64,000 nucleotides of DNA. Source: a virus. The stretch is taken from positions 1-64,000 of the IMG/VR virus record IMGVR_UViG_3300025816_000009; one strand, given 5' to 3'. Below are positions 1-64,000 of this stretch, piece after piece (within the stretch, counting starts at the first letter, position 1; each line of letters begins with the position of its first letter). The notes below the pieces were generated by a model. The model saw only the letters and a list, made by a program, of their open reading frames with translations, made no database searches and was not told the DNA's origin. A program made the position numbers and the translations under genes.

Positions 1-1
1 T

Positions 2-3127
<3,126 letters not shown>

Positions 3128-3131
3128 TATT

Positions 3132-3806
3132 ATGACGAGAAACTTTAGAGATACAGCAACAGCAACAAGAGCATTGAAAGAAACTCAAAAAAATTGGTTG
3201 ATGAGAATACAAAACGCATACGGTGAAAACTATTATGACGCTTTATCTGATTCGGAAAAAGCCGAACTTGATACGTTTAGAACTGCGATGAAAAATCTTT
3301 CTAGCATATCGACTAAAGAGTCATATCACGACGATGGCGTTTTTCCAACTATTCCATCTTGGTTTGACTATGGTGATTTAGCAGAATCCCAAGGAGTTTC
3401 AAGAGCAACAGCCGGCCCGACAGGAGCGACCGGACCTACAGGCAATACAGGCAATACAGGTCCTACAGGGCCAACAGGAAGCGCAGGTCCACCCGGCAAT
3501 ACAGGCGGTACAGGTCCTAGAGGGCTAACAGGAAGCGCAGGTCCACCCGGTCCGAGCGGTAGTGATGGAAGCGACGGAAGTGCAGGTCCGCCCGGTCCTA
3601 CAGGACCAACAGGAAGTGCAGGTCCACCCGGCGCTACAGGTCCAACAGGTCCTAGCGGTGGCGGCGGCGGCAGTGCAATTGATGTTAATTTTGATGGAAG
3701 AGAATCAACTACGATGGTGCAGTGGCTTGTTGATTCAAGAGGCGGAACAATCCAAATCCACTTTGCGAACGGAGCGGTTGGAACAATAACCGGCGTCTTA
3801 TTCTAA
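3132..3806 (+). CDS. Tail-fibre-assembly-like N-terminal domain fused to collagen repeat
   Basis: N-terminal [19 protein letters not shown]...FPTIPSW resembles tail fibre assembly chaperones; followed by Gly-X-Y repeats; directly downstream of the fibre gene. Confidence 0.55.
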
Positions 3807-3842
3807 GAAAACATTCATAGGCGGTGTCTTTGAGGCTCGGTT

Positions 3843-4904
3843 GTGAAAATCGGCCTAGCCATGATAGTAAAAGATGAACAAGACAATATCGTTCGTGCGC
3901 TTGAAACTGTAAAAGACGCATTTGACGTCTTCTGTATCAATTATTCGGGGTCAACAGATTCGACCCTTGAAGTTGGAGAAAAGTGGATGGAAGAAAATGA
4001 GAAAGATGGGATTTGGATTTGCCCGGAATGGAATGGCGCGGCCGACGGACTAAATGCGACAATCGAGTACCTAGCGGAAATGGAAGTAGATTGGGTCTTG
4101 CGTATTGACGCCGATAGCCTGTTCACAGGAACGCTCCCAGACTTCGAAAAACTTGACCAAGATACAGACGGAATTGATACTAAGATTCTTAGAAATGATG
4201 GAACTTTCATCGCATCTCGACCATGGCTTTTCAAAACTCATTGTCGATACAAAGGAGTTCGACACGAAGGGCTTTATTGTAATCAACGAGAAGAACAAAC
4301 AAGTTTCACAATCACTCACGCAGATGACAGCGGAGCGCGTCCGCGTAGCCCGGAAACTTATGCAGATGACTTTCAACAAATGGGGGGAGCGATACCGGGA
4401 GAGTATGATTCGATGATGGTTAAGCGGTATGCGTTTTACATGGCGAACTCGGCGAGAGATGGTGGAGATTTATTCCAAGCCGCGATGTGGTTCAGATTGA
4501 GAATGACGATGGGCGGTTATGCGGGTGAAGTAGAAGTTTCAGCAAGAGAACACGCTCTGATAATGGGACAACCTCACTTTTGGCTTGACGCGATTAACAA
4601 ACATCCGAATAGACCGGACATGATATTTTGGGCATTGGCGACAGCAGAAGGTTGCGGCGGTGTACCTTTCAAAGCACAAGTTCTTGAAATGATGGATGCT
4701 GAAAAGTGGGAGCAAGGTTGTATGTTTATGCAGGCTGATTATGCTTGGAAAACTCGAGACATGATTTCGATTGCATATGGTGAATTGGGTCAGATGGAGA
4801 AATCGCTTGATTGGGGAAGACAAGTTTTGGTTTGGAGAGATGAGATTCACGCAGATGATTTGGCTCGCATATTGAGCCGAATAGGTGAAAGTGAAGGTGA
4901 GTAA
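3843..4904 (+). CDS. GT2-family glycosyltransferase with TPR-like C-terminus
   Basis: IGLAMIVKDE start, GSTDST, VLRIDAD (DxD motif), YKGVRHE, helical C-terminal half. Confidence 0.8.
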   Translation: MKIGLAMIVKDEQDNIVRALETVKDAFDVFCINYSGSTDSTLEVGEKWMEENEKDGIWICPEWNGAADGLNATIEYLAEMEVDWVLRIDADSLFTGTLPDFEKLDQDTDGIDTKILRNDGTFIASRPWLFKTHCRYKGVRHEGLYCNQREEQTSFTITHADDSGARPRSPETYADDFQQMGGAIPGEYDSMMVKRYAFYMANSARDGGDLFQAAMWFRLRMTMGGYAGEVEVSAREHALIMGQPHFWLDAINKHPNRPDMIFWALATAEGCGGVPFKAQVLEMMDAEKWEQGCMFMQADYAWKTRDMISIAYGELGQMEKSLDWGRQVLVWRDEIHADDLARILSRIGESEGE

Positions 4905-4905
4905 A

Positions 4906-5463
4906 ATGGCGGTTAAATATCCTCAATGGTTAGTGTTCGAAAATGTATTATCAGAAGAAGAGTGTGATTTGTTAATTGAACAAGCGCGAGAAGTTGGTCA
5001 AATCAAAGCGTCAACATTTGGCGGGACAGTTGACGACACGAGAAAAACGAACATTCGTTGGTTGAATGACAATTCGGATTTCGGATGGGTTCATCTCCGA
5101 CTTAGAGAATATACACGAATAGCAAATGAGAAGTTCGGAATGCGATTATCACACTTGCCTGCTTTGCAGTTTACAGAATATGAAGAAGTAGGTCATCATT
5201 ATCATTATCATCACGACGTCGAGTTCAACGACCAAAAAGACACGCAGAGAAAGGTCAGTCTTGTCGTTCAATTATCCGACCCGGAAGATTACGAAGGTGG
5301 AGAGTTTGCTTTCAAACATCTTGAACAACCACCAAGCGAGATGATGATGAAGAGAGGAACTTTGTTGGCTTTCATCAGTTATCATGAACACATGGTCAGT
5401 CCGATTGAATCCGGTGAGAGACGTTCTCTTGTTGGATGGTATGAAGGCCCGAGATATATCTAA
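4906..5463 (+). CDS. 2OG-Fe(II) oxygenase (prolyl-hydroxylase/PKHD-like)
   Basis: HxD (YHYHHD), RKVSLVVQLSDPEDYEGGEF, distal H (HEHMVSPI), RRSLVGW. Confidence 0.9.
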   Translation: MAVKYPQWLVFENVLSEEECDLLIEQAREVGQIKASTFGGTVDDTRKTNIRWLNDNSDFGWVHLRLREYTRIANEKFGMRLSHLPALQFTEYEEVGHHYHYHHDVEFNDQKDTQRKVSLVVQLSDPEDYEGGEFAFKHLEQPPSEMMMKRGTLLAFISYHEHMVSPIESGERRSLVGWYEGPRYI

Positions 5464-5729
5464 GGCTTTTTTCTTTCAATCCATTCATTAAATGCGGCCG
5501 GGTTGTCAAGTTTGTAAAGCCCGAGGCCGAAACGCCATCGCTCACTCGCTTTTCGAGTAATGAACCCGGGTGTGTTTGACAATAAACTACCTAATTGATT
5601 AGGTGAGGTGAAGTTATACTTCGCTTTTGACATCTCAAGTCCGACTTCGGCGGCACTTCTCCACTCTCCATCAGACATTATTTTGGCTAGATTCTTCCGG
5701 ATTCTGTAGTTCCGACGAGGACGAGCCAT
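5460..5729 (-). CDS. Small winged-HTH DNA-binding protein
   Basis: Basic N-terminus and the pattern LAKIMSDGEWRSAAEV...SPNQLGSLLS typical of wHTH proteins. Confidence 0.5.
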   Translation of the reverse strand: MARPRRNYRIRKNLAKIMSDGEWRSAAEVGLEMSKAKYNFTSPNQLGSLLSNTPGFITRKASERWRFGLGLYKLDNPAAFNEWIERKKP

Positions 5730-5808
5730 GGTCAACCGTAGGGGAATCACTTTATTGATATTCCGAATTACACAACATTAATAAAGTATTGATAAGTCGG
5801 TTATATTG

Positions 5809-5946
5809 ATGGCGTGGCGAGTAATTGCATGGGAAGACAGGACGGATATTGTCGAAGGAATAATAGAAAATACAGAAACAGGCGAACTTGTAAAGGTAAT
5901 TACCGATAAAGTGGCCGGAACTTCTCTCGAAATTGCCCTAAATTAA
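5809..5946 (+). CDS. Small hypothetical protein (45 aa)
   Basis: ATG after an AT-rich TATA-like tract; MAWRVIAWEDRTDIVEGIIEN...; below the ORF-track cutoff. Confidence 0.45.
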   Translation: MAWRVIAWEDRTDIVEGIIENTETGELVKVITDKVAGTSLEIALN

Positions 5947-5951
5947 GGAAT

Positions 5952-5989
5952 ATTGATGTTCAGGACATTGATATATCAAAACCTTTATA
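5952..5989 (+). promoter_or_regulatory. ATTGA-repeat promoter cassette (rightward arm)
   Basis: attgatgttcaggacattgatatatcaaaacctttata. Confidence 0.7.
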
Positions 5990-6026
5990 GGGGGGAATGC
6001 CTACGACAATACAGGAGAGAGACGAG

Positions 6027-6374
6027 ATGACCGCAACACTACACCGAGCAGAACAAATAGCACAAGAAAATGGATTTAACTTCAATGCACTTGATGTTTT
6101 ATCACACGAATATTACTCAACAGTAATCGTTCGCGACCAAACAACAGTTGAGTCATGTATATGGGCATTATTCACCGAAACAGTTCAACAATTACCACAC
6201 AACGAGAGAGTTCACAACGCACCAAGAGTCAGCGACCACACATGGTCAAACGCTTGCTACTCACACAGAGTTAGCGGAATGACTTGGGAAGATTCAGTCT
6301 CTCAATCATTGAGAACAAACGGCTACTTTTACACTAACAACCCAATCGGTACACCATGGGGGATGAGAGTTTGA
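6027..6374 (+). CDS. Hypothetical protein (cassette-driven)
   Basis: ORF 5997..6374; the ATG at 6027 is the first one downstream of the predicted TSS. Confidence 0.6.
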   Translation: MTATLHRAEQIAQENGFNFNALDVLSHEYYSTVIVRDQTTVESCIWALFTETVQQLPHNERVHNAPRVSDHTWSNACYSHRVSGMTWEDSVSQSLRTNGYFYTNNPIGTPWGMRV

Positions 6375-6595
6375 GTTTCAACCCGGAATGCGAAATGCCG
6401 GCTTGTCTTTGTGAGGACTGCGGTGGTATGTTTCAAACATCAACAGACGACTTGACGCCTACTTACATCCACGCTCCAATCCGTTCAGAAGCACGAATCA
6501 TGAACTTGTGCGTTCACTGTTTAGAATTAAGAAGTGCTAACAGAGTATTAAACAGATTATTAGAATCCCGTTGCACCGATTTCAGAAGGGAGTGA
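6371..6595 (+). CDS. Small Zn-finger-like protein
   Basis: CEDC...CVHC pairs; probable TTG start overlapping the previous stop. Confidence 0.45.
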   Translation: MSFNPECEMPACLCEDCGGMFQTSTDDLTPTYIHAPIRSEARIMNLCVHCLELRSANRVLNRLLESRCTDFRRE

Positions 6596-6871
6596 GATAA
6601 CATGACTGACGATTATATCGTGCAGGGCGTGAAGTGCTGTCTCTGTTCAGACGTGATAAACGGCTACGGTAATATAGCCGCTCCTGTCAAGAACGGAATC
6701 TGTTGTGATAACTGTAATTTCACAATTGTCATTCCGGCTAGAATAAGGCAGGCTTACCAATGACCTTTCTCGAACTTGAGCAAATTGCTTCGCTTATTCA
6801 TTTCGTTCACGCTTTGAAACTTGAGCAATTAGAAGACTGTCCGGAATGGGTGTTGACTGCGGAGCGCGTCC

Positions 6872-7096
6872 TTGAGGGAGATTCAAAAGCCGAGTACGGT
6901 GTGTTATATCATGGCGAGAAGAGTTGCTGATGATTTCAGATTAGCAGATAATCAGATTGCTACTTGTCGCCGATGCAAAGTGCGCTTGAATGGATTCAAT
7001 ACGAAGGGACATATTTGGTCAGCATCAAACCGATTTTGCGGAAAATGCTATTTGAAAAACCAACGAGAAAAACGCTTGCGAGAGGGACGAAAGTAA
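6872..7096 (+). CDS. Small Zn-finger-like protein
   Basis: CRRC...CGKC; true start possibly at MARRV. Confidence 0.5.
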   Translation: MREIQKPSTVCYIMARRVADDFRLADNQIATCRRCKVRLNGFNTKGHIWSASNRFCGKCYLKNQREKRLREGRK

Positions 7097-7158
7097 TCAA
7101 CTATTGAGACGAATAGGTGGGGTGATTCATTTATGTATGTGGGGTTCGAGGCAAAACC

Positions 7159-7347
7159 ATGGATAAATGTCCGCTATGTGAAAAAGAGTACAGTGTGAAA
7201 ATGACACCGAAAATGACAGAATGGTATCATCGCCAATCATGCGAAGCGCTGACTGATGAGATGCGAAAAGAACTTGACGAACGAGATAGAGTTAATTTGG
7301 AGAAGTGGTTGAATGAATCGAAGAAAAAGCCGACGAATGCAACGTAG
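7159..7347 (+). CDS. Small Zn-finger-like protein
   Basis: CPLC...HxxxC; preceded by a TATA+GTGGG promoter. Confidence 0.5.
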   Translation: MDKCPLCEKEYSVKMTPKMTEWYHRQSCEALTDEMRKELDERDRVNLEKWLNESKKKPTNAT

Positions 7348-7735
7348 GCAATTACGCCGAATCAAATCTCTGAAAAAAGAAGATGAATGTCCGGGATGTG
7401 GATTGAAAGCGCCTTGGCTCGGTGTGTTCATTCATGCAATTATGCCGGAAGAAGTTCGAGGACATTGTGAGTATGCTGACTCGTTGAAGCCAATGAACAA
7501 GATGGCTCGCTTCATGACTCTCGCTCAAATGGGCATTCCACTAGATGAACGGATTTTGAAAGACGTCGAGAAAGAGATGTTCGAGAACCCGGATGAAGAG
7601 AGTATCGAGTTCGTACATATAATTCACCAAATGTTCAACGAAGCCGGTCTTCTCGACAACACTGATAAACCAACATCAACCCCATCAGATTCCCCCTCGG
7701 AGTTTGATGAAAATGCTTGGAAACAATTTGACTAA
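7313..7735 (+). CDS. Hypothetical protein
   Basis: 140-aa ORF in an overlapping run of small genes; contains CPGC. Confidence 0.55.
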   Translation: MNRRKSRRMQRRQLRRIKSLKKEDECPGCGLKAPWLGVFIHAIMPEEVRGHCEYADSLKPMNKMARFMTLAQMGIPLDERILKDVEKEMFENPDEESIEFVHIIHQMFNEAGLLDNTDKPTSTPSDSPSEFDENAWKQFD

Positions 7736-7925
7736 TGAACAACAAATAATGATACAATTGACAACTAAAGAACTCAATGCGGAGCGCTTGGCGTTCAGCG
7801 TAGTTGAGTGTCCTTGGTGTTATCATCCGGTCGCTACGAAGCGCGAACTTGAGTCTCATATCAGAACAGATTGCACCGAGATAGAAATGAAACATCGTCT
7901 CGCAATTATTCGAAAGGAAGTCTAG
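7704..7925 (+). CDS. C2H2-like Zn-finger protein
   Basis: CPWC...LESHIRTDC. Confidence 0.5.
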   Translation: MMKMLGNNLTNEQQIMIQLTTKELNAERLAFSVVECPWCYHPVATKRELESHIRTDCTEIEMKHRLAIIRKEV

Positions 7926-7962
7926 GTGCAACAGTTATAATCGTGGGCGACGACGGAACTTT

Positions 7963-8352
7963 ATGGGAAGCCGACATAAGTCAAAGAGCAGATATTCAGA
8001 TACAGCCTGTTCGATGGCGTGTAGAGTTTTTGTCGCTAATGAGAATGAGCCTTTGACATTGAGACAGTTGTTAGATGAGATGGGGCAGAGATGGAAGAGA
8101 ATACCGACACGGAATGAAATGGCTAACATCGTATCGAAGTCCGGCTACTTTGAAAAGTGTGCATTAATCAAACAAGAATACGCTTCAACTCATCGTGGTG
8201 AAGTTCGACTTTGGTCTATGAAAACAGAAGAAGCATACGTCAGAGGATGGCTAAATGTGCCGTTCGAGAACCGTCCAATCGACGACCCGATGACAAAAGA
8301 TTCGACCACTAGATACAACCATGCGGGAGCATTGGTGCAACCGAAAAAGTGA
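7963..8352 (+). CDS. Winged-HTH-like protein
   Basis: EPLTLRQLLDEM...PTRNEMANIVSKSGYFEK...VRLWSM. Confidence 0.5.
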   Translation: MGSRHKSKSRYSDTACSMACRVFVANENEPLTLRQLLDEMGQRWKRIPTRNEMANIVSKSGYFEKCALIKQEYASTHRGEVRLWSMKTEEAYVRGWLNVPFENRPIDDPMTKDSTTRYNHAGALVQPKK

Positions 8353-8379
8353 ATTACTACATCTGATACCGAGCATAAC

Positions 8380-8952
8380 ATGACCGACGACGTATCAACA
8401 AATGAAGACGACAATGAAAATGATTCTGACGAGTTCGCACTTGTACCCATTTCAGAAGACGAGCAGATAATCCGTTGGGTTGCTTTGGCTCTCATAGATG
8501 GAAGAAAAGAAACTGCGATTAGAAATGAAGTCAATTCTATGCGGATTTCGTCTCAACCCTCTCGACAAGAGTGGACTTCTCTTATTCGATGTGCGAGAGA
8601 AGAAGCAGAGGGGATGAGGAACTTCATCATGGCTAAAGCAGAAATGGGAAGTGTTGACTATCTCCGACTTGACTCATACACTCGACGTAAGAGAATGATG
8701 GCGAGGATGGAAGGTTTGATTGAGTCAGCAGTAAGTCAAGCAGATTCAGTGAGCAAGATGAACTCGGCAAGTTTCATGTTGGGTGGATTGCTCAAGGCTC
8801 AAGAGTCAATGGATAAGTTCACCGGCGCACAGGAAGCCGCGCCTCAAGTTCAAATCAACATCGGCTACGACCCACTCGACCAATTCAGAAATGTAATCCA
8901 AAAAGAATCTGAAAAGAATATCATTGATGTGGTCGAACTTGAGGAAGAGTAA
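8380..8952 (+). CDS. Possible terminase small subunit
   Basis: Helical 190-aa protein with an N-terminal HTH-like part and a C-terminal beta tail (PQVQINIG), upstream of the terL region. Architecture-level evidence only. Confidence 0.35.
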   Translation: MTDDVSTNEDDNENDSDEFALVPISEDEQIIRWVALALIDGRKETAIRNEVNSMRISSQPSRQEWTSLIRCAREEAEGMRNFIMAKAEMGSVDYLRLDSYTRRKRMMARMEGLIESAVSQADSVSKMNSASFMLGGLLKAQESMDKFTGAQEAAPQVQINIGYDPLDQFRNVIQKESEKNIIDVVELEEE

Positions 8953-9692
8953 GACCCACCCTATCGAGTTCAATTGATTGTCAAAACTATCACCGTCATT
9001 GATGACATCTTTTCCGGGGGCCAACGGACGCATATTGATTTCAATAGGCAAATCAAGTTCGCTAGGATTTTGTTTTGTTTAAGTAGTCTTGAGTATATAC
9101 AGGATTTCGATGAGCGGACGCCGGAAATAATTGTCAAGTCAACCCTTTATATAGTAAGTCAAGTGTACCTAGCAAAACAATTCCCCGGACTTTTTTTCCT
9201 AAACCCCCCCTAATCCGGCAACATTTGAGAAAAAGTCCCCATCATTAATTCGGGTCTTGAACCGTAAAGTTCGAAACCCAAAATAATTAATTAGACTCTC
9301 AATGTTTCTCAATCACAATGTTTATATATACCATCGCGACACGCTTGAACCTTCGATTCTGAATCAGATTAGCAGACTATACACCCCACCCCAAGTTTTT
9401 TCAGTACCATATCTGATTCCCAATTCTTTTGATACTGCTCTCATAAAATATGTATAATATATCAATATCTTTTCTAATATAAATTAATTAAACGAACTAG
9501 AGGGGGGTATGGGACACACACAGTATAGAATGGATGAACTATGTGTATGGTAAGACCCCCCGGTGTTCGAATCATTTCTCAAAATTGACGTCAATAGGTT
9601 CGATTTTATTTTTTGAAAAAACTTGTGGAAAACACTATGTTTTTTGAAAAGAGTGTGAAATCAAAACATTCATAAGATAATTCTCATACGCT

Positions 9693-10148
9693 ATGTATGT
9701 GAATACGCCGGACTATGTTCCTTTGAAAGCACCCGAGATAATCTCATTGACTCCCTCAACGACCGGGGAGAGAATGAACAAAGTTTCATCCATCGTGATT
9801 CAAAACTTCATCAAGGGGCGAAAGATGAGATTGTCATACAAAGACATGAGAGTTGAAATCAAAGAACTAGAATCTCTGTACAAAGACAAGGAAGTAGTTC
9901 CCGAACCAAACCGAGATGAGGATTGGACTAATTGGATGTTGGAGTGTAGGAAGAACCTAGGCAAGAAACAATTGGCCGCGCAAGAAGTCAGAGCAGACAT
10001 TGACATAATCGAAGCAACGATTGACAGGATTCATCGAGAGATAATAGAGATTTCACAATACCATCAGAACTCTTGGAACTACACACAGGTCGTTATGGAT
10101 ATGATAGAGCAAGGTAGAAAGAACCCATTACACGAAAGATGGACTTAA
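9693..10148 (+). CDS. Hypothetical coiled-coil protein
   Basis: 151-aa ORF. Confidence 0.55.
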   Translation: MYVNTPDYVPLKAPEIISLTPSTTGERMNKVSSIVIQNFIKGRKMRLSYKDMRVEIKELESLYKDKEVVPEPNRDEDWTNWMLECRKNLGKKQLAAQEVRADIDIIEATIDRIHREIIEISQYHQNSWNYTQVVMDMIEQGRKNPLHERWT

Positions 10149-10187
10149 CCGATTTACTGATTAACCCCGACAGACGCCCCGTATGAC

Positions 10188-10496
10188 ATGGCTAAGATAG
10201 CATCCCTCGCCGCGGCTAATAATTTCCTAACTGTTTTCGGTGGAACGCGATTACTTTCAATCAACGGTCATACCTCAAATGGTGCGGCCACAGTTGCTCT
10301 GTATAACGGCACAGTTGCAGGCGATGTAGTATCAGCAAATCTAGTTCACACTTTCTTGCTAGGAACTGCGGGATATGTCAATCTCGATTTTGTCGAAGGA
10401 ATTGACTTTGGTGCGGGCTTGATAATTGTACTGACTGCGAATGCGGCAACATTGAATCTTCTCGCAGAATACACGGCGGCTTCACCGGAAGCATAG
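10188..10496 (+). CDS. Small beta-rich putative virion protein
   Basis: Ala/Gly/Thr-rich (VALYNGT...GIDFGAGLIIV); late-type ATTAACC motif 28 nt upstream. Confidence 0.5.
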   Translation: MAKIASLAAANNFLTVFGGTRLLSINGHTSNGAATVALYNGTVAGDVVSANLVHTFLLGTAGYVNLDFVEGIDFGAGLIIVLTANAATLNLLAEYTAASPEA

Positions 10497-10502
10497 AAAT
10501 AG

Positions 10503-10778
10503 GTGGGGGAAGTATTGATTCCTATGTGGAGCATTACTGTAGTAGAACACGAAACGGGATGGACGGTCGCTACAGATGAGTTGGCCGAGAAACCTTGGAC
10601 TATGGATATTATTTCCACTCCACAGCATATTATCTCGATGTTCGAACATCTTGGGTTTCATGTTGAGACTCATCCTATAGAAATCAAAAATCTGTCAAAA
10701 GCAGATTCTCCGGCAGGTTGGTTAATAGATTACGATAGTGATACACCCAATGCAGTCAGATTAACTCTTGAGAGATAA
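10503..10778 (+). CDS. Hypothetical protein
   Basis: ORF; start may be 10524. Confidence 0.5.
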   Translation: MGEVLIPMWSITVVEHETGWTVATDELAEKPWTMDIISTPQHIISMFEHLGFHVETHPIEIKNLSKADSPAGWLIDYDSDTPNAVRLTLER

Positions 10779-10806
10779 GAAATATTGATAGCCAATACCT
10801 TAATAA
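10767..10806 (+). promoter_or_regulatory. Degenerate ATTGA-repeat promoter cassette
   Basis: cttgagagataagaaatattgatagccaataccttaataaa, about 29 nt before ATG 10829. Confidence 0.5.
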
Positions 10807-10828
10807 AGGTGGTTATTGAGGAAAAAAT

Positions 10829-11422
10829 ATGACGAGAGTCCTAACTACTAGGTTCGGGGATAGATTAACCGACACCGATGAAATACAAGATGTAATTATT
10901 GAAGGAAGAACGAAAGGTGTTCGCAGAGGTGAGATTCAAGACCGACTAGGAATTGAGTTTACTTATACACAATGGATGACTCTTCGCGATTTCCTAAAAA
11001 GTCTAGGCTATCAAACTTCGACAAGAAAGAGTCGAGGCAAAGCATGGGTTCACCCACATTGGTTCAACAAGGAAATACCTCTCGAGAGAATGTACAACAA
11101 TGCCCCGGTTTCTAGTTTCAAGAACTTAATCCCGAAAGATTACTTCGACAAAGCAACAAAAGAAGGCGCTTCCATTCCAAAGAAAGTTTCCGCACCATCT
11201 TCGTTCTTCAAATCCAATGTTGACAATACAAAATACATTTCTCCGAAGGAACGCGACGCTCTAAACCAAGGTCGGCTTGAGAAAATCAAAAAGACTCGCG
11301 ATTATCTATACCCATCCTACCCTTCGGGTACTGCTCCGCAACCAAAGAGCGATTCAAAGAACATACCAACAATTCATATAAAAGTACCAATAGGAACAAG
11401 AGTGGTGGTAGAATATGAGTAA
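10829..11422 (+). CDS. Hypothetical basic protein (possible HTH N-terminus)
   Basis: 197-aa leaderless ORF. Confidence 0.6.
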   Translation: MTRVLTTRFGDRLTDTDEIQDVIIEGRTKGVRRGEIQDRLGIEFTYTQWMTLRDFLKSLGYQTSTRKSRGKAWVHPHWFNKEIPLERMYNNAPVSSFKNLIPKDYFDKATKEGASIPKKVSAPSSFFKSNVDNTKYISPKERDALNQGRLEKIKKTRDYLYPSYPSGTAPQPKSDSKNIPTIHIKVPIGTRVVVEYE

Positions 11423-11609
11423 GGGACATTACACAATTGTATTCAGATACGATGTTGACGGCGAAGGTTGCGACCCACCTGCTCACATTATCGAAAGATT
11501 AGGTCATGCGGTTCAACACCTTCATGAGAGAGGCTTCGGGCTTGACATAACCTACGGGAAAACCGATTCTAAAGATTATCAGAAGTTTATTGAGGGATTC
11601 AAACAATGA
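11415..11609 (+). CDS. Hypothetical protein
   Basis: Overlapping start/stop with neighbours. Confidence 0.55.
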   Translation: MSKGHYTIVFRYDVDGEGCDPPAHIIERLGHAVQHLHERGFGLDITYGKTDSKDYQKFIEGFKQ

Positions 11610-11845
11610 GTGATGAACACGACGACCAAGAGTTTGAGGCAACGACATATTCGACAGAGAGTAATCTCGAAGTTGCGAATCATTGGCTAAGAATTGGTAA
11701 ACCGTTCCGGATTGCGATGGGAACGCCGAAGGCGTGGAGATATATTGAAGGTCTTTTGACAATGAACCCCGGTATGGAACTCACAATTAAAAGGGTGGGC
11801 AATTACTTCGAATTGGTGAACAGGGATGCGACCGTTGAGGACTGA
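11606..11845 (+). CDS. Hypothetical protein
   Basis: ATGA overlap with the previous gene. Confidence 0.55.
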   Translation: MSDEHDDQEFEATTYSTESNLEVANHWLRIGKPFRIAMGTPKAWRYIEGLLTMNPGMELTIKRVGNYFELVNRDATVED

Positions 11846-12404
11846 ACACCTTTTGGCTGTCAGAGAAATATACCGTCGATTGAAAAGAAGCGAACCAAAT
11901 CGGTTCGGTGGACTTCCGATAGGAACGTCATGGCTTCGCATGGAATATCTTAGAGATGATGCGATACGCACTTTAGCGACAGCAAGTATTGGAGATATTC
12001 CAACTTTGAAAATCCATCCTCGTGCTTTCGAATGGAATCAACCAATTTTACTCAAGGGTTTGGTTCGCCACGAACTAATTCACTTCGTACTCGGACCGGG
12101 AGCAGGCCATGGCGTCCTATTCCGCTCAATAGAGGAAGAGTGGGAACACTTCGAGGATTACAAGCATCAACGAGCCAAGTTCGTCCGCACTTTGGAAGTC
12201 GCCGCGAGAGAAGATGGAAAACTTCACCGATATGAATGTCCGAACTGTCATCGAGCCATTCTAAAGAACCGACCACTGAAACCCGAATCGGCCTGCGAAT
12301 TATGCTGTCAAAACATTAATAACGGAGTTTGGTCAGAAGCCTATGTATTAATAAAGGTGGACTATGACGGAAGGATAAGAGACGTAGGCGAAGACTATGA
12401 CTGA
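11826..12404 (+). CDS. SprT-like zinc metalloprotease with C-terminal Zn ribbon
   Basis: HELIH (HExxH) ...GHGVLF, then YECPNC...CELC. Confidence 0.8.
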   Translation: MRPLRTEHLLAVREIYRRLKRSEPNRFGGLPIGTSWLRMEYLRDDAIRTLATASIGDIPTLKIHPRAFEWNQPILLKGLVRHELIHFVLGPGAGHGVLFRSIEEEWEHFEDYKHQRAKFVRTLEVAAREDGKLHRYECPNCHRAILKNRPLKPESACELCCQNINNGVWSEAYVLIKVDYDGRIRDVGEDYD

Positions 12405-12876
12405 AAAATTAAACAAGAACCAAATAAAGAAATTGACGAGAAATAAAGTGAAGGATGCCTTCACTTCGAAGGGCTGTACCATCTTCAAGAAGACGGCCGG
12501 CTCTGTCTCATACGAGACGATAGGATTGAGCGGTAGCGACCAAAGAATCGGTGCGCTTTACGGTTCTCGCGGTGGCGCTTGTGCGCTATGGGTGAAAGAC
12601 GATGCTTGGAATGTTATCAAAGAAAGTGGGATTGTTTCACCGCAGACTCATACAGTACAAGATGTCAGTATGTTTGCTCGTGGATTCCAATGGGCTATTC
12701 ATTTCAAAGACCATAACGATTCAGCAATCGAGACTGTTATTCTCGCTTGCGTATCAACAGGACAGATTCGTTGGGATGCTACTCAAGAAAGGAGAGCAGT
12801 CGAACAGAGAAGGGCTTCTGAAAGAGTAGTGCGCGAAGCGGCTATGTCCGAGAAGCGTTCTGACCCATGGGCTTAA
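12397..12876 (+). CDS. Hypothetical protein
   Basis: 159-aa ORF. Confidence 0.6.
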   Translation: MTEKLNKNQIKKLTRNKVKDAFTSKGCTIFKKTAGSVSYETIGLSGSDQRIGALYGSRGGACALWVKDDAWNVIKESGIVSPQTHTVQDVSMFARGFQWAIHFKDHNDSAIETVILACVSTGQIRWDATQERRAVEQRRASERVVREAAMSEKRSDPWA

Positions 12877-12879
12877 GTT

Positions 12880-12915
12880 CTCAATGAACGTAATCTCTCA
12901 ATGAAAAGGTTTATA
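12880..12915 (+). promoter_or_regulatory. ATTGA-repeat promoter cassette (inverted), drives leaderless 12939 gene
   Basis: ctcaatgaacgtaatctctcaatgaaaaggtttata; ATG 29 nt after the TATA start. Confidence 0.7.
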
Positions 12916-12938
12916 ACCAAATAGCCTTACCACTAAAC

Positions 12939-13994
12939 ATGAGCGACAGTGATATTGAAAACACAGTTAACAATCTAAGAACAGTCCTACAGGACTTACC
13001 CGACAAGAGCAAAGGTTTCGCTTCTTCATTAGTAGCAAACTACGACAAGAAAGGTCGCTTGAGTGCGAAACAAATGTATTGGGTCGAGAAACTATACAAC
13101 GACCATACAGGAACAAAGACTGTCAGCCACTCTCTCGCAGAGCCTCGCGAGATTGCTATCCTTAGAACTTACGGACATTTAGTCGGTGCAACAAAGTGGA
13201 AATCAGCAAAACAGAATCAATCATTCGTCGCGTCCTTGGTGGACGGTTGGGATTCACGAGGTAGAATCTCCGACAAACAAATGAAATGGGTTAACACATT
13301 CGTTGACCAAATAAACAAGCAAATCGGTCAGATTCCTGTCGAAGATGGCGTCGGTGGTTTCGAAGCAGTTGTCGAACTTGTCAACAGGGCAGGCGATACA
13401 GGTACAAGGAAACTCAAAGTTCCATCAGTCAATCTTTTCTTTGACGACCGTGAATATGTTATCCGCGCTTATGACTCTAACAGGAACGAACCAAAAACTG
13501 ACAATCTGATGGTTGAGGAAGTTTGGAGAAGTGAGGGTGTAGCGAAATCAAAAATACGCAGAAGTCCGCTTGGATATATTTCTCCTAGTGGAAATTATCA
13601 TCACAGCCGAAACACATCTCAATCTTTTGTTGATGAGATGCGCGACTTCGCAACAGACCCAATAGCAAAGTTAGCGGAGATGGGTAAGATAGCAGGCAAA
13701 TGCACATTCTGTCGAAGAGGACTTCACGACCACAGGTCAACCGCTCACGGCTACGGACCTGTATGTGCTAAGAACTACAGGCTACCATGGAACAATCAAA
13801 CCGCACAGCCAATCATTCAGAAGATTGAACATATCGTGAACATGAAGGCAATCGAACTACGTCCGGGAGTATGGGCGCAAATCGACTTGGAGACGAATAC
13901 GATTATCCAAACATTCGACAGTTATGCTAAGGCACAGGCTTCCGTGGACGAATGGTCTAAATTGGAACACCATGACGCACCTATTGAATGGTAG
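12939..13994 (+). CDS. DUF6011-like Zn-finger protein with duplicated N-terminal module
   Basis: CTFCRRGLHDHRSTAHGYGPVCAK; repeated FxxSLVxxxDxxGRxSxKQMxWV. Confidence 0.7.
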   Translation: MSDSDIENTVNNLRTVLQDLPDKSKGFASSLVANYDKKGRLSAKQMYWVEKLYNDHTGTKTVSHSLAEPREIAILRTYGHLVGATKWKSAKQNQSFVASLVDGWDSRGRISDKQMKWVNTFVDQINKQIGQIPVEDGVGGFEAVVELVNRAGDTGTRKLKVPSVNLFFDDREYVIRAYDSNRNEPKTDNLMVEEVWRSEGVAKSKIRRSPLGYISPSGNYHHSRNTSQSFVDEMRDFATDPIAKLAEMGKIAGKCTFCRRGLHDHRSTAHGYGPVCAKNYRLPWNNQTAQPIIQKIEHIVNMKAIELRPGVWAQIDLETNTIIQTFDSYAKAQASVDEWSKLEHHDAPIEW

Positions 13995-15487
13995 AGCCTC
14001 TAACACCCGAGCAGGCTAGGGACATAGCAATCTATCCGGATAGGTGGTCGCAGTATTTCCGTACAATAAACGGACAGCCATTCTCTTTGCATGAGCGTCC
14101 GTATCTCACCGAGATTTACCGACACTTTATGCCGACCAAGAAATATGATTCGGCTAGAATAATCGTAATGAAATGCTCTCGTAAAGTCGAGAAAACTGAA
14201 ACTATCTGTAATCTACTATTATATGGCTTGCTGAATATTCCGTATTTCAATGCGGTATATACAGCGCCTCGACAACCGCAGGTTTCGAGATTTGTTGAAG
14301 AGAGATTGAATGGGGCGCTAATGTCGTCCATCAATGGGGGGTGTTTACTGAAATCCCGAAGGAAAAACTCTGTCGGCCATCAGACCTACGACGTGGGCGC
14401 TAGAAACTTGAATCATTTTTATGCCTACTCGAATTGGGGAGATGCCCACGCTTTGCTCGGTGTTGAAGCCGACCTTTGTTGCATAGACGAATACCAAGAC
14501 TCTGACGGAGACATTCTTCCTATGTTGGTTGAGATGTTGGCTTTGTCAGAATACAAATGGGTCATCGTTTCGGGAACTGCTCGTGAACAAGGTTCAGAGT
14601 TTTGGAAACTATGGGAGAAGACTTCCAAAGCAGAATGGGATGGAGAGAATTGGATTCATACAAATCCCGATGCGTCGATTATCGGTTATCACATGAAACA
14701 ATCTATGCACCCGGAAATATCAGATGCAGATATTAAATTGAAACGAGAAACTTACACTCCGCGAAGATTTGCGAACGAGGTCGAAGGTGAGTTCTTCGCA
14801 GGTTCAACGAAACCGCTGACATTCGCGGACGTTCTCGAATCTATTGACGCCAATAGGGGCATCACAAAGTCAGTAGCACCGCCGGAAACTTGTGTGATGG
14901 GTGTTGATTGGGGTCGCGAAACTACAGTCGTAATTATGAATCCGAAAAATGGAGACATTCTGAACGCGCTCAAGTTAGATTCTCGAGAGGAAGATGAGGT
15001 TGCGAAAATTAAGGAATTAATTTTACAGTATAATTGTCAGCAGGTTGTATGCGACATTGGATATGGAGCGCGACAAGTTCGAGAATTACAGGAAGAGTTT
15101 GGAGAGAGAGTGAAATCTTGCTACTACTCATCTCGACCTTTGACACCTTACGAATACAAACGCCGAGACAATAATCGAAATGTCATTTACATGATTGTCG
15201 TTGATAGAACTACATACGTTGAGATGGCTATCGAGGCAGTCAAAGAACAGGCTCACAAGATTCCGTGGAAGACTGATGAACTAGAATGGATGATAAATGA
15301 GTGGACTACTTTGAACTCAAGCGCGGAAATAGATGAGGCCAATACAAAACCAATCAGAGGACAGCGATTGACCAAGTACGGACGTGATGGAGATGACCAC
15401 GCATTTCACGCTCTCATCTATGCAAGATTGGCCGCTGATTTAGAAGAAGACGGCGACGGATTTGAGATTCGAACTTTTGGCGCTTGA
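13988..15487 (+). CDS. terL: Terminase large subunit
   Basis: Walker A-like CSRKVEKTE, Walker B CCIDEYQD, SGT motif III, nuclease GVDWG and DDHAFHA; upstream of the portal. Confidence 0.85.
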   Translation: MVEPLTPEQARDIAIYPDRWSQYFRTINGQPFSLHERPYLTEIYRHFMPTKKYDSARIIVMKCSRKVEKTETICNLLLYGLLNIPYFNAVYTAPRQPQVSRFVEERLNGALMSSINGGCLLKSRRKNSVGHQTYDVGARNLNHFYAYSNWGDAHALLGVEADLCCIDEYQDSDGDILPMLVEMLALSEYKWVIVSGTAREQGSEFWKLWEKTSKAEWDGENWIHTNPDASIIGYHMKQSMHPEISDADIKLKRETYTPRRFANEVEGEFFAGSTKPLTFADVLESIDANRGITKSVAPPETCVMGVDWGRETTVVIMNPKNGDILNALKLDSREEDEVAKIKELILQYNCQQVVCDIGYGARQVRELQEEFGERVKSCYYSSRPLTPYEYKRRDNNRNVIYMIVVDRTTYVEMAIEAVKEQAHKIPWKTDELEWMINEWTTLNSSAEIDEANTKPIRGQRLTKYGRDGDDHAFHALIYARLAADLEEDGDGFEIRTFGA

Positions 15488-15527
15488 AGCATATCGCTCA
15501 TAAACCGTTAACGTGAGGGATTTGAAC

Positions 15528-15947
15528 ATGGTAAGGCGAGAACGCAGTTTCAATGACCTACTGATGACATTCGTTGCAGTTCCTTTGGTAGTATCTTGGT
15601 TGGTGTTCGCTTGTTATGTTATTTACAAAGGTTTGAACGACGAAACCGGATTCATTCAACAGAACTTAGACTTCTATGTTGCACTAATAGCAATCATAGG
15701 CGGACCTGCTCTTTTATTCATTAACTCGATACTAGAAGCATGGAAATCAGAACAGAGCGCTCAAATGAACGCACTTCCAATGCGTCTTGAGTTAGACATT
15801 GAGCAAGCAAAAGCAAATACAGCATGGGCATTAGAGGCTCAAAAGATGAGACAATTACATGAAGAGATGTTAGCGGCTAAGGAACAAGACTTCCTTCATG
15901 CACAGGGGCAAACTGCTACGCCCCCTAAGAAAGTGGCAAAAAAATAA
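15528..15947 (+). CDS. Two-TM membrane protein
   Basis: Two hydrophobic segments; ATAAACC motif 28 nt upstream. Confidence 0.6.
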   Translation: MVRRERSFNDLLMTFVAVPLVVSWLVFACYVIYKGLNDETGFIQQNLDFYVALIAIIGGPALLFINSILEAWKSEQSAQMNALPMRLELDIEQAKANTAWALEAQKMRQLHEEMLAAKEQDFLHAQGQTATPPKKVAKK

Positions 15948-15958
15948 GGTGAAATAAA

Positions 15959-16210
15959 ATGGATATACTAGGCGTTGAATTACAATATTGGATAGCGGCA
16001 TTAGCGGCAGTGGGAGCATTGACAGTTTGGGGCTTGAAGAAGTATCAGATGTTAATGGCTGACGGAAAAATCACACTTGATGAAGTGATTGATACTCTGA
16101 CAGAAGGAGAAAAACTTGCTGATGATGTTGTCGATGCTGTTGAAGATTTGGAAGAAAAAATCGAAGAGGCAAAAGCAGAAGCAGAAGCAGAGGCGAAAGT
16201 CGATGAGTGA
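15959..16210 (+). CDS. Small membrane protein (holin-like)
   Basis: N-terminal TM segment, acidic tail. Confidence 0.5.
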   Translation: MDILGVELQYWIAALAAVGALTVWGLKKYQMLMADGKITLDEVIDTLTEGEKLADDVVDAVEDLEEKIEEAKAEAEAEAKVDE

Positions 16211-16451
16211 GTCTGACGACATCTCCGAGATAAAGGCAGAAATCAACAAGATAAAAGATAATCACCTTTTTCATATCGAGAAGGATATGAATCAATTGAA
16301 AATCGACGTGGCTGTAATCAGTGAGAGATTGAAGGCAGTCGAAACATTCCAAGATGATATTAAAGAGTTCATCAAAGCATACGCTCATAGAACAATGGCG
16401 TTTATCGTGGCGGCTTCCGGTGCATCCGTTGGCGTCGTTGGTATGATGTAG
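16203..16451 (+). CDS. Coiled-coil protein with C-terminal TM anchor
   Basis: IKDNHLFHIEKDM coiled coil, hydrophobic C-terminus. Confidence 0.55.
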   Translation: MSESDDISEIKAEINKIKDNHLFHIEKDMNQLKIDVAVISERLKAVETFQDDIKEFIKAYAHRTMAFIVAASGASVGVVGMM

Positions 16452-16493
16452 TTCCAACAGACTCAATAACCAAGAGCGGTTCTCAATGAACTG

Positions 16494-19169
16494 ATGGCAG
16501 ATAGGCAACGACCTTTGATAGACCGTTTACTTCGTCGTCGGGCTGACCCTGCTGATGTTCAAAAACTGAACAACATGATGAATCAATCTTTAGATTGGGA
16601 CGGAAAAGATTTGGCTTCACTTTCAAAAATACAAATGGCGACAAGTTCGGGTTATCAGAAAAAAAGCGGCGCTAACACGCCTGTTTCTTACGACCTATTG
16701 AGACAAATAGCCAACAAATCAGAAGTTGTAAACGCAATTTTGAGACGAGCAGTTGACGACACTTTGGCAAATGGATATGAGTTTATTTTAGATGACGGAA
16801 AAGAATCCGGTTCAGAAGAACAGTTAAACAAACTTCGAACATTTTTCAAGCGACCAAATCCGGATGATATGGGAGATGAATGGTTAGAGACAATGTTGTT
16901 CGATTTGATTCTGTTCGGAGATGCGTATCTCGAACTTGATGGTTCAGAAGATAAATCATCCGGGGAGAAACAGGAAGATTGGAATTATGGCGGAGACTTA
17001 ATTGCGATTTGGCCTATCGAAGCCGAGACAATGAAAATCATTCCCGCCAAACAATTACCCGCTCCGCCTAACATGGCTTATGTTCAATCCATTAACAAAA
17101 CGACAAGGCGTTTTTCGTCTGACAAAGTTTTGCATATTGCTAAGTTCAAGCAAGGCCGTGGCTACGGTTCATCTCCGCTTATTCCTTTACTCGAAGTTAT
17201 CACAGGACAATTGAACTTGAGCAATTATCTGAACGCTCTTTACACCGGAACTTTACCGAAGACTATTCTAAATGTTGGAGATATTTCCAACGCCGAGATG
17301 AAAGCGATGCTCGGACTTATCGAGCAACAATTGTCAGCCGGTCAATCTCCGTTTGGTTTGATTGCTATCAATGGCGGTTCGGGTTTCAATATGCACAGGC
17401 TTATTGATTCGACTCGTGAAGGAGCGCAATTGGATTTACTCTATTATTATCGTGAAGAGATTTGCGCTGTATTCGGAATCCCGCCGATGAAACTTGGTTG
17501 GGTTCAGACAGGTAAGTTAGCAAATCCCGAACAACAATTAGACGCATGGTACGATGTTGTCGAATCATATCATAATCGAGTTTCGTCTGTAATTAACAAC
17601 AACATTCTTCCACTCTTAGATATTACAGATTGGAAGTTCAAGTTTATTTCAATCAGACCAAAACAAGATGGATTGAGAGCAGAGACGTTCCAAAAGAATG
17701 CGTCAGCGATTTCCGCTTTGAGACAAGAAGCAACAATCTCAATCAATGAAGCAAGAAACATTCTCGGACTTGAGCGAATAGAAATAAGAGAAGCAGATAA
17801 TCCATTCTTCGTTTCTCCAAAATTACAAATCAATCAACCGGACGCTTTCGATAATGAACCTAGTGCAGAAACTACACCGGAAGAATCCGAAAACTTGCCC
17901 GAGGAAGCGTCGTTGAGATTACTCGACCTATTCCCGTCAATAGGCATCCCCGAAGGCTACGGTCAAGGCGCGGGAGATTCACCTCAATTCGAACTTGGCG
18001 AATCTGTCGATTCTGAATTATACGAACAAATTGCGTTCAAGAAAATTGACGAACAGGATGCGTTCGAAGAAATAGAACAAGTTCGAAGCGCTTCTCTCGA
18101 ATCAATGTTTGAAGAAAATCAAAAGGACTTTTCTGATAGATTCATGAAAGCGCTAGATGACAGATTTAGAAACGATGAAGTCATGGTTGGTAAAGACATA
18201 GGCGCAGGCGATTTGAGATGGACGGTTCAGTTCATGGATAAAGAGTTAGAAGAATTACTCAACCAACAGACAATCGTTGCCGGTGTGGAAATGATGGGCG
18301 GTTATAGTGAAACCCTTGCCGTCGTCGGAGCAGGTGTTCCCGGTGCAGTTGGTATCGCAGTAAGCCAAGCAGATGAAGCGGCCATGTCATATTGGATGAG
18401 AAGATGGACTTTGCCTGCTTTACAGAATACACTCAACGGATTCAGAGAAAAGATTCTCGACACGTTTGACAGAATGAATACGAATGGTAAAAATTGGGCG
18501 TGGGCAAGTTCGGAAATGCGACGCATGATTGACCCGACAGGAAATAAATATCCGAAAGGATTCTATCAGAGAATCGCTAGAACCGAAACTCGTCGGGTTG
18601 TCGAATCAGCACACATCTCCGGATTATCAAAAGCGGGAATCCAATTCGTCGAAAGATTAGTGGTTGAAGATGCGACTACCGACAAAGATTTGTGTTCACC
18701 TTTTGATGGGACAATATATCGAGTTGACCAAGCGACAGGAATATTGCCTGCTCATCCAAATTGCAGATGTACATTAGTTGGTTATATTGGAACGCCGGAT
18801 GATGTAAACACCGACCCATTGAAACCAATTATTCCTCAACCCAAAGCCAAGCGCGTACTTACGGTCGCTGACAGAACTCCACCTCAAGGAGTTCGAAACG
18901 CCTGTAAAACGGGAATCAAACTTCACGAAGATGGTTTGAGTGGTTCGGGATTAGAAGGCGCAACCGTTCGAGAAGCAAACGCCATGATTAGAGGCCAACC
19001 GATTACTGTAGCAAAAGCGAAAAAGATGATTAGATGGTGGGGAAGAAATGCAAGATTCCTCGATGAGCCAAAAGATTCACCGGCATGGGTAGCCGCGCTA
19101 TTATGGGGTGGACGAGCCGGACTTTCTTGGTCAAGGAAATTATCAAGAGCGTTAGAGGCGGAAGAGTGA
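16494..19169 (+). CDS. Portal protein fused to Mu gpF/SPP1 gp7-like head morphogenesis domain
   Basis: Portal features (LILFGDAY, GYGSSPL, EICAVFGIPP, ISINEAR), then RIARTE...PAHPNCRC, plus an extra C-terminal LWGG domain. Confidence 0.85.
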   Translation: MADRQRPLIDRLLRRRADPADVQKLNNMMNQSLDWDGKDLASLSKIQMATSSGYQKKSGANTPVSYDLLRQIANKSEVVNAILRRAVDDTLANGYEFILDDGKESGSEEQLNKLRTFFKRPNPDDMGDEWLETMLFDLILFGDAYLELDGSEDKSSGEKQEDWNYGGDLIAIWPIEAETMKIIPAKQLPAPPNMAYVQSINKTTRRFSSDKVLHIAKFKQGRGYGSSPLIPLLEVITGQLNLSNYLNALYTGTLPKTILNVGDISNAEMKAMLGLIEQQLSAGQSPFGLIAINGGSGFNMHRLIDSTREGAQLDLLYYYREEICAVFGIPPMKLGWVQTGKLANPEQQLDAWYDVVESYHNRVSSVINNNILPLLDITDWKFKFISIRPKQDGLRAETFQKNASAISALRQEATISINEARNILGLERIEIREADNPFFVSPKLQINQPDAFDNEPSAETTPEESENLPEEASLRLLDLFPSIGIPEGYGQGAGDSPQFELGESVDSELYEQIAFKKIDEQDAFEEIEQVRSASLESMFEENQKDFSDRFMKALDDRFRNDEVMVGKDIGAGDLRWTVQFMDKELEELLNQQTIVAGVEMMGGYSETLAVVGAGVPGAVGIAVSQADEAAMSYWMRRWTLPALQNTLNGFREKILDTFDRMNTNGKNWAWASSEMRRMIDPTGNKYPKGFYQRIARTETRRVVESAHISGLSKAGIQFVERLVVEDATTDKDLCSPFDGTIYRVDQATGILPAHPNCRCTLVGYIGTPDDVNTDPLKPIIPQPKAKRVLTVADRTPPQGVRNACKTGIKLHEDGLSGSGLEGATVREANAMIRGQPITVAKAKKMIRWWGRNARFLDEPKDSPAWVAALLWGGRAGLSWSRKLSRALEAEE

Positions 19170-19541
19170 ATGTTCAAAGCATCAGCCACAGGATTGAACT
19201 TTAGTAAGTTGAGCAAGTTCGCAGGCGATTCCAATAAGAAAGTCAATAGAAATGTTTCAAGAGCAGTACAGAAAATCGCATTCAATATTCTAAGAGATGC
19301 GAAAAGAAACGCACCCATCAGAACAGGAGCGCTTAGAGCAAGTGGTCGAGTTTTAGAAATCAATAAAATGAAGCAAGAAATTGAGTTTGGTGGTAGTGGG
19401 ACAGGAGTAAACTACGCGGCGGCAATCGAATACGGGACAGGTCGAATAAGTCCCAAACCATTTCTCCGCCCGGCTGTCAAACAAAATCAAGCCGAAGCGA
19501 ACCGATTACTAATTAAGGCAGTACAAGACGGAACAAAGTGA
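19170..19541 (+). CDS. HK97 gp10-like neck/tail-completion protein
   Basis: APIRTGALRAS, YAAAIEYGT, PKPFLRPA. Confidence 0.85.
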   Translation: MFKASATGLNFSKLSKFAGDSNKKVNRNVSRAVQKIAFNILRDAKRNAPIRTGALRASGRVLEINKMKQEIEFGGSGTGVNYAAAIEYGTGRISPKPFLRPAVKQNQAEANRLLIKAVQDGTK

Positions 19542-19707
19542 TGGACTATCGAGACAGGGAATACAAGAAGAAACCCGGTCGTTGTAGAATATGCGAGAAG
19601 AAATGGAAGACCCCAAAGAAATCCGGCATTGTTCTGATAACGTGTGATGAATGCAGAGCAAAGATGTTGGGCAACAGTAAGAAACCCCGACGAAGGCGTA
19701 AGAAGTA

Positions 19708-20151
19708 ATGCCGAGGAACTTTCGCAAACTCAACATCCGAAGGTATGTCGGAACTGTTCCCAATCTAACTTACGCATTTGCTAACTTCACAAATATGACT
19801 CCAAACGAATTGTTGAATAATTACAAGGATTATGCAAACGGTGATTCGATAGGCGGAACGGGAACGACACGAACTCCATTAGGAGCGACCGTACATATAG
19901 ATTCAAGCGCACCTAGATTATTGGGAGCATTCCCCGGCGGTGGGATGAATACGACAGGATATACAAATACGAGAATCGCCGCTGTCTCTCAAGTTCCACT
20001 ACAGACACCCCAATTGACAGTCGCCGGAACGATTCTTGCGACACCGACGAATCTAACTTTTTCACCATGGGGCGGAACAGGAACTTTGGATAATGCAGTT
20101 AATGGAAAAGCCACGCGATTGCTAAGGCCAATGTTTGTAAAAGTGGTCTGA
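19708..20151 (+). CDS. Hypothetical Thr/Gly-rich (virion?) protein
   Basis: 147-aa ORF in the head cluster. Confidence 0.55.
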   Translation: MPRNFRKLNIRRYVGTVPNLTYAFANFTNMTPNELLNNYKDYANGDSIGGTGTTRTPLGATVHIDSSAPRLLGAFPGGGMNTTGYTNTRIAAVSQVPLQTPQLTVAGTILATPTNLTFSPWGGTGTLDNAVNGKATRLLRPMFVKVV

Positions 20152-20209
20152 CGTATTCATAGCGGTTGCCGCGTCAGTCGTTCGCTGTACTGCCCTCACG
20201 CTTTCTAGT

Positions 20210-20245
20210 TATAAACCTTTTCATTGATAGATTGTGAAATTGATA
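20210..20245 (-). promoter_or_regulatory. ATTGA-repeat promoter cassette (leftward arm only)
   Basis: tataaaccttttcattgatagattgtgaaattgat. Confidence 0.7.
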
Positions 20246-20249
20246 TTGG

Positions 20250-20402
20250 GTTAGATTCCCCCCGTTCGTTATCACGAGTAGTTTCGGGGGGGATTCTTTT
20301 TCGATGTGTTTTAAGCATCAGAGTCCGGATTTGCACCGGCAGGTTCGCGACACCGGCCTGTCCTAAATTACCCGACCGAAGCCGGGCGCAGACGCCTCTC
20401 CC
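20250..20402 (-). ncRNA. Putative structured ncRNA A
   Basis: Starts at G 30 nt after TATA; GCCCGGC-UUCG-GUCGGGU hairpin; CCGG-UGCAAAU-CCGG T-loop-like hairpin; AGGCGUC/GAUGCUU closing stem; 3' C7/G6 hairpin. Confidence 0.55.
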
Positions 20403-20426
20403 AAACTGAACGGGTCGCTTTCTAGT

Positions 20427-20478
20427 TATAAAACTTTCTATTGAGATATTGTAATATTGATAAATAGAAACCTTAATA
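20427..20478. promoter_or_regulatory. Bidirectional ATTGA-repeat promoter cassette
   Basis: tataaaactttctattgagatattgtaatattgataaatagaaaccttaata. Confidence 0.75.
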
Positions 20479-20501
20479 AGCAAAGCACTACAGGAACAAA
20501 C

Positions 20502-20666
20502 ATGATAACCCATGAACATAATTGCGCCAATTGCTACAAAGCAACGACTAACGAGATGATAATTAATACCATTTCATTTACAATGTGTGAGGCTTGTGAA
20601 GAAAAAATAAATGCGTCATTTGCGGCAAAAAGAGAAGAAGAAGAAGAATACGGTTCTATTAAGTAG
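20502..20666 (+). CDS. Small Zn-finger-like protein (cassette-driven)
   Basis: CANC...CEAC; leaderless ATG. Confidence 0.55.
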   Translation: MITHEHNCANCYKATTNEMIINTISFTMCEACEEKINASFAAKREEEEEYGSIK

Positions 20667-20686
20667 GTGGGTCTTTACCGATTGGC

Positions 20687-21364
20687 ATGGCTAAATCAGT
20701 CAAAGAGTATCACGTCAAACCATGTGATGTTTCGGTTATTAGGCCATTTATTGAAAAGTGGCATTATTCTAAATCAATAAACGGGGTTCGTTCCTCGTAT
20801 TGTTTTGCTATGTGGGAAGGAGACGAATCACATTCGAGAGTTCTAGTCGGCGCTATGCTTTACGGAATGCCGGGCATGGCGAACGCTTGGAAGCCTTATG
20901 GTGAAAAAGAATCTGATGTTTTAGAATTACGCCGTCTCTGTTGCATTGACGATACGCCTCAAAATGCTGAATCATATTTTATTGGTAAGACTCTGAAATG
21001 GTTAAAAAATAATACGCTTGTCAAAAATATAGTCTCATATTCTGATATGAATCACGGTCATGAAGGAACGATATACAAAGCGTCGAACTTTCGACATGAT
21101 GGCATTACCTCTCCGGGACGAGTAATTATCAGATTGTCAGATGGGAAACAATATCACGACAAAACAATCCGAACAATGTACAATGGAAAATTAAAACCAT
21201 TCGCTCAAAAAATCAAGGAACAATTAGAAAACGGGGAAGCCGAATATAGAAATACAGTCGGGAAGAATATATTCGTATATGAACTCAAAAGAAAAAAACA
21301 TCACAACGTCATTCCGGTTTCTCCAAATGTTGAATCGTTAAGTTTCGAAGAATGGTTTAATTGA
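20687..21364 (+). CDS. Mom-like (GNAT-fold) DNA modification protein
   Basis: KWHYS, LELRRLC, NAESYFI, IVSYSD..HGHEGTIYKASNF match the Mom-family pattern. Confidence 0.7.
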   Translation: MAKSVKEYHVKPCDVSVIRPFIEKWHYSKSINGVRSSYCFAMWEGDESHSRVLVGAMLYGMPGMANAWKPYGEKESDVLELRRLCCIDDTPQNAESYFIGKTLKWLKNNTLVKNIVSYSDMNHGHEGTIYKASNFRHDGITSPGRVIIRLSDGKQYHDKTIRTMYNGKLKPFAQKIKEQLENGEAEYRNTVGKNIFVYELKRKKHHNVIPVSPNVESLSFEEWFN

Positions 21365-21408
21365 TAATCAAATCAGTGATAAACCACGGACAGTCCCGTT
21401 AAGGTCGT

Positions 21409-23007
21409 ATGGAACTAAGCGGAGCAATCAATATCAAAGACCAAGACAAGTTCGATTCCCTCGACCTTCCTTCCCAAGATGTTCAGATTGAGTATAGAAT
21501 AATCACACCTTTCGTCGTTAAGGCTTACGAAGATGACGAGAAGAAAAATGCAGATGTCATGATTAGAGGACCTGTATATGTGGGCGACAAGGATATGCTC
21601 GACAGGCATAATGAACTTGTTGACTATGAAGCGATGATGGCGGCTTGGGATAAGTATTCCAAGAATCCGGTTATCTTATACAACCACTCTAAGACATACG
21701 GAGTTATTGGAAAAATGACTAATGTCTCCATGGATGAATGGGAAGATTATGGAACTGTTCCAATCGGAACTGCTATGATTGACAGTGGTGAAAAAGACAT
21801 CACAAGAAAAATACAGAAGGGAATGCTCAAGGCTTTCTCAATCGGATTCATAGCAAAAGCGGCAGTCAAGATTTGTGAAGACAAGGAAGATGACTGTTAT
21901 ATCAGATTCACCGAGATTGATTGGGTCGAGACTTCGGTCGTCGATGTGCCGGCATCTCCGGGCGCATTATTTTCAGTTGAGAAAAAGTTCAGTTGGAAGA
22001 ATGGAAAATCACTTGGGGAGAAAGTGGGATGTGGATGTGGATGCAAAGGCGAGACTATTGAGTCCAATAGTTGCGAAGGAAAAGTTTCTGACAGCGCTGA
22101 AAACTTGTCCGAGAAAGAAATGGTCGGTGTTGATATTTACACAACAGAAGAGGAAGCATTAGCGAGAGCCGAAGAATTAGGTTGTTCCGGATTTCACACA
22201 ATGGAAAATGATGAGGGAGAAACCCTCTATATGCCGTGTAGTAGCCATGATGACTATGAATCTAGTACCGGAGATAGTGAGGAAGTGGAACTGTCAGCGA
22301 ACGATTTGGTTAAGAACCCCGACTCACACCCATTGGATTCAACGGAGTCAACAGATATGTCAACAACCGAAGAGAAATCCATCAGCGAGGACGCTGAAAC
22401 TATCGACGAGCCTATAGTAGAAGAGGCAGTTGTAGAGGAACAAACAGTAGAACTAACAGCAGATGAAACAATTATTGAAACTAAGGATGCAGAAGAAGCA
22501 GTCGAAGAGGAAGTAGTTGAAGAGGAAGTAGTTGACGAAGTAGTCGAGACTAAAGAAGCAGAGGCTACAGAAGAAGAATCAGCAACCCCATCCGGTGTTG
22601 AGGTTCTAATGGAAGTTGTTGGTGTTCTGAAAGAACTCAATGACAGGATGACCAAAATGGAATCCGCAGTTGACGCAACCGCTACATTAGAGAGCGAGAT
22701 TGCAGAACTAAAATCAGTCGTCGAAGCAAGAGACGCAACAATCTCTGAATTAACAGAAGCAAAGAGTGTTGCAGAACAAGAAGCAGAGATTGAATCAGAA
22801 GTTTCAAAGAGAGTCGCAAAGACTCTATCAGAAGTAGGTGTTGAAGTAGAAGCACCTATCGCAAGCAGAAAGTCAGCAATAGTTGACACCGTAGTTGCTG
22901 ACGTAAACAAAGCAAGTAGATTCGACCCACAGCCCAATGTAAGTCCCGGTATGAACGGCCTTGCTAAATGGCTAGAGGCTAACTTAGCGGGCAAGGGTAG
23001 AAACTGA
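21409..23007 (+). CDS. HK97-type prohead protease fused to acidic scaffold
   Basis: DRHNE, ILYNH, AFSIGF (catalytic Ser), ETSVVDVPA; acidic coiled-coil C-terminus. Confidence 0.85.
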   Translation: MELSGAINIKDQDKFDSLDLPSQDVQIEYRIITPFVVKAYEDDEKKNADVMIRGPVYVGDKDMLDRHNELVDYEAMMAAWDKYSKNPVILYNHSKTYGVIGKMTNVSMDEWEDYGTVPIGTAMIDSGEKDITRKIQKGMLKAFSIGFIAKAAVKICEDKEDDCYIRFTEIDWVETSVVDVPASPGALFSVEKKFSWKNGKSLGEKVGCGCGCKGETIESNSCEGKVSDSAENLSEKEMVGVDIYTTEEEALARAEELGCSGFHTMENDEGETLYMPCSSHDDYESSTGDSEEVELSANDLVKNPDSHPLDSTESTDMSTTEEKSISEDAETIDEPIVEEAVVEEQTVELTADETIIETKDAEEAVEEEVVEEEVVDEVVETKEAEATEEESATPSGVEVLMEVVGVLKELNDRMTKMESAVDATATLESEIAELKSVVEARDATISELTEAKSVAEQEAEIESEVSKRVAKTLSEVGVEVEAPIASRKSAIVDTVVADVNKASRFDPQPNVSPGMNGLAKWLEANLAGKGRN

Positions 23008-23015
23008 AAATTAAA

Positions 23016-24092
23016 ATGGAAGTGAAAAAGATGAGTACAGAAGATATTGAGTTTAACGACGTTGTTGAAAGAGTGAAAGCGGCACTAGCGGGTGCGGGTA
23101 CAGGGACAGGGCAAGAAATGTTGCCGACTGAAACTGCTGACGAAATTATCGCTATAGTATATGAGAGGAACTTTATGCGTTCTCTATTCCCTGCTATGCC
23201 GATGAACCGAAGAATTATGAAAGTTCCAAAACTAACAGGTTCTATTGAGTTCCATGCTCAAACATTAGGAATGACAGAAGCGGGTACAGCATCCGCTGAA
23301 TCTCGTGCTACAACAGCAGAGATGACTTTAGAATTAAAGACCATGATAGCAAACGTACCAATCGGAAACTATCTAATCGCTTACGGTGTTGAAGGTCTTC
23401 TAACAGTTCTAAGAGATGACATCGCTTCTCGTCTAGCATTTAACGAAGAGTCATTGTTCATCAACGGTGATACAGTCATAACAAACGGCTATGTGAACAA
23501 CATCAATGGTCTATACAACGCAGGTACAAACCCTAGTGGTGTTGACGCAGATTCCAACGATTACCTAACATTATTCGATGGTCTAAGAAAGAGTGCAGGT
23601 AAGTCAGTTTCAGTTAGTGGAACTTTCGCACTATCTCACCTACGTTCAGCAATTAACCAACTTGGAGTTTACGCAGATAACCGCGCTGACCTTTCATTAA
23701 TTGTCCCTAGGAATCTCGAGGTCCAATTGCTCGGAATGACGGAACTTCAAACCGTCGATAAATATGGAGCAGGTGCAACAATTCTCTCCGGAGAACTTGG
23801 ACGCATTTACGGAATCCGTGTTTTCGCTACAGGTGTTATCGCTACCAACCTAAATTGGACAGGCGACTACGAAACAGGTACAGGAACAGTACAGGACAAG
23901 ACTGTTGCATTACTATTACAAAACCGTTCTCCTTTGATTGGAAACCCAACCGTTGCTGACAGAAGATTCAGTATCGGATTCCATGACGAACCACAGAAAG
24001 ACAGATTCTTGCTAGTACCAAAGCAAGACGTTGCTTTCGGTGTAAGATACACTGATGCAGTCTGTAAATTAACCGGAATAGCAACAGTTTGA
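23016..24092 (+). CDS. Major capsid protein (HK97 fold)
   Basis: LPTETADEII, EESLFINGD, FDGLRK, GRIYGIRV; follows the protease. Confidence 0.9.
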   Translation: MEVKKMSTEDIEFNDVVERVKAALAGAGTGTGQEMLPTETADEIIAIVYERNFMRSLFPAMPMNRRIMKVPKLTGSIEFHAQTLGMTEAGTASAESRATTAEMTLELKTMIANVPIGNYLIAYGVEGLLTVLRDDIASRLAFNEESLFINGDTVITNGYVNNINGLYNAGTNPSGVDADSNDYLTLFDGLRKSAGKSVSVSGTFALSHLRSAINQLGVYADNRADLSLIVPRNLEVQLLGMTELQTVDKYGAGATILSGELGRIYGIRVFATGVIATNLNWTGDYETGTGTVQDKTVALLLQNRSPLIGNPTVADRRFSIGFHDEPQKDRFLLVPKQDVAFGVRYTDAVCKLTGIATV

Positions 24093-24177
24093 GTAGGATA
24101 ATGTGGGGAGCAATCCCCCATTTCCTTCTCGGTCTTGTTTAGCATCGCTGATAAACCGTAAAGGGTGAGGTCAGTCT

Positions 24178-24861
24178 ATGCCTTCATCCGGTTATTTCTT
24201 TGGGCCATTAATTATTGGTCAAGCGACTGACACTGCCTTAGACTATTGCACATTAGCAGACGTCGAAACTTATGCGGGTGTTGACTTTTCAGAAGGGATA
24301 GGACCTACTGATTCACAAATTGCTACAATGATTTCCAATGCGTCTCGAGTTATTGACGCATATCTCGGAACTCAACAAGCCTCAACGGTCAGTGTTGAAG
24401 AGTGGATTGATTCTACGGTGTTCGGTGAACACGCAGTTTTGGGTCTTCGTCCGGTGGCAAGCATAACTAGCATTGAAGAATATGATGGGTCGGGTGAAGT
24501 TGCTTACACATTAGTACAGGGAAGAAACAGAGACACTGATGATTATTGGCTACATAATCCCGAAGCAGGGATTATCAGATTCAATTCGTACTTTGGAGAG
24601 AGAATCAAGAATCTATTGAAAGTAAGTTATGTTAGTGGGAATACAGAAGTTCCGGCTATGGTGAAGATGGCTACAATTTTGATGGTTTGTCGAAACGCCG
24701 CACGAGCCGCCTTGAATGATGAAAATTGTATGGATAGAGTCAAGGATATGTGGTACAGATTAGAAGATAATACGAACAAAGAACTTGATTGGTTTTTGAA
24801 CGAATTGAAAAAGCAAAAACTTGTTGGAGTTGCGACGTTCGGTTTGAAGGGGAACTATTGA
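24178..24861 (+). CDS. Head-tail adaptor (gp6/gp15-like)
   Basis: YCTLADV, ASRVIDAY, YVSG..VPAMVKMA. Confidence 0.75.
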   Translation: MPSSGYFFGPLIIGQATDTALDYCTLADVETYAGVDFSEGIGPTDSQIATMISNASRVIDAYLGTQQASTVSVEEWIDSTVFGEHAVLGLRPVASITSIEEYDGSGEVAYTLVQGRNRDTDDYWLHNPEAGIIRFNSYFGERIKNLLKVSYVSGNTEVPAMVKMATILMVCRNAARAALNDENCMDRVKDMWYRLEDNTNKELDWFLNELKKQKLVGVATFGLKGNY

Positions 24862-24871
24862 GGTCAATAGC

Positions 24872-25390
24872 ATGGCGATAACTGACGCAGGTGTTCCGTC
24901 AAACTCTGTTTGGTACGCAATCAAACAATTTATTCTGACAAATCTAACAAGTCCGAGTCCGGGAACATGGACTGTCTCTGTCAACAATGATTGGTTGGAA
25001 TACAAAAAAGCAAAAACATTTCAAGTTTGCATAGTTCCTATCTATTCTGAAACTCAAGCATCGACTTTGACAGGTGGAGCAAGTTTGACAGCAGGCAAGA
25101 TTTCGACAGCGTATTATCAAATCACTCTAACTCACCCCGACCGGGAATCGGCTCATGGTTTGTTCCGCAACACCGTGTCTATTCTGAATAATGAAACACT
25201 CTCAAGCCCACAGGCAGGTGGAGCGCTCACAGGCGTCGCAGGGACAGATTACCATTGGATTAGAATCCAAAAAGCCGCCGCGGGTGAAATGATTACATTG
25301 ACTGCTCCGGAATGTGGACCTGATGGTAAGCATGACAAATGCAACGGTTTCAGATATGATATAACAGTCGCAGTACGTTGGAATGAATGA
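24872..25390 (+). CDS. Putative tail terminator/neck protein
   Basis: Position after the adaptor; size. Confidence 0.45.
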   Translation: MAITDAGVPSNSVWYAIKQFILTNLTSPSPGTWTVSVNNDWLEYKKAKTFQVCIVPIYSETQASTLTGGASLTAGKISTAYYQITLTHPDRESAHGLFRNTVSILNNETLSSPQAGGALTGVAGTDYHWIRIQKAAAGEMITLTAPECGPDGKHDKCNGFRYDITVAVRWNE

Positions 25391-25425
25391 ACACGGTTAA
25401 AAGCCCCCAATAACCCCGGAACTAC

Positions 25426-25851
25426 ATGGCTCTCGTAGATTTGAAGAAAGCAGAACTCGTCGCTCTCGCAGAAGAGAACGGATTAGATACAACAGGAACT
25501 AAAGCAGAATTGGCTGAAAGACTCGATGCCGTCCTATCATGGGATGATGCAGAAGAGGAAGAAGTGGTTGAAGAAACCGTTGAAGAAGTAGCCGAGGAAG
25601 TCGTTGAAGAAGTAGTTGAAGAAGCGGCAGAAGAAGAGACAAGCGATGAACTTACATCATGGAAGGGATTCGATTTGACAGAAGGAGATTCTGACACTTT
25701 CTTGAAAGGACTTTACATGAAAGTTCTAGGCAGAGAAGTTGACTTAGGTGGTCTTCGTCATTACACATCTGTTCTTGATATGCACAAAACTCAAACTCGT
25801 GCAGATGTTTTACAAGACTTACTGAACTCCGAAGAATACAAGAACAAGTGA
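25426..25851 (+). CDS. SAP/HeH domain + acidic linker + DUF4214-like domain protein
   Basis: LKKAELVALAEENGLDTTGTKAELAERL; LYMKVLGREVDLGGLRHY...LLNSEEY. Confidence 0.7.
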   Translation: MALVDLKKAELVALAEENGLDTTGTKAELAERLDAVLSWDDAEEEEVVEETVEEVAEEVVEEVVEEAAEEETSDELTSWKGFDLTEGDSDTFLKGLYMKVLGREVDLGGLRHYTSVLDMHKTQTRADVLQDLLNSEEYKNK

Positions 25852-25957
25852 TTAGGCATGAATCCCGCATGGGAATTAATTTGCCTCTTCGAGTTTGTTG
25901 TTTGGATTGGATTGATTACCGATTGGTTTCTCCAAGGTAATAGAAGATGGTAGTTTT

Positions 25958-26134
25958 GGGAATGACCTTAGAAGGCTGAACGGATTAGGACATATTTCGA
26001 ACTATGCACCGACGTTGGAATAACTAACTCCACACCTTAGTCTCATTTCACTCTCTTTCAAGCACGTTATGAGATACCTTCACATTCCCGCCGCCCGTTG
26101 TGGTCGCGGGGCGACATAGGAACTAAGTTCCTAC
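25958..26134 (-). ncRNA. Putative structured ncRNA B
   Basis: G at TATA+30; 5' hairpins GUAGGAAC-UUA-GUUCCUAU and GUCGC-CCC-GCGAC; long-range GGGAAUG/CAUUCCC and UCUCAU/AUGAGA pairings; no ORF. Confidence 0.55.
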
Positions 26135-26158
26135 AAACTAAGCGAAAGGCTCTCCCCT

Positions 26159-26210
26159 TATTAATGTTTCGGTGTATCAATGTCAGTGAACCTCAATGAA
26201 AAGGTTTATA
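26159..26210. promoter_or_regulatory. Bidirectional ATTGA-repeat promoter cassette (inverted)
   Basis: tattaatgtttcggtgtatcaatgtcagtgaacctcaatgaaaaggtttata. Confidence 0.75.
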
Positions 26211-26234
26211 ACTGAAAGCCTGCCTCATTAGTTT

Positions 26235-26345
26235 GTAGGAAGACGCGACACGACATCGACCCGGACGCGCCCTTTACTAGACGCTGTTGAAAAATACTCG
26301 CATGAAAGGGACATGGATGGCGCTATTCACGCTCCGTCTTCCTAC
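26235..26345 (+). ncRNA. Putative structured ncRNA C
   Basis: Begins exactly at TATA+30; perfect 11-bp terminal stem GUAGGAAGACG/CGUCUUCCUAC; internal CCCUUU/AAAGGG. Confidence 0.65.
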
Positions 26346-26896
26346 GACTTAATTCTATCAAAGACCATCAACGTGTTTTTGAACCACCAAAAACTTGAGT
26401 CTTTTCTAATTTGTAATGTATCGGCGAGATGCAAACTGAATCCTCGTCTCGCCATCTCCGCGATTATCACTTCATTCGGTTGTTCGTTTACGTGATAATA
26501 TCCACCTTGTCCGGGAATTGCCCAAGATACAATTGCTCTGTTCAAACAAGTTTTACGGATGTTGTGAAGTAAATCTTGTTGCCTATTGGGTGGAATATGC
26601 TCGCCGACTTCTAGGCAGAGGATGTTCGCTCTGTCAAGTTCGACCAACTCTTCGGCCAAATCGACTTGGTGAATTGGATGAAATCTTGCGAGATGTTCTA
26701 GCGGCGTTCCTTCGAATCCTTCAACTTCGAAACCTTGCGTCGAAAGTGATACGCAATAATCTCCCGGTCCACAACCGAAGTCATAGATTGGTTCGTCCAT
26801 TGGAAAATATTTCCACAAGTTTTTCATAAGGTCGGGGTCAGAACCATGCTGACCATCCGCTTCTTCGACATTCCAAATCCCGGTCGGTCCTACCAT
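26342..26896 (-). CDS. Class I SAM-dependent methyltransferase
   Basis: YDFGCGPG motif I, LCLEVGEHIP, WAIPGQGGYYHVNEQ. Confidence 0.85.
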   Translation of the reverse strand: MVGPTGIWNVEEADGQHGSDPDLMKNLWKYFPMDEPIYDFGCGPGDYCVSLSTQGFEVEGFEGTPLEHLARFHPIHQVDLAEELVELDRANILCLEVGEHIPPNRQQDLLHNIRKTCLNRAIVSWAIPGQGGYYHVNEQPNEVIIAEMARRGFSLHLADTLQIRKDSSFWWFKNTLMVFDRIKS

Positions 26897-26900
26897 TGAC

Positions 26901-27287
26901 TCACTTCTTCTTTTTGGAGCGATTTCCGAAAGCCTTTCTTTTACCATCGGCTATGTCTTTTCGTTTCGCCATTTTCTTTGTTTCTTCCTTTAGTCTCTTA
27001 GTTATGACAGCGCCGGGTAAAACTTGTTGAGTAATTGGGTCATATTTGTAATAACCCGGATGACGTGCCTCACGGCGTTCTCTCATACAAATATCACAAT
27101 AGTGCGTTGAGTCCTTGGTATGTGAGAACTTTTGCTTGACACCTTCGACGAATAATGCTCTTTCAAGCGCTTCTTGTCTTCCGTCTCCATATCCCATTCC
27201 GATTATGCAGGGACGACCGTGAGTCTTGCATGGTTCTCCGCATAATTTTGTTGGCTTTGATACTCTCTTAATTTCTCGTTGCTCCAT
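26901..27287 (-). CDS. Hypothetical Cys-containing basic protein
   Basis: 128-aa ORF in the minus-strand operon. Confidence 0.55.
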   Translation of the reverse strand: MEQREIKRVSKPTKLCGEPCKTHGRPCIIGMGYGDGRQEALERALFVEGVKQKFSHTKDSTHYCDICMRERREARHPGYYKYDPITQQVLPGAVITKRLKEETKKMAKRKDIADGKRKAFGNRSKKKK

Positions 27288-27288
27288 A

Positions 27289-28596
27289 TTATATCACCCT
27301 TGACATTCCGCCTAGCGGATGTATTTCAATTGCAGTCTTCAATATCTGCTTTTCTAATTGGTCAGTTAGAACATCCCAATTGAAGTTCTTCTCGGCAAAC
27401 TTTCTCGCGTTCTCTCCGAACTCTTTTCTTTCTTCATCTTGTTCGTAAGCCGTTCGCATTTTCCAAGCGAGGTCTTCAATATCGACTAATGTCATATTGA
27501 CTCCCCATTGAGGTCCTGTAATGTGAGTAGAGGACTTAGCAATCCAACCGCGTCGTTGAGGTCCGTAGCCGACAAGTTCCGGACCTGTTGAGTTATCGGG
27601 AAGAATGATTGGCTTTCCGCAGGCCATGGCTTCTGCTGATGGAATACCAAAACCTTCTCCGCCTGTAGCCATGATATGAACATCACATGATTGGAACAAT
27701 CTCGCCATCTCTTCTGTTGTCAATCCCGAAAGTGGATTCGAACTTGTATCAGAGAAAGCGACGTAATCGCCTAAGTCGTATTGAGCGATAAGAGCCGGAA
27801 GATTCCAACCGCCCATTCCGAACGTGTCTGTCGGGTCGCCACAGTGTAGAACCAAGCCGACACTTTCGGGAACATCGGGATTGTAATGAATGAATTGTGA
27901 AAATGCTTCTAACAACCGGGGTATTTGCTTCCGATTTGTATTTCTTGCCACACTCATAAACACGAAATCCCACTTAATTCCCATCTTCTCTTTTAGTTCC
28001 GCTTTTTCCTCGTCGGTGATTGGTTTGAAAATATCAAGTTCGACACCGTGATACAAAACCGGCGTATCTTCTGTAAGATAACGGTCGAGGATTCCATCTC
28101 TGTTTTCAACCGGCCTTGTTCCTTCGGATGAATAATCTTTTACAAACTCGGTGAAAGTTCTTTTTCCAAACTTGCTCATCCACATCGGCGTGTGAACCAT
28201 TTTCAGAATATCCTTCCAAGCCGGAGATATTGGAAATCCGTCTATTGGAAGATAAGCAATATAAGGGATTGACATTTTGTTTGTTGACATTACCGCATGA
28301 CCAATATACCAAGGGTCAATTAAAGAAATGTAAATATCAATATCAAGTTTCTTTATTGTAGCCTCGAGAACTGTTGGGCTATTCGGTCCGCCCAAGTTTT
28401 CAGACCCATACCCGGAGATACCGGCGTGAACCATAGTCCATCCTTCGGGGTGAAGAAAATCCTCGCCGTTGTAATCCCAACCCATAACGAAAACTTCGTG
28501 GCCTTTGGCTACTAATCTCTTAATCAAGTTTCGACTTACGATTCCATATCCCGTTGGTCTTGTAGGTTGCTCGCTTCCCCATAGGATTCTCACCAT
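27289..28596 (-). CDS. GT4-family (GT-B) glycosyltransferase
   Basis: PTGYG, VARNTNRK, GEGFGIPSAEAMACGKP. Confidence 0.9.
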   Translation of the reverse strand: MVRILWGSEQPTRPTGYGIVSRNLIKRLVAKGHEVFVMGWDYNGEDFLHPEGWTMVHAGISGYGSENLGGPNSPTVLEATIKKLDIDIYISLIDPWYIGHAVMSTNKMSIPYIAYLPIDGFPISPAWKDILKMVHTPMWMSKFGKRTFTEFVKDYSSEGTRPVENRDGILDRYLTEDTPVLYHGVELDIFKPITDEEKAELKEKMGIKWDFVFMSVARNTNRKQIPRLLEAFSQFIHYNPDVPESVGLVLHCGDPTDTFGMGGWNLPALIAQYDLGDYVAFSDTSSNPLSGLTTEEMARLFQSCDVHIMATGGEGFGIPSAEAMACGKPIILPDNSTGPELVGYGPQRRGWIAKSSTHITGPQWGVNMTLVDIEDLAWKMRTAYEQDEERKEFGENARKFAEKNFNWDVLTDQLEKQILKTAIEIHPLGGMSRVI

Positions 28597-28627
28597 GTCT
28601 TTCGGTTGAAACCCACTACTATAACAG

Positions 28628-29173
28628 TTATGATTCATCAATGGAAGGGCCGGGCATATTTTGTTTGTCTTTCAATTCCGCCTTTCTTTTTTCTCGGACT
28701 CTTTGTCTTTTTTTCTTTTGAGACTTGCGTCGAGATTTGATTGCGTTTACTCGGAGCGGGTCATCAATGGTATCGAGGTCAATAGTCTGTTTTCCCCCAA
28801 CGTGTTCCGGACCCTTGCCGACAAGTTTCTGTTCGTAGTGATGAATCCGATGACAATTTGAACAGAGGATGTCGCACTTCGCCATCTCTTCTTCGATTCT
28901 TTTTCTTGAATATCCATTACTTACCAAGTGCGAAACGCCGGCAGTTTTAGTTCCGGCAACACGATGATGATATTCTAAAAGCCAAGGACAAGTTTCGCCG
29001 CTCAATCCACATTCCGAACAATTTGATTCTCTTCTGATTTCATCATACCAACGTCGAATATTCTTACGACGCAACGCAACTTCTGTCTTGCGTTTCTTTG
29101 CGTTATTTGCATAATAGACCTTCTGATAACGGCGATTGTACGCCCTTCGCTTATCAGCGTCCTTGTACGGCAC
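28628..29173 (-). CDS. HNH endonuclease
   Basis: CSECG...LEYHH...KCDILCSNCHRIHH; probable GTG start (MPYKD). Confidence 0.8.
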   Translation of the reverse strand: MPYKDADKRRAYNRRYQKVYYANNAKKRKTEVALRRKNIRRWYDEIRRESNCSECGLSGETCPWLLEYHHRVAGTKTAGVSHLVSNGYSRKRIEEEMAKCDILCSNCHRIHHYEQKLVGKGPEHVGGKQTIDLDTIDDPLRVNAIKSRRKSQKKKRQRVREKRKAELKDKQNMPGPSIDES

Positions 29174-29207
29174 GATTGATTCGAGCAAGTTTGAGGTTAT
29201 TTAGTGA

Positions 29208-29310
29208 GGTTGTAGAAGCCGGGGGAACGATTGCGGGTATTACAGGAGAGGACTTTCGTCTTACACACACACCGTCTTCTGTCTTCTTACCCCGGATTTC
29301 TTCTACTTCC
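29208..29310 (-). ncRNA. Putative structured ncRNA D
   Basis: G at TATA+30; terminal stem GUAGAAG(AAAU)CCGGGG / CCCCGG-CUUCUAC; GAC-GAAA-GUC tetraloop; purine-rich interior. Confidence 0.6.
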
Positions 29311-29332
29311 AATCTAAGCGAGTGGACTTTCA

Positions 29333-29386
29333 TTAATAAAGGTTTTCATTGAGAGGTTAAGACATTGAGATAAGGAAACCTTTATA
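29333..29386. promoter_or_regulatory. Bidirectional ATTGA-repeat promoter cassette
   Basis: ttaataaaggttttcattgagaggttaagacattgagataaggaaacctttata. Confidence 0.75.
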
Positions 29387-29409
29387 GGTGGAAACCTCTA
29401 GGGTTAAAC

Positions 29410-29706
29410 ATGGCAAGACAGATGGCGCTTACACAACAAATCAGAAACAGACTACCTACTCTATACTCAACAGATGGAGCGGGAACAGAAGCAATCGGAC
29501 AAGTACGATACTTTTGGGGAAGCAGTGCTTCCTTCGTAGCAACAGAGTTCGACGGAGAAGATACATTCTTCGGATATATCAGCGGTGTTCAAGAAGACGG
29601 ATGGACTTACATGAGCCTTTCAGAAATGTGGTCAACACACGGACGCTTCATGGGTACAGAGAGAGATTACCACTTCACACCAACAGCAATCGCAAACCTA
29701 CAGTAA
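29410..29706 (+). CDS. DUF2958-like protein (cassette-driven)
   Basis: LPTLYST...VRYF...ATEFDGEDTFFGY...WTYMSLSEM. Confidence 0.65.
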   Translation: MARQMALTQQIRNRLPTLYSTDGAGTEAIGQVRYFWGSSASFVATEFDGEDTFFGYISGVQEDGWTYMSLSEMWSTHGRFMGTERDYHFTPTAIANLQ

Positions 29707-29745
29707 GCGATTCCCTCATAAACCCCGAATCATCCTCGGAATAGT

Positions 29746-30147
29746 ATGGCGGTTCATGCGTTTACAGGAATCACAGGGCAAATAACAGTTAGTGGAACAA
29801 TAGTCGGTTTCGTTTCGGGTGATTTTACAGTAGCAAGAGCGACAGGAAAATACATTACTCTCGGTTCAAACTTGCCGACAGCGAATACACGAGGATTACA
29901 ATCAGTTAGCGGTAGTCTGACGAAAGCATGGGGTCTATCAGACGACACTCTATGGGATTGGTTTTACGGAGACACCGAACTTGTAATCGCATTTGACGCA
30001 GATGACCCATCTAGCGGCGGAACTCATACATACACAGTCTCCGGATGTGTTATTACAGATTTAGCAATTGAAGGCTTGGAAGCAGGCGCAGAAGGAGCAT
30101 TGATGATTAATGCGTCTTTCGAAGGACTATCAATCTTGAGAGATTGA
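29746..30147 (+). CDS. Major tail tube protein
   Basis: Beta-rich 133 aa (VSGSLTKAW, YTVSGCVI) upstream of the chaperone and tape measure genes. Confidence 0.7.
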   Translation: MAVHAFTGITGQITVSGTIVGFVSGDFTVARATGKYITLGSNLPTANTRGLQSVSGSLTKAWGLSDDTLWDWFYGDTELVIAFDADDPSSGGTHTYTVSGCVITDLAIEGLEAGAEGALMINASFEGLSILRD

Positions 30148-30157
30148 GTAAATTAAG

Positions 30158-30505
30158 GTGATTAAGATGACAGGATGGTTAAACTCCGCGCTCGAGAGGG
30201 CTTCGAACCCAATAACAGTGAATGTAGCCGACTTAGGTTTAGAAGTCGATGAACTACAGGTGAAGACACTTAGCGCCGCCGAGTTTCAAATAATGAAGAA
30301 AGACCCTGCCATATCAAACATGAACATCGCTGATAGGCAAGAATATATGGGCTTGAAAACTATCTATGAAATGTTAGCAAAATGCGATGACAGTTTGAAA
30401 TGGTCAGAGTTTCAAAAATTACCTTTACAATTACTTTCAGAACTAGCGTCGAGAATAACTGAAACCGTCGGAAACTTGGACGGTGAAGGTGTTTTGGGAA
30501 ACTGA
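30158..30505 (+). CDS. Tail assembly chaperone (gpG-like)
   Basis: Lies between tube and tape measure; ends in slippery G GGA AAC TGA. Confidence 0.75.
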   Translation: MIKMTGWLNSALERASNPITVNVADLGLEVDELQVKTLSAAEFQIMKKDPAISNMNIADRQEYMGLKTIYEMLAKCDDSLKWSEFQKLPLQLLSELASRITETVGNLDGEGVLGN

Positions 30506-30720
30506 AACTTGACGCCGAATCAGACGGCGGGCAGTTCCTCTATGGGCTATTGACCGAAATAGGTTGTACGCCTCAACAGTGGAGAGAAATGTCGTCAGAA
30601 GATACACTTTGGTACATATCAGCCCATAGTGAGAAAAACCGTCGCGCAAATGAATCGTCTCGTAAGCAATCGCAGATGGCGAAGGCGAGAAGTAATTTGG
30701 CGAAAAGTAGGAGACGATGA
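30496..30720 (+). CDS. -1 frameshift extension of tail chaperone (gpGT-like)
   Basis: GGGAAAC at 30496-30502; the -1 frame is open for 74 codons (GKLKLDAESDGGQFLY...TPQQWREM) up to the tape measure start. Confidence 0.75.
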   Translation, partial: GKLKLDAESDGGQFLYGLLTEIGCTPQQWREMSSEDTLWYISAHSEKNRRANESSRKQSQMAKARSNLAKSRRR

Positions 30721-33092
30721 ATATGGTTATGGGTGCAGGGAAAACGGCTGTCAATGCAGTTGTCTCCGCTGACGCTTCCGGTTATACAAAAGCCATGAAA
30801 GGAGTCGCCGCGGCAACAGGAACGGCAACTACGGCGGCTAAGGGATTCGGTGGAGCATTAGCCGGATTAGCCATCACCTTCGCAACTTTCTTCGCAGTTT
30901 TCAAAGCCATCGGTTTCGTTGTCAACACAGTCAAACTATTCATTGATTTTGAGGAACAACTTTTCCGCACAAGTGCGATTATGAAACAGTTCACACTTGG
31001 AGCAGAAGAACAGGCTATCGCCATGGGTAAACTAGAAGACGAAATCCGAAGCGTTGCGGCAGGTTCGAAGTTCACAGCGACAGAAGTCGGCGCTATGGCT
31101 GAAACTCTAGCGCTTGCCGGTTTGTCGCTTGACCAAATGAGAGGTGCGACATCCGATTTAGACACGGAAGCCGGAAATGCTCTGAAAACAATGGTTGACT
31201 TCGCGGTTGTTGCCGGAACAGATGTTGAGACTGCGGCGGGAATTGGTATTGCATCTCTCAAAGCATTCAGACTTGATATTCAAGACCTAGAAAGAGCAAC
31301 ATCAGTATTGGCAAACACCTTCACTTCTTCTTTCGTGAACCTACAACAATTGGGTGATTCCATGCGTTTCTTCGGTCCTACTGCGGCGGCGGCAGGTGTG
31401 AGCATATCAGAAGCGGCGGCGGCTGTAGGTGCGCTTGGAGACGCGGGATTGCAGGGTTCTATGGCCGGTACGGGTCTTAGGCAGGCAATCAACAAATTAA
31501 TCGCTCCGACAGATGATGCGAGAAGAACCATGGAGAGATTAGGATTTGAGTTTACGGTTTTATCACCGGCGGGCTTGGCGGCGAAAGAGGCACTAGGTTC
31601 GACAATCAGAACCATTGACGATTTAGAAAAAACAATTTCGTCAGCGAACATGGAACTCAAATCTCTGAACAACGAATTAACCGACATGAGTATTGAAGAG
31701 GAAAAGAACTCAATCAACATCGCAAGGATTCGTCAAAGAGCGGCTAGGCAAAACCGAAACTTGACTAAAACCGAAATGGCTACAATCAAAAGATTGGAAT
31801 CGGCCAATGAAGATTTAGCACTTGCTCAAAGAGAAGGTGCGTTGGAATCGAGACAAAGAGAAAGAGCGTTAGACAGGTCAACAGATTCGCTTGCAGAGCA
31901 GAATGACGCTTTCAAGATTCTCAAAGATACTGTCGATAGTCAAACCACAGGTGTCGGTAGTTTAGTCGATATGATAGAAGAACTGAATAGTTCCGGCGCT
32001 ACGACAGCGGAGATATTGGAAATCTTCGGTGTTCGAGGTGGTGGTTCGATATTGGCTCTCCAAGGAAACGCCGAGGCTCTAAGGTCAATAGCAGAAGCGA
32101 ATCAATTAGTATTCGACGCGACTGATATGAATAACACACTACAAGACCAATTCGTTAGACAGTTAGAAGGCTCAACGGCTTTCGCGCTTGCTGAAACTCG
32201 TTCGAAGTTCGAGGAATTATCTTTGGTTATTGGTGAACCATTTGCTCGCTTGATAACAATGGAAGGTGGGATTAAGCAAACCCTCGATGCGGCAATTGAG
32301 AGAGCGTCGGGAATGGGCGATGAGTTTCAAATGATTGCTGATTCGGTCGAGACTGAATTATTGCCTGCGTTTGCAGAGGCTTTCAAACCCGGCAACGTGG
32401 AGAAGTTTGTTGAAATACTCGGCGCATTAGTTCCGGAAATATTGAAAATAGTTGGGGTCATTGGAAAATTAGCAGAGATAATAGAACCAATACTCGATGG
32501 TATTTTAGCAGTTATGGAGAAGATGGCCGAGTTCAAAGATTTCGTCGGTGATGATAACGAGGATAGAGAAACTAGGTTAGTCGGGAAGGAAGGCGAAACA
32601 ACATTCGATTCTGTAAAAGACGTCGGGAAGATGACTGCGGCGGGAGCGGGAGTTGGCGCGTTGGTTGGTGGTCCTGTAGGCGCGTTAGCCGGAGCGGCTG
32701 TTGGTTTGGGTGCGGGTGTTGTTTTTGAAGTCGGGCAAGCAGTTGTTCATCATGGTGGAAATGCTTTAGATAATGAAACAGACATAATGGGAAATCCGGT
32801 AGGAATGCCGATGGCAATTGGTGGAGTTGTTAACTCTCCAATTACAGCATTGATTGGGGAAGCCGGTCCGGAAGCAGTTATTCCGCTCGATAGGCTTCCG
32901 GAAATGGTAAGTCAAATTAATTCCACAAGTTCGACCTCAAATACCGAGCAGGTGATTAACCTCACTTTCGACTCAATCAATATCGGGGCGGGAAACAACG
33001 TCTCGGCGGGAGATATAAGGCAGATTATTGAAAATGAAATGCCTAAGATTATACGCAGTTCATTAACAAGAGGCGTTCGGGGGGTGTTGTGA
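30717..33092 (+). CDS. Tail tape measure protein (TP901-like core)
   Basis: SKFTATEV...LALAG, GLQGSMAGTGLR, GEAGPEAVIPL. Confidence 0.9.
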   Translation: MNMVMGAGKTAVNAVVSADASGYTKAMKGVAAATGTATTAAKGFGGALAGLAITFATFFAVFKAIGFVVNTVKLFIDFEEQLFRTSAIMKQFTLGAEEQAIAMGKLEDEIRSVAAGSKFTATEVGAMAETLALAGLSLDQMRGATSDLDTEAGNALKTMVDFAVVAGTDVETAAGIGIASLKAFRLDIQDLERATSVLANTFTSSFVNLQQLGDSMRFFGPTAAAAGVSISEAAAAVGALGDAGLQGSMAGTGLRQAINKLIAPTDDARRTMERLGFEFTVLSPAGLAAKEALGSTIRTIDDLEKTISSANMELKSLNNELTDMSIEEEKNSINIARIRQRAARQNRNLTKTEMATIKRLESANEDLALAQREGALESRQRERALDRSTDSLAEQNDAFKILKDTVDSQTTGVGSLVDMIEELNSSGATTAEILEIFGVRGGGSILALQGNAEALRSIAEANQLVFDATDMNNTLQDQFVRQLEGSTAFALAETRSKFEELSLVIGEPFARLITMEGGIKQTLDAAIERASGMGDEFQMIADSVETELLPAFAEAFKPGNVEKFVEILGALVPEILKIVGVIGKLAEIIEPILDGILAVMEKMAEFKDFVGDDNEDRETRLVGKEGETTFDSVKDVGKMTAAGAGVGALVGGPVGALAGAAVGLGAGVVFEVGQAVVHHGGNALDNETDIMGNPVGMPMAIGGVVNSPITALIGEAGPEAVIPLDRLPEMVSQINSTSSTSNTEQVINLTFDSINIGAGNNVSAGDIRQIIENEMPKIIRSSLTRGVRGVL

Positions 33093-33093
33093 G

Positions 33094-36000
33094 ATGGCAA
33101 AGTTTACTCAAAATATAACGAAGCCATTTTCGCGCTTGAAGAATGGTTTGGTTGAACTTCAAAGATGGTGGCCGGCTTATGTCAAGAATGACGGCGTTGG
33201 CGGATTGACTGTTGACCCTGTTTTGTATCACACCAACTTCGGACATCTCACAAATGCCGATGAAGGCTCACTGAACAGCGAGAATGATACGCCGGGGGTA
33301 AGAGTCGAGGCAATCAAAGACGACGGCACAGCGGCCGCTAATAACGACGGAAGCAATACAACATTCACAATCACTATCTCCGGCGCGGGAACTTTCAGTC
33401 CCATGTGCGTAGTCAGCCAAGCCGGAATTGAAACGAAGTTTATGCTCATCGCTCCATCTCCGGACACTCAAGCAAATGCAGAATCGGTTTACGGCGAGAG
33501 CGTTTCATCTACCGATAGAGGATTCGGTGGCGGAACTACTTGGCTACTTAGTCAAGGTCCTTATCCTGTTTTCATGACAGTACAGGAGTTCGCAGAGATG
33601 CTTGATACATACAGGCATATTGGTTCAAATGACGGACATAAGAAAGCATTCCTTCCTCATGCGATGCTCGGTGGCGGTGCTTTAGGTCTAGGAGCGTCCA
33701 CAGCGCTTCCGCAGATACAGAATGACCCTAGAGTCTCATCAAGCACTAATTGGCCTGCTGACGGCTCAACAGCGTCAATAACACAATCTCTGATTCGAGC
33801 AACGGTCTTCATGCCTTTGATGTTAGACAATAATCAATTTGATAAGAGAATAACCAATGCTAGTATTGACCATTCGACACCGAGAGACTACGGAACGACG
33901 ACCAACCCCGAGTTTGTCGGTTATCTGACAGCAGATGGAACGGGAATAACAAGATATGATTCTGACCCTCAAGGTGAAGATTCGGCTACAATTAGATACA
34001 AAGATTTAGGATATTCCGGCGACCACTTACAAGGAAAAGTGGGCGGGTGGTCATACTTTGAAATAAACAAAACACACAACAGCGGTACTCCGGTAAAAGG
34101 CGGAATGTCAAATCCCGATATTACAGCAGATTCCGGTCCATCATTAGCGCCAAAATATAGAATGAGAATGGCGCTTGCCTGCTTTTTGAAAAATGGAACT
34201 TATGATATTACAGACGGAAATATAATTCCTTACATTTACGACGCTGATAGAACAATCGGCGGAAAAAATACAATGACACTTTATCAAGTTTGGAACGGTA
34301 AAGATGGAAAAGGCGAAACAGGAAATACTCCGCAACATGATTGCGACGCGCAGATTTACCCGATGTTCGATTTCGTTCAAGGTCCTGTTTCACCGGCGGC
34401 TCAAGGTTCGAACGCTCACAACAGCGCTTTGGCCGAAGCAAGGTCGTGGCCGAACTTGGTAGCACTAGACACGAATAAATCATTGACTGAAAAAATTAAT
34501 CCAAAGTTCCAAATTGTCAGACCGAATCCTCGAAGGCATAGATTGTTCGGAGTTAAATTAACGACAGCCGGTGTCATGGAACTTTTCATTGAAGGAAGTG
34601 GAGTCGCAAGTTATTTTGATTTCCAATGCCGAGAAGGAATGCCGATTTACATCACAGGAATGACAGGGGTCTTGGGAACAGGTTCTCCCAATCCGGATTT
34701 CAGACTTGATGGTTATCAAGATGATGCGGCATCCTCGACAACAATTAATGCAACTAAAACGACAGGTGGTTGGAATATGAACGGTTGGTGGATTACAGCG
34801 GGTTTTAGTGCCGGGTTCGATGAAATCAGCACGAATACATATGATGAAATATTTGGCGATGGTGATTCTACCGCGGTCAAGTTTCAAATCGTTAGAATCA
34901 AAACTTTGGTAAACATTAGACCAACGTCTGAACATTTCTATAGAATAGGTTCAGCGGCTTCTCCATCAACAGCATACGTTTGTCAAGGAAGAAAACCGGG
35001 TTATATGGACCTAGTATTGAAGTTAGGCTCAACCACTAATCCTTACGGAATTGCGCCGATGAGTGTAGGCACGTCCATGGGTTCTCCCGGAAATACACAA
35101 GTTAGATTCGGCGGCGTTGGTTCTCATGGAAGTGGATTTAGTTCTGATACCAATGTTCCCCAATCTGAAAACGATACATATCCTTGTAGGCCAACCGTGA
35201 GAAATGCTCAATACCCCGACTCAAGCGGACATTTTAACAACGATAATAATTACATTGTTAGAGCGATTAGTCCTCGCAAAGATGGAGACGACACTTTCTC
35301 AATGTCTCCGACAGTATCTTCCTTTGGTGGTGGTTCTCTAAGAGTTCCGCCGCCTGTTGGTTGGGACTTACCACAGGCTTACTTTTCTTGGCCTATATAC
35401 CAAACAGGACCGGCGGGAACTACAGTTCCGGGTAGTGAGACGGCTTCAAGAACGTCTCGTCTTTGGTTGAATGACACGACAGGCGCTTATCCGGTGAGAA
35501 ACGTAAATGTTGATTATGGTAGTTTTTCCAAATGGGGTCATCGTGGATTATCAATTGCTATGTTGTCTTACATGGATTCGACTACGGGTCGCCACGCTTG
35601 GGATTACATAAAACCCGTTTCAACTTCGGGAAGTTGGTTATACGGAAGAAACAGACCTTGGCCGGCTCACGAAAGATGCGGAACAAGATTTGGTTATGGA
35701 CCTTCATTATTAGAAACCGCCAAAGTCGTAAATACAAATGGGATTTCATACGATGGTTGGCAAGACTACAACGCAAATGGCGGCAATAGAATTGAGGCAG
35801 GCGAAGAGACTACGAAGATAGGCGTCTCTGAAATCGGTTGTTCTCCTGTATGGTTAGACATGGAGATGAGAGCATTCGTCCCGGTCAGTGAAAACAGAAT
35901 GACACTCATTGAGTTCGATAACGGTATTTCATATCCTGTACTCGGAAGACATTCTATGATTACAGGCGGAATAACAAACGACGCTCAATTCGGACTTGGG

Positions 36001-37944
36001 TTCTATCCAAAATCATCAAACGGTTCAAAACAACAATTCAACGCTTCGACTGCCCCCGAAAGTCAATTGCTTGGAGCATTACAGAACTCATCCGTGGCAA
36101 CTTCCGGCGTTGATACAAGAAGACCGACATTCACGCTTGGTCGTCCGGCTGTATATATTTGGGGAACTTCTCCATATTTCTCAAATGCTGATTGGTCGAA
36201 TACCGATACTTGGCCGTTCAGTACAAATAAACTTGGTTGGGGTGGTTTAGGAAGTGATGTTGGTTATGGAACAGGAACAGCATTAGCAGAGGGAACTCAA
36301 ACAATTAGAACTGTATTCACCGAAGGCGGAATGGAATTACTTTTGAATGGTAATAGCAAAGGTGTTGACACGAACTCGGGTCAGCACATTTGGGGAATGA
36401 CAATCAAAGCCTGCGATGTGTTGGCGGCTAACGGAAGTATCAACACACCGACGGTAATTAAGAACAGTAAGGACGAACCGATTACAAACTCAAGTCCGAA
36501 TCTAGCCGTATCTTCTAAAGATTTACAGATTGATTATTTGACGCTTAGACAAATCCCATCTCCGGCCATGCTTCCTTTTGATGTTAGTACGACAACACAG
36601 TCCGTTGCTAACGTAGCAAAATATCGAAGCCTCGACATCACGGCTGAAAACATTAGCACTAGCAGAGGTATGAGGATTCGAGTCAGTCTTTTCGAACCGC
36701 CTGCGGCGACAGGAATCCCGCAGGCAGAACCAACTACGGCAATTACAGGATTCACAGATTTAGACCCGGGATTCATAGCAGGTGTTGGAAGTGTTGACCT
36801 TTCAAACTTGCCTGCGTCAGCAATAACAAATGGTTTCGTCATCAAATATCATTTCTATATTCCTCATTCAAATGAAACTGATTTACATCCGATTAATTGG
36901 AATCAGATTCCTATCATTAGAAATTGGGAAGTTCAGTATGATTTGAAACCGACGGCAAGTTTGGACGTGATTGGAAACTCATTCAGTGGCGACCTATCGA
37001 GTCCAATAGGAACAGAAGTGGGCCACATAATCTCGTTCAGAGGAACAGGAATTACAACTGACGTTGATAGATTAATTTCTCAAATCAAGTTTGACTTCGG
37101 TGATGGTTCTCAAACAGGTTGGTTAGATTTTTCCGACCAAACTTTACAAACAACTACTTACGATGTTGCTCACGTTTATTCGAAAGCAGGTTCTTTCAAC
37201 GCGGTTGTATATTCAAAAGATGACAACGGAAATGAGTCTGTAGCAAGTTCCGCAATATCTGTAGTCGTAGCAGAAGTGAAACCTGTCGCCCTATTGAGAG
37301 CAATACCTTCCATGATAAGAGCCGGACAAGCAACAACTTTTGACGCTTCTGAAAGTTATGTTTTGTCAACTGACCAATCGAGAACAATTGCATCTTATAC
37401 ATTTGATTTCGGAGATGGCAGTTCAACTGTCTCCGGCTCAAGCCCGAATGCCGACCATACTTATGCAACCGCCGGAGAATATATGGCGACAGTCAGCGCG
37501 ACTGACAACGCATCTCCGGCCAATACATCCGTTGTCGCGAAAGTGGTTGTCAAGATATTACCTGCGACTCTTGTAATACCGTTAAATCTCAACACCAAGC
37601 CGGCTTCATTTGACCGAACAAGAAAAGCGAACTATAGTTCCACGCCTGTTCTTGATGCAGTATATCCGGAAATGAGCGACATGGGTTCGAGAAGTGATGA
37701 GTTCAAGATGACAGGTTCATTCCTCAAGGCGACAGCGAATGCCGATATTGATTTCATGGAAGAGATTCTAGTCAGTGGCTCTTTAGTCGAGTTCGAATAT
37801 GAAGATACAGATTACAGCGGAAGTGCAGTAAACAAAAAGTTCGTAGGAAGATTAACTGATTTCAACTATCAAAGAGAAGGTGGACGCCATGGCGAAACAC
37901 CGTGGTCGGCTACGCTGATGCGTGAAGCCGGACTAGGAAATTAA
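33094..37944 (+). CDS. Large tail/baseplate protein with two PKD domains
   Basis: FDFGDGS...HVYSKAG and FDFGDGS...HTYATAG; follows the tape measure gene. Confidence 0.75.
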   Translation: MAKFTQNITKPFSRLKNGLVELQRWWPAYVKNDGVGGLTVDPVLYHTNFGHLTNADEGSLNSENDTPGVRVEAIKDDGTAAANNDGSNTTFTITISGAGTFSPMCVVSQAGIETKFMLIAPSPDTQANAESVYGESVSSTDRGFGGGTTWLLSQGPYPVFMTVQEFAEMLDTYRHIGSNDGHKKAFLPHAMLGGGALGLGASTALPQIQNDPRVSSSTNWPADGSTASITQSLIRATVFMPLMLDNNQFDKRITNASIDHSTPRDYGTTTNPEFVGYLTADGTGITRYDSDPQGEDSATIRYKDLGYSGDHLQGKVGGWSYFEINKTHNSGTPVKGGMSNPDITADSGPSLAPKYRMRMALACFLKNGTYDITDGNIIPYIYDADRTIGGKNTMTLYQVWNGKDGKGETGNTPQHDCDAQIYPMFDFVQGPVSPAAQGSNAHNSALAEARSWPNLVALDTNKSLTEKINPKFQIVRPNPRRHRLFGVKLTTAGVMELFIEGSGVASYFDFQCREGMPIYITGMTGVLGTGSPNPDFRLDGYQDDAASSTTINATKTTGGWNMNGWWITAGFSAGFDEISTNTYDEIFGDGDSTAVKFQIVRIKTLVNIRPTSEHFYRIGSAASPSTAYVCQGRKPGYMDLVLKLGSTTNPYGIAPMSVGTSMGSPGNTQVRFGGVGSHGSGFSSDTNVPQSENDTYPCRPTVRNAQYPDSSGHFNNDNNYIVRAISPRKDGDDTFSMSPTVSSFGGGSLRVPPPVGWDLPQAYFSWPIYQTGPAGTTVPGSETASRTSRLWLNDTTGAYPVRNVNVDYGSFSKWGHRGLSIAMLSYMDSTTGRHAWDYIKPVSTSGSWLYGRNRPWPAHERCGTRFGYGPSLLETAKVVNTNGISYDGWQDYNANGGNRIEAGEETTKIGVSEIGCSPVWLDMEMRAFVPVSENRMTLIEFDNGISYPVLGRHSMITGGITNDAQFGLGFYPKSSNGSKQQFNASTAPESQLLGALQNSSVATSGVDTRRPTFTLGRPAVYIWGTSPYFSNADWSNTDTWPFSTNKLGWGGLGSDVGYGTGTALAEGTQTIRTVFTEGGMELLLNGNSKGVDTNSGQHIWGMTIKACDVLAANGSINTPTVIKNSKDEPITNSSPNLAVSSKDLQIDYLTLRQIPSPAMLPFDVSTTTQSVANVAKYRSLDITAENISTSRGMRIRVSLFEPPAATGIPQAEPTTAITGFTDLDPGFIAGVGSVDLSNLPASAITNGFVIKYHFYIPHSNETDLHPINWNQIPIIRNWEVQYDLKPTASLDVIGNSFSGDLSSPIGTEVGHIISFRGTGITTDVDRLISQIKFDFGDGSQTGWLDFSDQTLQTTTYDVAHVYSKAGSFNAVVYSKDDNGNESVASSAISVVVAEVKPVALLRAIPSMIRAGQATTFDASESYVLSTDQSRTIASYTFDFGDGSSTVSGSSPNADHTYATAGEYMATVSATDNASPANTSVVAKVVVKILPATLVIPLNLNTKPASFDRTRKANYSSTPVLDAVYPEMSDMGSRSDEFKMTGSFLKATANADIDFMEEILVSGSLVEFEYEDTDYSGSAVNKKFVGRLTDFNYQREGGRHGETPWSATLMREAGLGN

Positions 37945-37946
37945 GT

Positions 37947-38136
37947 GTAGGTGGGAGCGACCCATAGAACTCTCGACAGGTAATCAAGGCGGGTCATCGT
38001 CCCTTTTCCTCAACACCAAGCCGCACGACGACCGCATACACTGACGCCTTCGTGGTTCTCCTACTTTGTAAAAGTCCGCGGGGGGTTAGTCGCCGTAGGG
38101 TTCGTACCTTTCGCGGTGTCCGTCGCGTCCTCTTAC
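37947..38136 (-). ncRNA. Putative structured ncRNA E
   Basis: G at TATA+30; 5' GUAAGAGGACGCGAC pairs imperfectly with 3' GUCGCUCCCACCUAC; GC-rich; no ORF. Confidence 0.55.
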
Positions 38137-38160
38137 AAACTAATGACAGAGCCTTTTGGT

Positions 38161-38196
38161 TATAAACCTTTTCATTGAGAGTTTAGTAATATTGAG
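38161..38196 (-). promoter_or_regulatory. ATTGA-repeat promoter cassette (leftward arm)
   Basis: tataaaccttttcattgagagtttagtaatattgag. Confidence 0.7.
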
Positions 38197-38404
38197 GTAA
38201 GAGAAGCGGGCAATTACAAACCTTCTTGGAATCTCTTCCTTTTCTCGGTTTCCTCATCCTGTCCCGTCTTCTCTTAGGTTGTAAGATTTCGCGTTGCTGT
38301 TGGTCCTAGCCTTTTAGTGATATTTTCCATCATTCTATTCAAGTTTTTACACTCTGTTTCTTTCACTACCCTAACTTTCACGAATCCGCGCCGCGTCCTC
38401 TTAC
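38197..38404 (-). ncRNA. Putative structured ncRNA F
   Basis: G at TATA+30; terminal stem GUAAGAGGACGCGG / CCCGCUUCUCUUAC; A/G-rich interior. Confidence 0.6.
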
Positions 38405-38428
38405 AAACTAAACGAGTCGTCTTTTGGT

Positions 38429-38480
38429 TATAAACCTTTTTATTGAGAGTTCTTTACATTGATAGTTCGAAACACTTATA
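38429..38480. promoter_or_regulatory. Bidirectional ATTGA-repeat promoter cassette
   Basis: tataaacctttttattgagagttctttacattgatagttcgaaacacttata. Confidence 0.75.
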
Positions 38481-38503
38481 AGGGGGAATGCCTAGGACAG
38501 AAC

Positions 38504-38779
38504 ATGAACTGCCAAGAGGAACAAATGACTCAAGAAATGTGGGACGCTATGCCGGAAGGTATGACCGTAAACTATGTGCGTCAAATGGAACAAATGACTC
38601 CTAGAGTAGCCCCGACTGTATCTGTAATGAACGGTTCTTCCCATCAATGGGACGCTGAAGTAGGCGCTTGGTATGCTACTCGTATAACCAACATGGACGA
38701 ATTATTGTGGGCTTACGCTGTTAGAACTGACGGTGGAGATGCTTGGGTCGCTACTGAAACAGAGAGGGTTTACGCTTGA
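38504..38779 (+). CDS. Hypothetical protein (cassette-driven)
   Basis: Leaderless ATG after ggacagaac. Confidence 0.6.
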   Translation: MNCQEEQMTQEMWDAMPEGMTVNYVRQMEQMTPRVAPTVSVMNGSSHQWDAEVGAWYATRITNMDELLWAYAVRTDGGDAWVATETERVYA

Positions 38780-38982
38780 GTCTAGCATTCGACAGCCGGC
38801 TTGACTTTTTGAAAAACGGCATCGCCGCTTGGGAAATTGGTAATCAATGGAAAGGGCCATGCGGCCATTCTATCTCTGAAATAAAAAGCGATTGCGTATA
38901 TTGTATGGCAGTGCATGAATACATGATGTATTTAGATTGGCTACCGGAATATAATTACGGTCAGACAGTGGGTGGTCAATAA
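38776..38982 (+). CDS. Hypothetical protein
   Basis: TTGA overlap; CGH...CVYC. Confidence 0.5.
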   Translation: MSLAFDSRLDFLKNGIAAWEIGNQWKGPCGHSISEIKSDCVYCMAVHEYMMYLDWLPEYNYGQTVGGQ

Positions 38983-39563
38983 TGAACATCTTCGTTCTCG
39001 ATTCTCGTCCGATGTTAGCGGCTCAATACCAATGTGATAAACACGTCCCGAAAATGATAGTCGAAAATATGCAAATGCTAACAACGGCGCTTGTTAAATC
39101 CGGTTCACTTTTACAATCTGAATTACCGTTCCGCGTTGATGGAATCACAAGATATTCCGGAAACGCATATCCTCACCATCCTTGTACGAAATGGGTTGGA
39201 AAAGACTTGACAACAAATCTTGAAAATGTCAGTGAAGTCGATGGGAAAAATTACGCTTGGTTATGGCTTAACACCAACCAATTGTTTATTGAATACAATC
39301 GAAGATTCAACAAAGTCCACGGTTGTCTCAAAGCATACAACCAACTACCAATTCCAACAGACTATTCAATTCAGTTAGCAAAATGCCAAATGCAACACAA
39401 TCACGATTTTGTCTTGGCTATGCCGGACGAATACAAAGACCCGGACGCAGTAGTGGCTTACAGGAATTATTATCACAGCAAGACTTTCGCTAAGTGGGAA
39501 AAAGACCCACGTCCAAACGGCAACACGCCTGTTTGGTGGAAGGGTCATAAAGGTGGGATTTGA
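38982..39563 (+). CDS. Pyrimidine-dimer DNA glycosylase/DenV-superfamily-like protein
   Basis: MNIFVLD...DKHVPKMIVENMQML, HPCTKW, EYNRRFNKVH, AMPDEYK, AYRNYY. Confidence 0.75.
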   Translation: MNIFVLDSRPMLAAQYQCDKHVPKMIVENMQMLTTALVKSGSLLQSELPFRVDGITRYSGNAYPHHPCTKWVGKDLTTNLENVSEVDGKNYAWLWLNTNQLFIEYNRRFNKVHGCLKAYNQLPIPTDYSIQLAKCQMQHNHDFVLAMPDEYKDPDAVVAYRNYYHSKTFAKWEKDPRPNGNTPVWWKGHKGGI

Positions 39564-39566
39564 GGA

Positions 39567-39839
39567 ATGAATATGGAACTGAAAGAATTGACAGTAAAAC
39601 AGATAATGAGATGGAGAGGCGTAGTTCATGGACCGGATGCGGTTGAAACTAGGTTTCAGATTGAATCAGAACCCGGAGCGGATTCGTTAGCGTTATTCCA
39701 ACTTGAGTTAACTGCTAACTTTGCTCATGCTCGTATGTCTGATGTATTAGTTAGAGAAATACTCACACCAATGAAAAATGATTTCAGAGGTGTTAAGTTC
39801 ATCAAAGAGGAAGATGCTCAACAATATATGATTCAGTAA
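39567..39839 (+). CDS. Hypothetical protein
   Basis: 90-aa ORF. Confidence 0.55.
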   Translation: MNMELKELTVKQIMRWRGVVHGPDAVETRFQIESEPGADSLALFQLELTANFAHARMSDVLVREILTPMKNDFRGVKFIKEEDAQQYMIQ

Positions 39840-39872
39840 GGGTGATGAACCCTAACCCACGCTGATTCATTC

Positions 39873-42800
39873 GTGCCTAAAGTCCCAACCACGAAGGTTT
39901 CTCTGATTCCGCCATTGGGTGCGGGCTTGGGATTGCCGTTTACCGTGATGTATGCGGATGAAAAAATTGACCCATCGTCAACAACGGCAGGGAGATTTAA
40001 TCGAGATTCAGACTTGTTGGCTGATTCATATCCAAGAACCGGACAGTTAGCAACTCAACCAATGCCGAATGCTCCAAAGATTCAGACTAGACAACAATCA
40101 TCCGGGGGAATAACTCCCACTTCCGGAAATACTTTCAATTTGAAACCTGTTTATGAATCAGCATATTTTAACATGGGAGCGCCAAGTTTGAATTATGGAA
40201 TGGGTCAATTAGAGTTTTGTCAATTGATGCAACACTCATCTCGGTCAATGTGGGATGCAACTAAGATTCGTTCAGAGTTCATAGTTCCGAGAAGGACGTA
40301 TTCGACCGCCGGAAGATACACATCCCATCCCCGAAGAAAGTTTGCATCAGCAAGACAAGGTAATTTTTCTTTGATGGAAGTCATGTCCGCTCCCGACGTC
40401 AACGCACTTCACACGCCATGCGACCAATTAATCGGAACAGTGGGCGGCTTGGATGGAGTCGGCGCTTGTTCAAATGCAAACTTCAATGGTGGAATGCGGG
40501 TTGCGGCTTTGACTCATTTTGCTAAATCCGATTTACCTTCGAACGGTTTTGGCTTGACTTATGGCGACGCACATAATACAATATTCGCAACATCTCTGCA
40601 TTCTCATCCAATCAAGGATGGTCAGACTACAGCAAATGCCGGCATCGCTTCCAACGGCGGCGGGACTTCCGATTGGTCGGGTCAAAACTTCTATGAAACT
40701 TGGGATGTTATGTGGACTTTGAATCAACACACAATTCCTCAAACATTGACCGCAGGGACTACGCTCTCCGCTCCCGATGCTTGTATGACTGCTGACGCTA
40801 CCAACAATACAGACGACGACCATTACTTCAAGATGAATACAATTCAAAGTGTGGCCGTTCGAGACATACCGACATATGGTGGAACAGAGAAGACCTCTCC
40901 AATAGGAGCGGCGCAGTATGGGAATCATGTAGTTGCTGATTCTTGCGGGCTTGTAGGATTTGAGGGAACTATTTCAGTGTCGGGATTCTTTTCAGTTTCA
41001 GCCGGAAAACTTGGTGGTAATAGTTTCAGTGAAGATTTATGGAATACAGAAGGCGTCGGATATGGCGGATTAAACATACAGGTTCACTCCGGTTTGACTC
41101 ATAGAAGAAATCGCTTGTACTCTCAAAGAACAAACAATGCCGCTAAAGAATATGACACGATTTTCAGATATGGTTCAGACGGAACAGCAGTTCAACCGAT
41201 GACAGATGCGATGAAAACTCGCGCAAAACGCTTTGCCGGTTCGACTATTGACGCCAATAGTTCTTCCTTCTATGCAACAAGAACTCTGTACGACAACAAG
41301 GGTTCGTTTGGTGGCGGCGGAAATCAAGATTTAGTTGGAGATATTCCAACAACAAATGCTCCGGGAATCCTTGGAGATACTGCGGACATGAATGCAACTT
41401 CGGTTTCTAACACTTACAGTTCGGCTTTCTTGAAAAACAGGATTCCAACAAAAGTAAAAATTGTTCCTCAAATTGTTGGATATGAAAATATCACAGTCGC
41501 TCCCGGAAGTTCGAAGACAACTCAACATAGTGGCGCTTCTAATATTGTATTTAGAAAACCAATTGTCGATTATCACGTTCTCGTCTCCGTAATAAAACCG
41601 ACAACAAATGTTGCGAAGTCAGCGGCGGCAAGTCCGAACAACGGACACGAAGATGTTGGAACTCCGACAAGTCGAAATAATCCCGCTCCAAGATGGCCGA
41701 CTATTGACGCCAATTACGACGGGGAGTCATGCAACATTTTCCATGCGGTTTTCAGAATAAATCCGGAAAACTTGGAACAGGTTTACATCAATACTAGCCA
41801 AGGGGCGGCTCACGATTTGAATATGAATGAGAAAATATGCGCTCATTCTGTTATGCCTAGACATAATTACGGCACTAACGCTCTCGCCGGAAAAACTTCG
41901 CAGGGTTGGGGTCTTCATCAAATGACACCATTTCGACCAATCTCAAATCACGCTTGGGCAAAGATTCCTAGACTATCCGGAACAATTGAGCCGGGTGGGT
42001 TTTATCAGAGAGGTGGAATATCTCATTTATGGGATGCTGATGGATATGGTGGCGAACTTTTCGTCTCCGCTGACATGACTCACGCTTCTGATTTCAACTC
42101 ACAAGTTTGGGGCAACGGACAGATGTGGCCGGATGGAGATAACAACGCAGGTAATCCGCCCGGTTCTGAACTTATGATATTCAAATACAGTAGCAGGGGC
42201 GACCCATTTTACACCAAGGGGGCTACTACAATGGCCGATAATCCACTAAGGGCGGCGATGGTAGCCAAGACCAATACAGACTACATAACAGGGTTCTATG
42301 CGGCTTCTATGGATGGCGGTTTTACTATCACTGACACTGCAACAAAAACTTGGAAGGGGTGGTCAATTCATGATTGGGTATTCCCTCAAAAAGAATTGAT
42401 GAGATATTTGGGAAGAGAAGACAAAGGACTTCTTTCTAATCACCCAAGTTTGCACTGCTCGTCTCTTAGCATTCAAGAAGATGGCCGAATGTTAATGGCC
42501 GCCATTCAGAGAGATGTGATTGTCAGTGCTGACGAATATCCTTACGAAGATGTAGGATTTCCATTGAATCCGAGTATAAGTGCGACAGAATGTCCGTCGG
42601 GTTTCTATTACGATGCGGCTTCTAAAACCTGTAAATCAATTATGAATCCGACTTACGATTCTAGCGGAAGTGTTTGGCCGGGAACAGGAGATGAAATAGC
42701 CGGCTTGGAAGCACCTAGACCTGTTATTGCGGCTGACGGAACTAAATCAACAAACACTCCACCCGGAAATAATTTTTCAAGATGGCCGACTTGGACTACT

Positions 42801-45800
42801 CTGAAAGCGAACACAAAGGCTCGTTCTCTAATTCTATTATTCAGCAACACCCCTGCTTCCGGTGGAAAACTTGTAGCAGGCCGAGCCAAGTTTGACATCA
42901 CGACAGAGAAAGTCGGAACACAAACTGTCTCTGTTGAAAATTGGACTTTCGACGATACATGGTGGAATGGTTCACAGATTGCTTGGTGGTATCAAGAGTC
43001 GGGTCAGAGAGCGATACCGATTACATACGGTTCGTACCCCGAAGCAAGATGTAGTCATGCCGTTCTTCCAAGAGCGCTTCCGCATCTAATGTCTGATGGA
43101 ACTCACACCGGCGGTTATCCACAGTCGATGCCGATTGATAGAGTCATGAGTTCACCTGCCGGAAATAATGGAACAACTCGTTCGACGCTTGATACTTGGG
43201 CTACTGCAAGACGAAACTTCCTACTTCTTACTCGATACATCCCGACAACAATTGGATTTTCAGATTTCGGAATTGGAATGAATCCACATCAAGAAGTTGG
43301 GTGGGCCGGTTGGTCAATGCCGACTGCCCTATTCGACCCAATAGACTACGGTAATGGAACAGACTTCTTCCAAGAAACTAACATATTGATTTCACTTTGG
43401 GAAAATTATTTTCCGAATAATAATCAAAACGCTAGTGCGGCTAGAAGTTATATCGGACCGAGAGGTGGTTTCTCTCACTTCGGTCCTTTGCATTATGGAA
43501 CTTCGGGATTCAATCACCCATACGAAACTGACATAATTTGGACTCAAGTTCACGGCGGAGTTGGGTATGACCTTCCTCTTCATCTTCTGATTCCGCCGGC
43601 AGTTCATGTTCGAGCAAGAAGTGGTGGAAATGGTTCACTCGATTTGGAACTTGAATTGCCGTTTCACAGGACAGATACAATCGAACTTGACGGGGCTATT
43701 GGGTTCAATAGTGGGTTCGACAAAGGCCCCGAAAACTTGCCGGGTGGCTCAAGGCCGACTCTTGGAAATTATTCATTATCGACGAATCTTTGGAATCGCA
43801 AAACTTTGAACTCGGGCGGTGCGAAGATGGGTGGTTATGATTCCTCATATCAAAGAGTACACGGACCAATAATCGAAGGTACGGGATTGACTGCTTTTTG
43901 GGGCGACCATCCAACAGATAGATTCCATGCTTCGGCTATGCCGATAATGCCACCTAACACATACAGTCATAAAGAAGTCGAGACAAATATGTACCCACCA
44001 ATCATGCTTGCTAGAAGTTCTGAATACAATAGGTTAGACCAATTGGCAGTCAGTGAACAACTGCAATCATCAACCGAAGTTCATCTAAGTCAGACAACAA
44101 GACCATTTTGGGATTCCGGTTCTATGGTATCTGCTAGAGGTGTCGGTTCGATGAATGATAAAAAATTGAATCGAGCGAGATTCCTTTCAGAGATAGCAGG
44201 CAAGAAAGTTTACACATCTCCCGAAGCGTGTGTTGATTTCACATTTACAGGAACGAACAGTCCGGATGCCGGATTAGGAAAAGGTCAGAGAATACTAAGA
44301 ACACCCGAAGGAACTCTTCACCAATTCTTAATCGAAAGAAGTGGGCAGGCATCAAGTTCGAATATGCCGATGTGGACTCACTACAAACAACCGACAGGAC
44401 AGGATTTATTTTGGAATAGCAAGGCTCTGAAAACAGACGGTTCAAATTACGATGGTAAAGATGAATGCGGACCTTTGTTAGAAACTCTGACAGGAAGTTC
44501 AGACAAGGGTCGAGTATTGGGTGCGGCATACGCAAGCGATTCAGCCGGTACAATCCACGCTGTCATCGAGTACACCGCTTTGAAGTCCGATTCCACATCA
44601 ACTCTCGAAAGGGCGCACAGGCTTTACTATACATACGCCAAGCGCACATTGAAATCCAACTCTCCAACTCCTGTTTATGATTGGGATTGGTCAATTCACA
44701 CGCCTCAATTGATTAACGCCGGAACTCTTACAGGAACGGATGGAGAGAAGGCCGGTTCACCAAATGACCTAAGACAACCGTCGTTAGTTTGCGACGCATC
44801 AGACCGCCTGCATTTGGCCTTTACACAGGTAGTCAAATCAACCAATGGTGGGTCAAGAAATTATTCAGCGATATGGCTAATGAACAAGTTGGCTACAGAA
44901 GATGAGTTCCCTGCGTTCGTAGGTAATGGGAATCATCCGGAGACAACGGATTCCCGTATTCAATTGGTATCTCCGATAATGACATCAGCCGAAGAATCAA
45001 ACGCGGCAACAAATAATCCGGCGACTCTGAATCAAAAAGTAATTTATTGCGATATGCCGAAAATATGTTTGCGAGGTGATGGTGTTCCTGTTGTGTTTTA
45101 TCGAGGCGACCCAACAGCGAACTACACAACTGCCGCTAGAAGGTTCACGGCTATTTACGTCAATAGGGGAGCGGAAGGAACATCCTCGGACTCCATGGGA
45201 AGAATCAAGTTTGACACGAGTCAAGCAGTTTCGAACTTGGGTTATGTTTTGTCGGGAGATGTTAATTCGACGCCTGCTACAGATGTGATTTATTATGATG
45301 CAATTATTGATGAGAAAGACAGAGCATACACGACCGGCATTTGGGGGAATGATTCGACTTATCATAGAGCAACCCAAGTAAACACATTCAATACAAGACA
45401 AGATTTCCTTGAACAATATACAACGGCGAAAGGTTTGGGAACGACTAGAACTTTGTACGCAACGACAGTAGCCTCGAATACTTTGTCATATCTTAGCGAC
45501 ATTACAATGACTTCAAACGGAGACGGACAGATACACATGATATTCGGTTTCTCTTTACAAGGAGCAACCCCGAAAGGAAAAACAACCCGAACAACTAACA
45601 CAACTCAAAGTATAATCTCACCACTACAAGTTCCGGCAACGCCTGTTAGTCCAATGGACGCAACACAGCCCGGAGACGGAACAATCTATGATGGCGGATA
45701 TACTGATTCAATGGCACATCAAAACTTTTCAACGGGTGGAAGTTATCCATCAAGTTTGAAAGATTGGGAAGGACAGAATAAACATTTCTTGGAAGTTTGG

Positions 45801-46178
45801 ATGCCTTCTTTCGAATGGTCGCAAGCCGGCTCGGATGACCATTGGGTGATTCGCTCGGTGAACATGAGATGGTTGTCCGTTCCCGGTCTAGGATTCGACT
45901 CAACTAATGGTTGGTTTCCGACAGGAGCGGCGAGCGGAATTGCGGGAACTGAAACATTCCCTCATCAAGCGCCTCAATTGCGCTATCAGAGATACAATGG
46001 ATTCAATGCTTCCGCTCTTGATTTAGCGTGGCTGACAAATGAAATGTCATGGAACAAAACCCCTCTTCCTCAATCCTCTCTTTACCTTCCGGGTGGCGGA
46101 ACTCAATATGTCAATCCGGCGGATGAAACTAATGCAGGCGGAACTACTGCTGATGAAATCCCGGGCTATCCAATATGA
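39873..46178 (+). CDS. Giant (2101 aa) putative virion/tail protein
   Basis: Gly/Thr/Ser/Asn-rich with propeller-like repeats (DxxGxxHxxF); late-type motif 28 nt upstream of the GTG start. Confidence 0.65.
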   Translation: MPKVPTTKVSLIPPLGAGLGLPFTVMYADEKIDPSSTTAGRFNRDSDLLADSYPRTGQLATQPMPNAPKIQTRQQSSGGITPTSGNTFNLKPVYESAYFNMGAPSLNYGMGQLEFCQLMQHSSRSMWDATKIRSEFIVPRRTYSTAGRYTSHPRRKFASARQGNFSLMEVMSAPDVNALHTPCDQLIGTVGGLDGVGACSNANFNGGMRVAALTHFAKSDLPSNGFGLTYGDAHNTIFATSLHSHPIKDGQTTANAGIASNGGGTSDWSGQNFYETWDVMWTLNQHTIPQTLTAGTTLSAPDACMTADATNNTDDDHYFKMNTIQSVAVRDIPTYGGTEKTSPIGAAQYGNHVVADSCGLVGFEGTISVSGFFSVSAGKLGGNSFSEDLWNTEGVGYGGLNIQVHSGLTHRRNRLYSQRTNNAAKEYDTIFRYGSDGTAVQPMTDAMKTRAKRFAGSTIDANSSSFYATRTLYDNKGSFGGGGNQDLVGDIPTTNAPGILGDTADMNATSVSNTYSSAFLKNRIPTKVKIVPQIVGYENITVAPGSSKTTQHSGASNIVFRKPIVDYHVLVSVIKPTTNVAKSAAASPNNGHEDVGTPTSRNNPAPRWPTIDANYDGESCNIFHAVFRINPENLEQVYINTSQGAAHDLNMNEKICAHSVMPRHNYGTNALAGKTSQGWGLHQMTPFRPISNHAWAKIPRLSGTIEPGGFYQRGGISHLWDADGYGGELFVSADMTHASDFNSQVWGNGQMWPDGDNNAGNPPGSELMIFKYSSRGDPFYTKGATTMADNPLRAAMVAKTNTDYITGFYAASMDGGFTITDTATKTWKGWSIHDWVFPQKELMRYLGREDKGLLSNHPSLHCSSLSIQEDGRMLMAAIQRDVIVSADEYPYEDVGFPLNPSISATECPSGFYYDAASKTCKSIMNPTYDSSGSVWPGTGDEIAGLEAPRPVIAADGTKSTNTPPGNNFSRWPTWTTLKANTKARSLILLFSNTPASGGKLVAGRAKFDITTEKVGTQTVSVENWTFDDTWWNGSQIAWWYQESGQRAIPITYGSYPEARCSHAVLPRALPHLMSDGTHTGGYPQSMPIDRVMSSPAGNNGTTRSTLDTWATARRNFLLLTRYIPTTIGFSDFGIGMNPHQEVGWAGWSMPTALFDPIDYGNGTDFFQETNILISLWENYFPNNNQNASAARSYIGPRGGFSHFGPLHYGTSGFNHPYETDIIWTQVHGGVGYDLPLHLLIPPAVHVRARSGGNGSLDLELELPFHRTDTIELDGAIGFNSGFDKGPENLPGGSRPTLGNYSLSTNLWNRKTLNSGGAKMGGYDSSYQRVHGPIIEGTGLTAFWGDHPTDRFHASAMPIMPPNTYSHKEVETNMYPPIMLARSSEYNRLDQLAVSEQLQSSTEVHLSQTTRPFWDSGSMVSARGVGSMNDKKLNRARFLSEIAGKKVYTSPEACVDFTFTGTNSPDAGLGKGQRILRTPEGTLHQFLIERSGQASSSNMPMWTHYKQPTGQDLFWNSKALKTDGSNYDGKDECGPLLETLTGSSDKGRVLGAAYASDSAGTIHAVIEYTALKSDSTSTLERAHRLYYTYAKRTLKSNSPTPVYDWDWSIHTPQLINAGTLTGTDGEKAGSPNDLRQPSLVCDASDRLHLAFTQVVKSTNGGSRNYSAIWLMNKLATEDEFPAFVGNGNHPETTDSRIQLVSPIMTSAEESNAATNNPATLNQKVIYCDMPKICLRGDGVPVVFYRGDPTANYTTAARRFTAIYVNRGAEGTSSDSMGRIKFDTSQAVSNLGYVLSGDVNSTPATDVIYYDAIIDEKDRAYTTGIWGNDSTYHRATQVNTFNTRQDFLEQYTTAKGLGTTRTLYATTVASNTLSYLSDITMTSNGDGQIHMIFGFSLQGATPKGKTTRTTNTTQSIISPLQVPATPVSPMDATQPGDGTIYDGGYTDSMAHQNFSTGGSYPSSLKDWEGQNKHFLEVWMPSFEWSQAGSDDHWVIRSVNMRWLSVPGLGFDSTNGWFPTGAASGIAGTETFPHQAPQLRYQRYNGFNASALDLAWLTNEMSWNKTPLPQSSLYLPGGGTQYVNPADETNAGGTTADEIPGYPI

Positions 46179-46239
46179 TTAACACTGATGATTATCCCAA
46201 GTGGGCGATTTGGTTAATGAAAAAGATTGGAATCATTAT

Positions 46240-46575
46240 TCAGTAAGTGTCTCTAGTCCATTCCATTCCACTTTGGAAGATAACTCTTAATGTTCCATAA
46301 CGACCTTCTGCTCTAAATCTTGTCATGAACATATCGAATGCAACAGTCTGCATTTGCCTAGATGTTGTTTGGTCTAACAAATCAGAAGGTTGAGGACCTG
46401 CTCTGAATCCACCAACAAGCGAAAGGTATTGTCCTTGAAGGTCAAGAGATACCCCTTGTTCAGTCGTTGCGACCCATTCTTCGTCAGCCATTCCATCTCT
46501 TACAAGTGCGGATAAGTATGCCTGCGCTTCTGCGGTTGTTGCTCTGTATTGCGGTTGTCCGTAATCTCTGCTCAT
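46240..46575 (-). CDS. Hypothetical protein (cassette-driven)
   Basis: Leaderless ATG 29 nt after the cassette TATA. Confidence 0.6.
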   Translation of the reverse strand: MSRDYGQPQYRATTAEAQAYLSALVRDGMADEEWVATTEQGVSLDLQGQYLSLVGGFRAGPQPSDLLDQTTSRQMQTVAFDMFMTRFRAEGRYGTLRVIFQSGMEWTRDTY

Positions 46576-46598
46576 ATACTGTCGTGTACTGCTTTGCC

Positions 46599-46642
46599 TA
46601 TAAAGGTTTCGTTCTATCAATGTTAACACATATCAATGAAAA
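46599..46642 (-). promoter_or_regulatory. ATTGA-repeat promoter cassette (inverted)
   Basis: tataaaggtttcgttctatcaatgttaacacatatcaatgaaaa. Confidence 0.7.
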
Positions 46643-46657
46643 GATTAGAATAATTTT

Positions 46658-46913
46658 GTAAGGGCAACAGTATGCCTCTGTTCAGATTCGCCGGTTTGGC
46701 GGCCGCATATTCCACACAATCCCGGTAAGGATTTCGTTCCCAACCACGAGAACTCAAATGTTTTATAGATAGGCTACTGACCACCATTCTCTCACGTTAG
46801 TTCATTTTATAATCAAGTCTAACACCAAGCAATTCCTTTCGGACCTCTTAGAGTGCGTTCCCCCTATCCTGTTGCCCGGGCGTCAAAGCGCCCAAGAGAA
46901 GCCACCTTCCCTC
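46658..46913 (-). ncRNA. Putative structured ncRNA G
   Basis: G at TATA+30; GGGCG-CUUUGA-CGCCC hairpin; perfect 9-bp long-range GGGCAACAG/CUGUUGCCC; UCC-GAAA-GGA. Confidence 0.6.
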
Positions 46914-46937
46914 AAACCTAACGAACAGCCTTTGGCT

Positions 46938-46990
46938 TATAAAGGTTTCGTTTTATCAATGTTAATAGTTATCAATAGAAAGATTTATTA
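46938..46990. promoter_or_regulatory. Bidirectional ATTGA-repeat promoter cassette (inverted)
   Basis: tataaaggtttcgttttatcaatgttaatagttatcaatagaaagatttatta. Confidence 0.75.
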
Positions 46991-47013
46991 ATGGAATGTC
47001 CTAGGACAGTACA

Positions 47014-47235
47014 GAGTGAACGGCGCTTATCCGAGCAAAGTTCGCAAACCCGGTGGCTACGACCGATTCGAACTTGATTCGTCTTAGCCTAGGAAGTTGG
47101 GGGATATGAGAGAACATATTCTCCGTTAGAAGATTGACTGTATTGCTTGGAAGCAGAACACTTTGGGGCGAACTTGGTCTGTTCTATCTTCTATCATATA
47201 GGAGCAGGGATGCTTCTAAGCCACCGGGAAATCGC
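47014..47235 (+). ncRNA. Putative structured ncRNA H
   Basis: G at TATA+30; perfect 10-bp CCCGGUGGCU/AGCCACCGGG; nested UAGAAGAU/AUCUUCUA and AGAACA/UGUUCU. Confidence 0.6.
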
Positions 47236-47284
47236 ATAATTCAAAAACCAATCAATTCATAAAGGTGCGGCAAGGGTCAAGAAC

Positions 47285-48028
47285 ATGGATAAAATCCGCA
47301 TCGACACTAAGAAGTACGATTCTCATCTATCTCAAAAGTGGACTGACGAGAATGCGGCAGGCAACGAGTTCCTTTGGAATGCAAGAATTGAGATACTTTC
47401 GAAGAAGGATTCCAACGCATTTTGGAAAGGCGAAGGATGGCGAACTGCACCACGTCGGCCGAGGAACATAGCACTTCCCTATCAGTGGTTATTTACACAA
47501 TCAGACAAATTAGATTTCCCGGGGCGCTTGAAGCCTGTTCCGGGAACGTGCAAAACGACGCTTGAAGTTCTTGATTACGGATGTGGTCGCGGCCAAGATG
47601 CTATGAGATTCGGTTTCAAGAAATACGACCCGAATTGGTTTCCGGACTCTCCATGGGACCCGGTGAGAATAGAGGGGAAATATGATTTCATTTTCTGCAT
47701 CTATGTTCTCGACGTTATATTAACATCGGAAAAAAGACATGAGGTTGTAAATGATATTCGGCGCTTGTTGAAACCGGGTGGACAGGCTTACATCATTAAC
47801 AGATGTGATGATTATGCAAGCATGAAAGATGGAAAAGTGGTAAGGAAAACCGTTGATTCATCTTGGGAACTTGCTAGAGTCGAACCTGCTCGTGAATATG
47901 GTTGCGCCGAGATTTACAGAAACTTCTTTTTCCAAGTTTGGGTTTGCGACGATAAAGGTCCTTGTGTTCCGGAAAACACAGTGGAATTGAAGACTTCATG
48001 GACGGGCTTGGTATCGGAAGAGGAATAA
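47285..48028 (+). CDS. Class I SAM-dependent methyltransferase
   Basis: VLDYGCGRG, YDPNW, YDFIFCIYVLDVI, LLKPGG. Confidence 0.85.
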   Translation: MDKIRIDTKKYDSHLSQKWTDENAAGNEFLWNARIEILSKKDSNAFWKGEGWRTAPRRPRNIALPYQWLFTQSDKLDFPGRLKPVPGTCKTTLEVLDYGCGRGQDAMRFGFKKYDPNWFPDSPWDPVRIEGKYDFIFCIYVLDVILTSEKRHEVVNDIRRLLKPGGQAYIINRCDDYASMKDGKVVRKTVDSSWELARVEPAREYGCAEIYRNFFFQVWVCDDKGPCVPENTVELKTSWTGLVSEEE

Positions 48029-48051
48029 GCCCCGGCGAAGTCTGAAAGGCC

Positions 48052-49845
48052 GTGGATAGGAAGTTAGAGCGCTATCATCGGATAGTCCGTGAGTCTCCAA
48101 AAGAAACAATTGACCCACCTGCCGGCTTGTCAGAAGCAATAGAACAAATGTCGAAAGACAAGAGAAGGCCACGAACTGCGATAGCAAGATGGGTCAGCAA
48201 ACAGTGGGCGGAATTGCATTACGAAAGAATACAAGGTCAACCCTTGCCCGAGGCTTCTGCGGCTATTGGGATGGTTCAGAAGGAAACAATCGAGAGGCCA
48301 ACTCACTTCCCAACTCATTTCGGACTTGGGTTAGTCCCGTCAACATTATCAATTGGCGGTTGGCGACAGGATAAGACATACACTTCATGTTATACATCTT
48401 TGAGCGTTCCTAGGCCATTCGACCCGACACTCCATGGAACTATCGCCGGAACTGTTGGGTTCAGTTATATGGGCTACCAAGGAAATCCCGACCCGGCTCA
48501 ATATGACATAACCACTAGAAGAGGCGGTGGTCCTCGTGGTGGTTTCAGTTGGACGACAGGACCAACAGAAGGAAATTATCCTACTAGCGTTCTTCCTCAA
48601 CCGACTTTCAATCTCGGCGTATTGGGATTCAGTAATGGCGGATGGAATCCCGAAGGTCTTCAATGGACGAATAGACCCAAGCAAGTTCGACTTCAAGGTC
48701 TTAGAAATAATTCGGTTCATCGTGTGATGTTCGCCCGTTCTCGAAAAGTAATGTTCAGAAACTTGTACGGTCCAATATCAGAAGACGAAGCGACACCAAA
48801 AGCGCCGAATGTTTTGATTAACGGAACAAAGCCAATTTCCGGAATCAAAAACTTGCGAATAAAACGCCGATATAATGCACCTGCCGAGGCGACTATTGAC
48901 CTCAATAGTGTGGCGGGAAGACGGTCCGGTATTGTGAAACTTGGCGACACGGTGCAAGTTTTTGCATCTCCCCGGGAGTGGGATAATCCACCACTAATTT
49001 TTACAGGATTCGTTTCAGACATTGAAGAAGATTCTACCACGGTTTCAATAATCTGCCTAGATGCTCTAGGGTATTTGACGAAAGAAGTTCTTTTGACTAA
49101 TCCAACATACCAAGAAACCGACGCGGGTGTGGTTTGTAGAGATATTATCGCAGGTTCTTCATACGGTCCGCCGCTAGGAAAAATCTCAACACAAACCCGA
49201 GTTATACTTCCCTCAAGTTTGGATTTGTCTAAGAAAAGTCGTCTCGATGCAATCCAAACAATACTCGATATTGTCAACAACACACCCAACCAAGTCATAC
49301 TTCAAGCAGAGGTTAACGGGTACATTAATCTTGTGAGATTGAGGGAAGTTGATGATACAAGTTTGAAACCTTACATCGCCGGGAGACTGCCAAAAACTTC
49401 TGTCCCACAGGATTTGTACCCGACTCAAATAACTAGAGATGAGGGAGATTTAGACTTCGTAAATAAAGTGTCAATCACAAACTCTGAAATCGGTTTGATA
49501 GCAACCGAACCTACAACACCTGTTCAAAATCCTGTTCATATTATTGTCGAAGAAACTGCGGCGACTGACGTTCCGACAGCCAAGTTCTTTGCTCAACAAA
49601 TATTGAATCAACAAGGTCGAGCAGGTTCTCGTTGGAATGTTCAAGCGCTACCGGAGAGGTTTGATATTATGCCGGGTCAAGTAGTTGACTTCGCTTCCAC
49701 TGATGGCGGTCTAGCAGGCAGGCAAAGAGTATTCGATGTATCAATAAAATACAGCCCGAGCGACGTATCAATGACGATGACTGTTGGTCGTCAAGCCCCC
49801 GATTTGGTTGCCATGTTGAGATATGCAACAGGCGTTTCGCAATAA
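48052..49845 (+). CDS. Baseplate hub/tail tip-like protein
   Basis: C-terminal half has VKLGDTVQV, IFTGFV, ICLDALGYL, IMPGQVV, typical of gp27/gpD-like hubs. Confidence 0.6.
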   Translation: MDRKLERYHRIVRESPKETIDPPAGLSEAIEQMSKDKRRPRTAIARWVSKQWAELHYERIQGQPLPEASAAIGMVQKETIERPTHFPTHFGLGLVPSTLSIGGWRQDKTYTSCYTSLSVPRPFDPTLHGTIAGTVGFSYMGYQGNPDPAQYDITTRRGGGPRGGFSWTTGPTEGNYPTSVLPQPTFNLGVLGFSNGGWNPEGLQWTNRPKQVRLQGLRNNSVHRVMFARSRKVMFRNLYGPISEDEATPKAPNVLINGTKPISGIKNLRIKRRYNAPAEATIDLNSVAGRRSGIVKLGDTVQVFASPREWDNPPLIFTGFVSDIEEDSTTVSIICLDALGYLTKEVLLTNPTYQETDAGVVCRDIIAGSSYGPPLGKISTQTRVILPSSLDLSKKSRLDAIQTILDIVNNTPNQVILQAEVNGYINLVRLREVDDTSLKPYIAGRLPKTSVPQDLYPTQITRDEGDLDFVNKVSITNSEIGLIATEPTTPVQNPVHIIVEETAATDVPTAKFFAQQILNQQGRAGSRWNVQALPERFDIMPGQVVDFASTDGGLAGRQRVFDVSIKYSPSDVSMTMTVGRQAPDLVAMLRYATGVSQ

Positions 49846-49867
49846 TCGGAGTTTTTATCCCCATCAT

Positions 49868-49896
49868 TAGATTCCCCCCCTTTAGGGGGGAATCTA
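49868..49896. terminator. Perfect 12-bp hairpin after late tail gene
   Basis: tagattcccccc-cttta-ggggggaatcta. Confidence 0.4.
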
Positions 49897-50137
49897 GTCT
49901 AAAGAATCGAACTGACTAACCCCCTAAGAGACACATAGTATAGTTGAACTGTATATACATCAGAGTATGAGTATGTTCGTTTAATTAATTAAGGTGGGAT
50001 TAGCAGGGAATGATATGGGCGCGGACACTCTTTTCCTTGAAAGCCCTGTTGTTGGGGCGTCGCGCCCATGGGGTTTTGTGTTATTTCTCCCCATTAATAT
50101 GCGCCCCGATGATAGGCAACAAGCGACGGTGAAATGA

Positions 50138-50347
50138 ATGGACTTTTTAGAATTAGAAACTACGACAGGATTAACGATGATTCGAATTGATGACATTTCA
50201 GCAATCACACACATGGAATATTGTTGGGAGATTCATCTTCAATCGGGAACTATATTCAGAACAAACGACGAGAACAATCGTCTCCGTGAATGGATGCACC
50301 GAAGTCAAGGCGGAACAATGTCTTACAACGGCATTCCGAAGAAATGA
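50138..50347 (+). CDS. Small hypothetical protein
   Basis: 69-aa ORF with GGTGA RBS-like sequence upstream. Confidence 0.55.
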   Translation: MDFLELETTTGLTMIRIDDISAITHMEYCWEIHLQSGTIFRTNDENNRLREWMHRSQGGTMSYNGIPKK

Positions 50348-50353
50348 GGAATC

Positions 50354-50475
50354 TGCGGTCAAGAGCCAACACCCGCCCCCCGTCGGGGGTGGAGCAAGCC
50401 AACTCTGATTTACGGGTTTACCCTACAGGTGGAAGGCCGGCCGGTGAAGTCGCCTATTCCGGCTGACTCTATCGC
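50354..50475 (-). ncRNA. Putative structured ncRNA I
   Basis: G at TATA+29; GCG..GAGUCAGC / GUUGGCUC..CGC closing stem; GGG-UAAA-CCC and CCCCC-GAC-GGGGG hairpins. Confidence 0.55.
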
Positions 50476-50498
50476 ATTTGACCCTGTAGCCGTTTAGT

Positions 50499-50533
50499 TA
50501 TAAACCTTTTCATTGATAACTCAAGACATTGAT
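50499..50533 (-). promoter_or_regulatory. ATTGA-repeat promoter cassette (leftward arm)
   Basis: tataaaccttttcattgataactcaagacattgat. Confidence 0.7.
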
Positions 50534-50616
50534 GAGGCGGGGGAGCAACCCCCCATTTAGAATCAAGCCCGCAACCATGCGTGGGAATCGAACCTCTCGT
50601 AGCCCTCTTCTTCCTC
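50534..50616 (-). ncRNA. Putative structured ncRNA J (tRNA-sized, T-loop motif)
   Basis: G at TATA+30; GAGG/CCUC ends; GG-UUCGAUU-CC T-loop; CGCA-UGGU-UGCG; 3' G/C hairpin. Confidence 0.5.
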
Positions 50617-50640
50617 AATCTAAGCGAACAGCCTTTGAGT

Positions 50641-50692
50641 TATAAATCTTTTTATTGATAACTCAAGACATTGATAGAACAAAACCTTTATA
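50641..50692. promoter_or_regulatory. Bidirectional ATTGA-repeat promoter cassette
   Basis: tataaatctttttattgataactcaagacattgatagaacaaaacctttata. Confidence 0.75.
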
Positions 50693-50715
50693 TGCTGGAA
50701 GCCGTAGGACAGAAC

Positions 50716-50952
50716 ATGAGCGGCGAGACGACATTCACAACAGGCGAGACATACAGAGCAACATCAGTTTGCGATTCAAACTGTCATTGGTACTTTACAG
50801 TAGAGCGCCGAACAAACGCATCAGTATGGGTTTCAGAGCGTGGAGAAGAAGCAGTTCGCCGAGCAGTAAGAAATTACAATGGCGAAGAGTATTTCATGCC
50901 TTTCGGAACTTACTCAATGGCCGCTCATTGTTCAGCGGGCAACGTCGCTTAA
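50716..50952 (+). CDS. Small hypothetical protein (cassette-driven)
   Basis: Leaderless ATG after ggacagaac; YRATSVCDSNCHWYFTVERRT. Confidence 0.6.
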   Translation: MSGETTFTTGETYRATSVCDSNCHWYFTVERRTNASVWVSERGEEAVRRAVRNYNGEEYFMPFGTYSMAAHCSAGNVA

Positions 50953-50977
50953 TAACGTGGGAATCACCCCTCGTTCT

Positions 50978-52714
50978 ATGGGCATTACTAGAATCAACAT
51001 ACCAAGCAAAGCACCGCTTCCGGACTTGTGGGAGAAAGTTCGTCCGGACTTCCCAATGCCATCTCCGAGGAAATATCAAGACGAAGTTCTCAACGTAATT
51101 TATTGGGCGCTTGAAAATGACGACTTCGATAACATAGTCATCCAAGCACCTACCGGAATCGGGAAGTCGGCAATCGCCATGACTGTTCAATCAAGATTTC
51201 AATCAGCATATCTTCTCGCCCCAAGTTTGGGATTGGCTCAACAATACAAAGATGATTACGGTCATGTTCTCAAAGAAGTTCGAGGCCGTTCCAATTTTCC
51301 TTGTTGGGTTCGTTCGGGTAATGCTGACGGAGCGCCTTGTCATGGTGTCAAGAAGTCCTGTCCTCACACGAAGCGGGAAGACCCTTGCCCGTACTACGAA
51401 CAAAAATACGCGGCTACTGATGCTCGCTTGACGCTCTCGAATCCGGCATATATGTTCAGAGTCATACAGGGCGACCCAAACTTCGACCAAAGAAAGTTCG
51501 CAATAATTGACGAGGCTCACAACATGGAATCCTTCTTCATGGATTTGATGGAAGTAAAAATAACGACAAGAGATTGGCAAATGATTCACGGCGCTCGTAC
51601 AGGTTTACCAATGGCTTACGCTCCCGAGGATTGGAAAACTCCGATGGAGAATCTTTTCAATGGCGCGAAGCGTTATCTCGAACTTGCGGAAAAGGATGAA
51701 GATGAGAAGGGTGTAGAAAATGGGCGCAAGTTATTGAGCCGATGTTCAACATTTTTGGAATTGCTAAAACAACCGAAGAGAGTTATTGTCGAAACCAAGA
51801 GCGACAGGAATGGGAAGTTCGTAGTTGCGAAGCCTATTCGTGTCAATAGTTTCGCGCTTGAACATCTCGAACGAATCAGCGAGAAAAGAATATTCCTTTC
51901 AGCGACAATTTTGAATTGTGAAACCTTCCTCAACAATCTCGGACTTGGGCATCAGAAAACTCTGTATGTTAATGTCAACAAATCTCCATTCAATCCGGAT
52001 AACTTCAATATCGTTTACGCTCCATGTGGTCCTATGTCTTGGAGCAAGCGTGATAATAGCGTCAAGAAACAAATCAAAGCGATAGCCGCAATCATGGATA
52101 GAAATACAGACAAGCGTGGAGTCGTTCTGCCTCACTCACATTATATCCGTGAGAAAATTGTTGATGGACTTCGCGACTTGGGTTATGGAGATAGGATTCT
52201 AACTCATGGTTCAGATGCGACAGGACGCAATATTGCGATTGACACTTTCTTCAAATCTCCGAGACAGGATTTAGTTCTCATCTCGACCTACGTCGGTGAG
52301 GGATTCGATTTCAAAGGCCGGCTTGCTGAATGGTTGGTCATTTGTAAGATTCCATTCCTTCCTGTCAAAGACCCTCAAATCGAATTGAGAATGAAAGAGG
52401 ACGAGCATTCATGGAGACGAGACAACGAAGGAACTCCGGCTTGTCCGTATGAAGAACCGAATAAATATTCAAACGGAATGTGTTCATCATTCAACTGCGC
52501 GAAACCTTGTCAGTCATGGTACAATCTCCAAACTGCTCTGAAACTTGTACAGGGCGCGGGACGAATTATTAGAAGTCAAGATGACAAAGGCGACCTGTAC
52601 ATCCTTGATGGGTCGTGGCAAAGGTGGGCGAGATGGAACAGTCATCTGTTGCCGTCATGGTTCAAAAACTCAATAAGAGAGATGAAGCCGTGGTTGAAGC
52701 GAGGGATTGCGTGA
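50978..52714 (+). CDS. XPD/Rad3/DinG-family SF2 helicase
   Basis: PRKYQ, QAPTGIGKS, four-Cys FeS region, IIDEAH, LSAT, EGFDF, QGAGRIIRS. Confidence 0.9.
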   Translation: MGITRINIPSKAPLPDLWEKVRPDFPMPSPRKYQDEVLNVIYWALENDDFDNIVIQAPTGIGKSAIAMTVQSRFQSAYLLAPSLGLAQQYKDDYGHVLKEVRGRSNFPCWVRSGNADGAPCHGVKKSCPHTKREDPCPYYEQKYAATDARLTLSNPAYMFRVIQGDPNFDQRKFAIIDEAHNMESFFMDLMEVKITTRDWQMIHGARTGLPMAYAPEDWKTPMENLFNGAKRYLELAEKDEDEKGVENGRKLLSRCSTFLELLKQPKRVIVETKSDRNGKFVVAKPIRVNSFALEHLERISEKRIFLSATILNCETFLNNLGLGHQKTLYVNVNKSPFNPDNFNIVYAPCGPMSWSKRDNSVKKQIKAIAAIMDRNTDKRGVVLPHSHYIREKIVDGLRDLGYGDRILTHGSDATGRNIAIDTFFKSPRQDLVLISTYVGEGFDFKGRLAEWLVICKIPFLPVKDPQIELRMKEDEHSWRRDNEGTPACPYEEPNKYSNGMCSSFNCAKPCQSWYNLQTALKLVQGAGRIIRSQDDKGDLYILDGSWQRWARWNSHLLPSWFKNSIREMKPWLKRGIA

Positions 52715-52998
52715 AAGAATTACCCGAGTTCGTTCTTGCTCCGAAGCACAAGTTTGAAATGAATGGCGAGACTATTGACATCCCCTCAAGAAAAGTTCGA
52801 GTTTACGGTTATGCAAATTGGCCGTCATGTCCGAATTGTAAAAGAGAAGGACCTATGGATGGCTTTCTTCTCAAGCCCGAGGAATGGCCGAACGCTGTAA
52901 TCATTTGCGGTGAACATCCGGGTTGCGGAATATTTTGGTGTCAGATTGGAGTTCCGCCCCAAGACCATACTTGGACGTATATCGAAAGTAATGGTTGA
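52711..52998 (+). CDS. Small Zn-ribbon protein
   Basis: GTGA overlap; CPNC...CGEHPGC. Confidence 0.5.
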   Translation: MKELPEFVLAPKHKFEMNGETIDIPSRKVRVYGYANWPSCPNCKREGPMDGFLLKPEEWPNAVIICGEHPGCGIFWCQIGVPPQDHTWTYIESNG

Positions 52999-52999
52999 C

Positions 53000-53234
53000 G
53001 GGCATGAAGTTTCAAACGGCACAAGAAACTGCTTTTTATGAGTCCGCCTCTCTCTTCCTTGTGTTGTTCCATTATTCCAATCATGCCCTGTGAGTAAGAT
53101 AGAAAGGCCGCTCCCAAATCGTCCGTTCGTTCGGGAACGCCTTTCGGCGAGAGAAGATTTCTGTCCTTCCAAGACCCCTGCGGTGGCGGTTCTGCCTCGT
53201 GCTTGAAGGGCGGTGTCGGAGTGGCTTTCTTCTC
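53000..53234 (-). ncRNA. Putative structured ncRNA K (two domains)
   Basis: G at TATA+30; AGAAAG-CC/GGCCUUUCU closing stem; CGCC-GAAA-GGCG; second domain closed by GGGCAUGA/UCAUGCCC. Confidence 0.6.
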
Positions 53235-53258
53235 TGTACTGTCGTAGGCACTTCCGGC

Positions 53259-53310
53259 TATAAAGGTTTCGGTTTATCAATGTCTCATTCTATCAATAAA
53301 AAGACTTATA
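53259..53310. promoter_or_regulatory. Bidirectional ATTGA-repeat promoter cassette (inverted)
   Basis: tataaaggtttcggtttatcaatgtctcattctatcaataaaaagacttata. Confidence 0.75.
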
Positions 53311-53334
53311 AACAGACACCTATAGGGTCAAACA

Positions 53335-53534
53335 GCGAAAGTGGGTACGCCACCCACACAACAGAGGTTGTAAAATATTCATGTTGGGCAGTTCGCCGTC
53401 AGAAGACTGACGTTAAACAACGAGGAAGTACACGGCAGACCCCGGGCGAGGGGAAGTGGCAGAGGGTAGGGGCTGTCGCAACACGGATTACACGGATTCG
53501 TGATAGTAGGTAGGGGCTATCACACACGACTTTC
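53335..53534 (+). ncRNA. Putative structured ncRNA L
   Basis: G at TATA+30; GAAAGU/ACUUUC ends; hairpins GUGGGU/ACCCAC, CGUCAG-AAGA-CUGACG, GUGAUAG/CUAUCAC. Confidence 0.6.
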
Positions 53535-53563
53535 TTATTAACGTGGGAATGTCCCATTTCAAT

Positions 53564-55537
53564 ATGGACGGCGAAGTTAGGCAATCAGCGGACAGTGCAA
53601 CAAGATTTGATGTGGTGGTTGAAGGACTCGAATGTTCACTGACATTTTTATCAGCCGCAAAAGGTAGAATGGACTTCGCGCTTGAGATTGACGGTACACC
53701 GAAGGGTAAGATAAATGTCCTATCTCAACACTCACTTAGCCGGCTTGACAGTGGTTTAGAGGGTGATGCAAAAAAGAATTGGGCTAACAGAATGTTGGCT
53801 GTCGGAATTATTCTGAAAGATGGAACATATATTCCCGCTCCGATTGAGAAGCGAGAACTTGTTGAAGCATCAACTTACCACGGTGAGGATTCAACTCTTG
53901 GGGCTATTGACGCCGATACGATTGAAGAGTTCCTAAAGAAAGAGGATTTGATTGACCGAGTGAATGAGATTCTACACGAATCAAGAGGAACACCTTTTGT
54001 CGGTGATGATGCGAACTTGCTTCTCACGTTCTTAGTTATGTTGTCATGCAAAACCGGAAGTCCACTGAATCTTGAGATGATTGGTCAGTCAGCGTCCGGA
54101 AAAACATACATGACTCTAACTGCTAGGAACGGTTTTCCTAAGTCGATGGTTATGGTTCTAGCCGGTGCATCTCGTGAAGCATTGAAGTACGATTATGATG
54201 AAGTCGATGAAGACGGGAACTTCATTGTGAAAGTCGATGGTAAATGTATTGTCGTTCTTGAGAAAGATGAATCAGAACCTTTCATTAGAAAGATGAAACC
54301 ATTAATGTCCGGCGACGATTCAGAATTGGTTTGGAAAACTCCAATCAAAAATGAACTGACAGGAGAGATTGAGACAAGAGATTTCATTATTAGAGGTCAA
54401 CCAAGTTTCATAACGCTAACCACTAGAAATCCTAGGGAACAAGAACAAATCACAAGACAACTTCTGATGACTCCGGATATTACAAGCGAGAAAGTCGGAA
54501 TGGTTGTTGAGAATCAATTACTCTCCAAAGCAAGACCCGAACAATTCAACGTCCATCCCGATGTGAAATTATTACAAGCGTCAATGCTGTCATTGAAAAA
54601 TTACAAAGTTAGGAACATATTCGCTCCTATAATGTCGGACTTCTTCCCTGCTAAGAACGCTCAACATCAAAGAGACATAGCAAAAGTTCTGTCAATAATT
54701 GATTCAATCACTTTGTTGCATCAACATCAACGCCCGGTTGAAGTTTTCAACGATACAGAATATCTGTTGTCTTCTGTTGAAGATAATGTGTACGGATTAA
54801 TCCTTGCCGACTTGGTATTGAGAGCGAGCCTGTCGGGTGTACCGGATGGTTCGTGGGTTATCTTCACCGAGATGACTGCGATGGAACAATCGAAAAGACC
54901 ACTCTCCGCTGACAATATTCTTCAATGGCTACACATCAATGCGTTCGCCTGCACCAAGAATGCTTTGCTCGAAAAACATTTGCCGACTTTAGAAGATGCC
55001 GGCTTGATAGAAGTAAAAGCAAGAGGTGGTGGCCGAGGCGGTGGGAGAAAGACATGGCGCTTGGTGAAGACCCGTAGCGGTTTAATGGAGACATATGCCT
55101 TAACACCCCTATTCATTGAACACGCACGAAAAGCAATCCCTGTAATCCTCGAGGACTTCGCTGACGTGATTACTAGAGCAGGCAAACCCGCAAAGTTCAG
55201 ACAGATAGATAAGAACGAAAAAGCAATTCTGAAATCGCTTGGATGTAAATCAAAGAAAGATTCGCAGGTTTGGCGAAGTTTGTTATTACCAAATTACATG
55301 AGAAAATCAAATCGAGATAGAATGCTTTGGGACATTATTGGCGTCAATAGGTCAAGAGACTCAATGTTCTCCGGCACAAGTTGGCTTGACCAAACCAAGA
55401 AATCAACTGCGACTGAAAAGTTAGAAGCGCAAAAGTCTGTCAGAGAAACTATCAAGAAAGTGCAAATATCAGAGCATTCGAATGAAGGATGGGAATCCTT
55501 GGCTGAATTATACATTGATGAATATGAAGATTCTTGA
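53564..55537 (+). CDS. MCM-like AAA+ ATPase/helicase with C-terminal wHTH
   Basis: GQSASGKT Walker A, VVLEKDE, ITLTT, QITR (Arg finger), QRD sensor-2-like, LEDAGLIEV wHTH. Confidence 0.6.
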   Translation: MDGEVRQSADSATRFDVVVEGLECSLTFLSAAKGRMDFALEIDGTPKGKINVLSQHSLSRLDSGLEGDAKKNWANRMLAVGIILKDGTYIPAPIEKRELVEASTYHGEDSTLGAIDADTIEEFLKKEDLIDRVNEILHESRGTPFVGDDANLLLTFLVMLSCKTGSPLNLEMIGQSASGKTYMTLTARNGFPKSMVMVLAGASREALKYDYDEVDEDGNFIVKVDGKCIVVLEKDESEPFIRKMKPLMSGDDSELVWKTPIKNELTGEIETRDFIIRGQPSFITLTTRNPREQEQITRQLLMTPDITSEKVGMVVENQLLSKARPEQFNVHPDVKLLQASMLSLKNYKVRNIFAPIMSDFFPAKNAQHQRDIAKVLSIIDSITLLHQHQRPVEVFNDTEYLLSSVEDNVYGLILADLVLRASLSGVPDGSWVIFTEMTAMEQSKRPLSADNILQWLHINAFACTKNALLEKHLPTLEDAGLIEVKARGGGRGGGRKTWRLVKTRSGLMETYALTPLFIEHARKAIPVILEDFADVITRAGKPAKFRQIDKNEKAILKSLGCKSKKDSQVWRSLLLPNYMRKSNRDRMLWDIIGVNRSRDSMFSGTSWLDQTKKSTATEKLEAQKSVRETIKKVQISEHSNEGWESLAELYIDEYEDS

Positions 55538-55579
55538 ACACACCCTGTCCTTTATATTGGTGGGGAATGAGGGTACGAT

Positions 55580-56767
55580 ATGAGCAAATCTCAAACTGCA
55601 TTACCCAAGATAGCAAAGAAACGCCTCGCACCATATATTGAGCGCGGCATAGTGAACGGCATTTTTACCGACGGAAAACCCGTCGCTGAAATGTATCAGA
55701 GAAAAGCGAACGACCCTTCGTTGTCGCAAACCATCTCTGAACTCGGCGGAGCATCATCCGAACCGGCGCAACAATTCATAACCGAAACTGTATTAGTGGA
55801 TTTATCCGCAATCCTTCGTCAGAAGAGATACACCGGACACCTAGATATATGGGAAGTAAATCACCGAATCGTTGGTGTGGCTTCCGGAAATCCTCGCCCT
55901 GTATGTTTCATCATGGGACAGGCAGTAGTTGAAGATGACGATGTTGAATCAGAACCTTCATTATTCAGACTTTCACTTTGGGACGCAGACGCTTCTCTAG
56001 CAGATGACGTTGAAAGAGATGGAAAATATTCTCTAGCAATAACCTGCAAGAATCTTGACGCAGATATTCTTGACCTTCGACCAATGCAAGGTCTTGCTTC
56101 ATTCGCTCAAGAAGAATACGAACATGGCGACCGTCAAGAATTACTCAAAGGATTATTCGACATAACAGATATTGCGGACTTGGAAGACAATCTTTCAGTC
56201 GGAAACAACGACTTCCGTCTTATCGAAGCATCAGTATCTTACGCCGGAGTTCAAAACTCTCGTGCCGGAAATCAATTCGGAAAAATGCTACTGAAAGACG
56301 ACTCAACTATGACCATGGATGCAATTGAATCCGGTGAGAATCTACTTCTCAACTGTATGTGTTCAACTGCAATCGCTACACGATTCGGAAAATACTCAAA
56401 AATATTGGCTCTAGTATCTGTAAAGTCATCCAATGACTACGGATTATCAGCAAACATGGAATGTGCAATCGGTCTAGTGGTTGTTTCTCCACCCGAACCC
56501 GAGACACCGAAAGGTGGCGATGACGACGATGATGATGCGGCGTCATATTTCAAAACGAATGTCCCGACAATAACTGACGATGATGACGACGAAGAAGATG
56601 TGGCTTCTGAAACACCAACTGAAACTACTGCAATAGTTGAAGATTCCACGGCAGAGGAAACAGAAGAAGTTGTCGAGACACCTACTCCAAAGAAGGCTGA
56701 AAAAGCCGCTGAAAAAGCCGCTGAACCCGCTACAGATGGCGACGATGATTGGGACGATTGGGACTGA
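55580..56767 (+). CDS. RPA/SSB-like OB-fold protein with acidic tail
   Basis: RLSLWD, LLKDDS OB-fold-like strands; acidic DDDWDDWD C-terminus; within the replication block. Confidence 0.55.
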   Translation: MSKSQTALPKIAKKRLAPYIERGIVNGIFTDGKPVAEMYQRKANDPSLSQTISELGGASSEPAQQFITETVLVDLSAILRQKRYTGHLDIWEVNHRIVGVASGNPRPVCFIMGQAVVEDDDVESEPSLFRLSLWDADASLADDVERDGKYSLAITCKNLDADILDLRPMQGLASFAQEEYEHGDRQELLKGLFDITDIADLEDNLSVGNNDFRLIEASVSYAGVQNSRAGNQFGKMLLKDDSTMTMDAIESGENLLLNCMCSTAIATRFGKYSKILALVSVKSSNDYGLSANMECAIGLVVVSPPEPETPKGGDDDDDDAASYFKTNVPTITDDDDDEEDVASETPTETTAIVEDSTAEETEEVVETPTPKKAEKAAEKAAEPATDGDDDWDDWD

Positions 56768-56805
56768 TTGGAGTCGCTTAAATAGGTGGTAAATGAGGGA
56801 TTGAT

Positions 56806-57696
56806 ATGGCTAAGAAGAAGAAGACTGATTATTCAGCATTAATAGCAACGGCAGATACGGGAACATCAATGGCGGAGAGCAAACCACTTCGTCATATGAA
56901 ATTACAGGCATTTCCGGGCGGTGGAAAATCACACTTCTCTCTGTCCTTTTTCGACCATGAAATGAAAACTGCCGGCTTGAAACCGGAAGAAGGATTGATG
57001 ACTATTATTGATTGTGATTTAGAAGGCCAAAGAGATTTGGTTGCTCGAGATGACATACTATCTCCGGAACTTCGCCCACGACTTTACAGAAAAGTTTGCC
57101 GAACACCCGAAGAAGTAAACCAAATGGTTCTAGCATTTATCGACTTGCACCGACAACACGCCGAAGAACATCCGGATGGCGTCCGTGTAATGTGTATGGA
57201 AAATGAAGGCGCGTATTATCTCGCTTGTCGTGATTATTACTCGATTGAAGTTCATGGAAAATCAGAGGCAGAACAATTACTATCTCGACAGGCTCAAGCA
57301 ATTTCAGAAGGGAAGAAAACTCTCCCTATGTTTGCCGAAGGTCAAATGCACTCTTACAAAGTTATTAACAAAATGTTCTTTCAACCATACGAGAGATTGA
57401 AGGTTGGTGCGGAGATTTACAAATATCATTTCATCTCCACCGTTCTTTTGAAATCTTACACCGAAGGATATGGAACTGCAAATGAGAATCGTGTAGTCGC
57501 CGCGGCCGGACGTGCTGATTTGACAGACCCTTTGTTTGATTGGATTATAGAATTGACTCAACAACAGAGGACAGTGAAGGGCGAATTAAAGACGCGCCAC
57601 GTATCTGAAATCAGAAAATCAAGAACTTGTAAACCGTTCAGAATAGAGAACCCAACACAAGAGAAGTTTTGGAATGCCGTAAAAAAGCAATCCTAA
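56806..57696 (+). CDS. P-loop ATPase (RecA/Sak4-like recombination protein)
   Basis: AFPGGGKS, IIDCDLEG; sits between SSB and nuclease. Confidence 0.55.
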   Translation: MAKKKKTDYSALIATADTGTSMAESKPLRHMKLQAFPGGGKSHFSLSFFDHEMKTAGLKPEEGLMTIIDCDLEGQRDLVARDDILSPELRPRLYRKVCRTPEEVNQMVLAFIDLHRQHAEEHPDGVRVMCMENEGAYYLACRDYYSIEVHGKSEAEQLLSRQAQAISEGKKTLPMFAEGQMHSYKVINKMFFQPYERLKVGAEIYKYHFISTVLLKSYTEGYGTANENRVVAAAGRADLTDPLFDWIIELTQQQRTVKGELKTRHVSEIRKSRTCKPFRIENPTQEKFWNAVKKQS

Positions 57697-57756
57697 ACAT
57701 CTCCGTTAGCGAGTTCTTCAAATAGGTGGCTAACAGCGAAAGGAATGTGAACAAAC

Positions 57757-58956
57757 ATGAAAGTCCCGTACTTATCCGCATCCCGTTTGAAGACTGCACA
57801 AGATTGTCAACTATCTTACAAACTTCGTTATGACCCACCAAATGAAGAAGCAGTTCAAGTAAAATGGGCTAACGAACATCGCGACAATCTCGGACCTGCT
57901 CGTCTTGGCGGTAATATTCACAACGCTCTCGAAGAGTGGAGAAGACCAAATCCAAAGACAGGAAAAGTCAGACGCCCACGTCTTGACAAACTGCTAGAAC
58001 TTTACGACGCTGAATGCGCCAAAGCGGAAATTGATTTCGACCTCTATGAAGATGGAGTGAAAATGTTGACACGTTGGTTTCAGAAGAGAGGAACTGCACC
58101 TGTCAAAGTTCTTCACGTCGAGCAACAATTCGGTTCTCATAGAGCGCCGTACATTTTGTCAAATGGAGTTCCCGTCTTTGGGTTCATTGATTTGACGCTT
58201 GAGATTGACGAGAACACAATCGAACTTGTTGATTACAAAACTCAACGAGCGCCAATCAAACAAGAGGAAGCAGATTCAAATGTACAGGCGGGAATGTATC
58301 TTTCAGTCGCTAAGGAATTATGGCCGGATAAGGATATTATATTCACTTTCGATTTGACTCGTTATGGAACTGTTTCAACTCGTTGGTCAGATGAAAAGAT
58401 TGACACTTTCAAAGCATTCTTGAAAACCAAATGGGAATGGATTAATTCAATTGAAGAACCAAAGGCAACAATCGGACCTGCCTGTAAATGGTGTGCGTTT
58501 ACTGAAATCTGTCCGAAGGCTCAAAAACTTGTTCAGATGGGAGCGTGGGATATTGTTGTCGGAGCAACACCCGTTGATGATGACCCCGATGAAATGTTAG
58601 ACCAACTTCAAGGAATCAAGGCGGCTCAAGCAATTCTCACAAAGAAAAAGAAAGCAATCGAAGACCACATCAAGAATGAGTGGTTCGATAGACACGCCGC
58701 CGTAGGAGAAAATACTAGGATTACAGAGAAGTATGCGGTGAAGTGGGAAGATAGGAAAAACAAGAAGTATCTTCCACACGAAGTTCAGCGATTAGTACCG
58801 GCCGGAGTTTACGGACAAATGTCAACTTTGTCAAATACAAATGTTGAACGGTTGTTGCCTGTTTTACCCGAGGATGTGCAAAAAGCCATCAGAGACACCG
58901 CAATATCTAAACCATTCAAAGCATTGACTATTCGTAAGAGACAAGATGCCAACTGA
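57757..58956 (+). CDS. PD-(D/E)XK Cas4/RecB-like exonuclease
   Basis: LSASRL...C, GxxIH, GFID...LVDYKT, QxxxY, CKWCAFTEIC. Confidence 0.85.
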   Translation: MKVPYLSASRLKTAQDCQLSYKLRYDPPNEEAVQVKWANEHRDNLGPARLGGNIHNALEEWRRPNPKTGKVRRPRLDKLLELYDAECAKAEIDFDLYEDGVKMLTRWFQKRGTAPVKVLHVEQQFGSHRAPYILSNGVPVFGFIDLTLEIDENTIELVDYKTQRAPIKQEEADSNVQAGMYLSVAKELWPDKDIIFTFDLTRYGTVSTRWSDEKIDTFKAFLKTKWEWINSIEEPKATIGPACKWCAFTEICPKAQKLVQMGAWDIVVGATPVDDDPDEMLDQLQGIKAAQAILTKKKKAIEDHIKNEWFDRHAAVGENTRITEKYAVKWEDRKNKKYLPHEVQRLVPAGVYGQMSTLSNTNVERLLPVLPEDVQKAIRDTAISKPFKALTIRKRQDAN

Positions 58957-59278
58957 TGAAAATAACAGAGAAGTTCCATCATCAAAGTACGGCAAGCGCC
59001 AATTCGGACGCATGGGCAAGACCGATGGCCGCAACGTAAAACGCCTTCATCGAGCCATGTTAAAAGCAGGCGCGGGGCATCCATCCGGGACGGCATTGAC
59101 TACAGGTCAGATTGTACAATTAGATGACCAACCATTTGAAATGCACCGTCTCACAAATCATCTCGCCAAGAAACCACATCTGTTCAAATGTGTAGGAACT
59201 GAAAGAGTCGCCGGAATTGATGGTCGAACTCGATACCCTCAAAAGTTGTGGCTTGCTAGGGAAGATGCCTACGAATAA
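58946..59278 (+). CDS. Winged-HTH-like protein
   Basis: ALTTGQIV...MHRLTNHLAKKPHLFKCVG...KLWLA. Confidence 0.5.
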   Translation: MPTDENNREVPSSKYGKRQFGRMGKTDGRNVKRLHRAMLKAGAGHPSGTALTTGQIVQLDDQPFEMHRLTNHLAKKPHLFKCVGTERVAGIDGRTRYPQKLWLAREDAYE

Positions 59279-59589
59279 TATTGACGTCAATACCTTGACT
59301 ACCAAGACTTCCTATAGGCTCTGTATTTTTACTCCTTATAGAACGACGCCGTTTTGAAGCCAAAATAAATGTGCGCTTGCGGCTCAAAAACGCACTTTTT
59401 TTCTAGTGCAAAAAGTGTGCAAAAGTTCGATTAAAAAGAAACTATTTCCGGGCTATTGGTGTCAATATTCTGACACTACTTAACCTGTGCAAAATATCGC
59501 AAGTTTTTTTCTCAATATTATCCCCAATATACCCACATATTGACGTCAATATATTCGAAAATGTAAAGGAAGTAGGGAAAACGATGTCT

Positions 59590-59618
59590 TTTCATTGATA
59601 AAACCAAAACATTGATAA
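59590..59618 (+). promoter_or_regulatory. Truncated ATTGA-repeat cassette
   Basis: tttcattgataaaaccaaaacattgataa followed by gggggaagacataggacgaaacATG. Confidence 0.5.
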
Positions 59619-59640
59619 GGGGGAAGACATAGGACGAAAC

Positions 59641-59748
59641 ATGGAGATAAGTCCTAGTTTGATAGGACCAATCGTGGTATTGTTGCCACCTTTGGGAATG
59701 ATAGTAGTCGGGTTGTTAATGACCGGAATGTTGACCGTTCGTCGGTAA
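59641..59748 (+). CDS. 35-aa single-TM peptide
   Basis: MEISPSLIGPIVVLLPPLGMIVVGLLMTGMLTVRR; leaderless, behind a cassette-type initiator. Confidence 0.45.
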   Translation: MEISPSLIGPIVVLLPPLGMIVVGLLMTGMLTVRR

Positions 59749-59792
59749 ATATACACCATTCATTTCATAAAGGTGTGGAACGACGAAGAACT

Positions 59793-60593
59793 ATGACCTT
59801 AACGCCGAATAGCAACGTGAGCAGAACGGGAATCGTTCGTGCCGAATCATCATCTCTGTCAACCGCACTTCGTCGAGCAGTTCTCGACAATCCTTCAAAT
59901 CCTGTGAAAGCATTATTCACCGAAGAAGGATTGAGTATTTGGACTCACGATATTGCTAAGACAGTTCAACTGATAATGACCAATGCAACAATTGGCGGCT
60001 TGAAGGTAAAGAATCCTGTCATCATGTTGCTCGACCCGGAATCAATGGCTTCACTTTTAGATACTAAGTTCCCCGGTGAAATGGTCAAACTTGAATGCAA
60101 ACCAAACTCTCCAATTACCGTTTCATCTCGAAGCGGTGGAAATGTTGTTTATCATCCGGCTGATGAAGATGATTGTTTCGTCGTTCCCGACCATTGGATT
60201 ATGCCGAAAGATTCTGACGGTTGGTTTACAATTCCAATGAAGAATGGAGAAAAATGTACAACAAGAGTCGTACTTTCGAAACAAGAAATGCAAAACGGAA
60301 TAGTTGACATGACTGTCGCCGGCGCTCCTTACGTTTCATTCGACTTCAATCAGAATGGTTCGACCTGCGAATCCGGACATTGGGGTTCAAAGACCAATCG
60401 TTCTATGACGCCGATTAATGCAACAGTCGAAGGACCTGCAATATCACTAAACTTCACCGAGAATCTTGGTGGAATCCTCGGTCGGCTTGACGGTGAGAAT
60501 TACGTTGTTCAGAAACATTCAGCGACTCCGTTCACAATTATTGAAAGTGGTTCGACTGTTGTCGTTGCTACAGAAGCGCAACGTGAGGGATGA
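59793..60593 (+). CDS. PCNA-like sliding clamp
   Basis: 266 aa, two-domain alpha/beta pattern (ALFTEEGLSIWTHD...), close to primase and RFC. Confidence 0.55.
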   Translation: MTLTPNSNVSRTGIVRAESSSLSTALRRAVLDNPSNPVKALFTEEGLSIWTHDIAKTVQLIMTNATIGGLKVKNPVIMLLDPESMASLLDTKFPGEMVKLECKPNSPITVSSRSGGNVVYHPADEDDCFVVPDHWIMPKDSDGWFTIPMKNGEKCTTRVVLSKQEMQNGIVDMTVAGAPYVSFDFNQNGSTCESGHWGSKTNRSMTPINATVEGPAISLNFTENLGGILGRLDGENYVVQKHSATPFTIIESGSTVVVATEAQREG

Positions 60594-60838
60594 TAATGTA
60601 CGACCCGAATCATGGATTATATCAACGAGTGAAAGCAGAATCAGCGCTTGGTATTGACGAGGAAACTCGCGACCAAATTATGACTGCCGTCAAACTTGAC
60701 TTACTTCTTGCTCATGCGGGAATCACTGACGATAAAATCGAATTGGCTTATGACGCCGCATTGAAAAATCAATTGGCTGATGTCAGAGATGCTTTCGAAG
60801 CCCTCGTCGGGAAGGACGAGGATTTGGATGAGATTTGA
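60590..60838 (+). CDS. Hypothetical protein
   Basis: ATGA overlap. Confidence 0.55.
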   Translation: MIMYDPNHGLYQRVKAESALGIDEETRDQIMTAVKLDLLLAHAGITDDKIELAYDAALKNQLADVRDAFEALVGKDEDLDEI

Positions 60839-62003
60839 TAATGAGAAAATGGAATTACTTCTCGAACATCTCGGGTTCAGACATTTCCCAAGGGCGATAG
60901 GAAATCCAAGACAAGAGTTCGTTTACTCAACCGATGAAGTTTATCCGAAACTTGTTCAGTGGGATGGTAATTCATCTTGCTTCATTTCAACCGGCGGTTA
61001 TGACGCGCTCAAGTGGGAAGTTGGAAATAAACAAAGTCCGGGTAAAATAATTCACGAGATGACTTTCTTTGACTTCGACCACGAGACGAAACCGGAAAAC
61101 GCATTTGCTGACGCTCAAAGATTATCTCAATTCTTGACGAAGATGAACATCGCACATTGGGTTCAGTATTCCGGAAGCAAGGGTTATCATTTATTCATAA
61201 TTCACAAACCTACGAAGTTCAAGTTCGACCATCGCGACGGTTCAGCGGATGCGTTGAAGAATCTTCTAAACCAAACTCAAACTCATCTCGGAAAAACACT
61301 TGGACTGAATACTTTGGATGAACAAACTACCGGCGACCCAAAACGCTTGTGTAGGATTCCATTCACTCGTCATGTAAATCGCTTGGGTAAATTATCCGGC
61401 AGATATGCTGTTCCTGTTGACACGGAAAAACTTGACACAATTTCACACGAGGATATTGAAAAAATGTCCTATCGACCTCGATACGCTTTGCCTAACATCA
61501 TCGGGAGAAGACTAACTTTGCGAGATTTCATTGTCGAACTTGGTGTTGAACTTCACCAACCCGAAACTCAACTTCGTGATATTATCAATTCCGATTTCGA
61601 TTACAATCCATCAACGACGGCATTTCTAAAATCGCTTGAATACAGATGTCCGGGTGTCGTCAATGAATTGAAGCGTAGGAATCCCCCACACAACGCAAGG
61701 GTGTTTAGTGCGCTGTTCGGAAAAACATTAGGCTATGATGGGGGGAGATTCGAAGATATTTGGATGGAAATGGGGAAGACAATTGGTTATGTGGACTTAC
61801 ACAATAAAGAGCATAGACTCTATCAAATGTCAACAATATTCGATGACCCGAAATGGCGGTCATTCCCGAACTGTACAACACTCAAAGCCAAGGGCTGTTG
61901 CATTGGTGAAACCTGTCCGAGATGGAAGACTTTTCAAGGTGGGGCAACTAACCAAGTTCGTACAATAAACAGGAAGTGGAGAAAGAAAAATGGTAGCAAA
62001 TAA
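60828..62003 (+). CDS. Archaeo-eukaryotic primase, PriS-PriL fusion
   Basis: FFDFD, YSGSKGYH, RLCRIP; C-terminal CPGV...HNAR...PNCxxL...C..C FeS domain. Confidence 0.85.
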   Translation: MRFDNEKMELLLEHLGFRHFPRAIGNPRQEFVYSTDEVYPKLVQWDGNSSCFISTGGYDALKWEVGNKQSPGKIIHEMTFFDFDHETKPENAFADAQRLSQFLTKMNIAHWVQYSGSKGYHLFIIHKPTKFKFDHRDGSADALKNLLNQTQTHLGKTLGLNTLDEQTTGDPKRLCRIPFTRHVNRLGKLSGRYAVPVDTEKLDTISHEDIEKMSYRPRYALPNIIGRRLTLRDFIVELGVELHQPETQLRDIINSDFDYNPSTTAFLKSLEYRCPGVVNELKRRNPPHNARVFSALFGKTLGYDGGRFEDIWMEMGKTIGYVDLHNKEHRLYQMSTIFDDPKWRSFPNCTTLKAKGCCIGETCPRWKTFQGGATNQVRTINRKWRKKNGSK

Positions 62004-62871
62004 GACAGCGAAATATGACAAGATAATCGAAAACGAAGAATCGCTTGCGGCGTTCTTTGACGGCGAACCGAACCTTGGTCAACTTTTGGGATTGTACAGA
62101 TACTCGAAAAACTTGATTGAAGAAATGGCACTTTCGGGAACGAGACAGGATATGCCGGACCAAGATGAGTTCCTATTGACTTCAATAGACCCATGGAAGT
62201 TAGAGAAAAAACTTGGGGAAATGATTCTGAACGAAATGGTTAGCCGACATCGAAAAGTTGACCATCGAGAACATTGGACGATGTGCGCGTATCTCGGAGA
62301 TTTAGGATTCGAAGTTGTTCATCTCAATACAGGAGAAGGAGATGTATCAAGTCGAAAAGTCAGTATCGAGAGAAAAGAGGACGACCTCGTTCCGTCTCTG
62401 TTCGATGGCAGAAGACTAAGACAACTAAGCGCCATGAGAGAAACTGCTGAATATTCATTTTTGATAGTTTCGAAATCATATACGGAAATCAAAAAGGGAT
62501 TACAAGAGCGACAAGTTTCAGATAAAATCTTCACGTCGTTCATAGCAAGTTTGGCCGCTGTTGGCTATCCGCCGATGTTTATTGATGACAGATACGACGC
62601 CGCTCAAGTGATGCACCAATTAATCGGGAAGATTGAAGATGACAATCATCGACTCTATGTTCCCCGACCCAAAGGCGCTAACCCAACTGATTTCCGAAAT
62701 GCTATGGTCGAGGCTTTGCCGAAGGTTGGATTCAAAACACGCCGAAAATTAGTAGCCAAGTTTCCGAGCATAGCAAAATTAGTAGCCGCGAGTGTTGATG
62801 ATATACAAGCGATTGAAGGAATTGGTCAGAAGACTGCCGAAAAGATTTGGCATTGTCTTCATGATGAATAA
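61990..62871 (+). CDS. XPF/ERCC4-family nuclease with tandem HhH
   Basis: VDHRE, GD, IERKxxDL...DGR..Q, LPKVG, IEGIGQKTA. Confidence 0.85.
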   Translation: MVANKTAKYDKIIENEESLAAFFDGEPNLGQLLGLYRYSKNLIEEMALSGTRQDMPDQDEFLLTSIDPWKLEKKLGEMILNEMVSRHRKVDHREHWTMCAYLGDLGFEVVHLNTGEGDVSSRKVSIERKEDDLVPSLFDGRRLRQLSAMRETAEYSFLIVSKSYTEIKKGLQERQVSDKIFTSFIASLAAVGYPPMFIDDRYDAAQVMHQLIGKIEDDNHRLYVPRPKGANPTDFRNAMVEALPKVGFKTRRKLVAKFPSIAKLVAASVDDIQAIEGIGQKTAEKIWHCLHDE

Positions 62872-63355
62872 CACCGGGGCTTTCAACTCTTCCTACTCAA
62901 TGAGGCATCCTTCTTCCCTAGTGTTTTTATGAGAACAGTGCCTAAGTTTCGAGTCGGATGTTCTCAAGTTTTTCTTGTTTGGGTATGCTGTATGACCACT
63001 TATTGCCTCGGCTTCTTTATCCGCTAGTGGTTCAAAGGGTTGGGAATGGGATAGCCCGTCTGCTTAGGTGCGTGAGAATTACCTCGTTGCCCCCTATCCA
63101 TCGCTACTTTCTTGCCTAATTTATCGTGGTCTGTTCATTACTATTCCATAGTGTTGTTTCCCTTCAAGGGGTTCTACCCAAGAAGTCTCTCTTCCGCTTC
63201 AATCACTCGCTGTTTTTCGCTTTAGCCGCATATGCCTATGTCTTTGTGATTTCGAAGAGAGGACAAGTCCTCGCCGCCGAGCCTTCCTCGGAAGCATCTT
63301 CGCTCATTCCCGGGAGTCCGCCTTTCGACGTCTCCCATGAGAGGCAACCTCTCAC
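62872..63355 (-). ncRNA. Putative large structured ncRNA M (~480 nt, two domains)
   Basis: G at TATA+30; 14-bp bulged stem GUGAGAGGUUGCCUC/GAGGUAAUUCUCAC; many hairpins including CGUC-GAAA-GGCG; second domain with ACCACU/AGUGGU and UGAGAACA/UGUUCUCA. Confidence 0.6.
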
Positions 63356-63379
63356 AAACTAATGAGGCAGGCTTCCACC

Positions 63380-63432
63380 TATAAAGGTTTCGGAACATCA
63401 ATGTCTTGCTATATCAATAGTTTACTTTTATT
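63380..63432. promoter_or_regulatory. ATTGA-repeat promoter cassette (inverted), back-to-back with RFC promoter
   Basis: tataaaggtttcggaacatcaatgtcttgctatatcaatag. Confidence 0.7.
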
Positions 63433-63455
63433 AAGGTGGGCATTGAGGATAGTTC

Positions 63456-64000
63456 ATGTGGACTGAAACCTATAGGCCGAATACGTTAGATGATGTAATT
63501 GGTCAAGAACACATCACTCGCCGGATTAGATACATGATAGATGAACTTCACAAGAGTGGAGATGATGGCGCTTGGCCTCATATGATGTTCGCCGGACCTG
63601 CCGGTGTTGGAAAAACTTCCGTGGCTGTTGCCATGATGCGTTCTCTGTTCGGTGAAGATTGGTCGATGAATTATATTGAATTGAATGCTTCCGACTCGAG
63701 AAGTATCAATGACATTAGAACTACAGTCAAGGACTTCTCAAGAAAAGGAGTCATGGGCGTTTACTTGGTTGATGGGAAACCAAAACCAATTCCATTCAAT
63801 GTTGTATTCCTAGACGAATGCGACAATCTGACACCCGATGCTCAATCGGCTCTCCGTAGAATCATGGAACGGTTTTCGAAACAGACTCGATTTGTTTTGT
63901 CTTGTAATTATCCGCATCAGATTATTGACCCGATTAAAGACAGGTGTGCTTTCAGCGATACTAGATTCGGACCTATTCCGGCCAAGACAATTTATGGCGC
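63456..64000 (+). CDS. rfcS: Replication factor C small subunit (clamp loader), 3'-truncated
   Basis: MWTETYRP..LDDVIGQ, FAGPAGVGKTS, IELNASD, FLDECD.LT.DAQSALRRIME, LSCNY, IKDRC; absent from the ORF track because no stop falls inside the window. Confidence 0.9.
   Translation, partial: MWTETYRPNTLDDVIGQEHITRRIRYMIDELHKSGDDGAWPHMMFAGPAGVGKTSVAVAMMRSLFGEDWSMNYIELNASDSRSINDIRTTVKDFSRKGVMGVYLVDGKPKPIPFNVVFLDECDNLTPDAQSALRRIMERFSKQTRFVLSCNYPHQIIDPIKDRCAFSDTRFGPIPAKTIYG

What the first reader, a model, noticed from the sequence alone, without database searches (positions are those of the whole stretch)
20150..63355. Repertoire of ~13-14 co-regulated structured non-coding RNA genes in an archaeal virus
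Seen in sequence: ORF-free intergenic blocks at 20250-20402(-), 25958-26134(-), 26235-26345(+), 29208-29310(-), 37947-38136(-), 38197-38404(-), 46658-46913(-), 47014-47235(+), 50354-50475(-), 50534-50616(-), 53000-53234(-), 53335-53534(+) and 62872-63355(-). Each lies behind an arm of the same promoter cassette. Where that cassette drives proteins (12939, 20502, 29410, 38504, 46575, 50716), the ATG sits about 29 nt after the TATA start. In the non-coding cases a G sits at +30 (+29 once), and in most of them that G opens a stem. Most units are closed by long-range stems of about 6-14 bp and contain GNRA, UUCG or T-loop hairpins, yet their interiors are largely unrelated. Established: archaeal TSSs lie at about this distance from TATA, and terminal stems are typical of stable RNAs. 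Inference: about 2.6 kb of dedicated, probably early, stable RNAs. They could be decoys or sponges against host defence or RNA-binding proteins, antisense/guide RNAs, or ribozymes. I do not recognise any of them as a known family.
Basis: partly seen in the sequence, partly recalled or inferred. Interest (0 to 1): 0.93.

Follow-up and report, generated by a model that had tools for sequence, protein, structure and literature searches.

The report
Promoter-linked structured RNA genes, archaeal-type virus
An 81-kb marine tailed virus with archaeal-style promoters carries about 13 short non-coding blocks, each behind its own copy of one promoter cassette; several show evolutionary signs of folded RNA, but their expression and function are still unproven.

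Summary
A bidirectional BRE/TATA cassette with two ATTGAK sites occurs 11 times in the window, against 0.05 expected. All 13 blocks (2,544 nt) lie behind an arm. They have no usable ORF, and their orthologues differ by frame-breaking indels.

Evidence for folding is mixed.
- **Stability:** modest overall. Mean z is -1.87 against -0.49 for coding controls, p=0.001.
- **Covariation:** strong in three domains of the 53000-53534 pair. One is a hairpin with an invariant (A/U)GGGUAGGGG loop: 56 of 56 stem cells pair and 6 of 7 pairs covary.

Units are swapped, lost or replaced between near-identical strains.

Not supported:
- discrete 3' ends, since there are no oligo-T runs;
- early timing;
- T-loops as a general feature, found in 1 of 13 units plus one extra arm stretch;
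- expression, since RNA-run contigs were too thin to judge.

No Rfam, tRNA or C/D-box match was found. My reading is new, modular, virus-encoded structured RNAs of unknown role. The scan held only unfollowed first-reader notes on this same genome.

The parts
20250..20402 (-). U1, non-coding unit behind type-A arm 20437(-)
   Evidence: Arm pattern ends at 20402. The orthologue in L012 (91.5% identical) has a 1-nt indel and a compensated 3' hairpin. z = -0.71.
20130..20199 (-). U0, short non-coding stretch behind single arm 20220(-) (ACAG in place of ACATG); runs antisense into gene 19708-20151
   Evidence: Orthologues in L011, L012, L043 and L044 are 94-100% identical. z = -0.9.
25958..26134 (-). 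U2, behind type-A arm 26169(-)
   Evidence: Orthologues carry a 54-nt and a 5-nt insertion, and show 3 double and 4 single pair-keeping changes. z = -1.92.
26235..26345 (+). U3, behind type-A arm 26200(+); 11-bp stem joins its first and last bases
   Evidence: In L010 the closing stem changes A-U to U-A, and 26 nt of the interior are deleted.
29208..29310 (-). U4, behind type-A arm 29345(-); optional cargo
   Evidence: z = -2.77. Relative G003 lacks both the arm and U4, and the downstream operon keeps its own CTAAATAAC promoter and GTG start.
37947..38136 (-). U5, behind type-A arm 38171(-)
   Evidence: The orthologue in L008/L110 is 82% identical, with conserved 5' and 3' domains and a replaced interior. 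z = -0.32.
38197..38404 (-). U6, behind type-A arm 38439(-); purine fraction 0.66
   Evidence: z = -4.01. In strain L110 it is replaced by a different ~95-nt unit on the other strand.
46658..46913 (-). U7, behind arm 46948(-), a one-base variant of type A
   Evidence: z = -2.02. No orthologue found.
47014..47235 (+). U8, behind arm 46979(+) (ACAG type); the next gene (47285) has its own TATA at about 47255
   Evidence: z = -4.30. No orthologue found.
50354..50475 (-). U9, behind single arm 50509(-)
   Evidence: z = -0.80. It lies in a ~750-nt stretch absent from G001.
50534..50616 (-). U10, behind type-A arm 50651(-); the only unit with a GGUUCGAUUCC T-loop-like motif
   Evidence: The L007 orthologue is 88% identical, with a G-C to C-G swap in the 3' hairpin. 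z = +0.13.
53000..53234 (-). U11, behind arm 53269(-); two separately closed domains
   Evidence: z = -2.66.
53167..53217 (-). Domain D_b core (U11 nt 18-68)
   Evidence: 98% identical in G001 and 90% in G002/L101, which are ~70% identical elsewhere. Of 19 consensus pairs, 5 change on both sides, and there are invariant G-U pairs on this strand.
53000..53094 (-). Domain D_c (U11 3' domain), conserved core GAGAGAGGCGGACUCAUAAAAAGCAG
   Evidence: Also present in G003, in a different intergenic site. 5 of 18 pairs change on both sides, and the outer closing stems have unrelated sequences in the two genomes.
53335..53534 (+). U12, behind arm 53300(+); the next gene (53549) has its own TATA at about 53535
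   Evidence: z = -2.09.
53456..53479 (+). D_a hairpin 1: 7-bp stem, loop AGGGUAGGGG
53500..53523 (+). D_a hairpin 2: 7-bp stem, loop UAGGUAGGGG
62872..63355 (-). U13, 484-nt unit behind type-A arm 63390(-)
   Evidence: Purine fraction 0.61. z = -1.16. No orthologue found.
20426..20479 (.). Two-armed cassette: TATA/BRE, two ATTGAK sites, BRE/TATA
26158..26211 (.). Two-armed cassette between two convergent operon ends; both arms are non-coding
29334..29387 (.). Two-armed cassette
38428..38481 (.). Two-armed cassette. A single-armed copy lies at 38160-38196.
46937..46990 (.). Two-armed cassette. A single-armed copy at 46598-46637 drives the protein gene starting at 46575.
50640..50693 (.). Two-armed cassette. 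A single-armed copy lies at 50498-50533.
53258..53311 (.). Two-armed cassette; both arms are non-coding
63379..63418 (.). Cassette with one arm (-). The + side uses the other (GGTGG) promoter class.

Best explanation
The blocks are genes for non-coding RNAs. Each is transcribed from its own arm of a shared, factor-regulated archaeal-type promoter cassette.

The RNAs are built from independently folding domains, each closed by its own stem. In about half of the units the first transcribed bases (GURRGARG) are locked into a helix, either with the 3' end or in a 5' hairpin. I infer that this protects the ends.

Domains and whole promoter+RNA modules are exchanged, lost and replaced between closely related viruses, as accessory cargo is. 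A few domains are kept with covarying stems and invariant loops, such as (A/U)GGGUAGGGG. That is the pattern expected of specific recognition sites.

I infer that they act in trans as protein-binding RNAs (decoys or scaffolds) in host takeover or counter-defence, rather than as antisense guides or leaders of the neighbouring genes.

Shown: the promoter arms, the non-coding nature, the strand-biased composition, covariation in three domains, and modular turnover.
Inferred: transcription itself, the 5' end at the G, the 3' ends, stability, and the function.
For: PROMOTER ARMS. 11 cassettes against 0.05 expected. 8 type-A arms against 0.01 expected, each ending at a unit start. Fixed spacing matches the leaderless ATG of 6 of 6 protein arms. 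Sigma-70-like sites are at chance: 35 against 34.5, and 25 against 32.7.

NON-CODING.. No translated similarity to any of about 1.43 Mb of related loci beyond the nucleotide-level orthologues.

STRAND. Purine fraction is >=0.51 on the predicted strand in 13 of 13 units. That includes the 10 minus-strand units, which sit in a genome whose + strand is purine-rich. There are G-U pairs in covarying stems on that strand: 7 of 56 cells in D_a, and invariant G-U pairs in D_b.

STRUCTURE. Mean z is -1.87 against -0.49 in controls, p=0.001.
- D_a: 22 distinct GGTAGGGG sites were found in 1.32 Mb. 9 have 7-8-bp flanking stems and 13 have 0-2 bp. On those 9, 100% of cells pair, 6 of 7 pairs change on both sides, 0 of 500 shuffles reach the covariation score, and slid controls pair 27-53%.
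- D_b: 5 of 19 pairs covary.
- D_c: 5 of 18 pairs covary.
- D_a sits on the minus arm in G001, L101 and L060 and on the plus arm here and in L007. It is sense to its arm every time.

CARGO BEHAVIOUR..

NOT LEADERS. The genes after U4, U8 and U12 keep their own promoters.
Against: - No direct evidence of transcription. The four RNA runs gave only depth 2-7 contigs scattered over the genes.
- No oligo-T or terminator-like signal at the claimed 3' ends.
- One RNA-library contig (38041-38317) runs across a cassette from U6 into U5. That fits read-through or DNA carry-over rather than discrete units.
- Folding is modest: 6 of 13 units have z above -1.8, and the opposite strand folds about as well.
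- With the window's own MFE as the structure, orthologue substitutions keep 46 pairs (26 double, 20 single) and break 46. Slid controls give 8-17 double changes.
- The 9 D_a hairpins were picked for having stems, so '100% paired' is partly by construction.
- D_a's sense orientation rests on only two independent arrangements.
- Type-A arms also precede protein genes: 70453(+) in this genome, and G001 6019(+) before the protease.
- 5 of 13 units have no orthologue.
- The function is pure inference.
Confidence: 0.55

Rival explanations
1. The blocks are cis-acting operon-boundary elements. The backward-firing arms and the structured, pyrimidine-rich (+ strand) blocks insulate neighbouring operons. 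Convergent transcription and + strand T-runs stop read-through from the upstream module, or the antisense RNA covers and stabilises the 3' end of the upstream mRNA. In this view the RNA sequence matters little.
For: - The minus-strand units lie at operon boundaries in a genome that is otherwise almost all + strand. Most of them (U0, U2, U5, U11, U13) run towards the 3' end of a + strand gene, and U3 runs towards the end of the one minus-strand operon.
- Cassette 26158-26211 sits between two convergent operon ends and has no protein output.
- In G001 and G002 the D_b domain, read on the + strand, is an 11-bp-closed hairpin followed by T6-T7.
- The conserved D_c core holds a T5 run on the + strand about 36 nt after the stop of the upstream gene.
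- Position is conserved while content varies.
Against: - Arms and units are dispensable. G003 lacks U4 and its arm, and G001 lacks the U9/U10 complex.
- Plus-strand units (U8, U12) point the same way as the genes.
- G-U pairs and invariant loops in D_a and D_b point to selection on the arm-sense strand and on specific sequence, not on mere transcription.
- Terminator-like sites are at chance: 25 against 18.8+-4.9, and 23 against 19.0+-4.1.
Confidence: 0.22
2. The conserved hairpins act at the DNA level. They would be single-strand hairpin or protein-binding sites, for example replication-origin or primosome sites next to the replication module. The promoters would only open the DNA.
For: - The D_a hairpins (conserved loop, variable stem) lie just upstream of the replication/recombination module: helicase, exonuclease, primase-polymerase, ERCC4 nuclease.
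- A conserved loop with a covarying stem is also the pattern of rolling-circle origin hairpins (recalled from memory, not tested).
- The purine-rich transcript strand would favour R-loops (inference).
Against: - 13 unrelated blocks are spread over 43 kb, which is too many for origins.
- 7 of 56 stem cells are G-U(T) pairs.
- D_a flips strand together with its promoter arm.
- No iterons or AT-rich unwinding element were seen beside it.
Confidence: 0.08
3. The transcripts are by-products of bidirectional promoters. The backward arm fires only because archaeal TATA/BRE cassettes are nearly symmetric, and the blocks are non-functional spacer.
For: - Units turn over quickly. Only near-identical strains keep most of them.
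- z-scores are weak for U1, U5, U9 and U10.
- No expression data are available.
Against: - The type-A arms carry their own conserved 8-nt element at a fixed distance. It is shared with relatives that are ~70% identical.
- Single-armed copies exist that drive only a non-coding block: 20220, 38171, 50509.
- Covariation in three domains.
- Short modules are 97-98% identical between genomes that are ~70% identical elsewhere.
- GC is raised in 12 of 13 units.
Confidence: 0.1
4. The blocks encode small proteins that were missed because of unusual start codons or a different genetic code.
For: Some units are stop-free in one sense frame over their whole length: U1 (51 codons), U4 (34), U10 (27), U11 (78).
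Against: - No start codon at or after the predicted start site. The longest sense ATG-ORF is 0-43 codons.
- At least one frame-breaking indel in the alignments of 7 of the 8 units with orthologues.
- Compensatory, not third-position, substitutions.
- No tblastx similarity in distant relatives.
- All neighbouring genes read normally under table 11.
Confidence: 0.03

Closest known systems
Virus-encoded decoy RNAs with a terminal stem (adenovirus VA RNA, EBV EBERs); comparison recalled from memory, not tested
   Same: Short, structured, promoter-driven viral non-coding RNAs. In several units (U3, U4, U6, U9, U10) the 5' and 3' ends pair. Sequence conservation is low.
   Different: The host and polymerase are archaeal-type: BRE/TATA arms, not Pol III. 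There are about 13 unrelated RNAs per genome rather than one or two. Domains are exchanged between sites. No binding partner is known.
Phage phi29 pRNA; recalled from memory
   Same: A tailed dsDNA virus encodes a structured RNA under its own promoter, and the structure is better conserved than the sequence.
   Different: pRNA is a single gene next to the packaging end and forms a ring through loop-loop pairing. Here there are many units spread across all modules. No complement of the D_a loop exists in the genome: one search finds GGTAGGGG only in U12, on both strands.
Phage RNA counter-defence elements (pseudo-ToxI antitoxin mimics, RNA anti-CRISPRs); recalled from memory
   Same: Non-coding viral RNAs in hypervariable accessory positions with strong promoters. 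Strain-to-strain turnover resembles that of anti-defence cargo.
   Different: No tandem repeats of the ToxI kind. No CRISPR-repeat-like arrays. The host and its defence systems are unknown.
Bacterial Y-RNA-like YrlA (terminal stem plus tRNA-like module); recalled from memory
   Same: U10 combines a closing stem with a GGUUCGAUUCC T-loop-like motif that is conserved in L007.
   Different: Only 1 of the 13 units plus one extra arm stretch has the motif. ARAGORN finds no tRNA-like fold. No Rfam hit. No Ro/TROVE protein appeared among the proteins scanned (not all genes were scanned).
Archaeal BRE/TATA promoters with leaderless mRNAs
   Same: The 12-mer AAAS-N-TTTATAA, and an ATG whose A is the 23rd base after it in 6 of 6 protein arms.
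   Different: The back-to-back packaging with two ATTGAK sites, and a second fixed element (TYAGWTTG) that is specific to the non-coding arms, are not general promoter features that I know of.

Membership tests
Any Rfam 15 family (4227 models) | Covariance-model score at or above the family's gathering score | tested here: not met
   0 matches at gathering score. At E<=5 there were only two chance-level hits (mir-4875 at 23 bits against a threshold of 90; SAM_alpha at 20 against 36), and neither falls within a unit; the mir-4875 hit overlaps the 20426-20479 cassette.
tRNA / tmRNA / tRNA-like | Cloverleaf fold with anticodon arm; T-loop GTTCRANYC | tested here: not met
   ARAGORN found 0 genes in the window. 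The T-loop motif occurs in 1 of the 13 units plus one extra arm stretch (U10).
Archaeal C/D-box sRNA | C box RUGAUGA near the 5' end and D box CUGA near the 3' end | tested here: not met
   C box found in none of the 13 units or the extra arm stretch.
Type III antitoxin-like RNA (ToxI type) | Tandem direct repeats of about 30-40 nt next to an endoribonuclease toxin gene | tested here: not met
   The only tandem repeat inside a unit is ACACGGATT x2 in U12. Toxin adjacency was not examined.
RNA anti-CRISPR / CRISPR repeat mimic | Sequence and fold of the host's CRISPR repeat | not testable with these tools
   The host is unknown. The only hints are co-binned MAG contigs. No repeat-spacer arrays in the window.
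Cis-regulatory 5' leader / riboswitch | Continuous with the downstream gene, which has no promoter of its own | tested here: not met
   The genes after U8, U12 and U4 have their own TATA at the leaderless distance. Most type-A units have no downstream gene on their strand.
Archaeal-type promoter | Purine-rich BRE directly upstream of an 8-nt TATA box; start about 25-30 nt downstream | tested here: met
   21 arms carry AAAS-N-TTWATWR. The ATG sits at a fixed offset in 6 of 6 protein arms. Bacterial sigma-70 patterns are at chance. Transcription itself was not tested.
Structured non-coding RNA (generic criterion) | Base pairs maintained by compensatory substitutions in homologues | tested here: inconclusive
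   Met for three domains of U11 and U12. One to three compensatory changes each in U1, U2, U3, U5 and U10. On single-sequence MFE structures, 46 pairs are kept and 46 broken. No orthologues for U6, U7, U8, U9 or U13.
Small protein gene | Conserved open frame with a start codon | tested here: not met

The most novel reading that the evidence does not exclude
A marine archaeal virus carries a recombining 'RNA accessory genome': a dozen or more promoter-plus-structured-RNA modules. Their domains are traded between sites and between co-circulating viruses, and they act as RNA-based host-takeover or counter-defence effectors. Each would be recognised through invariant loops such as (A/U)GGGUAGGGG. 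This would be the RNA counterpart of the protein anti-defence islands of phages, a layer of archaeal virus-host conflict not described so far.
Probability: 0.22. Interest if true: 0.9.

Novelty: new variant of a known kind. Interest (0 to 1): 0.68.

Why it matters
Non-coding RNAs of archaeal viruses are almost unexplored. My four literature searches listed no paper that describes such a repertoire. I saw only the search listings and abstract starts, and I read no paper.

If these units are expressed, about 3% of this 81-kb genome is spent on about 13 different structured RNAs with their own regulated promoters. That is far more than the one or two RNAs typical of known viral systems.

It would also supply three things:
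- new RNA folds with covariation support;
- a compact, well-defined archaeal bidirectional promoter with a candidate operator (two ATTGAK sites);
- a clear case of modular RNA-domain exchange between viruses.

The hairpin with the invariant G-rich loop is a concrete handle for finding a binding partner in an uncultured virus-host system.

Tried and rejected
KNOWN RNA FAMILIES. Rfam at gathering score and at E<=5 gave nothing usable. ARAGORN found no tRNA. There are no C/D boxes and only one T-loop. There are no tandem repeats in units except a 9-nt doublet in U12.

EXPRESSION. One run search found 4 RNA runs from 2 studies, each holding 7-11% of the words of 44000-53999. Laid on 37900-57899, they gave 7-30 contig pieces per run at depth about 2-7, scattered over genes. 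The bin 46571-47237 (U7/U8) had no cover in any run. Contigs cannot show level, strand or ends, so this is neither for nor against expression.

TARGETS AND HOST.
- Trans-antisense targets in the virus: the longest perfect matches are 10-15 nt against a shuffle maximum of 14-16. Only U5 (15 nt, at 37588) just exceeds its shuffles. Rejected as a general mechanism.
- Loop complement CCCCTACCCT in two MAGs that hold relatives' contigs: 11 hits against 7 for the reversed control in one MAG, and 0 in the other. This is chance level.
- Covariance model R1 of domain D_a found only the five known viruses in 1.1 Mb of related loci. It found nothing in 41 genomes around one MAG. That empty answer shows nothing.
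- An IMG/VR pattern scan for the D_a hairpin found only the 4 known contigs.

MORE ORTHOLOGUES. I tried a cassette pattern, the capsid protein in IMG/VR and in metagenomes, the 662-aa protein and the 193-aa protein. Close relatives are few, and distant ones lack the units.

VIRUS AND HOST IDENTITY.
- The capsid protein has no match in GenBank phage records.
- The Atlas gave only viral clusters.
- MAG titles were 'Methanobacteriota archaeon' (2 contigs) and 'Legionellales bacterium' (1 contig). This is a weak hint only.
- Pfam on seven small ORFs (six cassette-first genes and the 77-aa ORF 49981-50214) gave nothing useful.

OTHER CHECKS.
- A shared internal motif among units: none beyond CGAAAGG in 4 units.
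- A first, mis-spaced arm pattern gave 0 hits. I corrected it.
- Earlier notes of this scan were first-reader notes on the same stretch, none followed up.
- Supplementary files of papers were not consulted.

Full report
WHAT THE WINDOW IS. The window is bases 1-64000 of an 81,411-bp IMG/VR virus record rated complete. It is a head-tailed virus with these genes:
- terminase 13988-15487, portal 16494-19169, prohead protease 21409-23007, HK97-type capsid 23016-24092, tape measure 30717-33092;
- a replication/recombination module: XPD-like helicase 50879-52714, PD-(D/E)XK exonuclease 57757-58956, primase-polymerase 60780-62003, ERCC4+HhH nuclease 61990-62871.

Nearly all genes are on the + strand. 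An archaeal host is inferred, not shown. The evidence is BRE/TATA boxes at a fixed distance from leaderless ATGs, sigma-70-like sites at chance, and relatives' contigs binned in a 'Methanobacteriota archaeon' MAG, but also in a Legionellales MAG. The capsid protein has no match in GenBank phage records.

The two-site core ATTGAK-N10-ATTGAK occurs 11 times, against 0.05 expected. It is flanked by BRE+TATA on one side or on both sides, which gives 21 arms in the window.

In 6 of 6 protein arms the A of ATG is the 23rd base after the 12-mer. In non-coding arms a G sits one base later, and once at the same base.

The arms fall into two classes.
Arm 46948 is a near variant.
- Type B reads GGACAG-A/T-AC and then either ATG (protein) or AG (non-coding: 20220, 46979, 53269, 53300).

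A third promoter class, TT(C/A)ATAA(A/C)GGTGG, precedes internal genes, including those after U8 and U12. It is conserved before the 662-aa gene in most of the 11 distant relatives shown.

THE BLOCKS ARE NON-CODING. Sense ATG-ORFs are 0-43 codons long. The longer mechanical ORFs begin inside cassettes, upstream of the predicted start. The alignments of 7 of the 8 units with orthologues show at least one indel that is not a multiple of three. tblastx finds nothing beyond nucleotide-level orthologues in about 1.43 Mb of related loci.

STRAND AND COMPOSITION. Purine fraction is >=0.51 on the predicted strand in 13 of 13 units (0.571 overall; coding sense is 0.548). For the ten minus-strand units this reverses the local + strand bias. 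GC is 0.43-0.62, mean 0.52, and is above the window's ~0.44 in 12 of 13 units.

FOLDING. z-scores are:
- U1 -0.71, U2 -1.92, U3 -1.71, U4 -2.77, U5 -0.32, U6 -4.01, U7 -2.02;
- U8 -4.30, U9 -0.80, U10 +0.13, U11 -2.66, U12 -2.09, U13 -1.16.

The mean is -1.87, against -0.49 (sd 1.10) for 40 coding segments; p=0.001. The opposite strands fold about as well. The first 7 nt are paired (>=6 of 7) in 7 of 13 units, against 3.2 expected. GNRA/UNCG hairpins are about twofold enriched on the sense strand. These are supportive but modest numbers.

RELATIVES. I collected loci through a cassette pattern, the capsid protein and two other proteins, and fetched whole records G001-G005. Only strains with ~98% identical capsid proteins keep U0-U5 and U10. 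Viruses that are ~65-78% identical in DNA (G001, G002, G003) have the same cassette and type-A element, but other RNA content.

Units behave as cargo.
- G003 lacks U4 and its arm, and the downstream operon keeps its own promoter.
- G001 lacks the ~750-nt U9/U10 complex.
- In L110, U6 is replaced by a different ~95-nt unit on the other strand.
- Short modules are 97-98% identical between genomes that are ~70% identical elsewhere.

COVARIATION. Pairwise alignments show pair-keeping double changes in U1, U2, U3, U5 and U10 (1-3 each), and more in U11 (6) and U12 (8). Those counts come from a consensus fold, which drops broken pairs. With the window's own MFE as the structure, the tally is 26 double and 20 single kept against 46 broken. 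Slid controls give 8-17 doubles. So the global signal is about twofold, not more.

Three domains are convincing.

D_a. Of 22 distinct GGTAGGGG sites in 1.32 Mb, 9 are flanked by 7-8-bp stems and 13 by 0-2 bp. The 9 lie in five viruses, always upstream of the 662-aa gene.
- On them, 56 of 56 cells pair.
- 6 of 7 pairs change on both sides.
- 7 cells are G-U.
- 0 of 500 shuffles reach the covariation score.
- Slid partners pair only 27-53%.
The nine were chosen for having stems, so the percentage paired is partly by construction. The bimodal stem lengths and the pair diversity are not.

D_a sits behind the plus arm here and in L007, and behind the minus arm in G001, L101 and L060. It is sense to its arm each time. 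That amounts to only two independent arrangements.

D_b (U11 nt 18-68). 19 pairs, of which 5 change on both sides, and there are invariant G-U pairs on the sense strand. In G001 and G002 it lies about 200 nt behind a type-A arm with a variant TATA (ATTGATAA), which I read.

D_c (U11 3' domain). It is shared with a G003 unit at another site. 5 of 18 pairs change on both sides, and the closing stems are unrelated in sequence.

WHAT IS NOT SHOWN.
- Transcription, start sites and ends. RNA-run contigs were too thin to judge. One contig bridges U6, the cassette and U5.
- 3' signals. No oligo-T runs mark the 3' ends.
- 'Early' timing. The cassette also heads the structural modules, so this has no support.
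- Known families. No Rfam family, tRNA, C/D box or ToxI-like repeat fits.
- Targets. No antisense target in the virus exceeds chance.

READING. The best-supported account is a set of independent, modular, structured RNA genes under a shared regulated promoter, with specific recognition loops and cargo-like turnover. I think a trans-acting, protein-binding role in takeover or counter-defence is the most likely function, but this is inference.

The main rival is a cis role at operon boundaries (insulation, termination, or 3'-end protection). It fits the convergent placement and the + strand T-runs inside D_b and D_c. It does not explain dispensability, sense-strand G-U pairs or invariant loops. 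DNA-level hairpins, promoter noise and hidden small proteins are less likely.

PRIOR WORK. Literature searches (listings and abstract starts only, no paper read) showed nothing describing this. Earlier notes of this scan were unfollowed first-reader notes on the same genome.

Noticed in passing
236-3127(+) and 3132-3806(+): A 963-aa ORF and its neighbour are built largely of 9-nt GGN-CCN-ACN repeats, which is collagen-like Gly-X-Y. This is probably a fibre protein.
   Followed up: no
20687-21364(+): A Mom-family protein (PF25680, E 9e-33) lies directly after a cassette-driven 54-aa zinc-ribbon-like ORF. G001 lacks both and has a 330-nt type-A unit there instead.
   Followed up: partly
10801, 12349, 39545, 47255, 53535, 56778, 59765, 63428 (+): A third promoter or translation-start motif, TT(C/A)ATAA(A/C)GGTGG, followed by an ATG about 30 nt after its start. 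It is conserved before the 662-aa gene in most of the 11 distant relatives shown.
   Followed up: partly
26158-26211: A cassette placed between two convergent operon ends, with non-coding units on both arms and no protein output. The position is conserved in G003 with different RNA content.
   Followed up: partly
L110:3300-3520 (IMGVR_UViG_3300020438_000248): In a strain whose neighbouring 193-aa protein is 90% identical, U6 is replaced by an unrelated ~95-nt unit on the opposite strand, followed by a second, single-armed cassette.
   Followed up: yes
53167-53217(-); L035:9066-9116; L060:3630-3671: Modules of about 40-50 nt are 97-98% identical between genomes that are otherwise ~70% identical. 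This points to recent exchange or to very strong sequence constraint.
   Followed up: partly
G001 29040-29130 (L035:9040-9130), + strand: Read on the + strand, domain D_b in G001 and G002 is an 11-bp-closed hairpin followed by T6-T7. It resembles an intrinsic terminator for the upstream gene.
   Followed up: partly
70453(+), outside the window (genome coordinate): A further cassette arm, with a type-A-like element (CTCGTTAGTACCG), precedes a 722-aa gene with a ~45-nt leader. So type-A arms are not strictly non-coding.
   Followed up: no
28628-29158(-): The first gene of the only multi-gene minus-strand operon appears to start with GTG about 30 nt after its own CTAAATAAC box. This is conserved in G003.
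   Followed up: partly

Follow-up and report, generated by a model that had tools for sequence, protein, structure and literature searches.

Three units without open reading frames in the genome of an uncultured marine tailed virus, here called RNAs C, E and F, begin with similar bases and raise the question of whether they are related genes for structured RNAs and, if so, what such RNAs might do. The window (the whole stretch of DNA that was analysed, 64,000 nt) is part of the virus genome of 81,411 nt (81.4 kb). A sequence-only reading had proposed a paralogous subfamily in which a conserved scaffold presents variable interiors, reminiscent of guide or decoy RNAs. The three 5' ends that it quoted are found at 26235 (+), 38136 (-) and 38404 (-), and its lengths of 111, 190 and 208 nt are the spans from stem to stem rather than measured RNA ends. 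We favor, with a probability of about 0.45, the reading that C, E and F are paralogous virus genes for stable folded RNAs that act in trans as scaffolds or decoys and are shuffled at promoter cassettes. To our knowledge, very few non-coding RNAs of archaeal viruses are known, and none from uncultured marine archaeal tailed viruses.

Gene content and promoter form suggest an archaeal host. The genome encodes archaeal-type replication proteins, including an RFC small subunit (NF001679, 281.6 bits) and an archaeal Xpf/Hef. The best tblastn matches of its PolB are the haloarchaeal tailed viruses HCTV-5 and HVTV-1, and one contig in a MAG labelled 'Methanobacteriota archaeon' carries a relative of the capsid gene. 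BLAST identified relatives of the virus at 18 of the 172 loci examined. In all, two distinct variants of C, three of E and one of F were available for comparison. Searching IMG/VR for exact matches to the E-block and C-block patterns added no locus to those already known. Scanning metagenomes with the promoter box matched at least 114 stretches, mostly by chance, and a degenerate form of the box found mostly an unrelated virus group.

Coordinates of the promoter boxes, predicted RNA units and their parts in the window.
Feature	Positions	Strand	Description
C promoter box CTCAATGAAAAGGTTTATAAC	26192..26212	+	TCAAT box, BRE and TATA; right half of the bidirectional cassette at ~26150-26212
RNA C	26235..26345	+	111 nt, one stem-closed domain; predicted fold -31.7 kcal/mol, z -2.2
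C closing helix, 5' arm GUAGGAAGACG	26235..26245	+	Pairs with 26335-26345 CGUCUUCCUAC
GGGACAUGGAUG block of C	26308..26319	+	Unchanged in L013
E domain 2 (nt 73-190)	37947..38064	-	GUAGG/CCUAC and AGAAC/GUUCU helices; block GGAAAAGGGACGAUGACCCGCCUUGA; motif at 37995-38003
E domain 1 (nt 1-69)	38068..38136	-	Predicted fold GUAAGAG / GA / CGCG ... CGCG / GA / CUUUUAC
E promoter box	38159..38179	-	Half cassette; adjoins the 3' stem of F directly
F domain 2 (nt 129-208)	38197..38276	-	UAAGAGAAG(A)CGGG ... CCCGCUUCUCUUA; GGGACAGGAUG at 38255-38265
F domain 1 (nt 1-124)	38281..38404	-	GUAAGA / GGA / CGCG ... CGCG / AAA / UCUUAC; A-rich interior
F promoter box	38427..38447	-	Full bidirectional cassette

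Each unit lies behind a copy of a 21-nt promoter box, of which the window contains eight (up to 3 mismatches) against 0.00 expected. An archaeal core promoter has a purine-rich BRE beside the TATA element and a start ~23-27 nt downstream of TATA. The box carries AAAAGG followed by TTTATAA and conforms to this arrangement, as judged by geometry alone rather than by mapped 5' ends. The C box is identical at 21 of 21 positions to the box before ORF 12939; its TATA ends at 26211, placing the first G of the RNA at +24. The same distance applies to E and F, and the ATG codons of two leaderless ORFs (ORF 12939 and ORF 63456) are at +23. On the opposite side of the F cassette is ORF 38504-38779 (+), with a predicted leaderless start. 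The cassette at ~26150-26212 has C on one side and a predicted ORF-less transcript (GUAGGAAC...) on the other, so it appears to serve no protein gene. E has kept a half cassette to itself behind F; the E-type RNA of L019 and L049 instead follows a full cassette.

The likeness of the 5' ends, one element of the earlier proposal, is in part not particular to these units. A G followed by a purine-rich run also starts other predicted transcripts, on 6 of 14 sides of the same promoter. GACGCGRC, unlike the rest of the 5' likeness, is specific to C, E and F. The 5'-end pattern as a whole has four matches (up to 2 mismatches) against 0.45 expected, a count reached in none of 100 shuffles; the 3' arm of C itself supplies the fourth.

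RNA C has the simplest architecture. Its ends form an ungapped 11-bp helix, which was reached by 4 of 5000 shuffles and has an ensemble probability for pair 1:111 of 0.96. L012, L017 and L121 carry identical copies (111/111), and L013 and L117 share an 84-nt variant. All 11 pairs of the closing helix are kept in the two distinct sequences, with pair 9:103 changing from A-U in the window to U-A in L013 (GAAGACG/CGUCUUC versus GAAGUCG/CGACUUC). Also kept between strains are a GCGCC/GGCGC helix and the GGGACAUGGAUGGCG block. The apical hairpin produces a 26-column alignment gap in L013 (111 versus 84 nt), corresponding by manual count to a 41-nt hairpin reduced to 15 nt. The hairpin immediately 5' of the block is thus replaced in L013, and the 5 nt immediately 3' of GGCG differ.

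For E and F, each of which is predicted to consist of two tandem stem-closed domains, the claim that 5' and 3' ends are matching partners does not hold: the 5' ends pair internally. For E, the ensemble joins nt 2 to nt 68 (P 0.998) and the 3' end to nt 74; in F the corresponding partners are nt 123 (P 0.999) and nt 129 (0.85). An enforced end-to-end fold is less stable by 6.9 kcal/mol in E and by 9.5 kcal/mol in F. The 3' segment GCUUCUCUUAC of F could form 9 bp with the F 5' end (3 of 5000 shuffles), but in the predicted fold it pairs better with the internal CUAAGAGAAGACGGG (13 bp, one bulge). Variation between strains agrees with this. In L049, GUAGG/CCUAC of E domain 2 becomes GUGGG/CCCAC while the 5' end stays GUAAG; the two-domain fold alone fits this change.

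Pairing is kept within the E domains despite considerable turnover. We compared E by domain-wise alignments; MAFFT misaligned the 5' end of the L049 copy. In domain 2, all 19 proposed pairs are kept in three sequences, with a double change at pair 3:117 and one-sided changes at three pairs. In domain 1, G5.U65 of the window is G-C in L049, and the domain measures 69 nt in the window versus 139 nt in L049. The larger form is homologous to the RNA of L163, with which it shares 38 pairs, four changed on both sides, one changed on one side and none broken. A 26-nt block around GGGACGAUGA is kept in L019, where both of its flanks are replaced. G.U pairs are present in the helices on the proposed strand. 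The pair counts come from structures derived from the same sequences and from two to three variants, and their shuffle controls are not significant (C helix 230/500, E domain 2 179/500). F occurs in the window only; together with the half cassette that follows it, it is missing from L019/L094 and L049, and no homologue of its domain 1 was found among the related loci. A repeated element of F, AGGACCAACAG, has a same-sense match to collagen-repeat genes.

A conserved scaffold with a variable interior, as first proposed, is seen between strains for C and for E. A single end-to-end scaffold common to all three is not supported, given the two-domain folds of E and F. The sequence-only reading had staked itself on 3' compensation across homologues; compensation is seen, so the reading survives on this point. 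Its second shared feature was a GGGAC-N0-3-GAUG motif in each RNA, and the three occurrences of the DNA pattern in the 81,411-nt genome (both strands) do all fall within C, E and F. The count is not enriched (3 versus a mean of 2.04 in 50 shuffles), and the placement is the non-random part. The block is unchanged where its flanks are replaced between strains. Its predicted structural context differs among C, E and F, so it may have been kept by common descent and not as a binding site that all three share. We also considered a small protein gene in E. The AUG of GGGACGAUGA opens an 18-codon frame in the window that, by manual translation, shifts after codon 4 in L019 owing to a 1-nt length difference; the frame is not preserved between the two, and this candidate was rejected.

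We identified no match to a known RNA family. Rfam 15 gave no hit in the window at gathering score or at E values up to 1, and none in 37900-38500 and 26150-26400 at E values up to 10. In six related loci the sole match is to sR28 (E value 0.044; L010, 2398-2446), away from the RNA units there. ARAGORN identified no tRNA or tmRNA gene in the window. The parts of two papers that bear on the question (PMC5434244 and PMC11706807) contain no description of such RNAs or cassettes that we could find, and their supplementary annotation could hold such regions.

The guide-RNA flavor of the first proposal is not supported. In archaeal H/ACA RNAs the ACA box immediately follows the lower stem on its 3' side, ~14-16 nt from the pocket. 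It is scarcely credible that the three RNAs are H/ACA or C/D guides that redirect host pseudouridylation or 2'-O-methylation. They resemble such RNAs in their probable archaeal context, their terminal stems, a GAUGA that recalls the end of box C, and ACA-like triplets that overlap the stem ends after E domain 1, E domain 2, F domain 1 and C of L012. However, no ACA follows C of the window, C of L013 or F domain 2, and the distance from the upper helix of C to its 3' end is 22 nt. C, E and F contain neither RUGAUGA nor CUGA, and a simple consensus scan for K-turns gave no candidate in them (shuffled means 0.17, 1.01 and 1.46). The defining features of both classes were thus looked for and not found, and we do not count C, E and F as members. 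A blastn-short search of the whole virus genome identified no antisense target of at least 15 nt; the one 15-nt match, between E nt 114-128 and 37588-37602, is same-sense. With host-side copies and a possible mimic of a host CRISPR repeat (an RNA anti-CRISPR) in view, BLAST of the RNAs against two MAGs with related capsid genes (G001 and G002) gave chance-level matches (best E values 0.4-0.6). The rRNA of G001 is fragmentary and multi-copy, with 21 LSU pieces.

Circular RNA precursors are another way to read the closing stems. An alternative register would form a bulge-helix-bulge (BHB) motif, to be cut by the host splicing endonuclease, and the interior would be circularised by RtcB. A formal register of 2 bp, 3-nt bulge, 4 bp, 3-nt bulge and 2 bp does occur at the 5' closing stem in seven of eight units (C, C of L013, E, E of L019, E of L049, F and L163), with L165 lacking it. 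Its ensemble probability is 0.0000 versus at least 0.997 for the continuous helix, its outer helix is just 2 bp at the extreme 5' end, and purine/pyrimidine arms slip easily through G.U pairs. Counts of BHB-like matches against shuffled means are 5 versus 0.95 for C, 2 versus 5.28 for E and 6 versus 2.44 for F, the last not clearly enriched. We regard this explanation as very improbable.

Two further alternatives do without a function in trans. Given how the units abut neighboring genes, they could be end caps or cis-acting antisense units: a sealed RNA would absorb or stop transcription from the bidirectional cassette, or read-through would tune the convergent gene, either through collision or through antisense pairing. 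A gap of 0-3 nt separates C from the stop codon of a convergent methyltransferase-like ORF (26342-26947), and E ends 3 nt from that of a convergent 1616-aa ORF (33094-37944). The T5 run closest to C lies within the convergent gene, 34-38 nt downstream. A flank, UAC-A(A/C)(C)UUAAUU, is repeated after C, E and the L163 and L165 units, and even relatives without E retain its complement AATTAAGT-AGGTGGG where the 1616-aa homologue ends. Archaeal termination depends on oligo-T rather than on hairpins, which counts against a capping role. Also unexpected of end caps are the cassette at ~26150-26212 that drives ORF-less transcripts both ways, the separate promoter of E behind F, compensatory change in internal helices distant from the ends, and a 26-nt internal block frozen amid flank turnover. 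We consider this reading unlikely, though of some weight.

Decidedly unlikely, in turn, is that the units are recombination furniture, in which a repeated promoter and inverted-repeat stems serve modular shuffling and the interiors are passengers. Several observations speak for shuffling. F and its half cassette form an insertion whose borders coincide exactly with two copies of the box, and L049 and L019 have a single cassette made up of the left part of the F cassette and the right part of the E cassette. In L049 the E position holds a module of the E domain 1 type, which in L163 is found at the C position. Distant relatives, defined by their capsid genes and with 65-76% DNA identity, have other, unrelated RNAs at the C position, and no equivalent of E or F was found at the E/F position there. 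Promoter and stem-loop cassettes (PeSL) drive such exchanges in T4-type phages, as far as described in the relevant sections of Arbiol et al. (2010, PMC2839356). As in that account, a short conserved promoter element is repeated in the genome beside stem-forming sequence, and the repeated promoter marks the borders of indels that distinguish close relatives, here at the F unit with the junction inside the box. PeSL cassettes combine a sigma-70 early promoter with a stem-loop that ends transcription, whereas here an archaeal BRE/TATA box lies in a bidirectional cassette, and 60-190 nt of folded, covarying RNA sit within the stem and no protein gene comes after it. Double changes that preserve pairing and frozen internal blocks are unexpected of passenger sequence. 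Recombination explains the mobility of the units and not the constraint at the RNA level, and it is compatible with functional RNAs.

Returning to virus genes for trans-acting scaffold or decoy RNAs, we propose that host RNA polymerase would transcribe each RNA from the repeated viral BRE/TATA promoter, with the G of GUARGAG as the first nucleotide. No oligo-T terminator directly follows the stems, the nearest T5 run being 34-38 nt after C and none following E, so the 3' ends are putative. The product would comprise one module (C) or two (E and F), with the first and last bases of each module sealed by a helix. The closing helix and the short block GAAAGGGAC-N0-3-GAUGR would be retained while inner hairpins are enlarged, shrunk or exchanged between strains, and whole units would be gained or lost by recombination between promoter cassettes. 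If the RNAs are abundant, their conserved block may capture a protein of the host or the virus during infection, and the sealed ends may confer stability. The remark that the window holds no cognate effector extends to the whole genome: the 72 ORFs scanned include no RNA-binding or RNA-processing Pfam family, and no L7Ae, Sm, Alba, Cas6, RtcB or RNA-type nuclease was identified by Pfam, PHROGs or NCBIfam. A 42-ORF batch of the family search matched 12 families overall, a count by family rather than per ORF. Potentially addressing expression, three RNA-labelled runs yielded thin contigs scattered across coding and non-coding parts. Because these contigs are thin, cover coding DNA equally and span the untranscribed cassette core (26111-26283), they may represent DNA carry-over.

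Among known RNAs, the adenovirus VA RNAs and the EBERs of EBV are abundant virus-encoded decoys with paired 5' and 3' ends. C, E and F resemble them in size (~110-210 nt), a dedicated promoter, a terminal stem built from the ends and structured interior domains. There is no sequence or family relation and the probable host here is archaeal, so the comparison can be one of functional analogy alone. More speculatively, and against the odds, the cassettes may form a rapidly changing arsenal of stem-sealed decoy RNAs in marine archaeal tailed viruses, in which a bidirectional cassette and interchangeable modules titrate host RNA-binding defence or RNA-processing proteins. The modules, exchanged between strains through cassette recombination, would include the GGGAC..GAUG block, the twin AUUAACG-loop module and the CACGUCUCUAGGGAGUG hairpin, with C, E and F as three cargoes. 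Such an arsenal would parallel anti-defence gene islands at the level of RNA, and no earlier case would be known from archaeal viruses. The shuffling also suggests that the promoter-cassette recombination of T4-type phages may operate in archaeal viruses, with RNA genes as cargo. The predicted 5' ends and module borders define concrete transcripts to look for in marine metatranscriptomes. The genome gives ~0.5 kb in these three units, and several further units, to promoter-equipped, covarying, ORF-less RNAs. These RNA units differ between strains that are 92-96% identical elsewhere, a pattern typical of conflict-driven or accessory selection.

C, E and F, three related RNA loci of this virus genome, are promoter-equipped, ORF-less and structurally constrained units that are swapped as modules. 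Each is preceded by the box CTCAATGAAAAGGTTTATAAC, which occurs in eight copies in the window at <=3 mismatches (expected 0.00) and which we read as two archaeal promoter elements, a TATA box (TTTATAA) preceded by a purine-rich BRE (AAAAGG). The promoter reading was checked by geometry on 14 right-hand promoter sides. Two of these stand before protein genes, ORF 12939 and the RFC gene (63456), whose ATGs each lie at +23 past the TATA, which fits the expectation for leaderless archaeal mRNAs; the G of GUARGAG in C, E and F is at +24. A sigma-70 or Bacteroidota-type promoter is a poorer fit, because the downstream TTAGTTTG is absent at the coding copies. Each box forms one half of a bidirectional cassette with the layout TATA-BRE / TCAAT-N-TCAAT / BRE-TATA, the two TCAAT boxes being ~16 bp apart. 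Inspection by eye of the 70 listed pattern matches gave approximately 16-18 such cassettes, spread over the whole genome; they appear to drive ORF-less RNAs or leaderless genes. Seventeen DNA runs contain at least 50% of the words sampled from the window. At window 38155-38185, the DNA contigs of one run exit the E promoter box into sequence adjoining the 12.9-kb box, reflecting either assembly ambiguity at a repeat or real cassette recombinants.

Coordinates of the RNA units, modules and promoter cassettes (window positions unless a relative's locus, L, is named)
Feature	Position	Strand	Description
RNA C	26235-26345	+	single stem-closed unit
RNA E	38136-37947	-	two domains in the predicted fold: nt 1-69, nt 73-190
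RNA F	38404-38197	-	two predicted domains: nt 1-124, nt 129-208
Two more tandem pairs of promoter-driven RNAs	20150-20450, 50400-50660	-	
AUUAACG-loop module	L049 508-646; L163 3424-3571	-	~105 nt, two hairpins with the same loop
Hairpin unit AAUCAAUCACGUCUCUAGGGAGUGGAUUU	L165 7104-7400; L010 ~3260	-; +	25-30 nt
AATTAAGT(N)GTAGG	37936-37955, 26335-26358		at the stops of two convergent genes that are unrelated to each other
Bidirectional cassettes (examples)	~5972, 12880, 20244, 20461, 26160, 29369, 38196, 38463, 46616, 46955, 50533, 50675, 53276, 59616, 63397		

We regard a marine archaeon as the host. The IMG/VR virus record is 81,411 bp long, and its first 64 kb, the window, code for an HK97-type capsid protein, prohead protease, tape measure, large terminase and portal. 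The replication set is archaeo-eukaryotic in style, with an RFC small subunit (NF001679 match of 281.6 bits, slightly below the cut-off of 303), a family B polymerase with its best tblastn matches in two haloarchaeal tailed viruses (HCTV-5 and HVTV-1), an Xpf/Hef-type nuclease, a prim-pol domain and an XPD/DinG-like helicase. Capsid relatives were found on two contigs, one in the MAG of a 'Methanobacteriota archaeon' and the other binned as Legionellales. Compared by published description alone, the magroviruses (PMC5434244) agree with this virus in size and gene content. The genome also encodes collagen-repeat proteins (window 236-3806), a Mom-family protein (Pfam E 9e-33, among 42 small ORFs scanned) and a CobS/CobT-like AAA+/VWA pair (genome 68091-72694).

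The ends of C pair as an 11-bp helix with pair probabilities of 0.96-0.99 in the ensemble fold, and a helix this long from nt 1 arose in only 4 of 5000 shuffles. The interior contains a GCGCC/GGCGC helix, with the block GGGACAUGGAUG directly 5' of the GGCGC strand. All 111 nt are identical in three loci from relatives of the virus (L012, L017 and L121). The copy in two others (L013 and L117) is 84 nt long; by our own count the apical hairpin is shortened from 41 nt to 15 nt (an alignment gap of 26 columns), a few internal bases are changed, GGGACAUGGAUGGCG is unaltered, and the ninth closing-helix pair is U-A, versus A-U in the window. From the other side of C's cassette runs an ORF-less transcript, GUAGGAACUUAGUUCCUAUG... 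(window ~25860-26140, minus strand), whose 5' bases form a local hairpin, so this cassette serves RNAs on both sides. Relatives with 65-76% DNA identity (L184 10900-11450, L187 6840-7200 and L188 12800-13000) lack C and also the minus-strand operon, and have another conserved stem-closed RNA (GAGAGAGGCAUAACUCCGUUGAAAGG ... GGGGAUGCGGACCGCGGGCCUCUCUC) on the other strand; an ORF-less transcript of ~330 nt is also present in L184.

The sequence-only reading had proposed that C, E and F share one end-to-end scaffold with a variable interior. E departs from this plan: in the ensemble, nt 2 is paired with nt 68 at a probability of 0.998 and the 3' end with nt 74 at 0.989. Joining the ends by force costs 6.9 kcal/mol. 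In the predicted fold, domain 1 is GUAAGAG / GA / CGCG ... CGCG / GA / CUUUUAC, and an AAA linker leads into domain 2, with closing helices GUAGG/CCUAC and AGAAC/GUUCU. Two further lines speak for the two-domain fold: a GUGGG/CCCAC double change in the relative L049 keeps the domain-2 helix with the 5' end unaltered, and domain 1 varies independently in length, from 69 nt in the window and L019 to 139 nt in L049. This long form is homologous to a 148-nt RNA at the C position of a more distant relative, L163; of 38 predicted pairs compared between the two, four are altered on both sides, one on one side and none is broken. The AUUAACG-loop module lies within E domain 1 of L049 and at the position of C in L163, and it has no match in Rfam. 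It has a central GUCUC..GAGAC hairpin, and the four compensatory pairs separate L049 and L163. Within E domain 2, both flanks of the 26-nt block GGAAAAGGGACGAUGACCCGCCUUGA are exchanged in L019. A UUGAGG/CCUUGA helix is retained through three one-sided changes and, as modelled, can enclose a GGG[ACGAUGA]CCC hairpin; the shuffle control for pair retention gave 179/500, which is not significant with three sequences only. Since its columns are invariant, GACCC/GGGUC may be an alternative pairing in this domain.

For F, the proposed 5'-3' pairing can form over 9 bp because the two 5' arms resemble each other, but it costs 9.5 kcal/mol and a two-domain fold is predicted, in which domain 2 is closed by UAAGAGAAG(A)CGGG/CCCGCUUCUCUUA. 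The fold energy is well under that of shuffled sequences (z -3.9, 0/200), and no homologue of F was found. In the relatives L019/L094 and L049, F and the half cassette after it are absent, and the E promoter is a full cassette composed of the left part of the F cassette and the right part of the E cassette. This is the footprint that would be expected from recombination between the two boxes. Recombination between repeated promoter boxes has been described for the PeSL (promoter-early stem-loop) cassettes of T4-type phages (PMC2839356).

Common to C, E and F are a purine-rich start, a helix by which every module is closed from base 1, and a GGGAC-N0-3-GAUG block. The purine-rich start belongs partly to the promoter class, given that it occurs in 6 of the 14 promoter sides and that divergent transcripts begin likewise (~26140 (-), GUAGGAAC; ~63360 (-), GUGAGAGG). 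In paralogues with differing arms the 3' arm tracks the 5' arm: GUAGGAAGACG/CGUCUUCCUAC in C, GUAAGAGGGCGCG/CGCGUCCUCUUAC in L163 and, with wobble pairs, GUAAGAGUAG/CUUGCUCUUAC in L165. By our own reading of the sequences, C and E have in common GAAAGGGAC..GAUG, CGCUCC, CCUAC and the flank ACUUAAUU, and C resembles a fusion in which an E-type domain 1 supplies the 5' part and an E-type domain 2 the 3' part. The ~145-nt leader of a minus-strand glycosyltransferase/methyltransferase operon (window 29189-29334) carries GUAAGAAGAC ... CUUUUACAAC, the arm motifs of the domain-1 modules.

C, E and F had no Rfam matches at any threshold tried, and no tRNA was identified. C/D box RNAs were rejected (box C, box D and a consensus K-turn are all absent), as were H/ACA RNAs (ACA placement is inconsistent among units), BHB (bulge-helix-bulge)-processed RNAs (a register is drawable in 7 of 8 units, with negligible probability) and small protein genes (no conserved reading frame). 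No antisense target turned up in the virus genome and nothing similar in the two MAGs with capsid relatives, and a Pfam scan of 72 ORFs gave no RNA-binding protein. RNA-labelled public runs provided thin contigs only, for which RNA and DNA origin are inseparable. No description of these RNAs was found in the literature searched, including the main text of work on Poseidoniales viruses.

In the simplest functional reading, the conserved block of a stable trans-acting RNA would be offered to a protein. We give slightly less than even odds (roughly 0.45) to C, E and F being scaffold or decoy RNAs of this type; viral VA-type RNAs provide a functional analogy. The units could still be transcription by-products or terminators, as the 3' ends of the RNAs are predicted only and every unit points at the 3' end of a convergent gene. 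However, E has its own promoter, one cassette serves RNAs only, on both sides, and compensatory change occurs deep within the modules. Cassette shuffling accounts for the movement of the units and fits any RNA function. We place the units with virus regulatory cassettes and virus small RNAs, in a version that has archaeal promoters and whose cargo is modular structured RNA.

Among the RNAs of the two further tandem pairs, one has GGUUCGAUUCC (T-loop-like), another has CCGGUGCAAAUCCGG, and several have terminal G/C hairpins with no U run; none was recognised by ARAGORN or Rfam. The AAUCAAUCACGUCUCUAGGGAGUGGAUUU hairpin is a putative second movable RNA module: L165 has three copies, two of them within its E-position RNA, and an RNA of L010 has one. 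The motif AATTAAGT(N)GTAGG is retained after the homologue of the 1616-aa ORF (33094-37944, convergent to E) in relatives without E (L204 ~1675-1690, L205 ~4760-4775), in which AGGTGGG may be a ribosome-binding site; the motif could be a common 3'-end or junction signal.

Follow-up and report, generated by a model that had tools for sequence, protein, structure and literature searches.

In an 81-kb magrovirus-like marine archaeal virus, the ERCC4-nuclease and RFC genes are separated by an ORF-free gap of 584 nt, inside a replication cluster that comprises prim-pol, ERCC4, RFC and PolB. What does this gap encode? A preliminary description of the 64,000-nt stretch of the genome analyzed here (the window) had placed a discrete structured RNA in it, and all the sequence elements named there were found, on the minus strand. 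A non-coding RNA of ~450-515 nt on that strand is borne out by a contig in an RNA library and by helices that covary. We conclude that this RNA, R14, is probably a virus-made member of a "chassis plus cargo" family belonging to one magrovirus-like subclade; that it is a real structured non-coding RNA of this build we consider very likely. The promoter region and the transcript are laid out as follows.

63379-63434, both directions: divergent promoter cassette, repeated about 25 times in the genome
Complement of 63380-63385, minus strand: TATA box of R14 (TTTATA), with a BRE-like element
63397-63402 and 63413-63418: two ATTGA/TCAAT boxes within the cassette
63427-63432, plus strand: TATA-like TTTATT of the leaderless RFC gene (ATG at 63456)
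62840-63356, minus strand: R14, the largest likely transcript, with its start predicted from the promoter rule and its end from the first T4 run
62896-63343: part seen in an RNA library, as one 448-nt contig of metatranscriptome run X18, confined to the gap

Genes of this genome are as a rule leaderless, and in five of them (ATG at 12939, 29410, 50716, 59641 and, for RFC, 63456) the start codon lies exactly 23 nt past the TATA hexamer. Based on this 23-nt rule, the RNA start is predicted at 63356/63355, G63355 being 24 nt past the TATA hexamer of R14. The BRE/TATA cassette, with an RNA start 23-24 nt after the hexamer, was present in all ten family sequences examined, and about ten more ORF-less units in the genome are driven by the same cassette type. 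R14 would be transcribed from its own archaeal-type promoter, back-to-back with the RFC promoter, and would begin at the first base of the helix P1. It heads towards the convergent ERCC4 gene, with its first T4 run at +512 (62843-62840), inside the last ERCC4 codons.

The minus strand is supported by the direction of the promoter, by the invariant closing G.U pair of P1 and by the AT skew of the gap (-0.31, versus +0.11 for the genome). R14 is purine-rich, the plus strand of the gap being rich in T and C. The minus strand folds with a minimum free energy of -133.1 kcal/mol (z = -1.26), a value equaled by 13/100 shuffles, so that folding energy by itself does not exceed chance expectation; for the plus strand, z = +0.52. 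Constraining helices P1 to P3 is energetically free, with -133.1 either way.

A three-helix chassis and its cargo

The structural elements of R14, all on the minus strand, are given below.

63337-63355, minus: P1, 8-bp hairpin GUGAGAGG-UUG-CCUCUCAU, starting at +1 with a G.U closing pair
63312-63336, minus: P2, hairpin GGGAG...CUCCC, abutting P1 with no linker
63305-63311, minus: 5' strand of P3, GGGAAUG, abutting P2
63042-63048, minus: 3' strand of P3, CAUUCCC, with an A-rich stretch after it, AACCC
63049-63304, minus: cargo domain 1, ~255 nt, several hairpins, variable between lineages
63187-63261, minus: long hairpin in domain 1, outer stem CUCUCUUC/GAAGAGAG
63251-63246 with 63206-63201, minus: inner stem of that hairpin, AAUCAC with GUGAUU
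63140-63152, minus: small hairpin ACUAU-GGA-AUAGU, the best conserved island in common with group B
62993-63034, minus: domain 2 hairpin H1, retained in relative L044
62931-62965, minus: domain 2 hairpin H2, GAGAACAU...CUGUUCUC
62872-62930, minus: 3' tail with UGCCUC and AGCCCCG, where L044 is not alignable

Comparison between homologues showed that all three chassis helices covary. P1, the 5' hairpin already proposed in the preliminary description, is found at the predicted start in 9/9 distinct family members; its closing pair is G.U in all nine rows, four of its eight pairs are changed on both sides, and 91.7% of the cells are paired. In P2, 2/4 modelled pairs are changed on both sides. Taken as a unit, P1 and P2 are paired at 89.8%, versus 41-53% with slid partners, 6/12 pairs are changed on both sides, and the observed score was reached by none of 500 shuffles, the alignment behind these pair counts being one fitted to the covariance model and hence favouring structure. 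It is P3, absent from the earlier list of helices, that truly closes domain 1 over a long range: in 6/7 lineages, the stretch from the first base after P2 onwards has a perfect Watson-Crick partner, 7-10 nt long, with five different sequences, per-lineage p values of 0.0002-0.015 and a Fisher combined p of 3e-9. The P3 of L048 carries a mismatch and fails the Watson-Crick test, and R14 and R3 are not independent for this helix as their P3 letters are identical. Because P1, P2 and P3 follow each other without linkers, the 5' end is expected to lie in a three-helix junction, beside the exit of P3. Against the chassis covariance model, R14 reaches 43.9 bits (E = 1.3e-8).

P3 would close a variable, multi-hairpin cargo, followed in the R14 lineage by a second domain of two hairpins. 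Folding predicts at least four hairpins in domain 1, as the preliminary description had it, and comparative support was obtained for two. Between the window and relative L043 there are three compensatory double changes in total; the inner stem of the long hairpin carries two, at 63249/63203 (U-A to C-G) and 63248/63204 (C-G to U-A). The small hairpin lies within a 16/18 match to L008 at equal relative position, and its stem reads CCAU/AUGG in L045 instead of CUAU/AUAG. In domain 2, H1 of L044 shows a two-sided change at one pair (U-A to C-G) and a change from A-U to G-U at another, and one pair of H2 is A-U in the window, G-C in L043 and G-U in L044. No cargo motif common to the lineages was found, and 6-mers in the cargo domains do not go beyond shuffles.

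L044 is the sole informative relative for the three remaining proposals, a 5' switch, a closure of domain 2 and a pseudoknot, since L043 does not differ from the window at these sites. The first 46 nt are unchanged in L044, which also has 87% of a 118-nt domain-2 block in common with the window. The alternative partner of the 5' end in the supposed switch, GAGGUAAUUCUCAC, is present at 63085-63072, 270 nt from the 5' end, but is absent from L044; moreover, three 7-bp candidate partners for the first 8 nt exist within R14 when G.U pairs are allowed, which makes complementarity of this type common. The closing strands of domain 2, CGGGCU (63058-63053) and AGCCCCG (62881-62875), also exist in the window but are both missing from L044, and the same is true of the pseudoknot strands, GAGGCA (63009-63004) and the downstream UGCCUC (62907-62902). 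Domain 1 itself is reduced to a single hairpin in L044, with ~215 nt of the interior lost, indicating that this mostly missing domain is not essential. The suggested likeness to large ribozymes does not hold: the part shared by the family is the ~55-nt chassis plus the 3' strand of one stem, and a variable, losable interior sets this family apart from RNAs built around large conserved catalytic cores.

Is R14 a known RNA? A search of the whole window against Rfam 15, covering families such as RNase P, group I and II introns, tmRNA, SRP and 6S RNA, returned no match at gathering score and none at E ≤ 0.05; around the gap, at E ≤ 10, it gave three chance-level C/D snoRNA matches (12-16 bits, against cut-offs of 35-40). 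ARAGORN detected no tRNA or tmRNA gene in the window. On these grounds the designation as a new RNA class holds as far as the searched libraries reach. A bulge-helix-bulge at P3 (circularisation), a K-turn and C/D boxes were inspected by eye and dropped.

It is unlikely that R14 is a diverged member of a known family missed by the models, such as archaeal SRP RNA, RNase P RNA, phage packaging RNA or Tan1. In archaeal SRP RNA, two hairpins near the 5' end precede a long-range helix around a multi-helix domain, and the layout of R14, with two 5' hairpins and then an enclosing long-range helix, loosely resembles this 5' part. R14 differs by the lack of a covariance-model match, by 5' and 3' ends that do not pair with each other, by three paralogues with unrelated interiors and by being encoded in a virus. 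The phi29-like packaging RNA is, like R14, virus-encoded, abundant, transcribed from its own promoter and built around a compact multi-helix junction. The R14 family is set apart from it by the absence of an Rfam match, by three scattered paralogues located away from packaging genes and by its losable, variable interior. GOLLD, ROOL, HEARO and OLE are large structured RNAs with large conserved cores, sometimes phage-borne and sometimes very abundant, for which a function is undiscovered or was found only recently. R14 is likewise large, structured and virus-borne, but it has no Rfam match and only ~55 nt and one stem strand are common to its family. Tan1 (Thalassoarchaea ncRNA 1) is described, in the available part of its report, as a highly abundant RNA of 229 nt with a complex predicted structure and six homologues, from marine metatranscriptomes in which Marine Group II archaea abound (PMC5069720). 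Tan1 and R14 are both abundant structured RNAs of marine RNA data with an archaeal link; Tan1 is shorter and was assigned to host-type fosmids rather than to a virus, a distinction drawn from its description only. The presumed host order also speaks against a host family: the chassis model matched 1/121 of its genomes, at a chance-level per-genome E of 0.048, and a DNA search of 201 genomes gave four short matches of 22-28 nt, scattered over the query.

Family members and relatives of the locus

Over 424 kb of loci, the chassis model matched 12 places, of which nine are distinct. Two of the paralogues lie in the same genome, at 26134 and 46913, both outside the replication cluster, and the L008 record has a second chassis copy; across IMG/VR, the strict chassis pattern was found in the L008 record only. 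The interior is not alignable between lineages. At the nucleotide level, the gap had no blastn match among 50,697 phage records, and comparison with 35 IMG/VR loci by blastn and nhmmer recovered only promoter pieces and one 18-nt island. Single-query searches of IMG/VR yielded no locus with ERCC4 and one with RFC, and GTDB contigs provided two distant loci only.

The conservation of R14 in L044 and in the X18 contig, compared with third codon positions of the flanking genes that are merely 64-68% identical, is consistent with selection on R14 at the sequence level. By contrast, none of six near-complete distant relatives with the same replication genes has a chassis match, and these carry accessory protein genes in the ERCC4-RFC gap. 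When the accessory proteins were compared with the gap of the window by tblastn, nothing was found below E 0.3, arguing against the gap being decayed accessory genes.

These relatives bear on the possibility, which we regard as improbable, that the transcript exerts its effect on the DNA of the replication module, either as an origin-opening primer or R-loop RNA between primase/ERCC4 and RFC/PolB, or as a convergent unit whose strong transcription shields the RFC promoter against read-through. The location in the replication cluster, the purine-rich RNA and its course towards ERCC4, up to a first T4 run in the last codons of that gene, would suit such a role. However, the paralogues, built on the same chassis, are located outside the cluster, the six relatives have the replication genes with protein genes in the gap, and the gap shows neither an AT-rich unwinding element nor an origin-type repeat. 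In addition, the compensatory changes point to selection on the RNA helices and not on the act of transcription.

RNA-library signal and coding readings

In run X18, the mean word depth of the gap contig was 290.4, versus 4.1 for the RFC contig (63867-64000), contig depth being a poor measure of expression; both contigs carry variants of strain L043. The X18 contig has 20 differences from the window, none of them within 63250-63343. It halts at 62896, short of AGCCCCG, although a contig end is not an RNA end. High depth over the gap was limited to this run, from a single study. Gap pieces of X16 and X17 had a depth of 2.8-3.2, similar to the 2.2-3.5 of the flanking genes. In X15, both flanking genes have contigs, at depth 2-4.25, and the gap has none, uncovered stretches carrying no weight.

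Could this signal come from something other than a separate RNA gene, namely a stable plus-strand ERCC4 3' UTR or RFC 5' UTR, or DNA carried over into the library? Contig orientation gives no RNA strand, RNA libraries may contain DNA, and the hairpins are largely foldable on the plus strand as well. Still, we find this explanation very unlikely. Carry-over predicts equal depth for gap and RFC, against the disparity between the two same-strain contigs of X18, and RFC lacks a long 5' UTR, being leaderless, with a TATA of its own 23 nt upstream. The sole cassette promoter reading into the gap is oriented to the minus strand, which also folds better than the plus strand. Finally, on a plus-strand reading the closing G.U pair, the other G.U/U.G pairs of P1 and P2 and one G.U in the P3 of L008 all turn into A.C mismatches.

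That R14 is the mRNA of a small protein is hardly credible: no conserved ORF was found in the gap on either strand, and neither candidate keeps its frame in relatives with mostly synonymous change. The 39-aa GTG ORF (minus, 63355-63236) does begin at the predicted +1 in a genome where leaderless genes are the norm, but a 63237 T>A change removes its stop codon in L043 and X18, its peptide differs past codon 15 in L044, a start codon at +1 is lacking in group B, L048, L050, R3 and R8, and the changes in P1 compensate the helix. The 78-aa ORF (plus, 63126-63362) is unbroken in L043, but 6/9 changed codons are non-synonymous (including A>P, A>D, Y>K and V>G), its best blastp match among the relatives' gap ORFs has E = 2.3, it lies mostly within the stretch lost by L044, and no cassette promoter stands upstream in its direction.

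Proposed role of R14

Our best guess is that R14 is a nuclease-resistant, trans-acting accessory RNA. The chassis may be a stability element, a reading that we hold tentatively: the junction would conceal the 5' triphosphate end from 5'-end-dependent decay, and hiding the end in this way could explain the accumulation of the RNA. In flavivirus xrRNAs, which give rise to sfRNA, a folded junction stops 5'-3' decay, so that a non-coding viral RNA piles up. By analogy, the R14 junction may follow the same principle of a 5' junction blocking decay. These RNAs belong to RNA viruses of eukaryotes, are produced when decay of the genome stalls and have a ring-like pseudoknot fold, whereas the R14 junction would stand at the start of a primary transcript of an archaeal DNA virus.

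The cargo would work in trans, with binding of a host or viral protein favoured over antisense pairing: perfect complementarity to viral plus-strand transcripts extends over 11 nt at most, within the 11-15 nt range of shuffles. A Pfam scan of 40 viral proteins recognised no RNA-binding or RNA-guided enzyme and no partner protein. A protein-binding decoy or scaffold is one possible form of this activity, though a doubtful one. An accessory rather than a core replication function is suggested by the six distant relatives, which have no chassis match and carry protein genes in their gap.

A broader and quite speculative reading is that of a modular RNA platform, in which a constant three-helix 5' chassis gives long life and displays fast-evolving, exchangeable cargo, with several RNAs per genome, each under its own cassette, countering host nucleases or defence systems by a decoy or scaffold action. 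If true, it would explain why the ERCC4-RFC gap holds proteins in some relatives and RNAs in others, and would amount to an RNA-based host-takeover toolkit in viruses of highly abundant ocean archaea. The Marine Group II archaea, hosts of magroviruses, are described in the available text of two reports as uncultured and among the most abundant surface-ocean microbes (PMC5434244, PMC10160649). The available parts of three magrovirus papers (PMC5434244, PMC11706807, PMC10160649) make no mention of non-coding RNA, intergenic regions or promoters, so an RNA gene of magroviruses is apparently unpublished there, and our literature search on archaeal viruses and structured RNA found no relevant paper. 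R14 provides a first handle on RNA-based functions of magrovirus-like viruses. Its compact 5' junction offers a direct test object for nuclease resistance and, should the chassis stabilise arbitrary cargo in archaea, a useful tool; the promoter and its start rule can be used for annotating magrovirus-like genomes.

The ERCC4–RFC gap and the predicted start of R14

R14, the minus-strand RNA of the gap between the ERCC4 and RFC genes (~450–515 nt), is a genuine non-coding RNA of the virus, structured and present at high depth in one RNA library. It belongs to a family absent from the libraries searched, which bears out the core idea of the preliminary description, a two-domain RNA of ~480 nt proposed as a new class. 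No Rfam family matches, either at the gathering score in the window or at E ≤ 0.05 over the window; around the gap at E ≤ 10, the only matches were three snoRNA ones at chance level. ARAGORN detected no tRNA or tmRNA.

The virus record is 81,411 bp long and rated complete, and the plus strand of its first 64 kb carries almost all of the long ORFs. The gap lies within a replication cluster that includes a B-family polymerase:

Neighbourhood of R14
60780–62003, prim-pol
61990–62871, ERCC4 nuclease with HhH motifs
62872–63455, R14 gap, 584 nt without long ORF
63379–63434, promoter cassette at the right end of the gap
63456–64475, RFC clamp loader

Since this gene set matches the one described for magroviruses in the available part of that report (PMC5434244), we infer that the virus is magrovirus-like. 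The closest named relatives of its RFC are tailed viruses of haloarchaea (34% identity), and its ERCC4 has more than 100 relatives, many on marine contigs of ~80 kb. Downstream of the polymerase gene are encoded a MoxR/CbbQ-type AAA ATPase (genome 68091–69335; 4192–5436 of locus L068) and a CobT-type VWA-domain protein (70526–72694; L068 6627–8795).

The gap's plus strand is T-rich (AT skew −0.31 versus +0.11 genome-wide), so that its composition is that of a stretch read from the minus strand. The right end of the gap is formed by a cassette that recurs about 25 times across the genome, often back to back, and in which two ATTGA/TCAAT boxes stand between outward-facing BRE-like and TATA elements (examples at 5946–6019, 20210–20478, 26159–26241, 29335–29417, 38161–38480, 46599–46982, 50499–50723, 53234–53303, 59590–59641 and 63379–63434). 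In five protein genes, with ATGs at 12939, 29410, 50716, 59641 and 63456 (RFC), the spacing from TATA hexamer to ATG is exactly 23 nt, so all five are leaderless and the spacing serves as a rule that fixes the start site. Applied to the minus-strand TATA (complement of 63380–63385), this rule predicts that R14 starts at 63356/63355, the first base of the 5′ hairpin previously proposed. The geometry of promoter and start is kept in 10 of 10 related sequences.

Relatives were taken from scans of IMG/VR, JGI metagenomes and GTDB.

Relatives with a comparable gap
L043, gap 96% identical to the window
L044, ERCC4 87% and RFC 92% protein identity to the window virus
Group B: L008 (= L010, L046, L052), L047 and L045 (= L051), ERCC4 ~64% identical
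L048 and L050, further relatives

In all of these, the gap is ORF-poor and its plus strand T-rich. In more distant relatives (L017, L019, L020, L024, L026, L031, L033, L037), it is occupied by plus-strand accessory genes, encoding a P-loop kinase-like protein (162–170 aa), an FkbM-type methyltransferase (223–236 aa, with a homologue at 74803–75408 here), an ORF of 276 aa and a glycosyltransferase-like protein (561 aa). The window's gap bears no trace of their kinase-like, methyltransferase or glycosyltransferase genes. The ERCC4–RFC gap is a hot spot for cargo. The gap of L009, another related locus, holds two direct repeats of ~38 nt (3870–3905, 4050–4090) and no chassis RNA.

Two coding readings are very unlikely. 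A minus-strand GTG ORF of 39 aa has lost its stop codon in L043 and in RNA library run X18, its peptide differs after codon 15 in L044, and other lineages are without a start codon at +1. For a plus-strand ORF of 78 aa, 6 of the 9 codons changed relative to L043 are non-synonymous, and no homologue was found in relatives.

A common chassis with variable cargo

Every member of the family presents, from its predicted start, an 8-bp hairpin closed by a G·U pair (P1), followed without linker by a second hairpin (P2) and then by GGG, the beginning of the long-range stem P3. These helices form a chassis, and P3 closes a cargo domain that differs between paralogues and between lineages. Two chassis paralogues in this genome, at 25850–26134 and 46630–46913 (both minus strand), carry unrelated cargo. 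A covariance model of P1 and P2 matched 12 places, 9 of them distinct, in 424 kb of loci, and all matches were these RNAs. The record of L008 holds a second chassis copy (L070, G001:C1 34262–34312), and the L048 RNA at the ERCC4–RFC site is closer to that copy than to L008's RNA at the same site, suggesting that RNA units move between cassettes.

In the P1/P2 alignment, which was fitted to the model and so favours structure, 89.8% of cells are paired versus 41–53% with partners slid, and among homologues both sides change in 6 of 12 pairs; none of 500 shuffles attained the observed score. P3 begins at the first base after P2, and far downstream a stretch of 7–10 nt complements it by perfect Watson-Crick pairing in 6 of 7 lineages (GGGAAUG/CAUUCCC; GGGAAGAGGA/UCCUCUUCCC; GGGAAUA/UAUUCCC; GGGCAACAG/CUGUUGCCC; GGGAAUU/AAUUCCC). 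All these downstream partners have CCC at their 3′ end, in most cases with an A-rich stretch behind it. In the perfect Watson-Crick test, p ranged from 0.0002 to 0.015 per lineage (combined p 3e-9), the 7-bp cases being individually weak once G·U pairs are allowed; P3 of L048 has 8 bp with one mismatch. Forcing P1–P3 in R14 costs no folding energy. The R14 fold taken alone is no better than chance, because its folding-energy z is unremarkable (−1.26 on the minus strand, +0.52 on the plus strand).

Within R14, the window differs from L043 by 14 bases and 6 indels, all found again in the X18 RNA contig; the differences cluster at 63203–63249 and 62926–62975, and none falls within 63250–63343. 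In an inner stem, two neighbouring pairs co-change from the window to L043 (63249/63203, U-A to C-G; 63248/63204, C-G to U-A), and one pair of H2, the second domain-2 hairpin, goes from A-U to G-C. In L044, the first 46 nt are unchanged and both domain-2 hairpins are kept with further compensation, one short hairpin replaces domain 1, and the 3′ tail is unrelated. A 118-nt domain-2 block is 87% identical there versus 64–68% at third codon positions of the flanking genes; judged by this comparison, R14 is under purifying selection. The best island common to R14 and group B is a small hairpin at 63152–63140, in which L045 has a compensating change.

All motifs of the preliminary description were located on the minus strand, in or close to the positions it gave. 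Its finer structural claims do not hold: the long-range partner of the 5′ switch, the CGGGCU/AGCCCCG closure of domain 2 and the GAGGCA/UGCCUC pseudoknot are each absent in L044 and unchanged in L043, and so gain no comparative support. All three may be features of this one lineage alone. R14 contains three UAGGCA and one GAGGCA, mostly in predicted loops (63238–63233, 63118–63113, 63009–63004 and 62944–62939, minus strand); UAGGCA occurs twice in L044, and neither motif in other lineages.

Downstream on the minus-strand RNA, 8 nt complementary to its own first 8 nt occur in L043 (3437–3444, +422) and L044 (3473–3480, +195), just past H2 in both, and in L048 (3465–3472, +258), where they are a second exact copy of the P1 3′ strand. 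No such complement was found in R14. Some alternative 5′-end pairing or dimerisation may occur.

RNA libraries and possible function

Nearly all sampled words of 62000–64000 are present in 14 DNA runs, and part of them in 6 RNA runs. Expression was examined in contigs of four RNA runs, from which no strand, ends or level can be read. In X18, a single 448-nt contig within 62896–63343 has a mean word depth of 290.4; the sole other contig on 62000–64000 covers RFC (63867–64000) at a depth of 4.1. Both bear L043 variants and thus come from one virus strain. Word depth is a poor measure of expression, and the high depth on the gap was seen in a single run of a single study; the ~70-fold difference cannot be due to uniform DNA carry-over. 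In runs X16 and X17, depth is equally low for pieces on the gap and on the genes.

Because P1, P2 and P3 abut, the 5′ end would sit in a three-helix junction beside the P3 exit. Such a junction might hide the end from 5′-end-dependent decay and let the RNA accumulate. The cargo has no motif common to lineages, its complementarity to the viral genome does not exceed chance, and a search of 201 genomes from the presumed host order brought up nothing convincing for it; this argues against antisense action and gives weak support to protein binding. Since the chassis is missing in 6 of 6 near-complete distant relatives examined, where the gap is an accessory-gene slot, R14 probably has an accessory function rather than being a replication element. 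The available part of the magrovirus literature yielded no mention of non-coding RNA or promoters. Tan1, a 229-nt abundant RNA reported with Marine Group II sequences in Red Sea metatranscriptomes (PMC5069720, available part), is judged unlikely to be kin of R14.

Other cassette-driven units

The cassette also drives about ten units that start without an ORF (near 20186, 29311, 38137, 38405, 50475, 50617 and 53235 on the minus strand, and 26234 and 47013 on the plus strand; also 20403, minus). None has an Rfam match, and they may be more small RNAs. Several open with UUAGUUUGUA(A/G)GA(A/G)GACGCG. In the units at 26236 (+) and 38403 (−), the 5′ end pairs with downstream sequence, at +99 to +108 in the first (10 bp) and at +198 to +205 in the second (8 bp), which fits small RNAs with paired termini.
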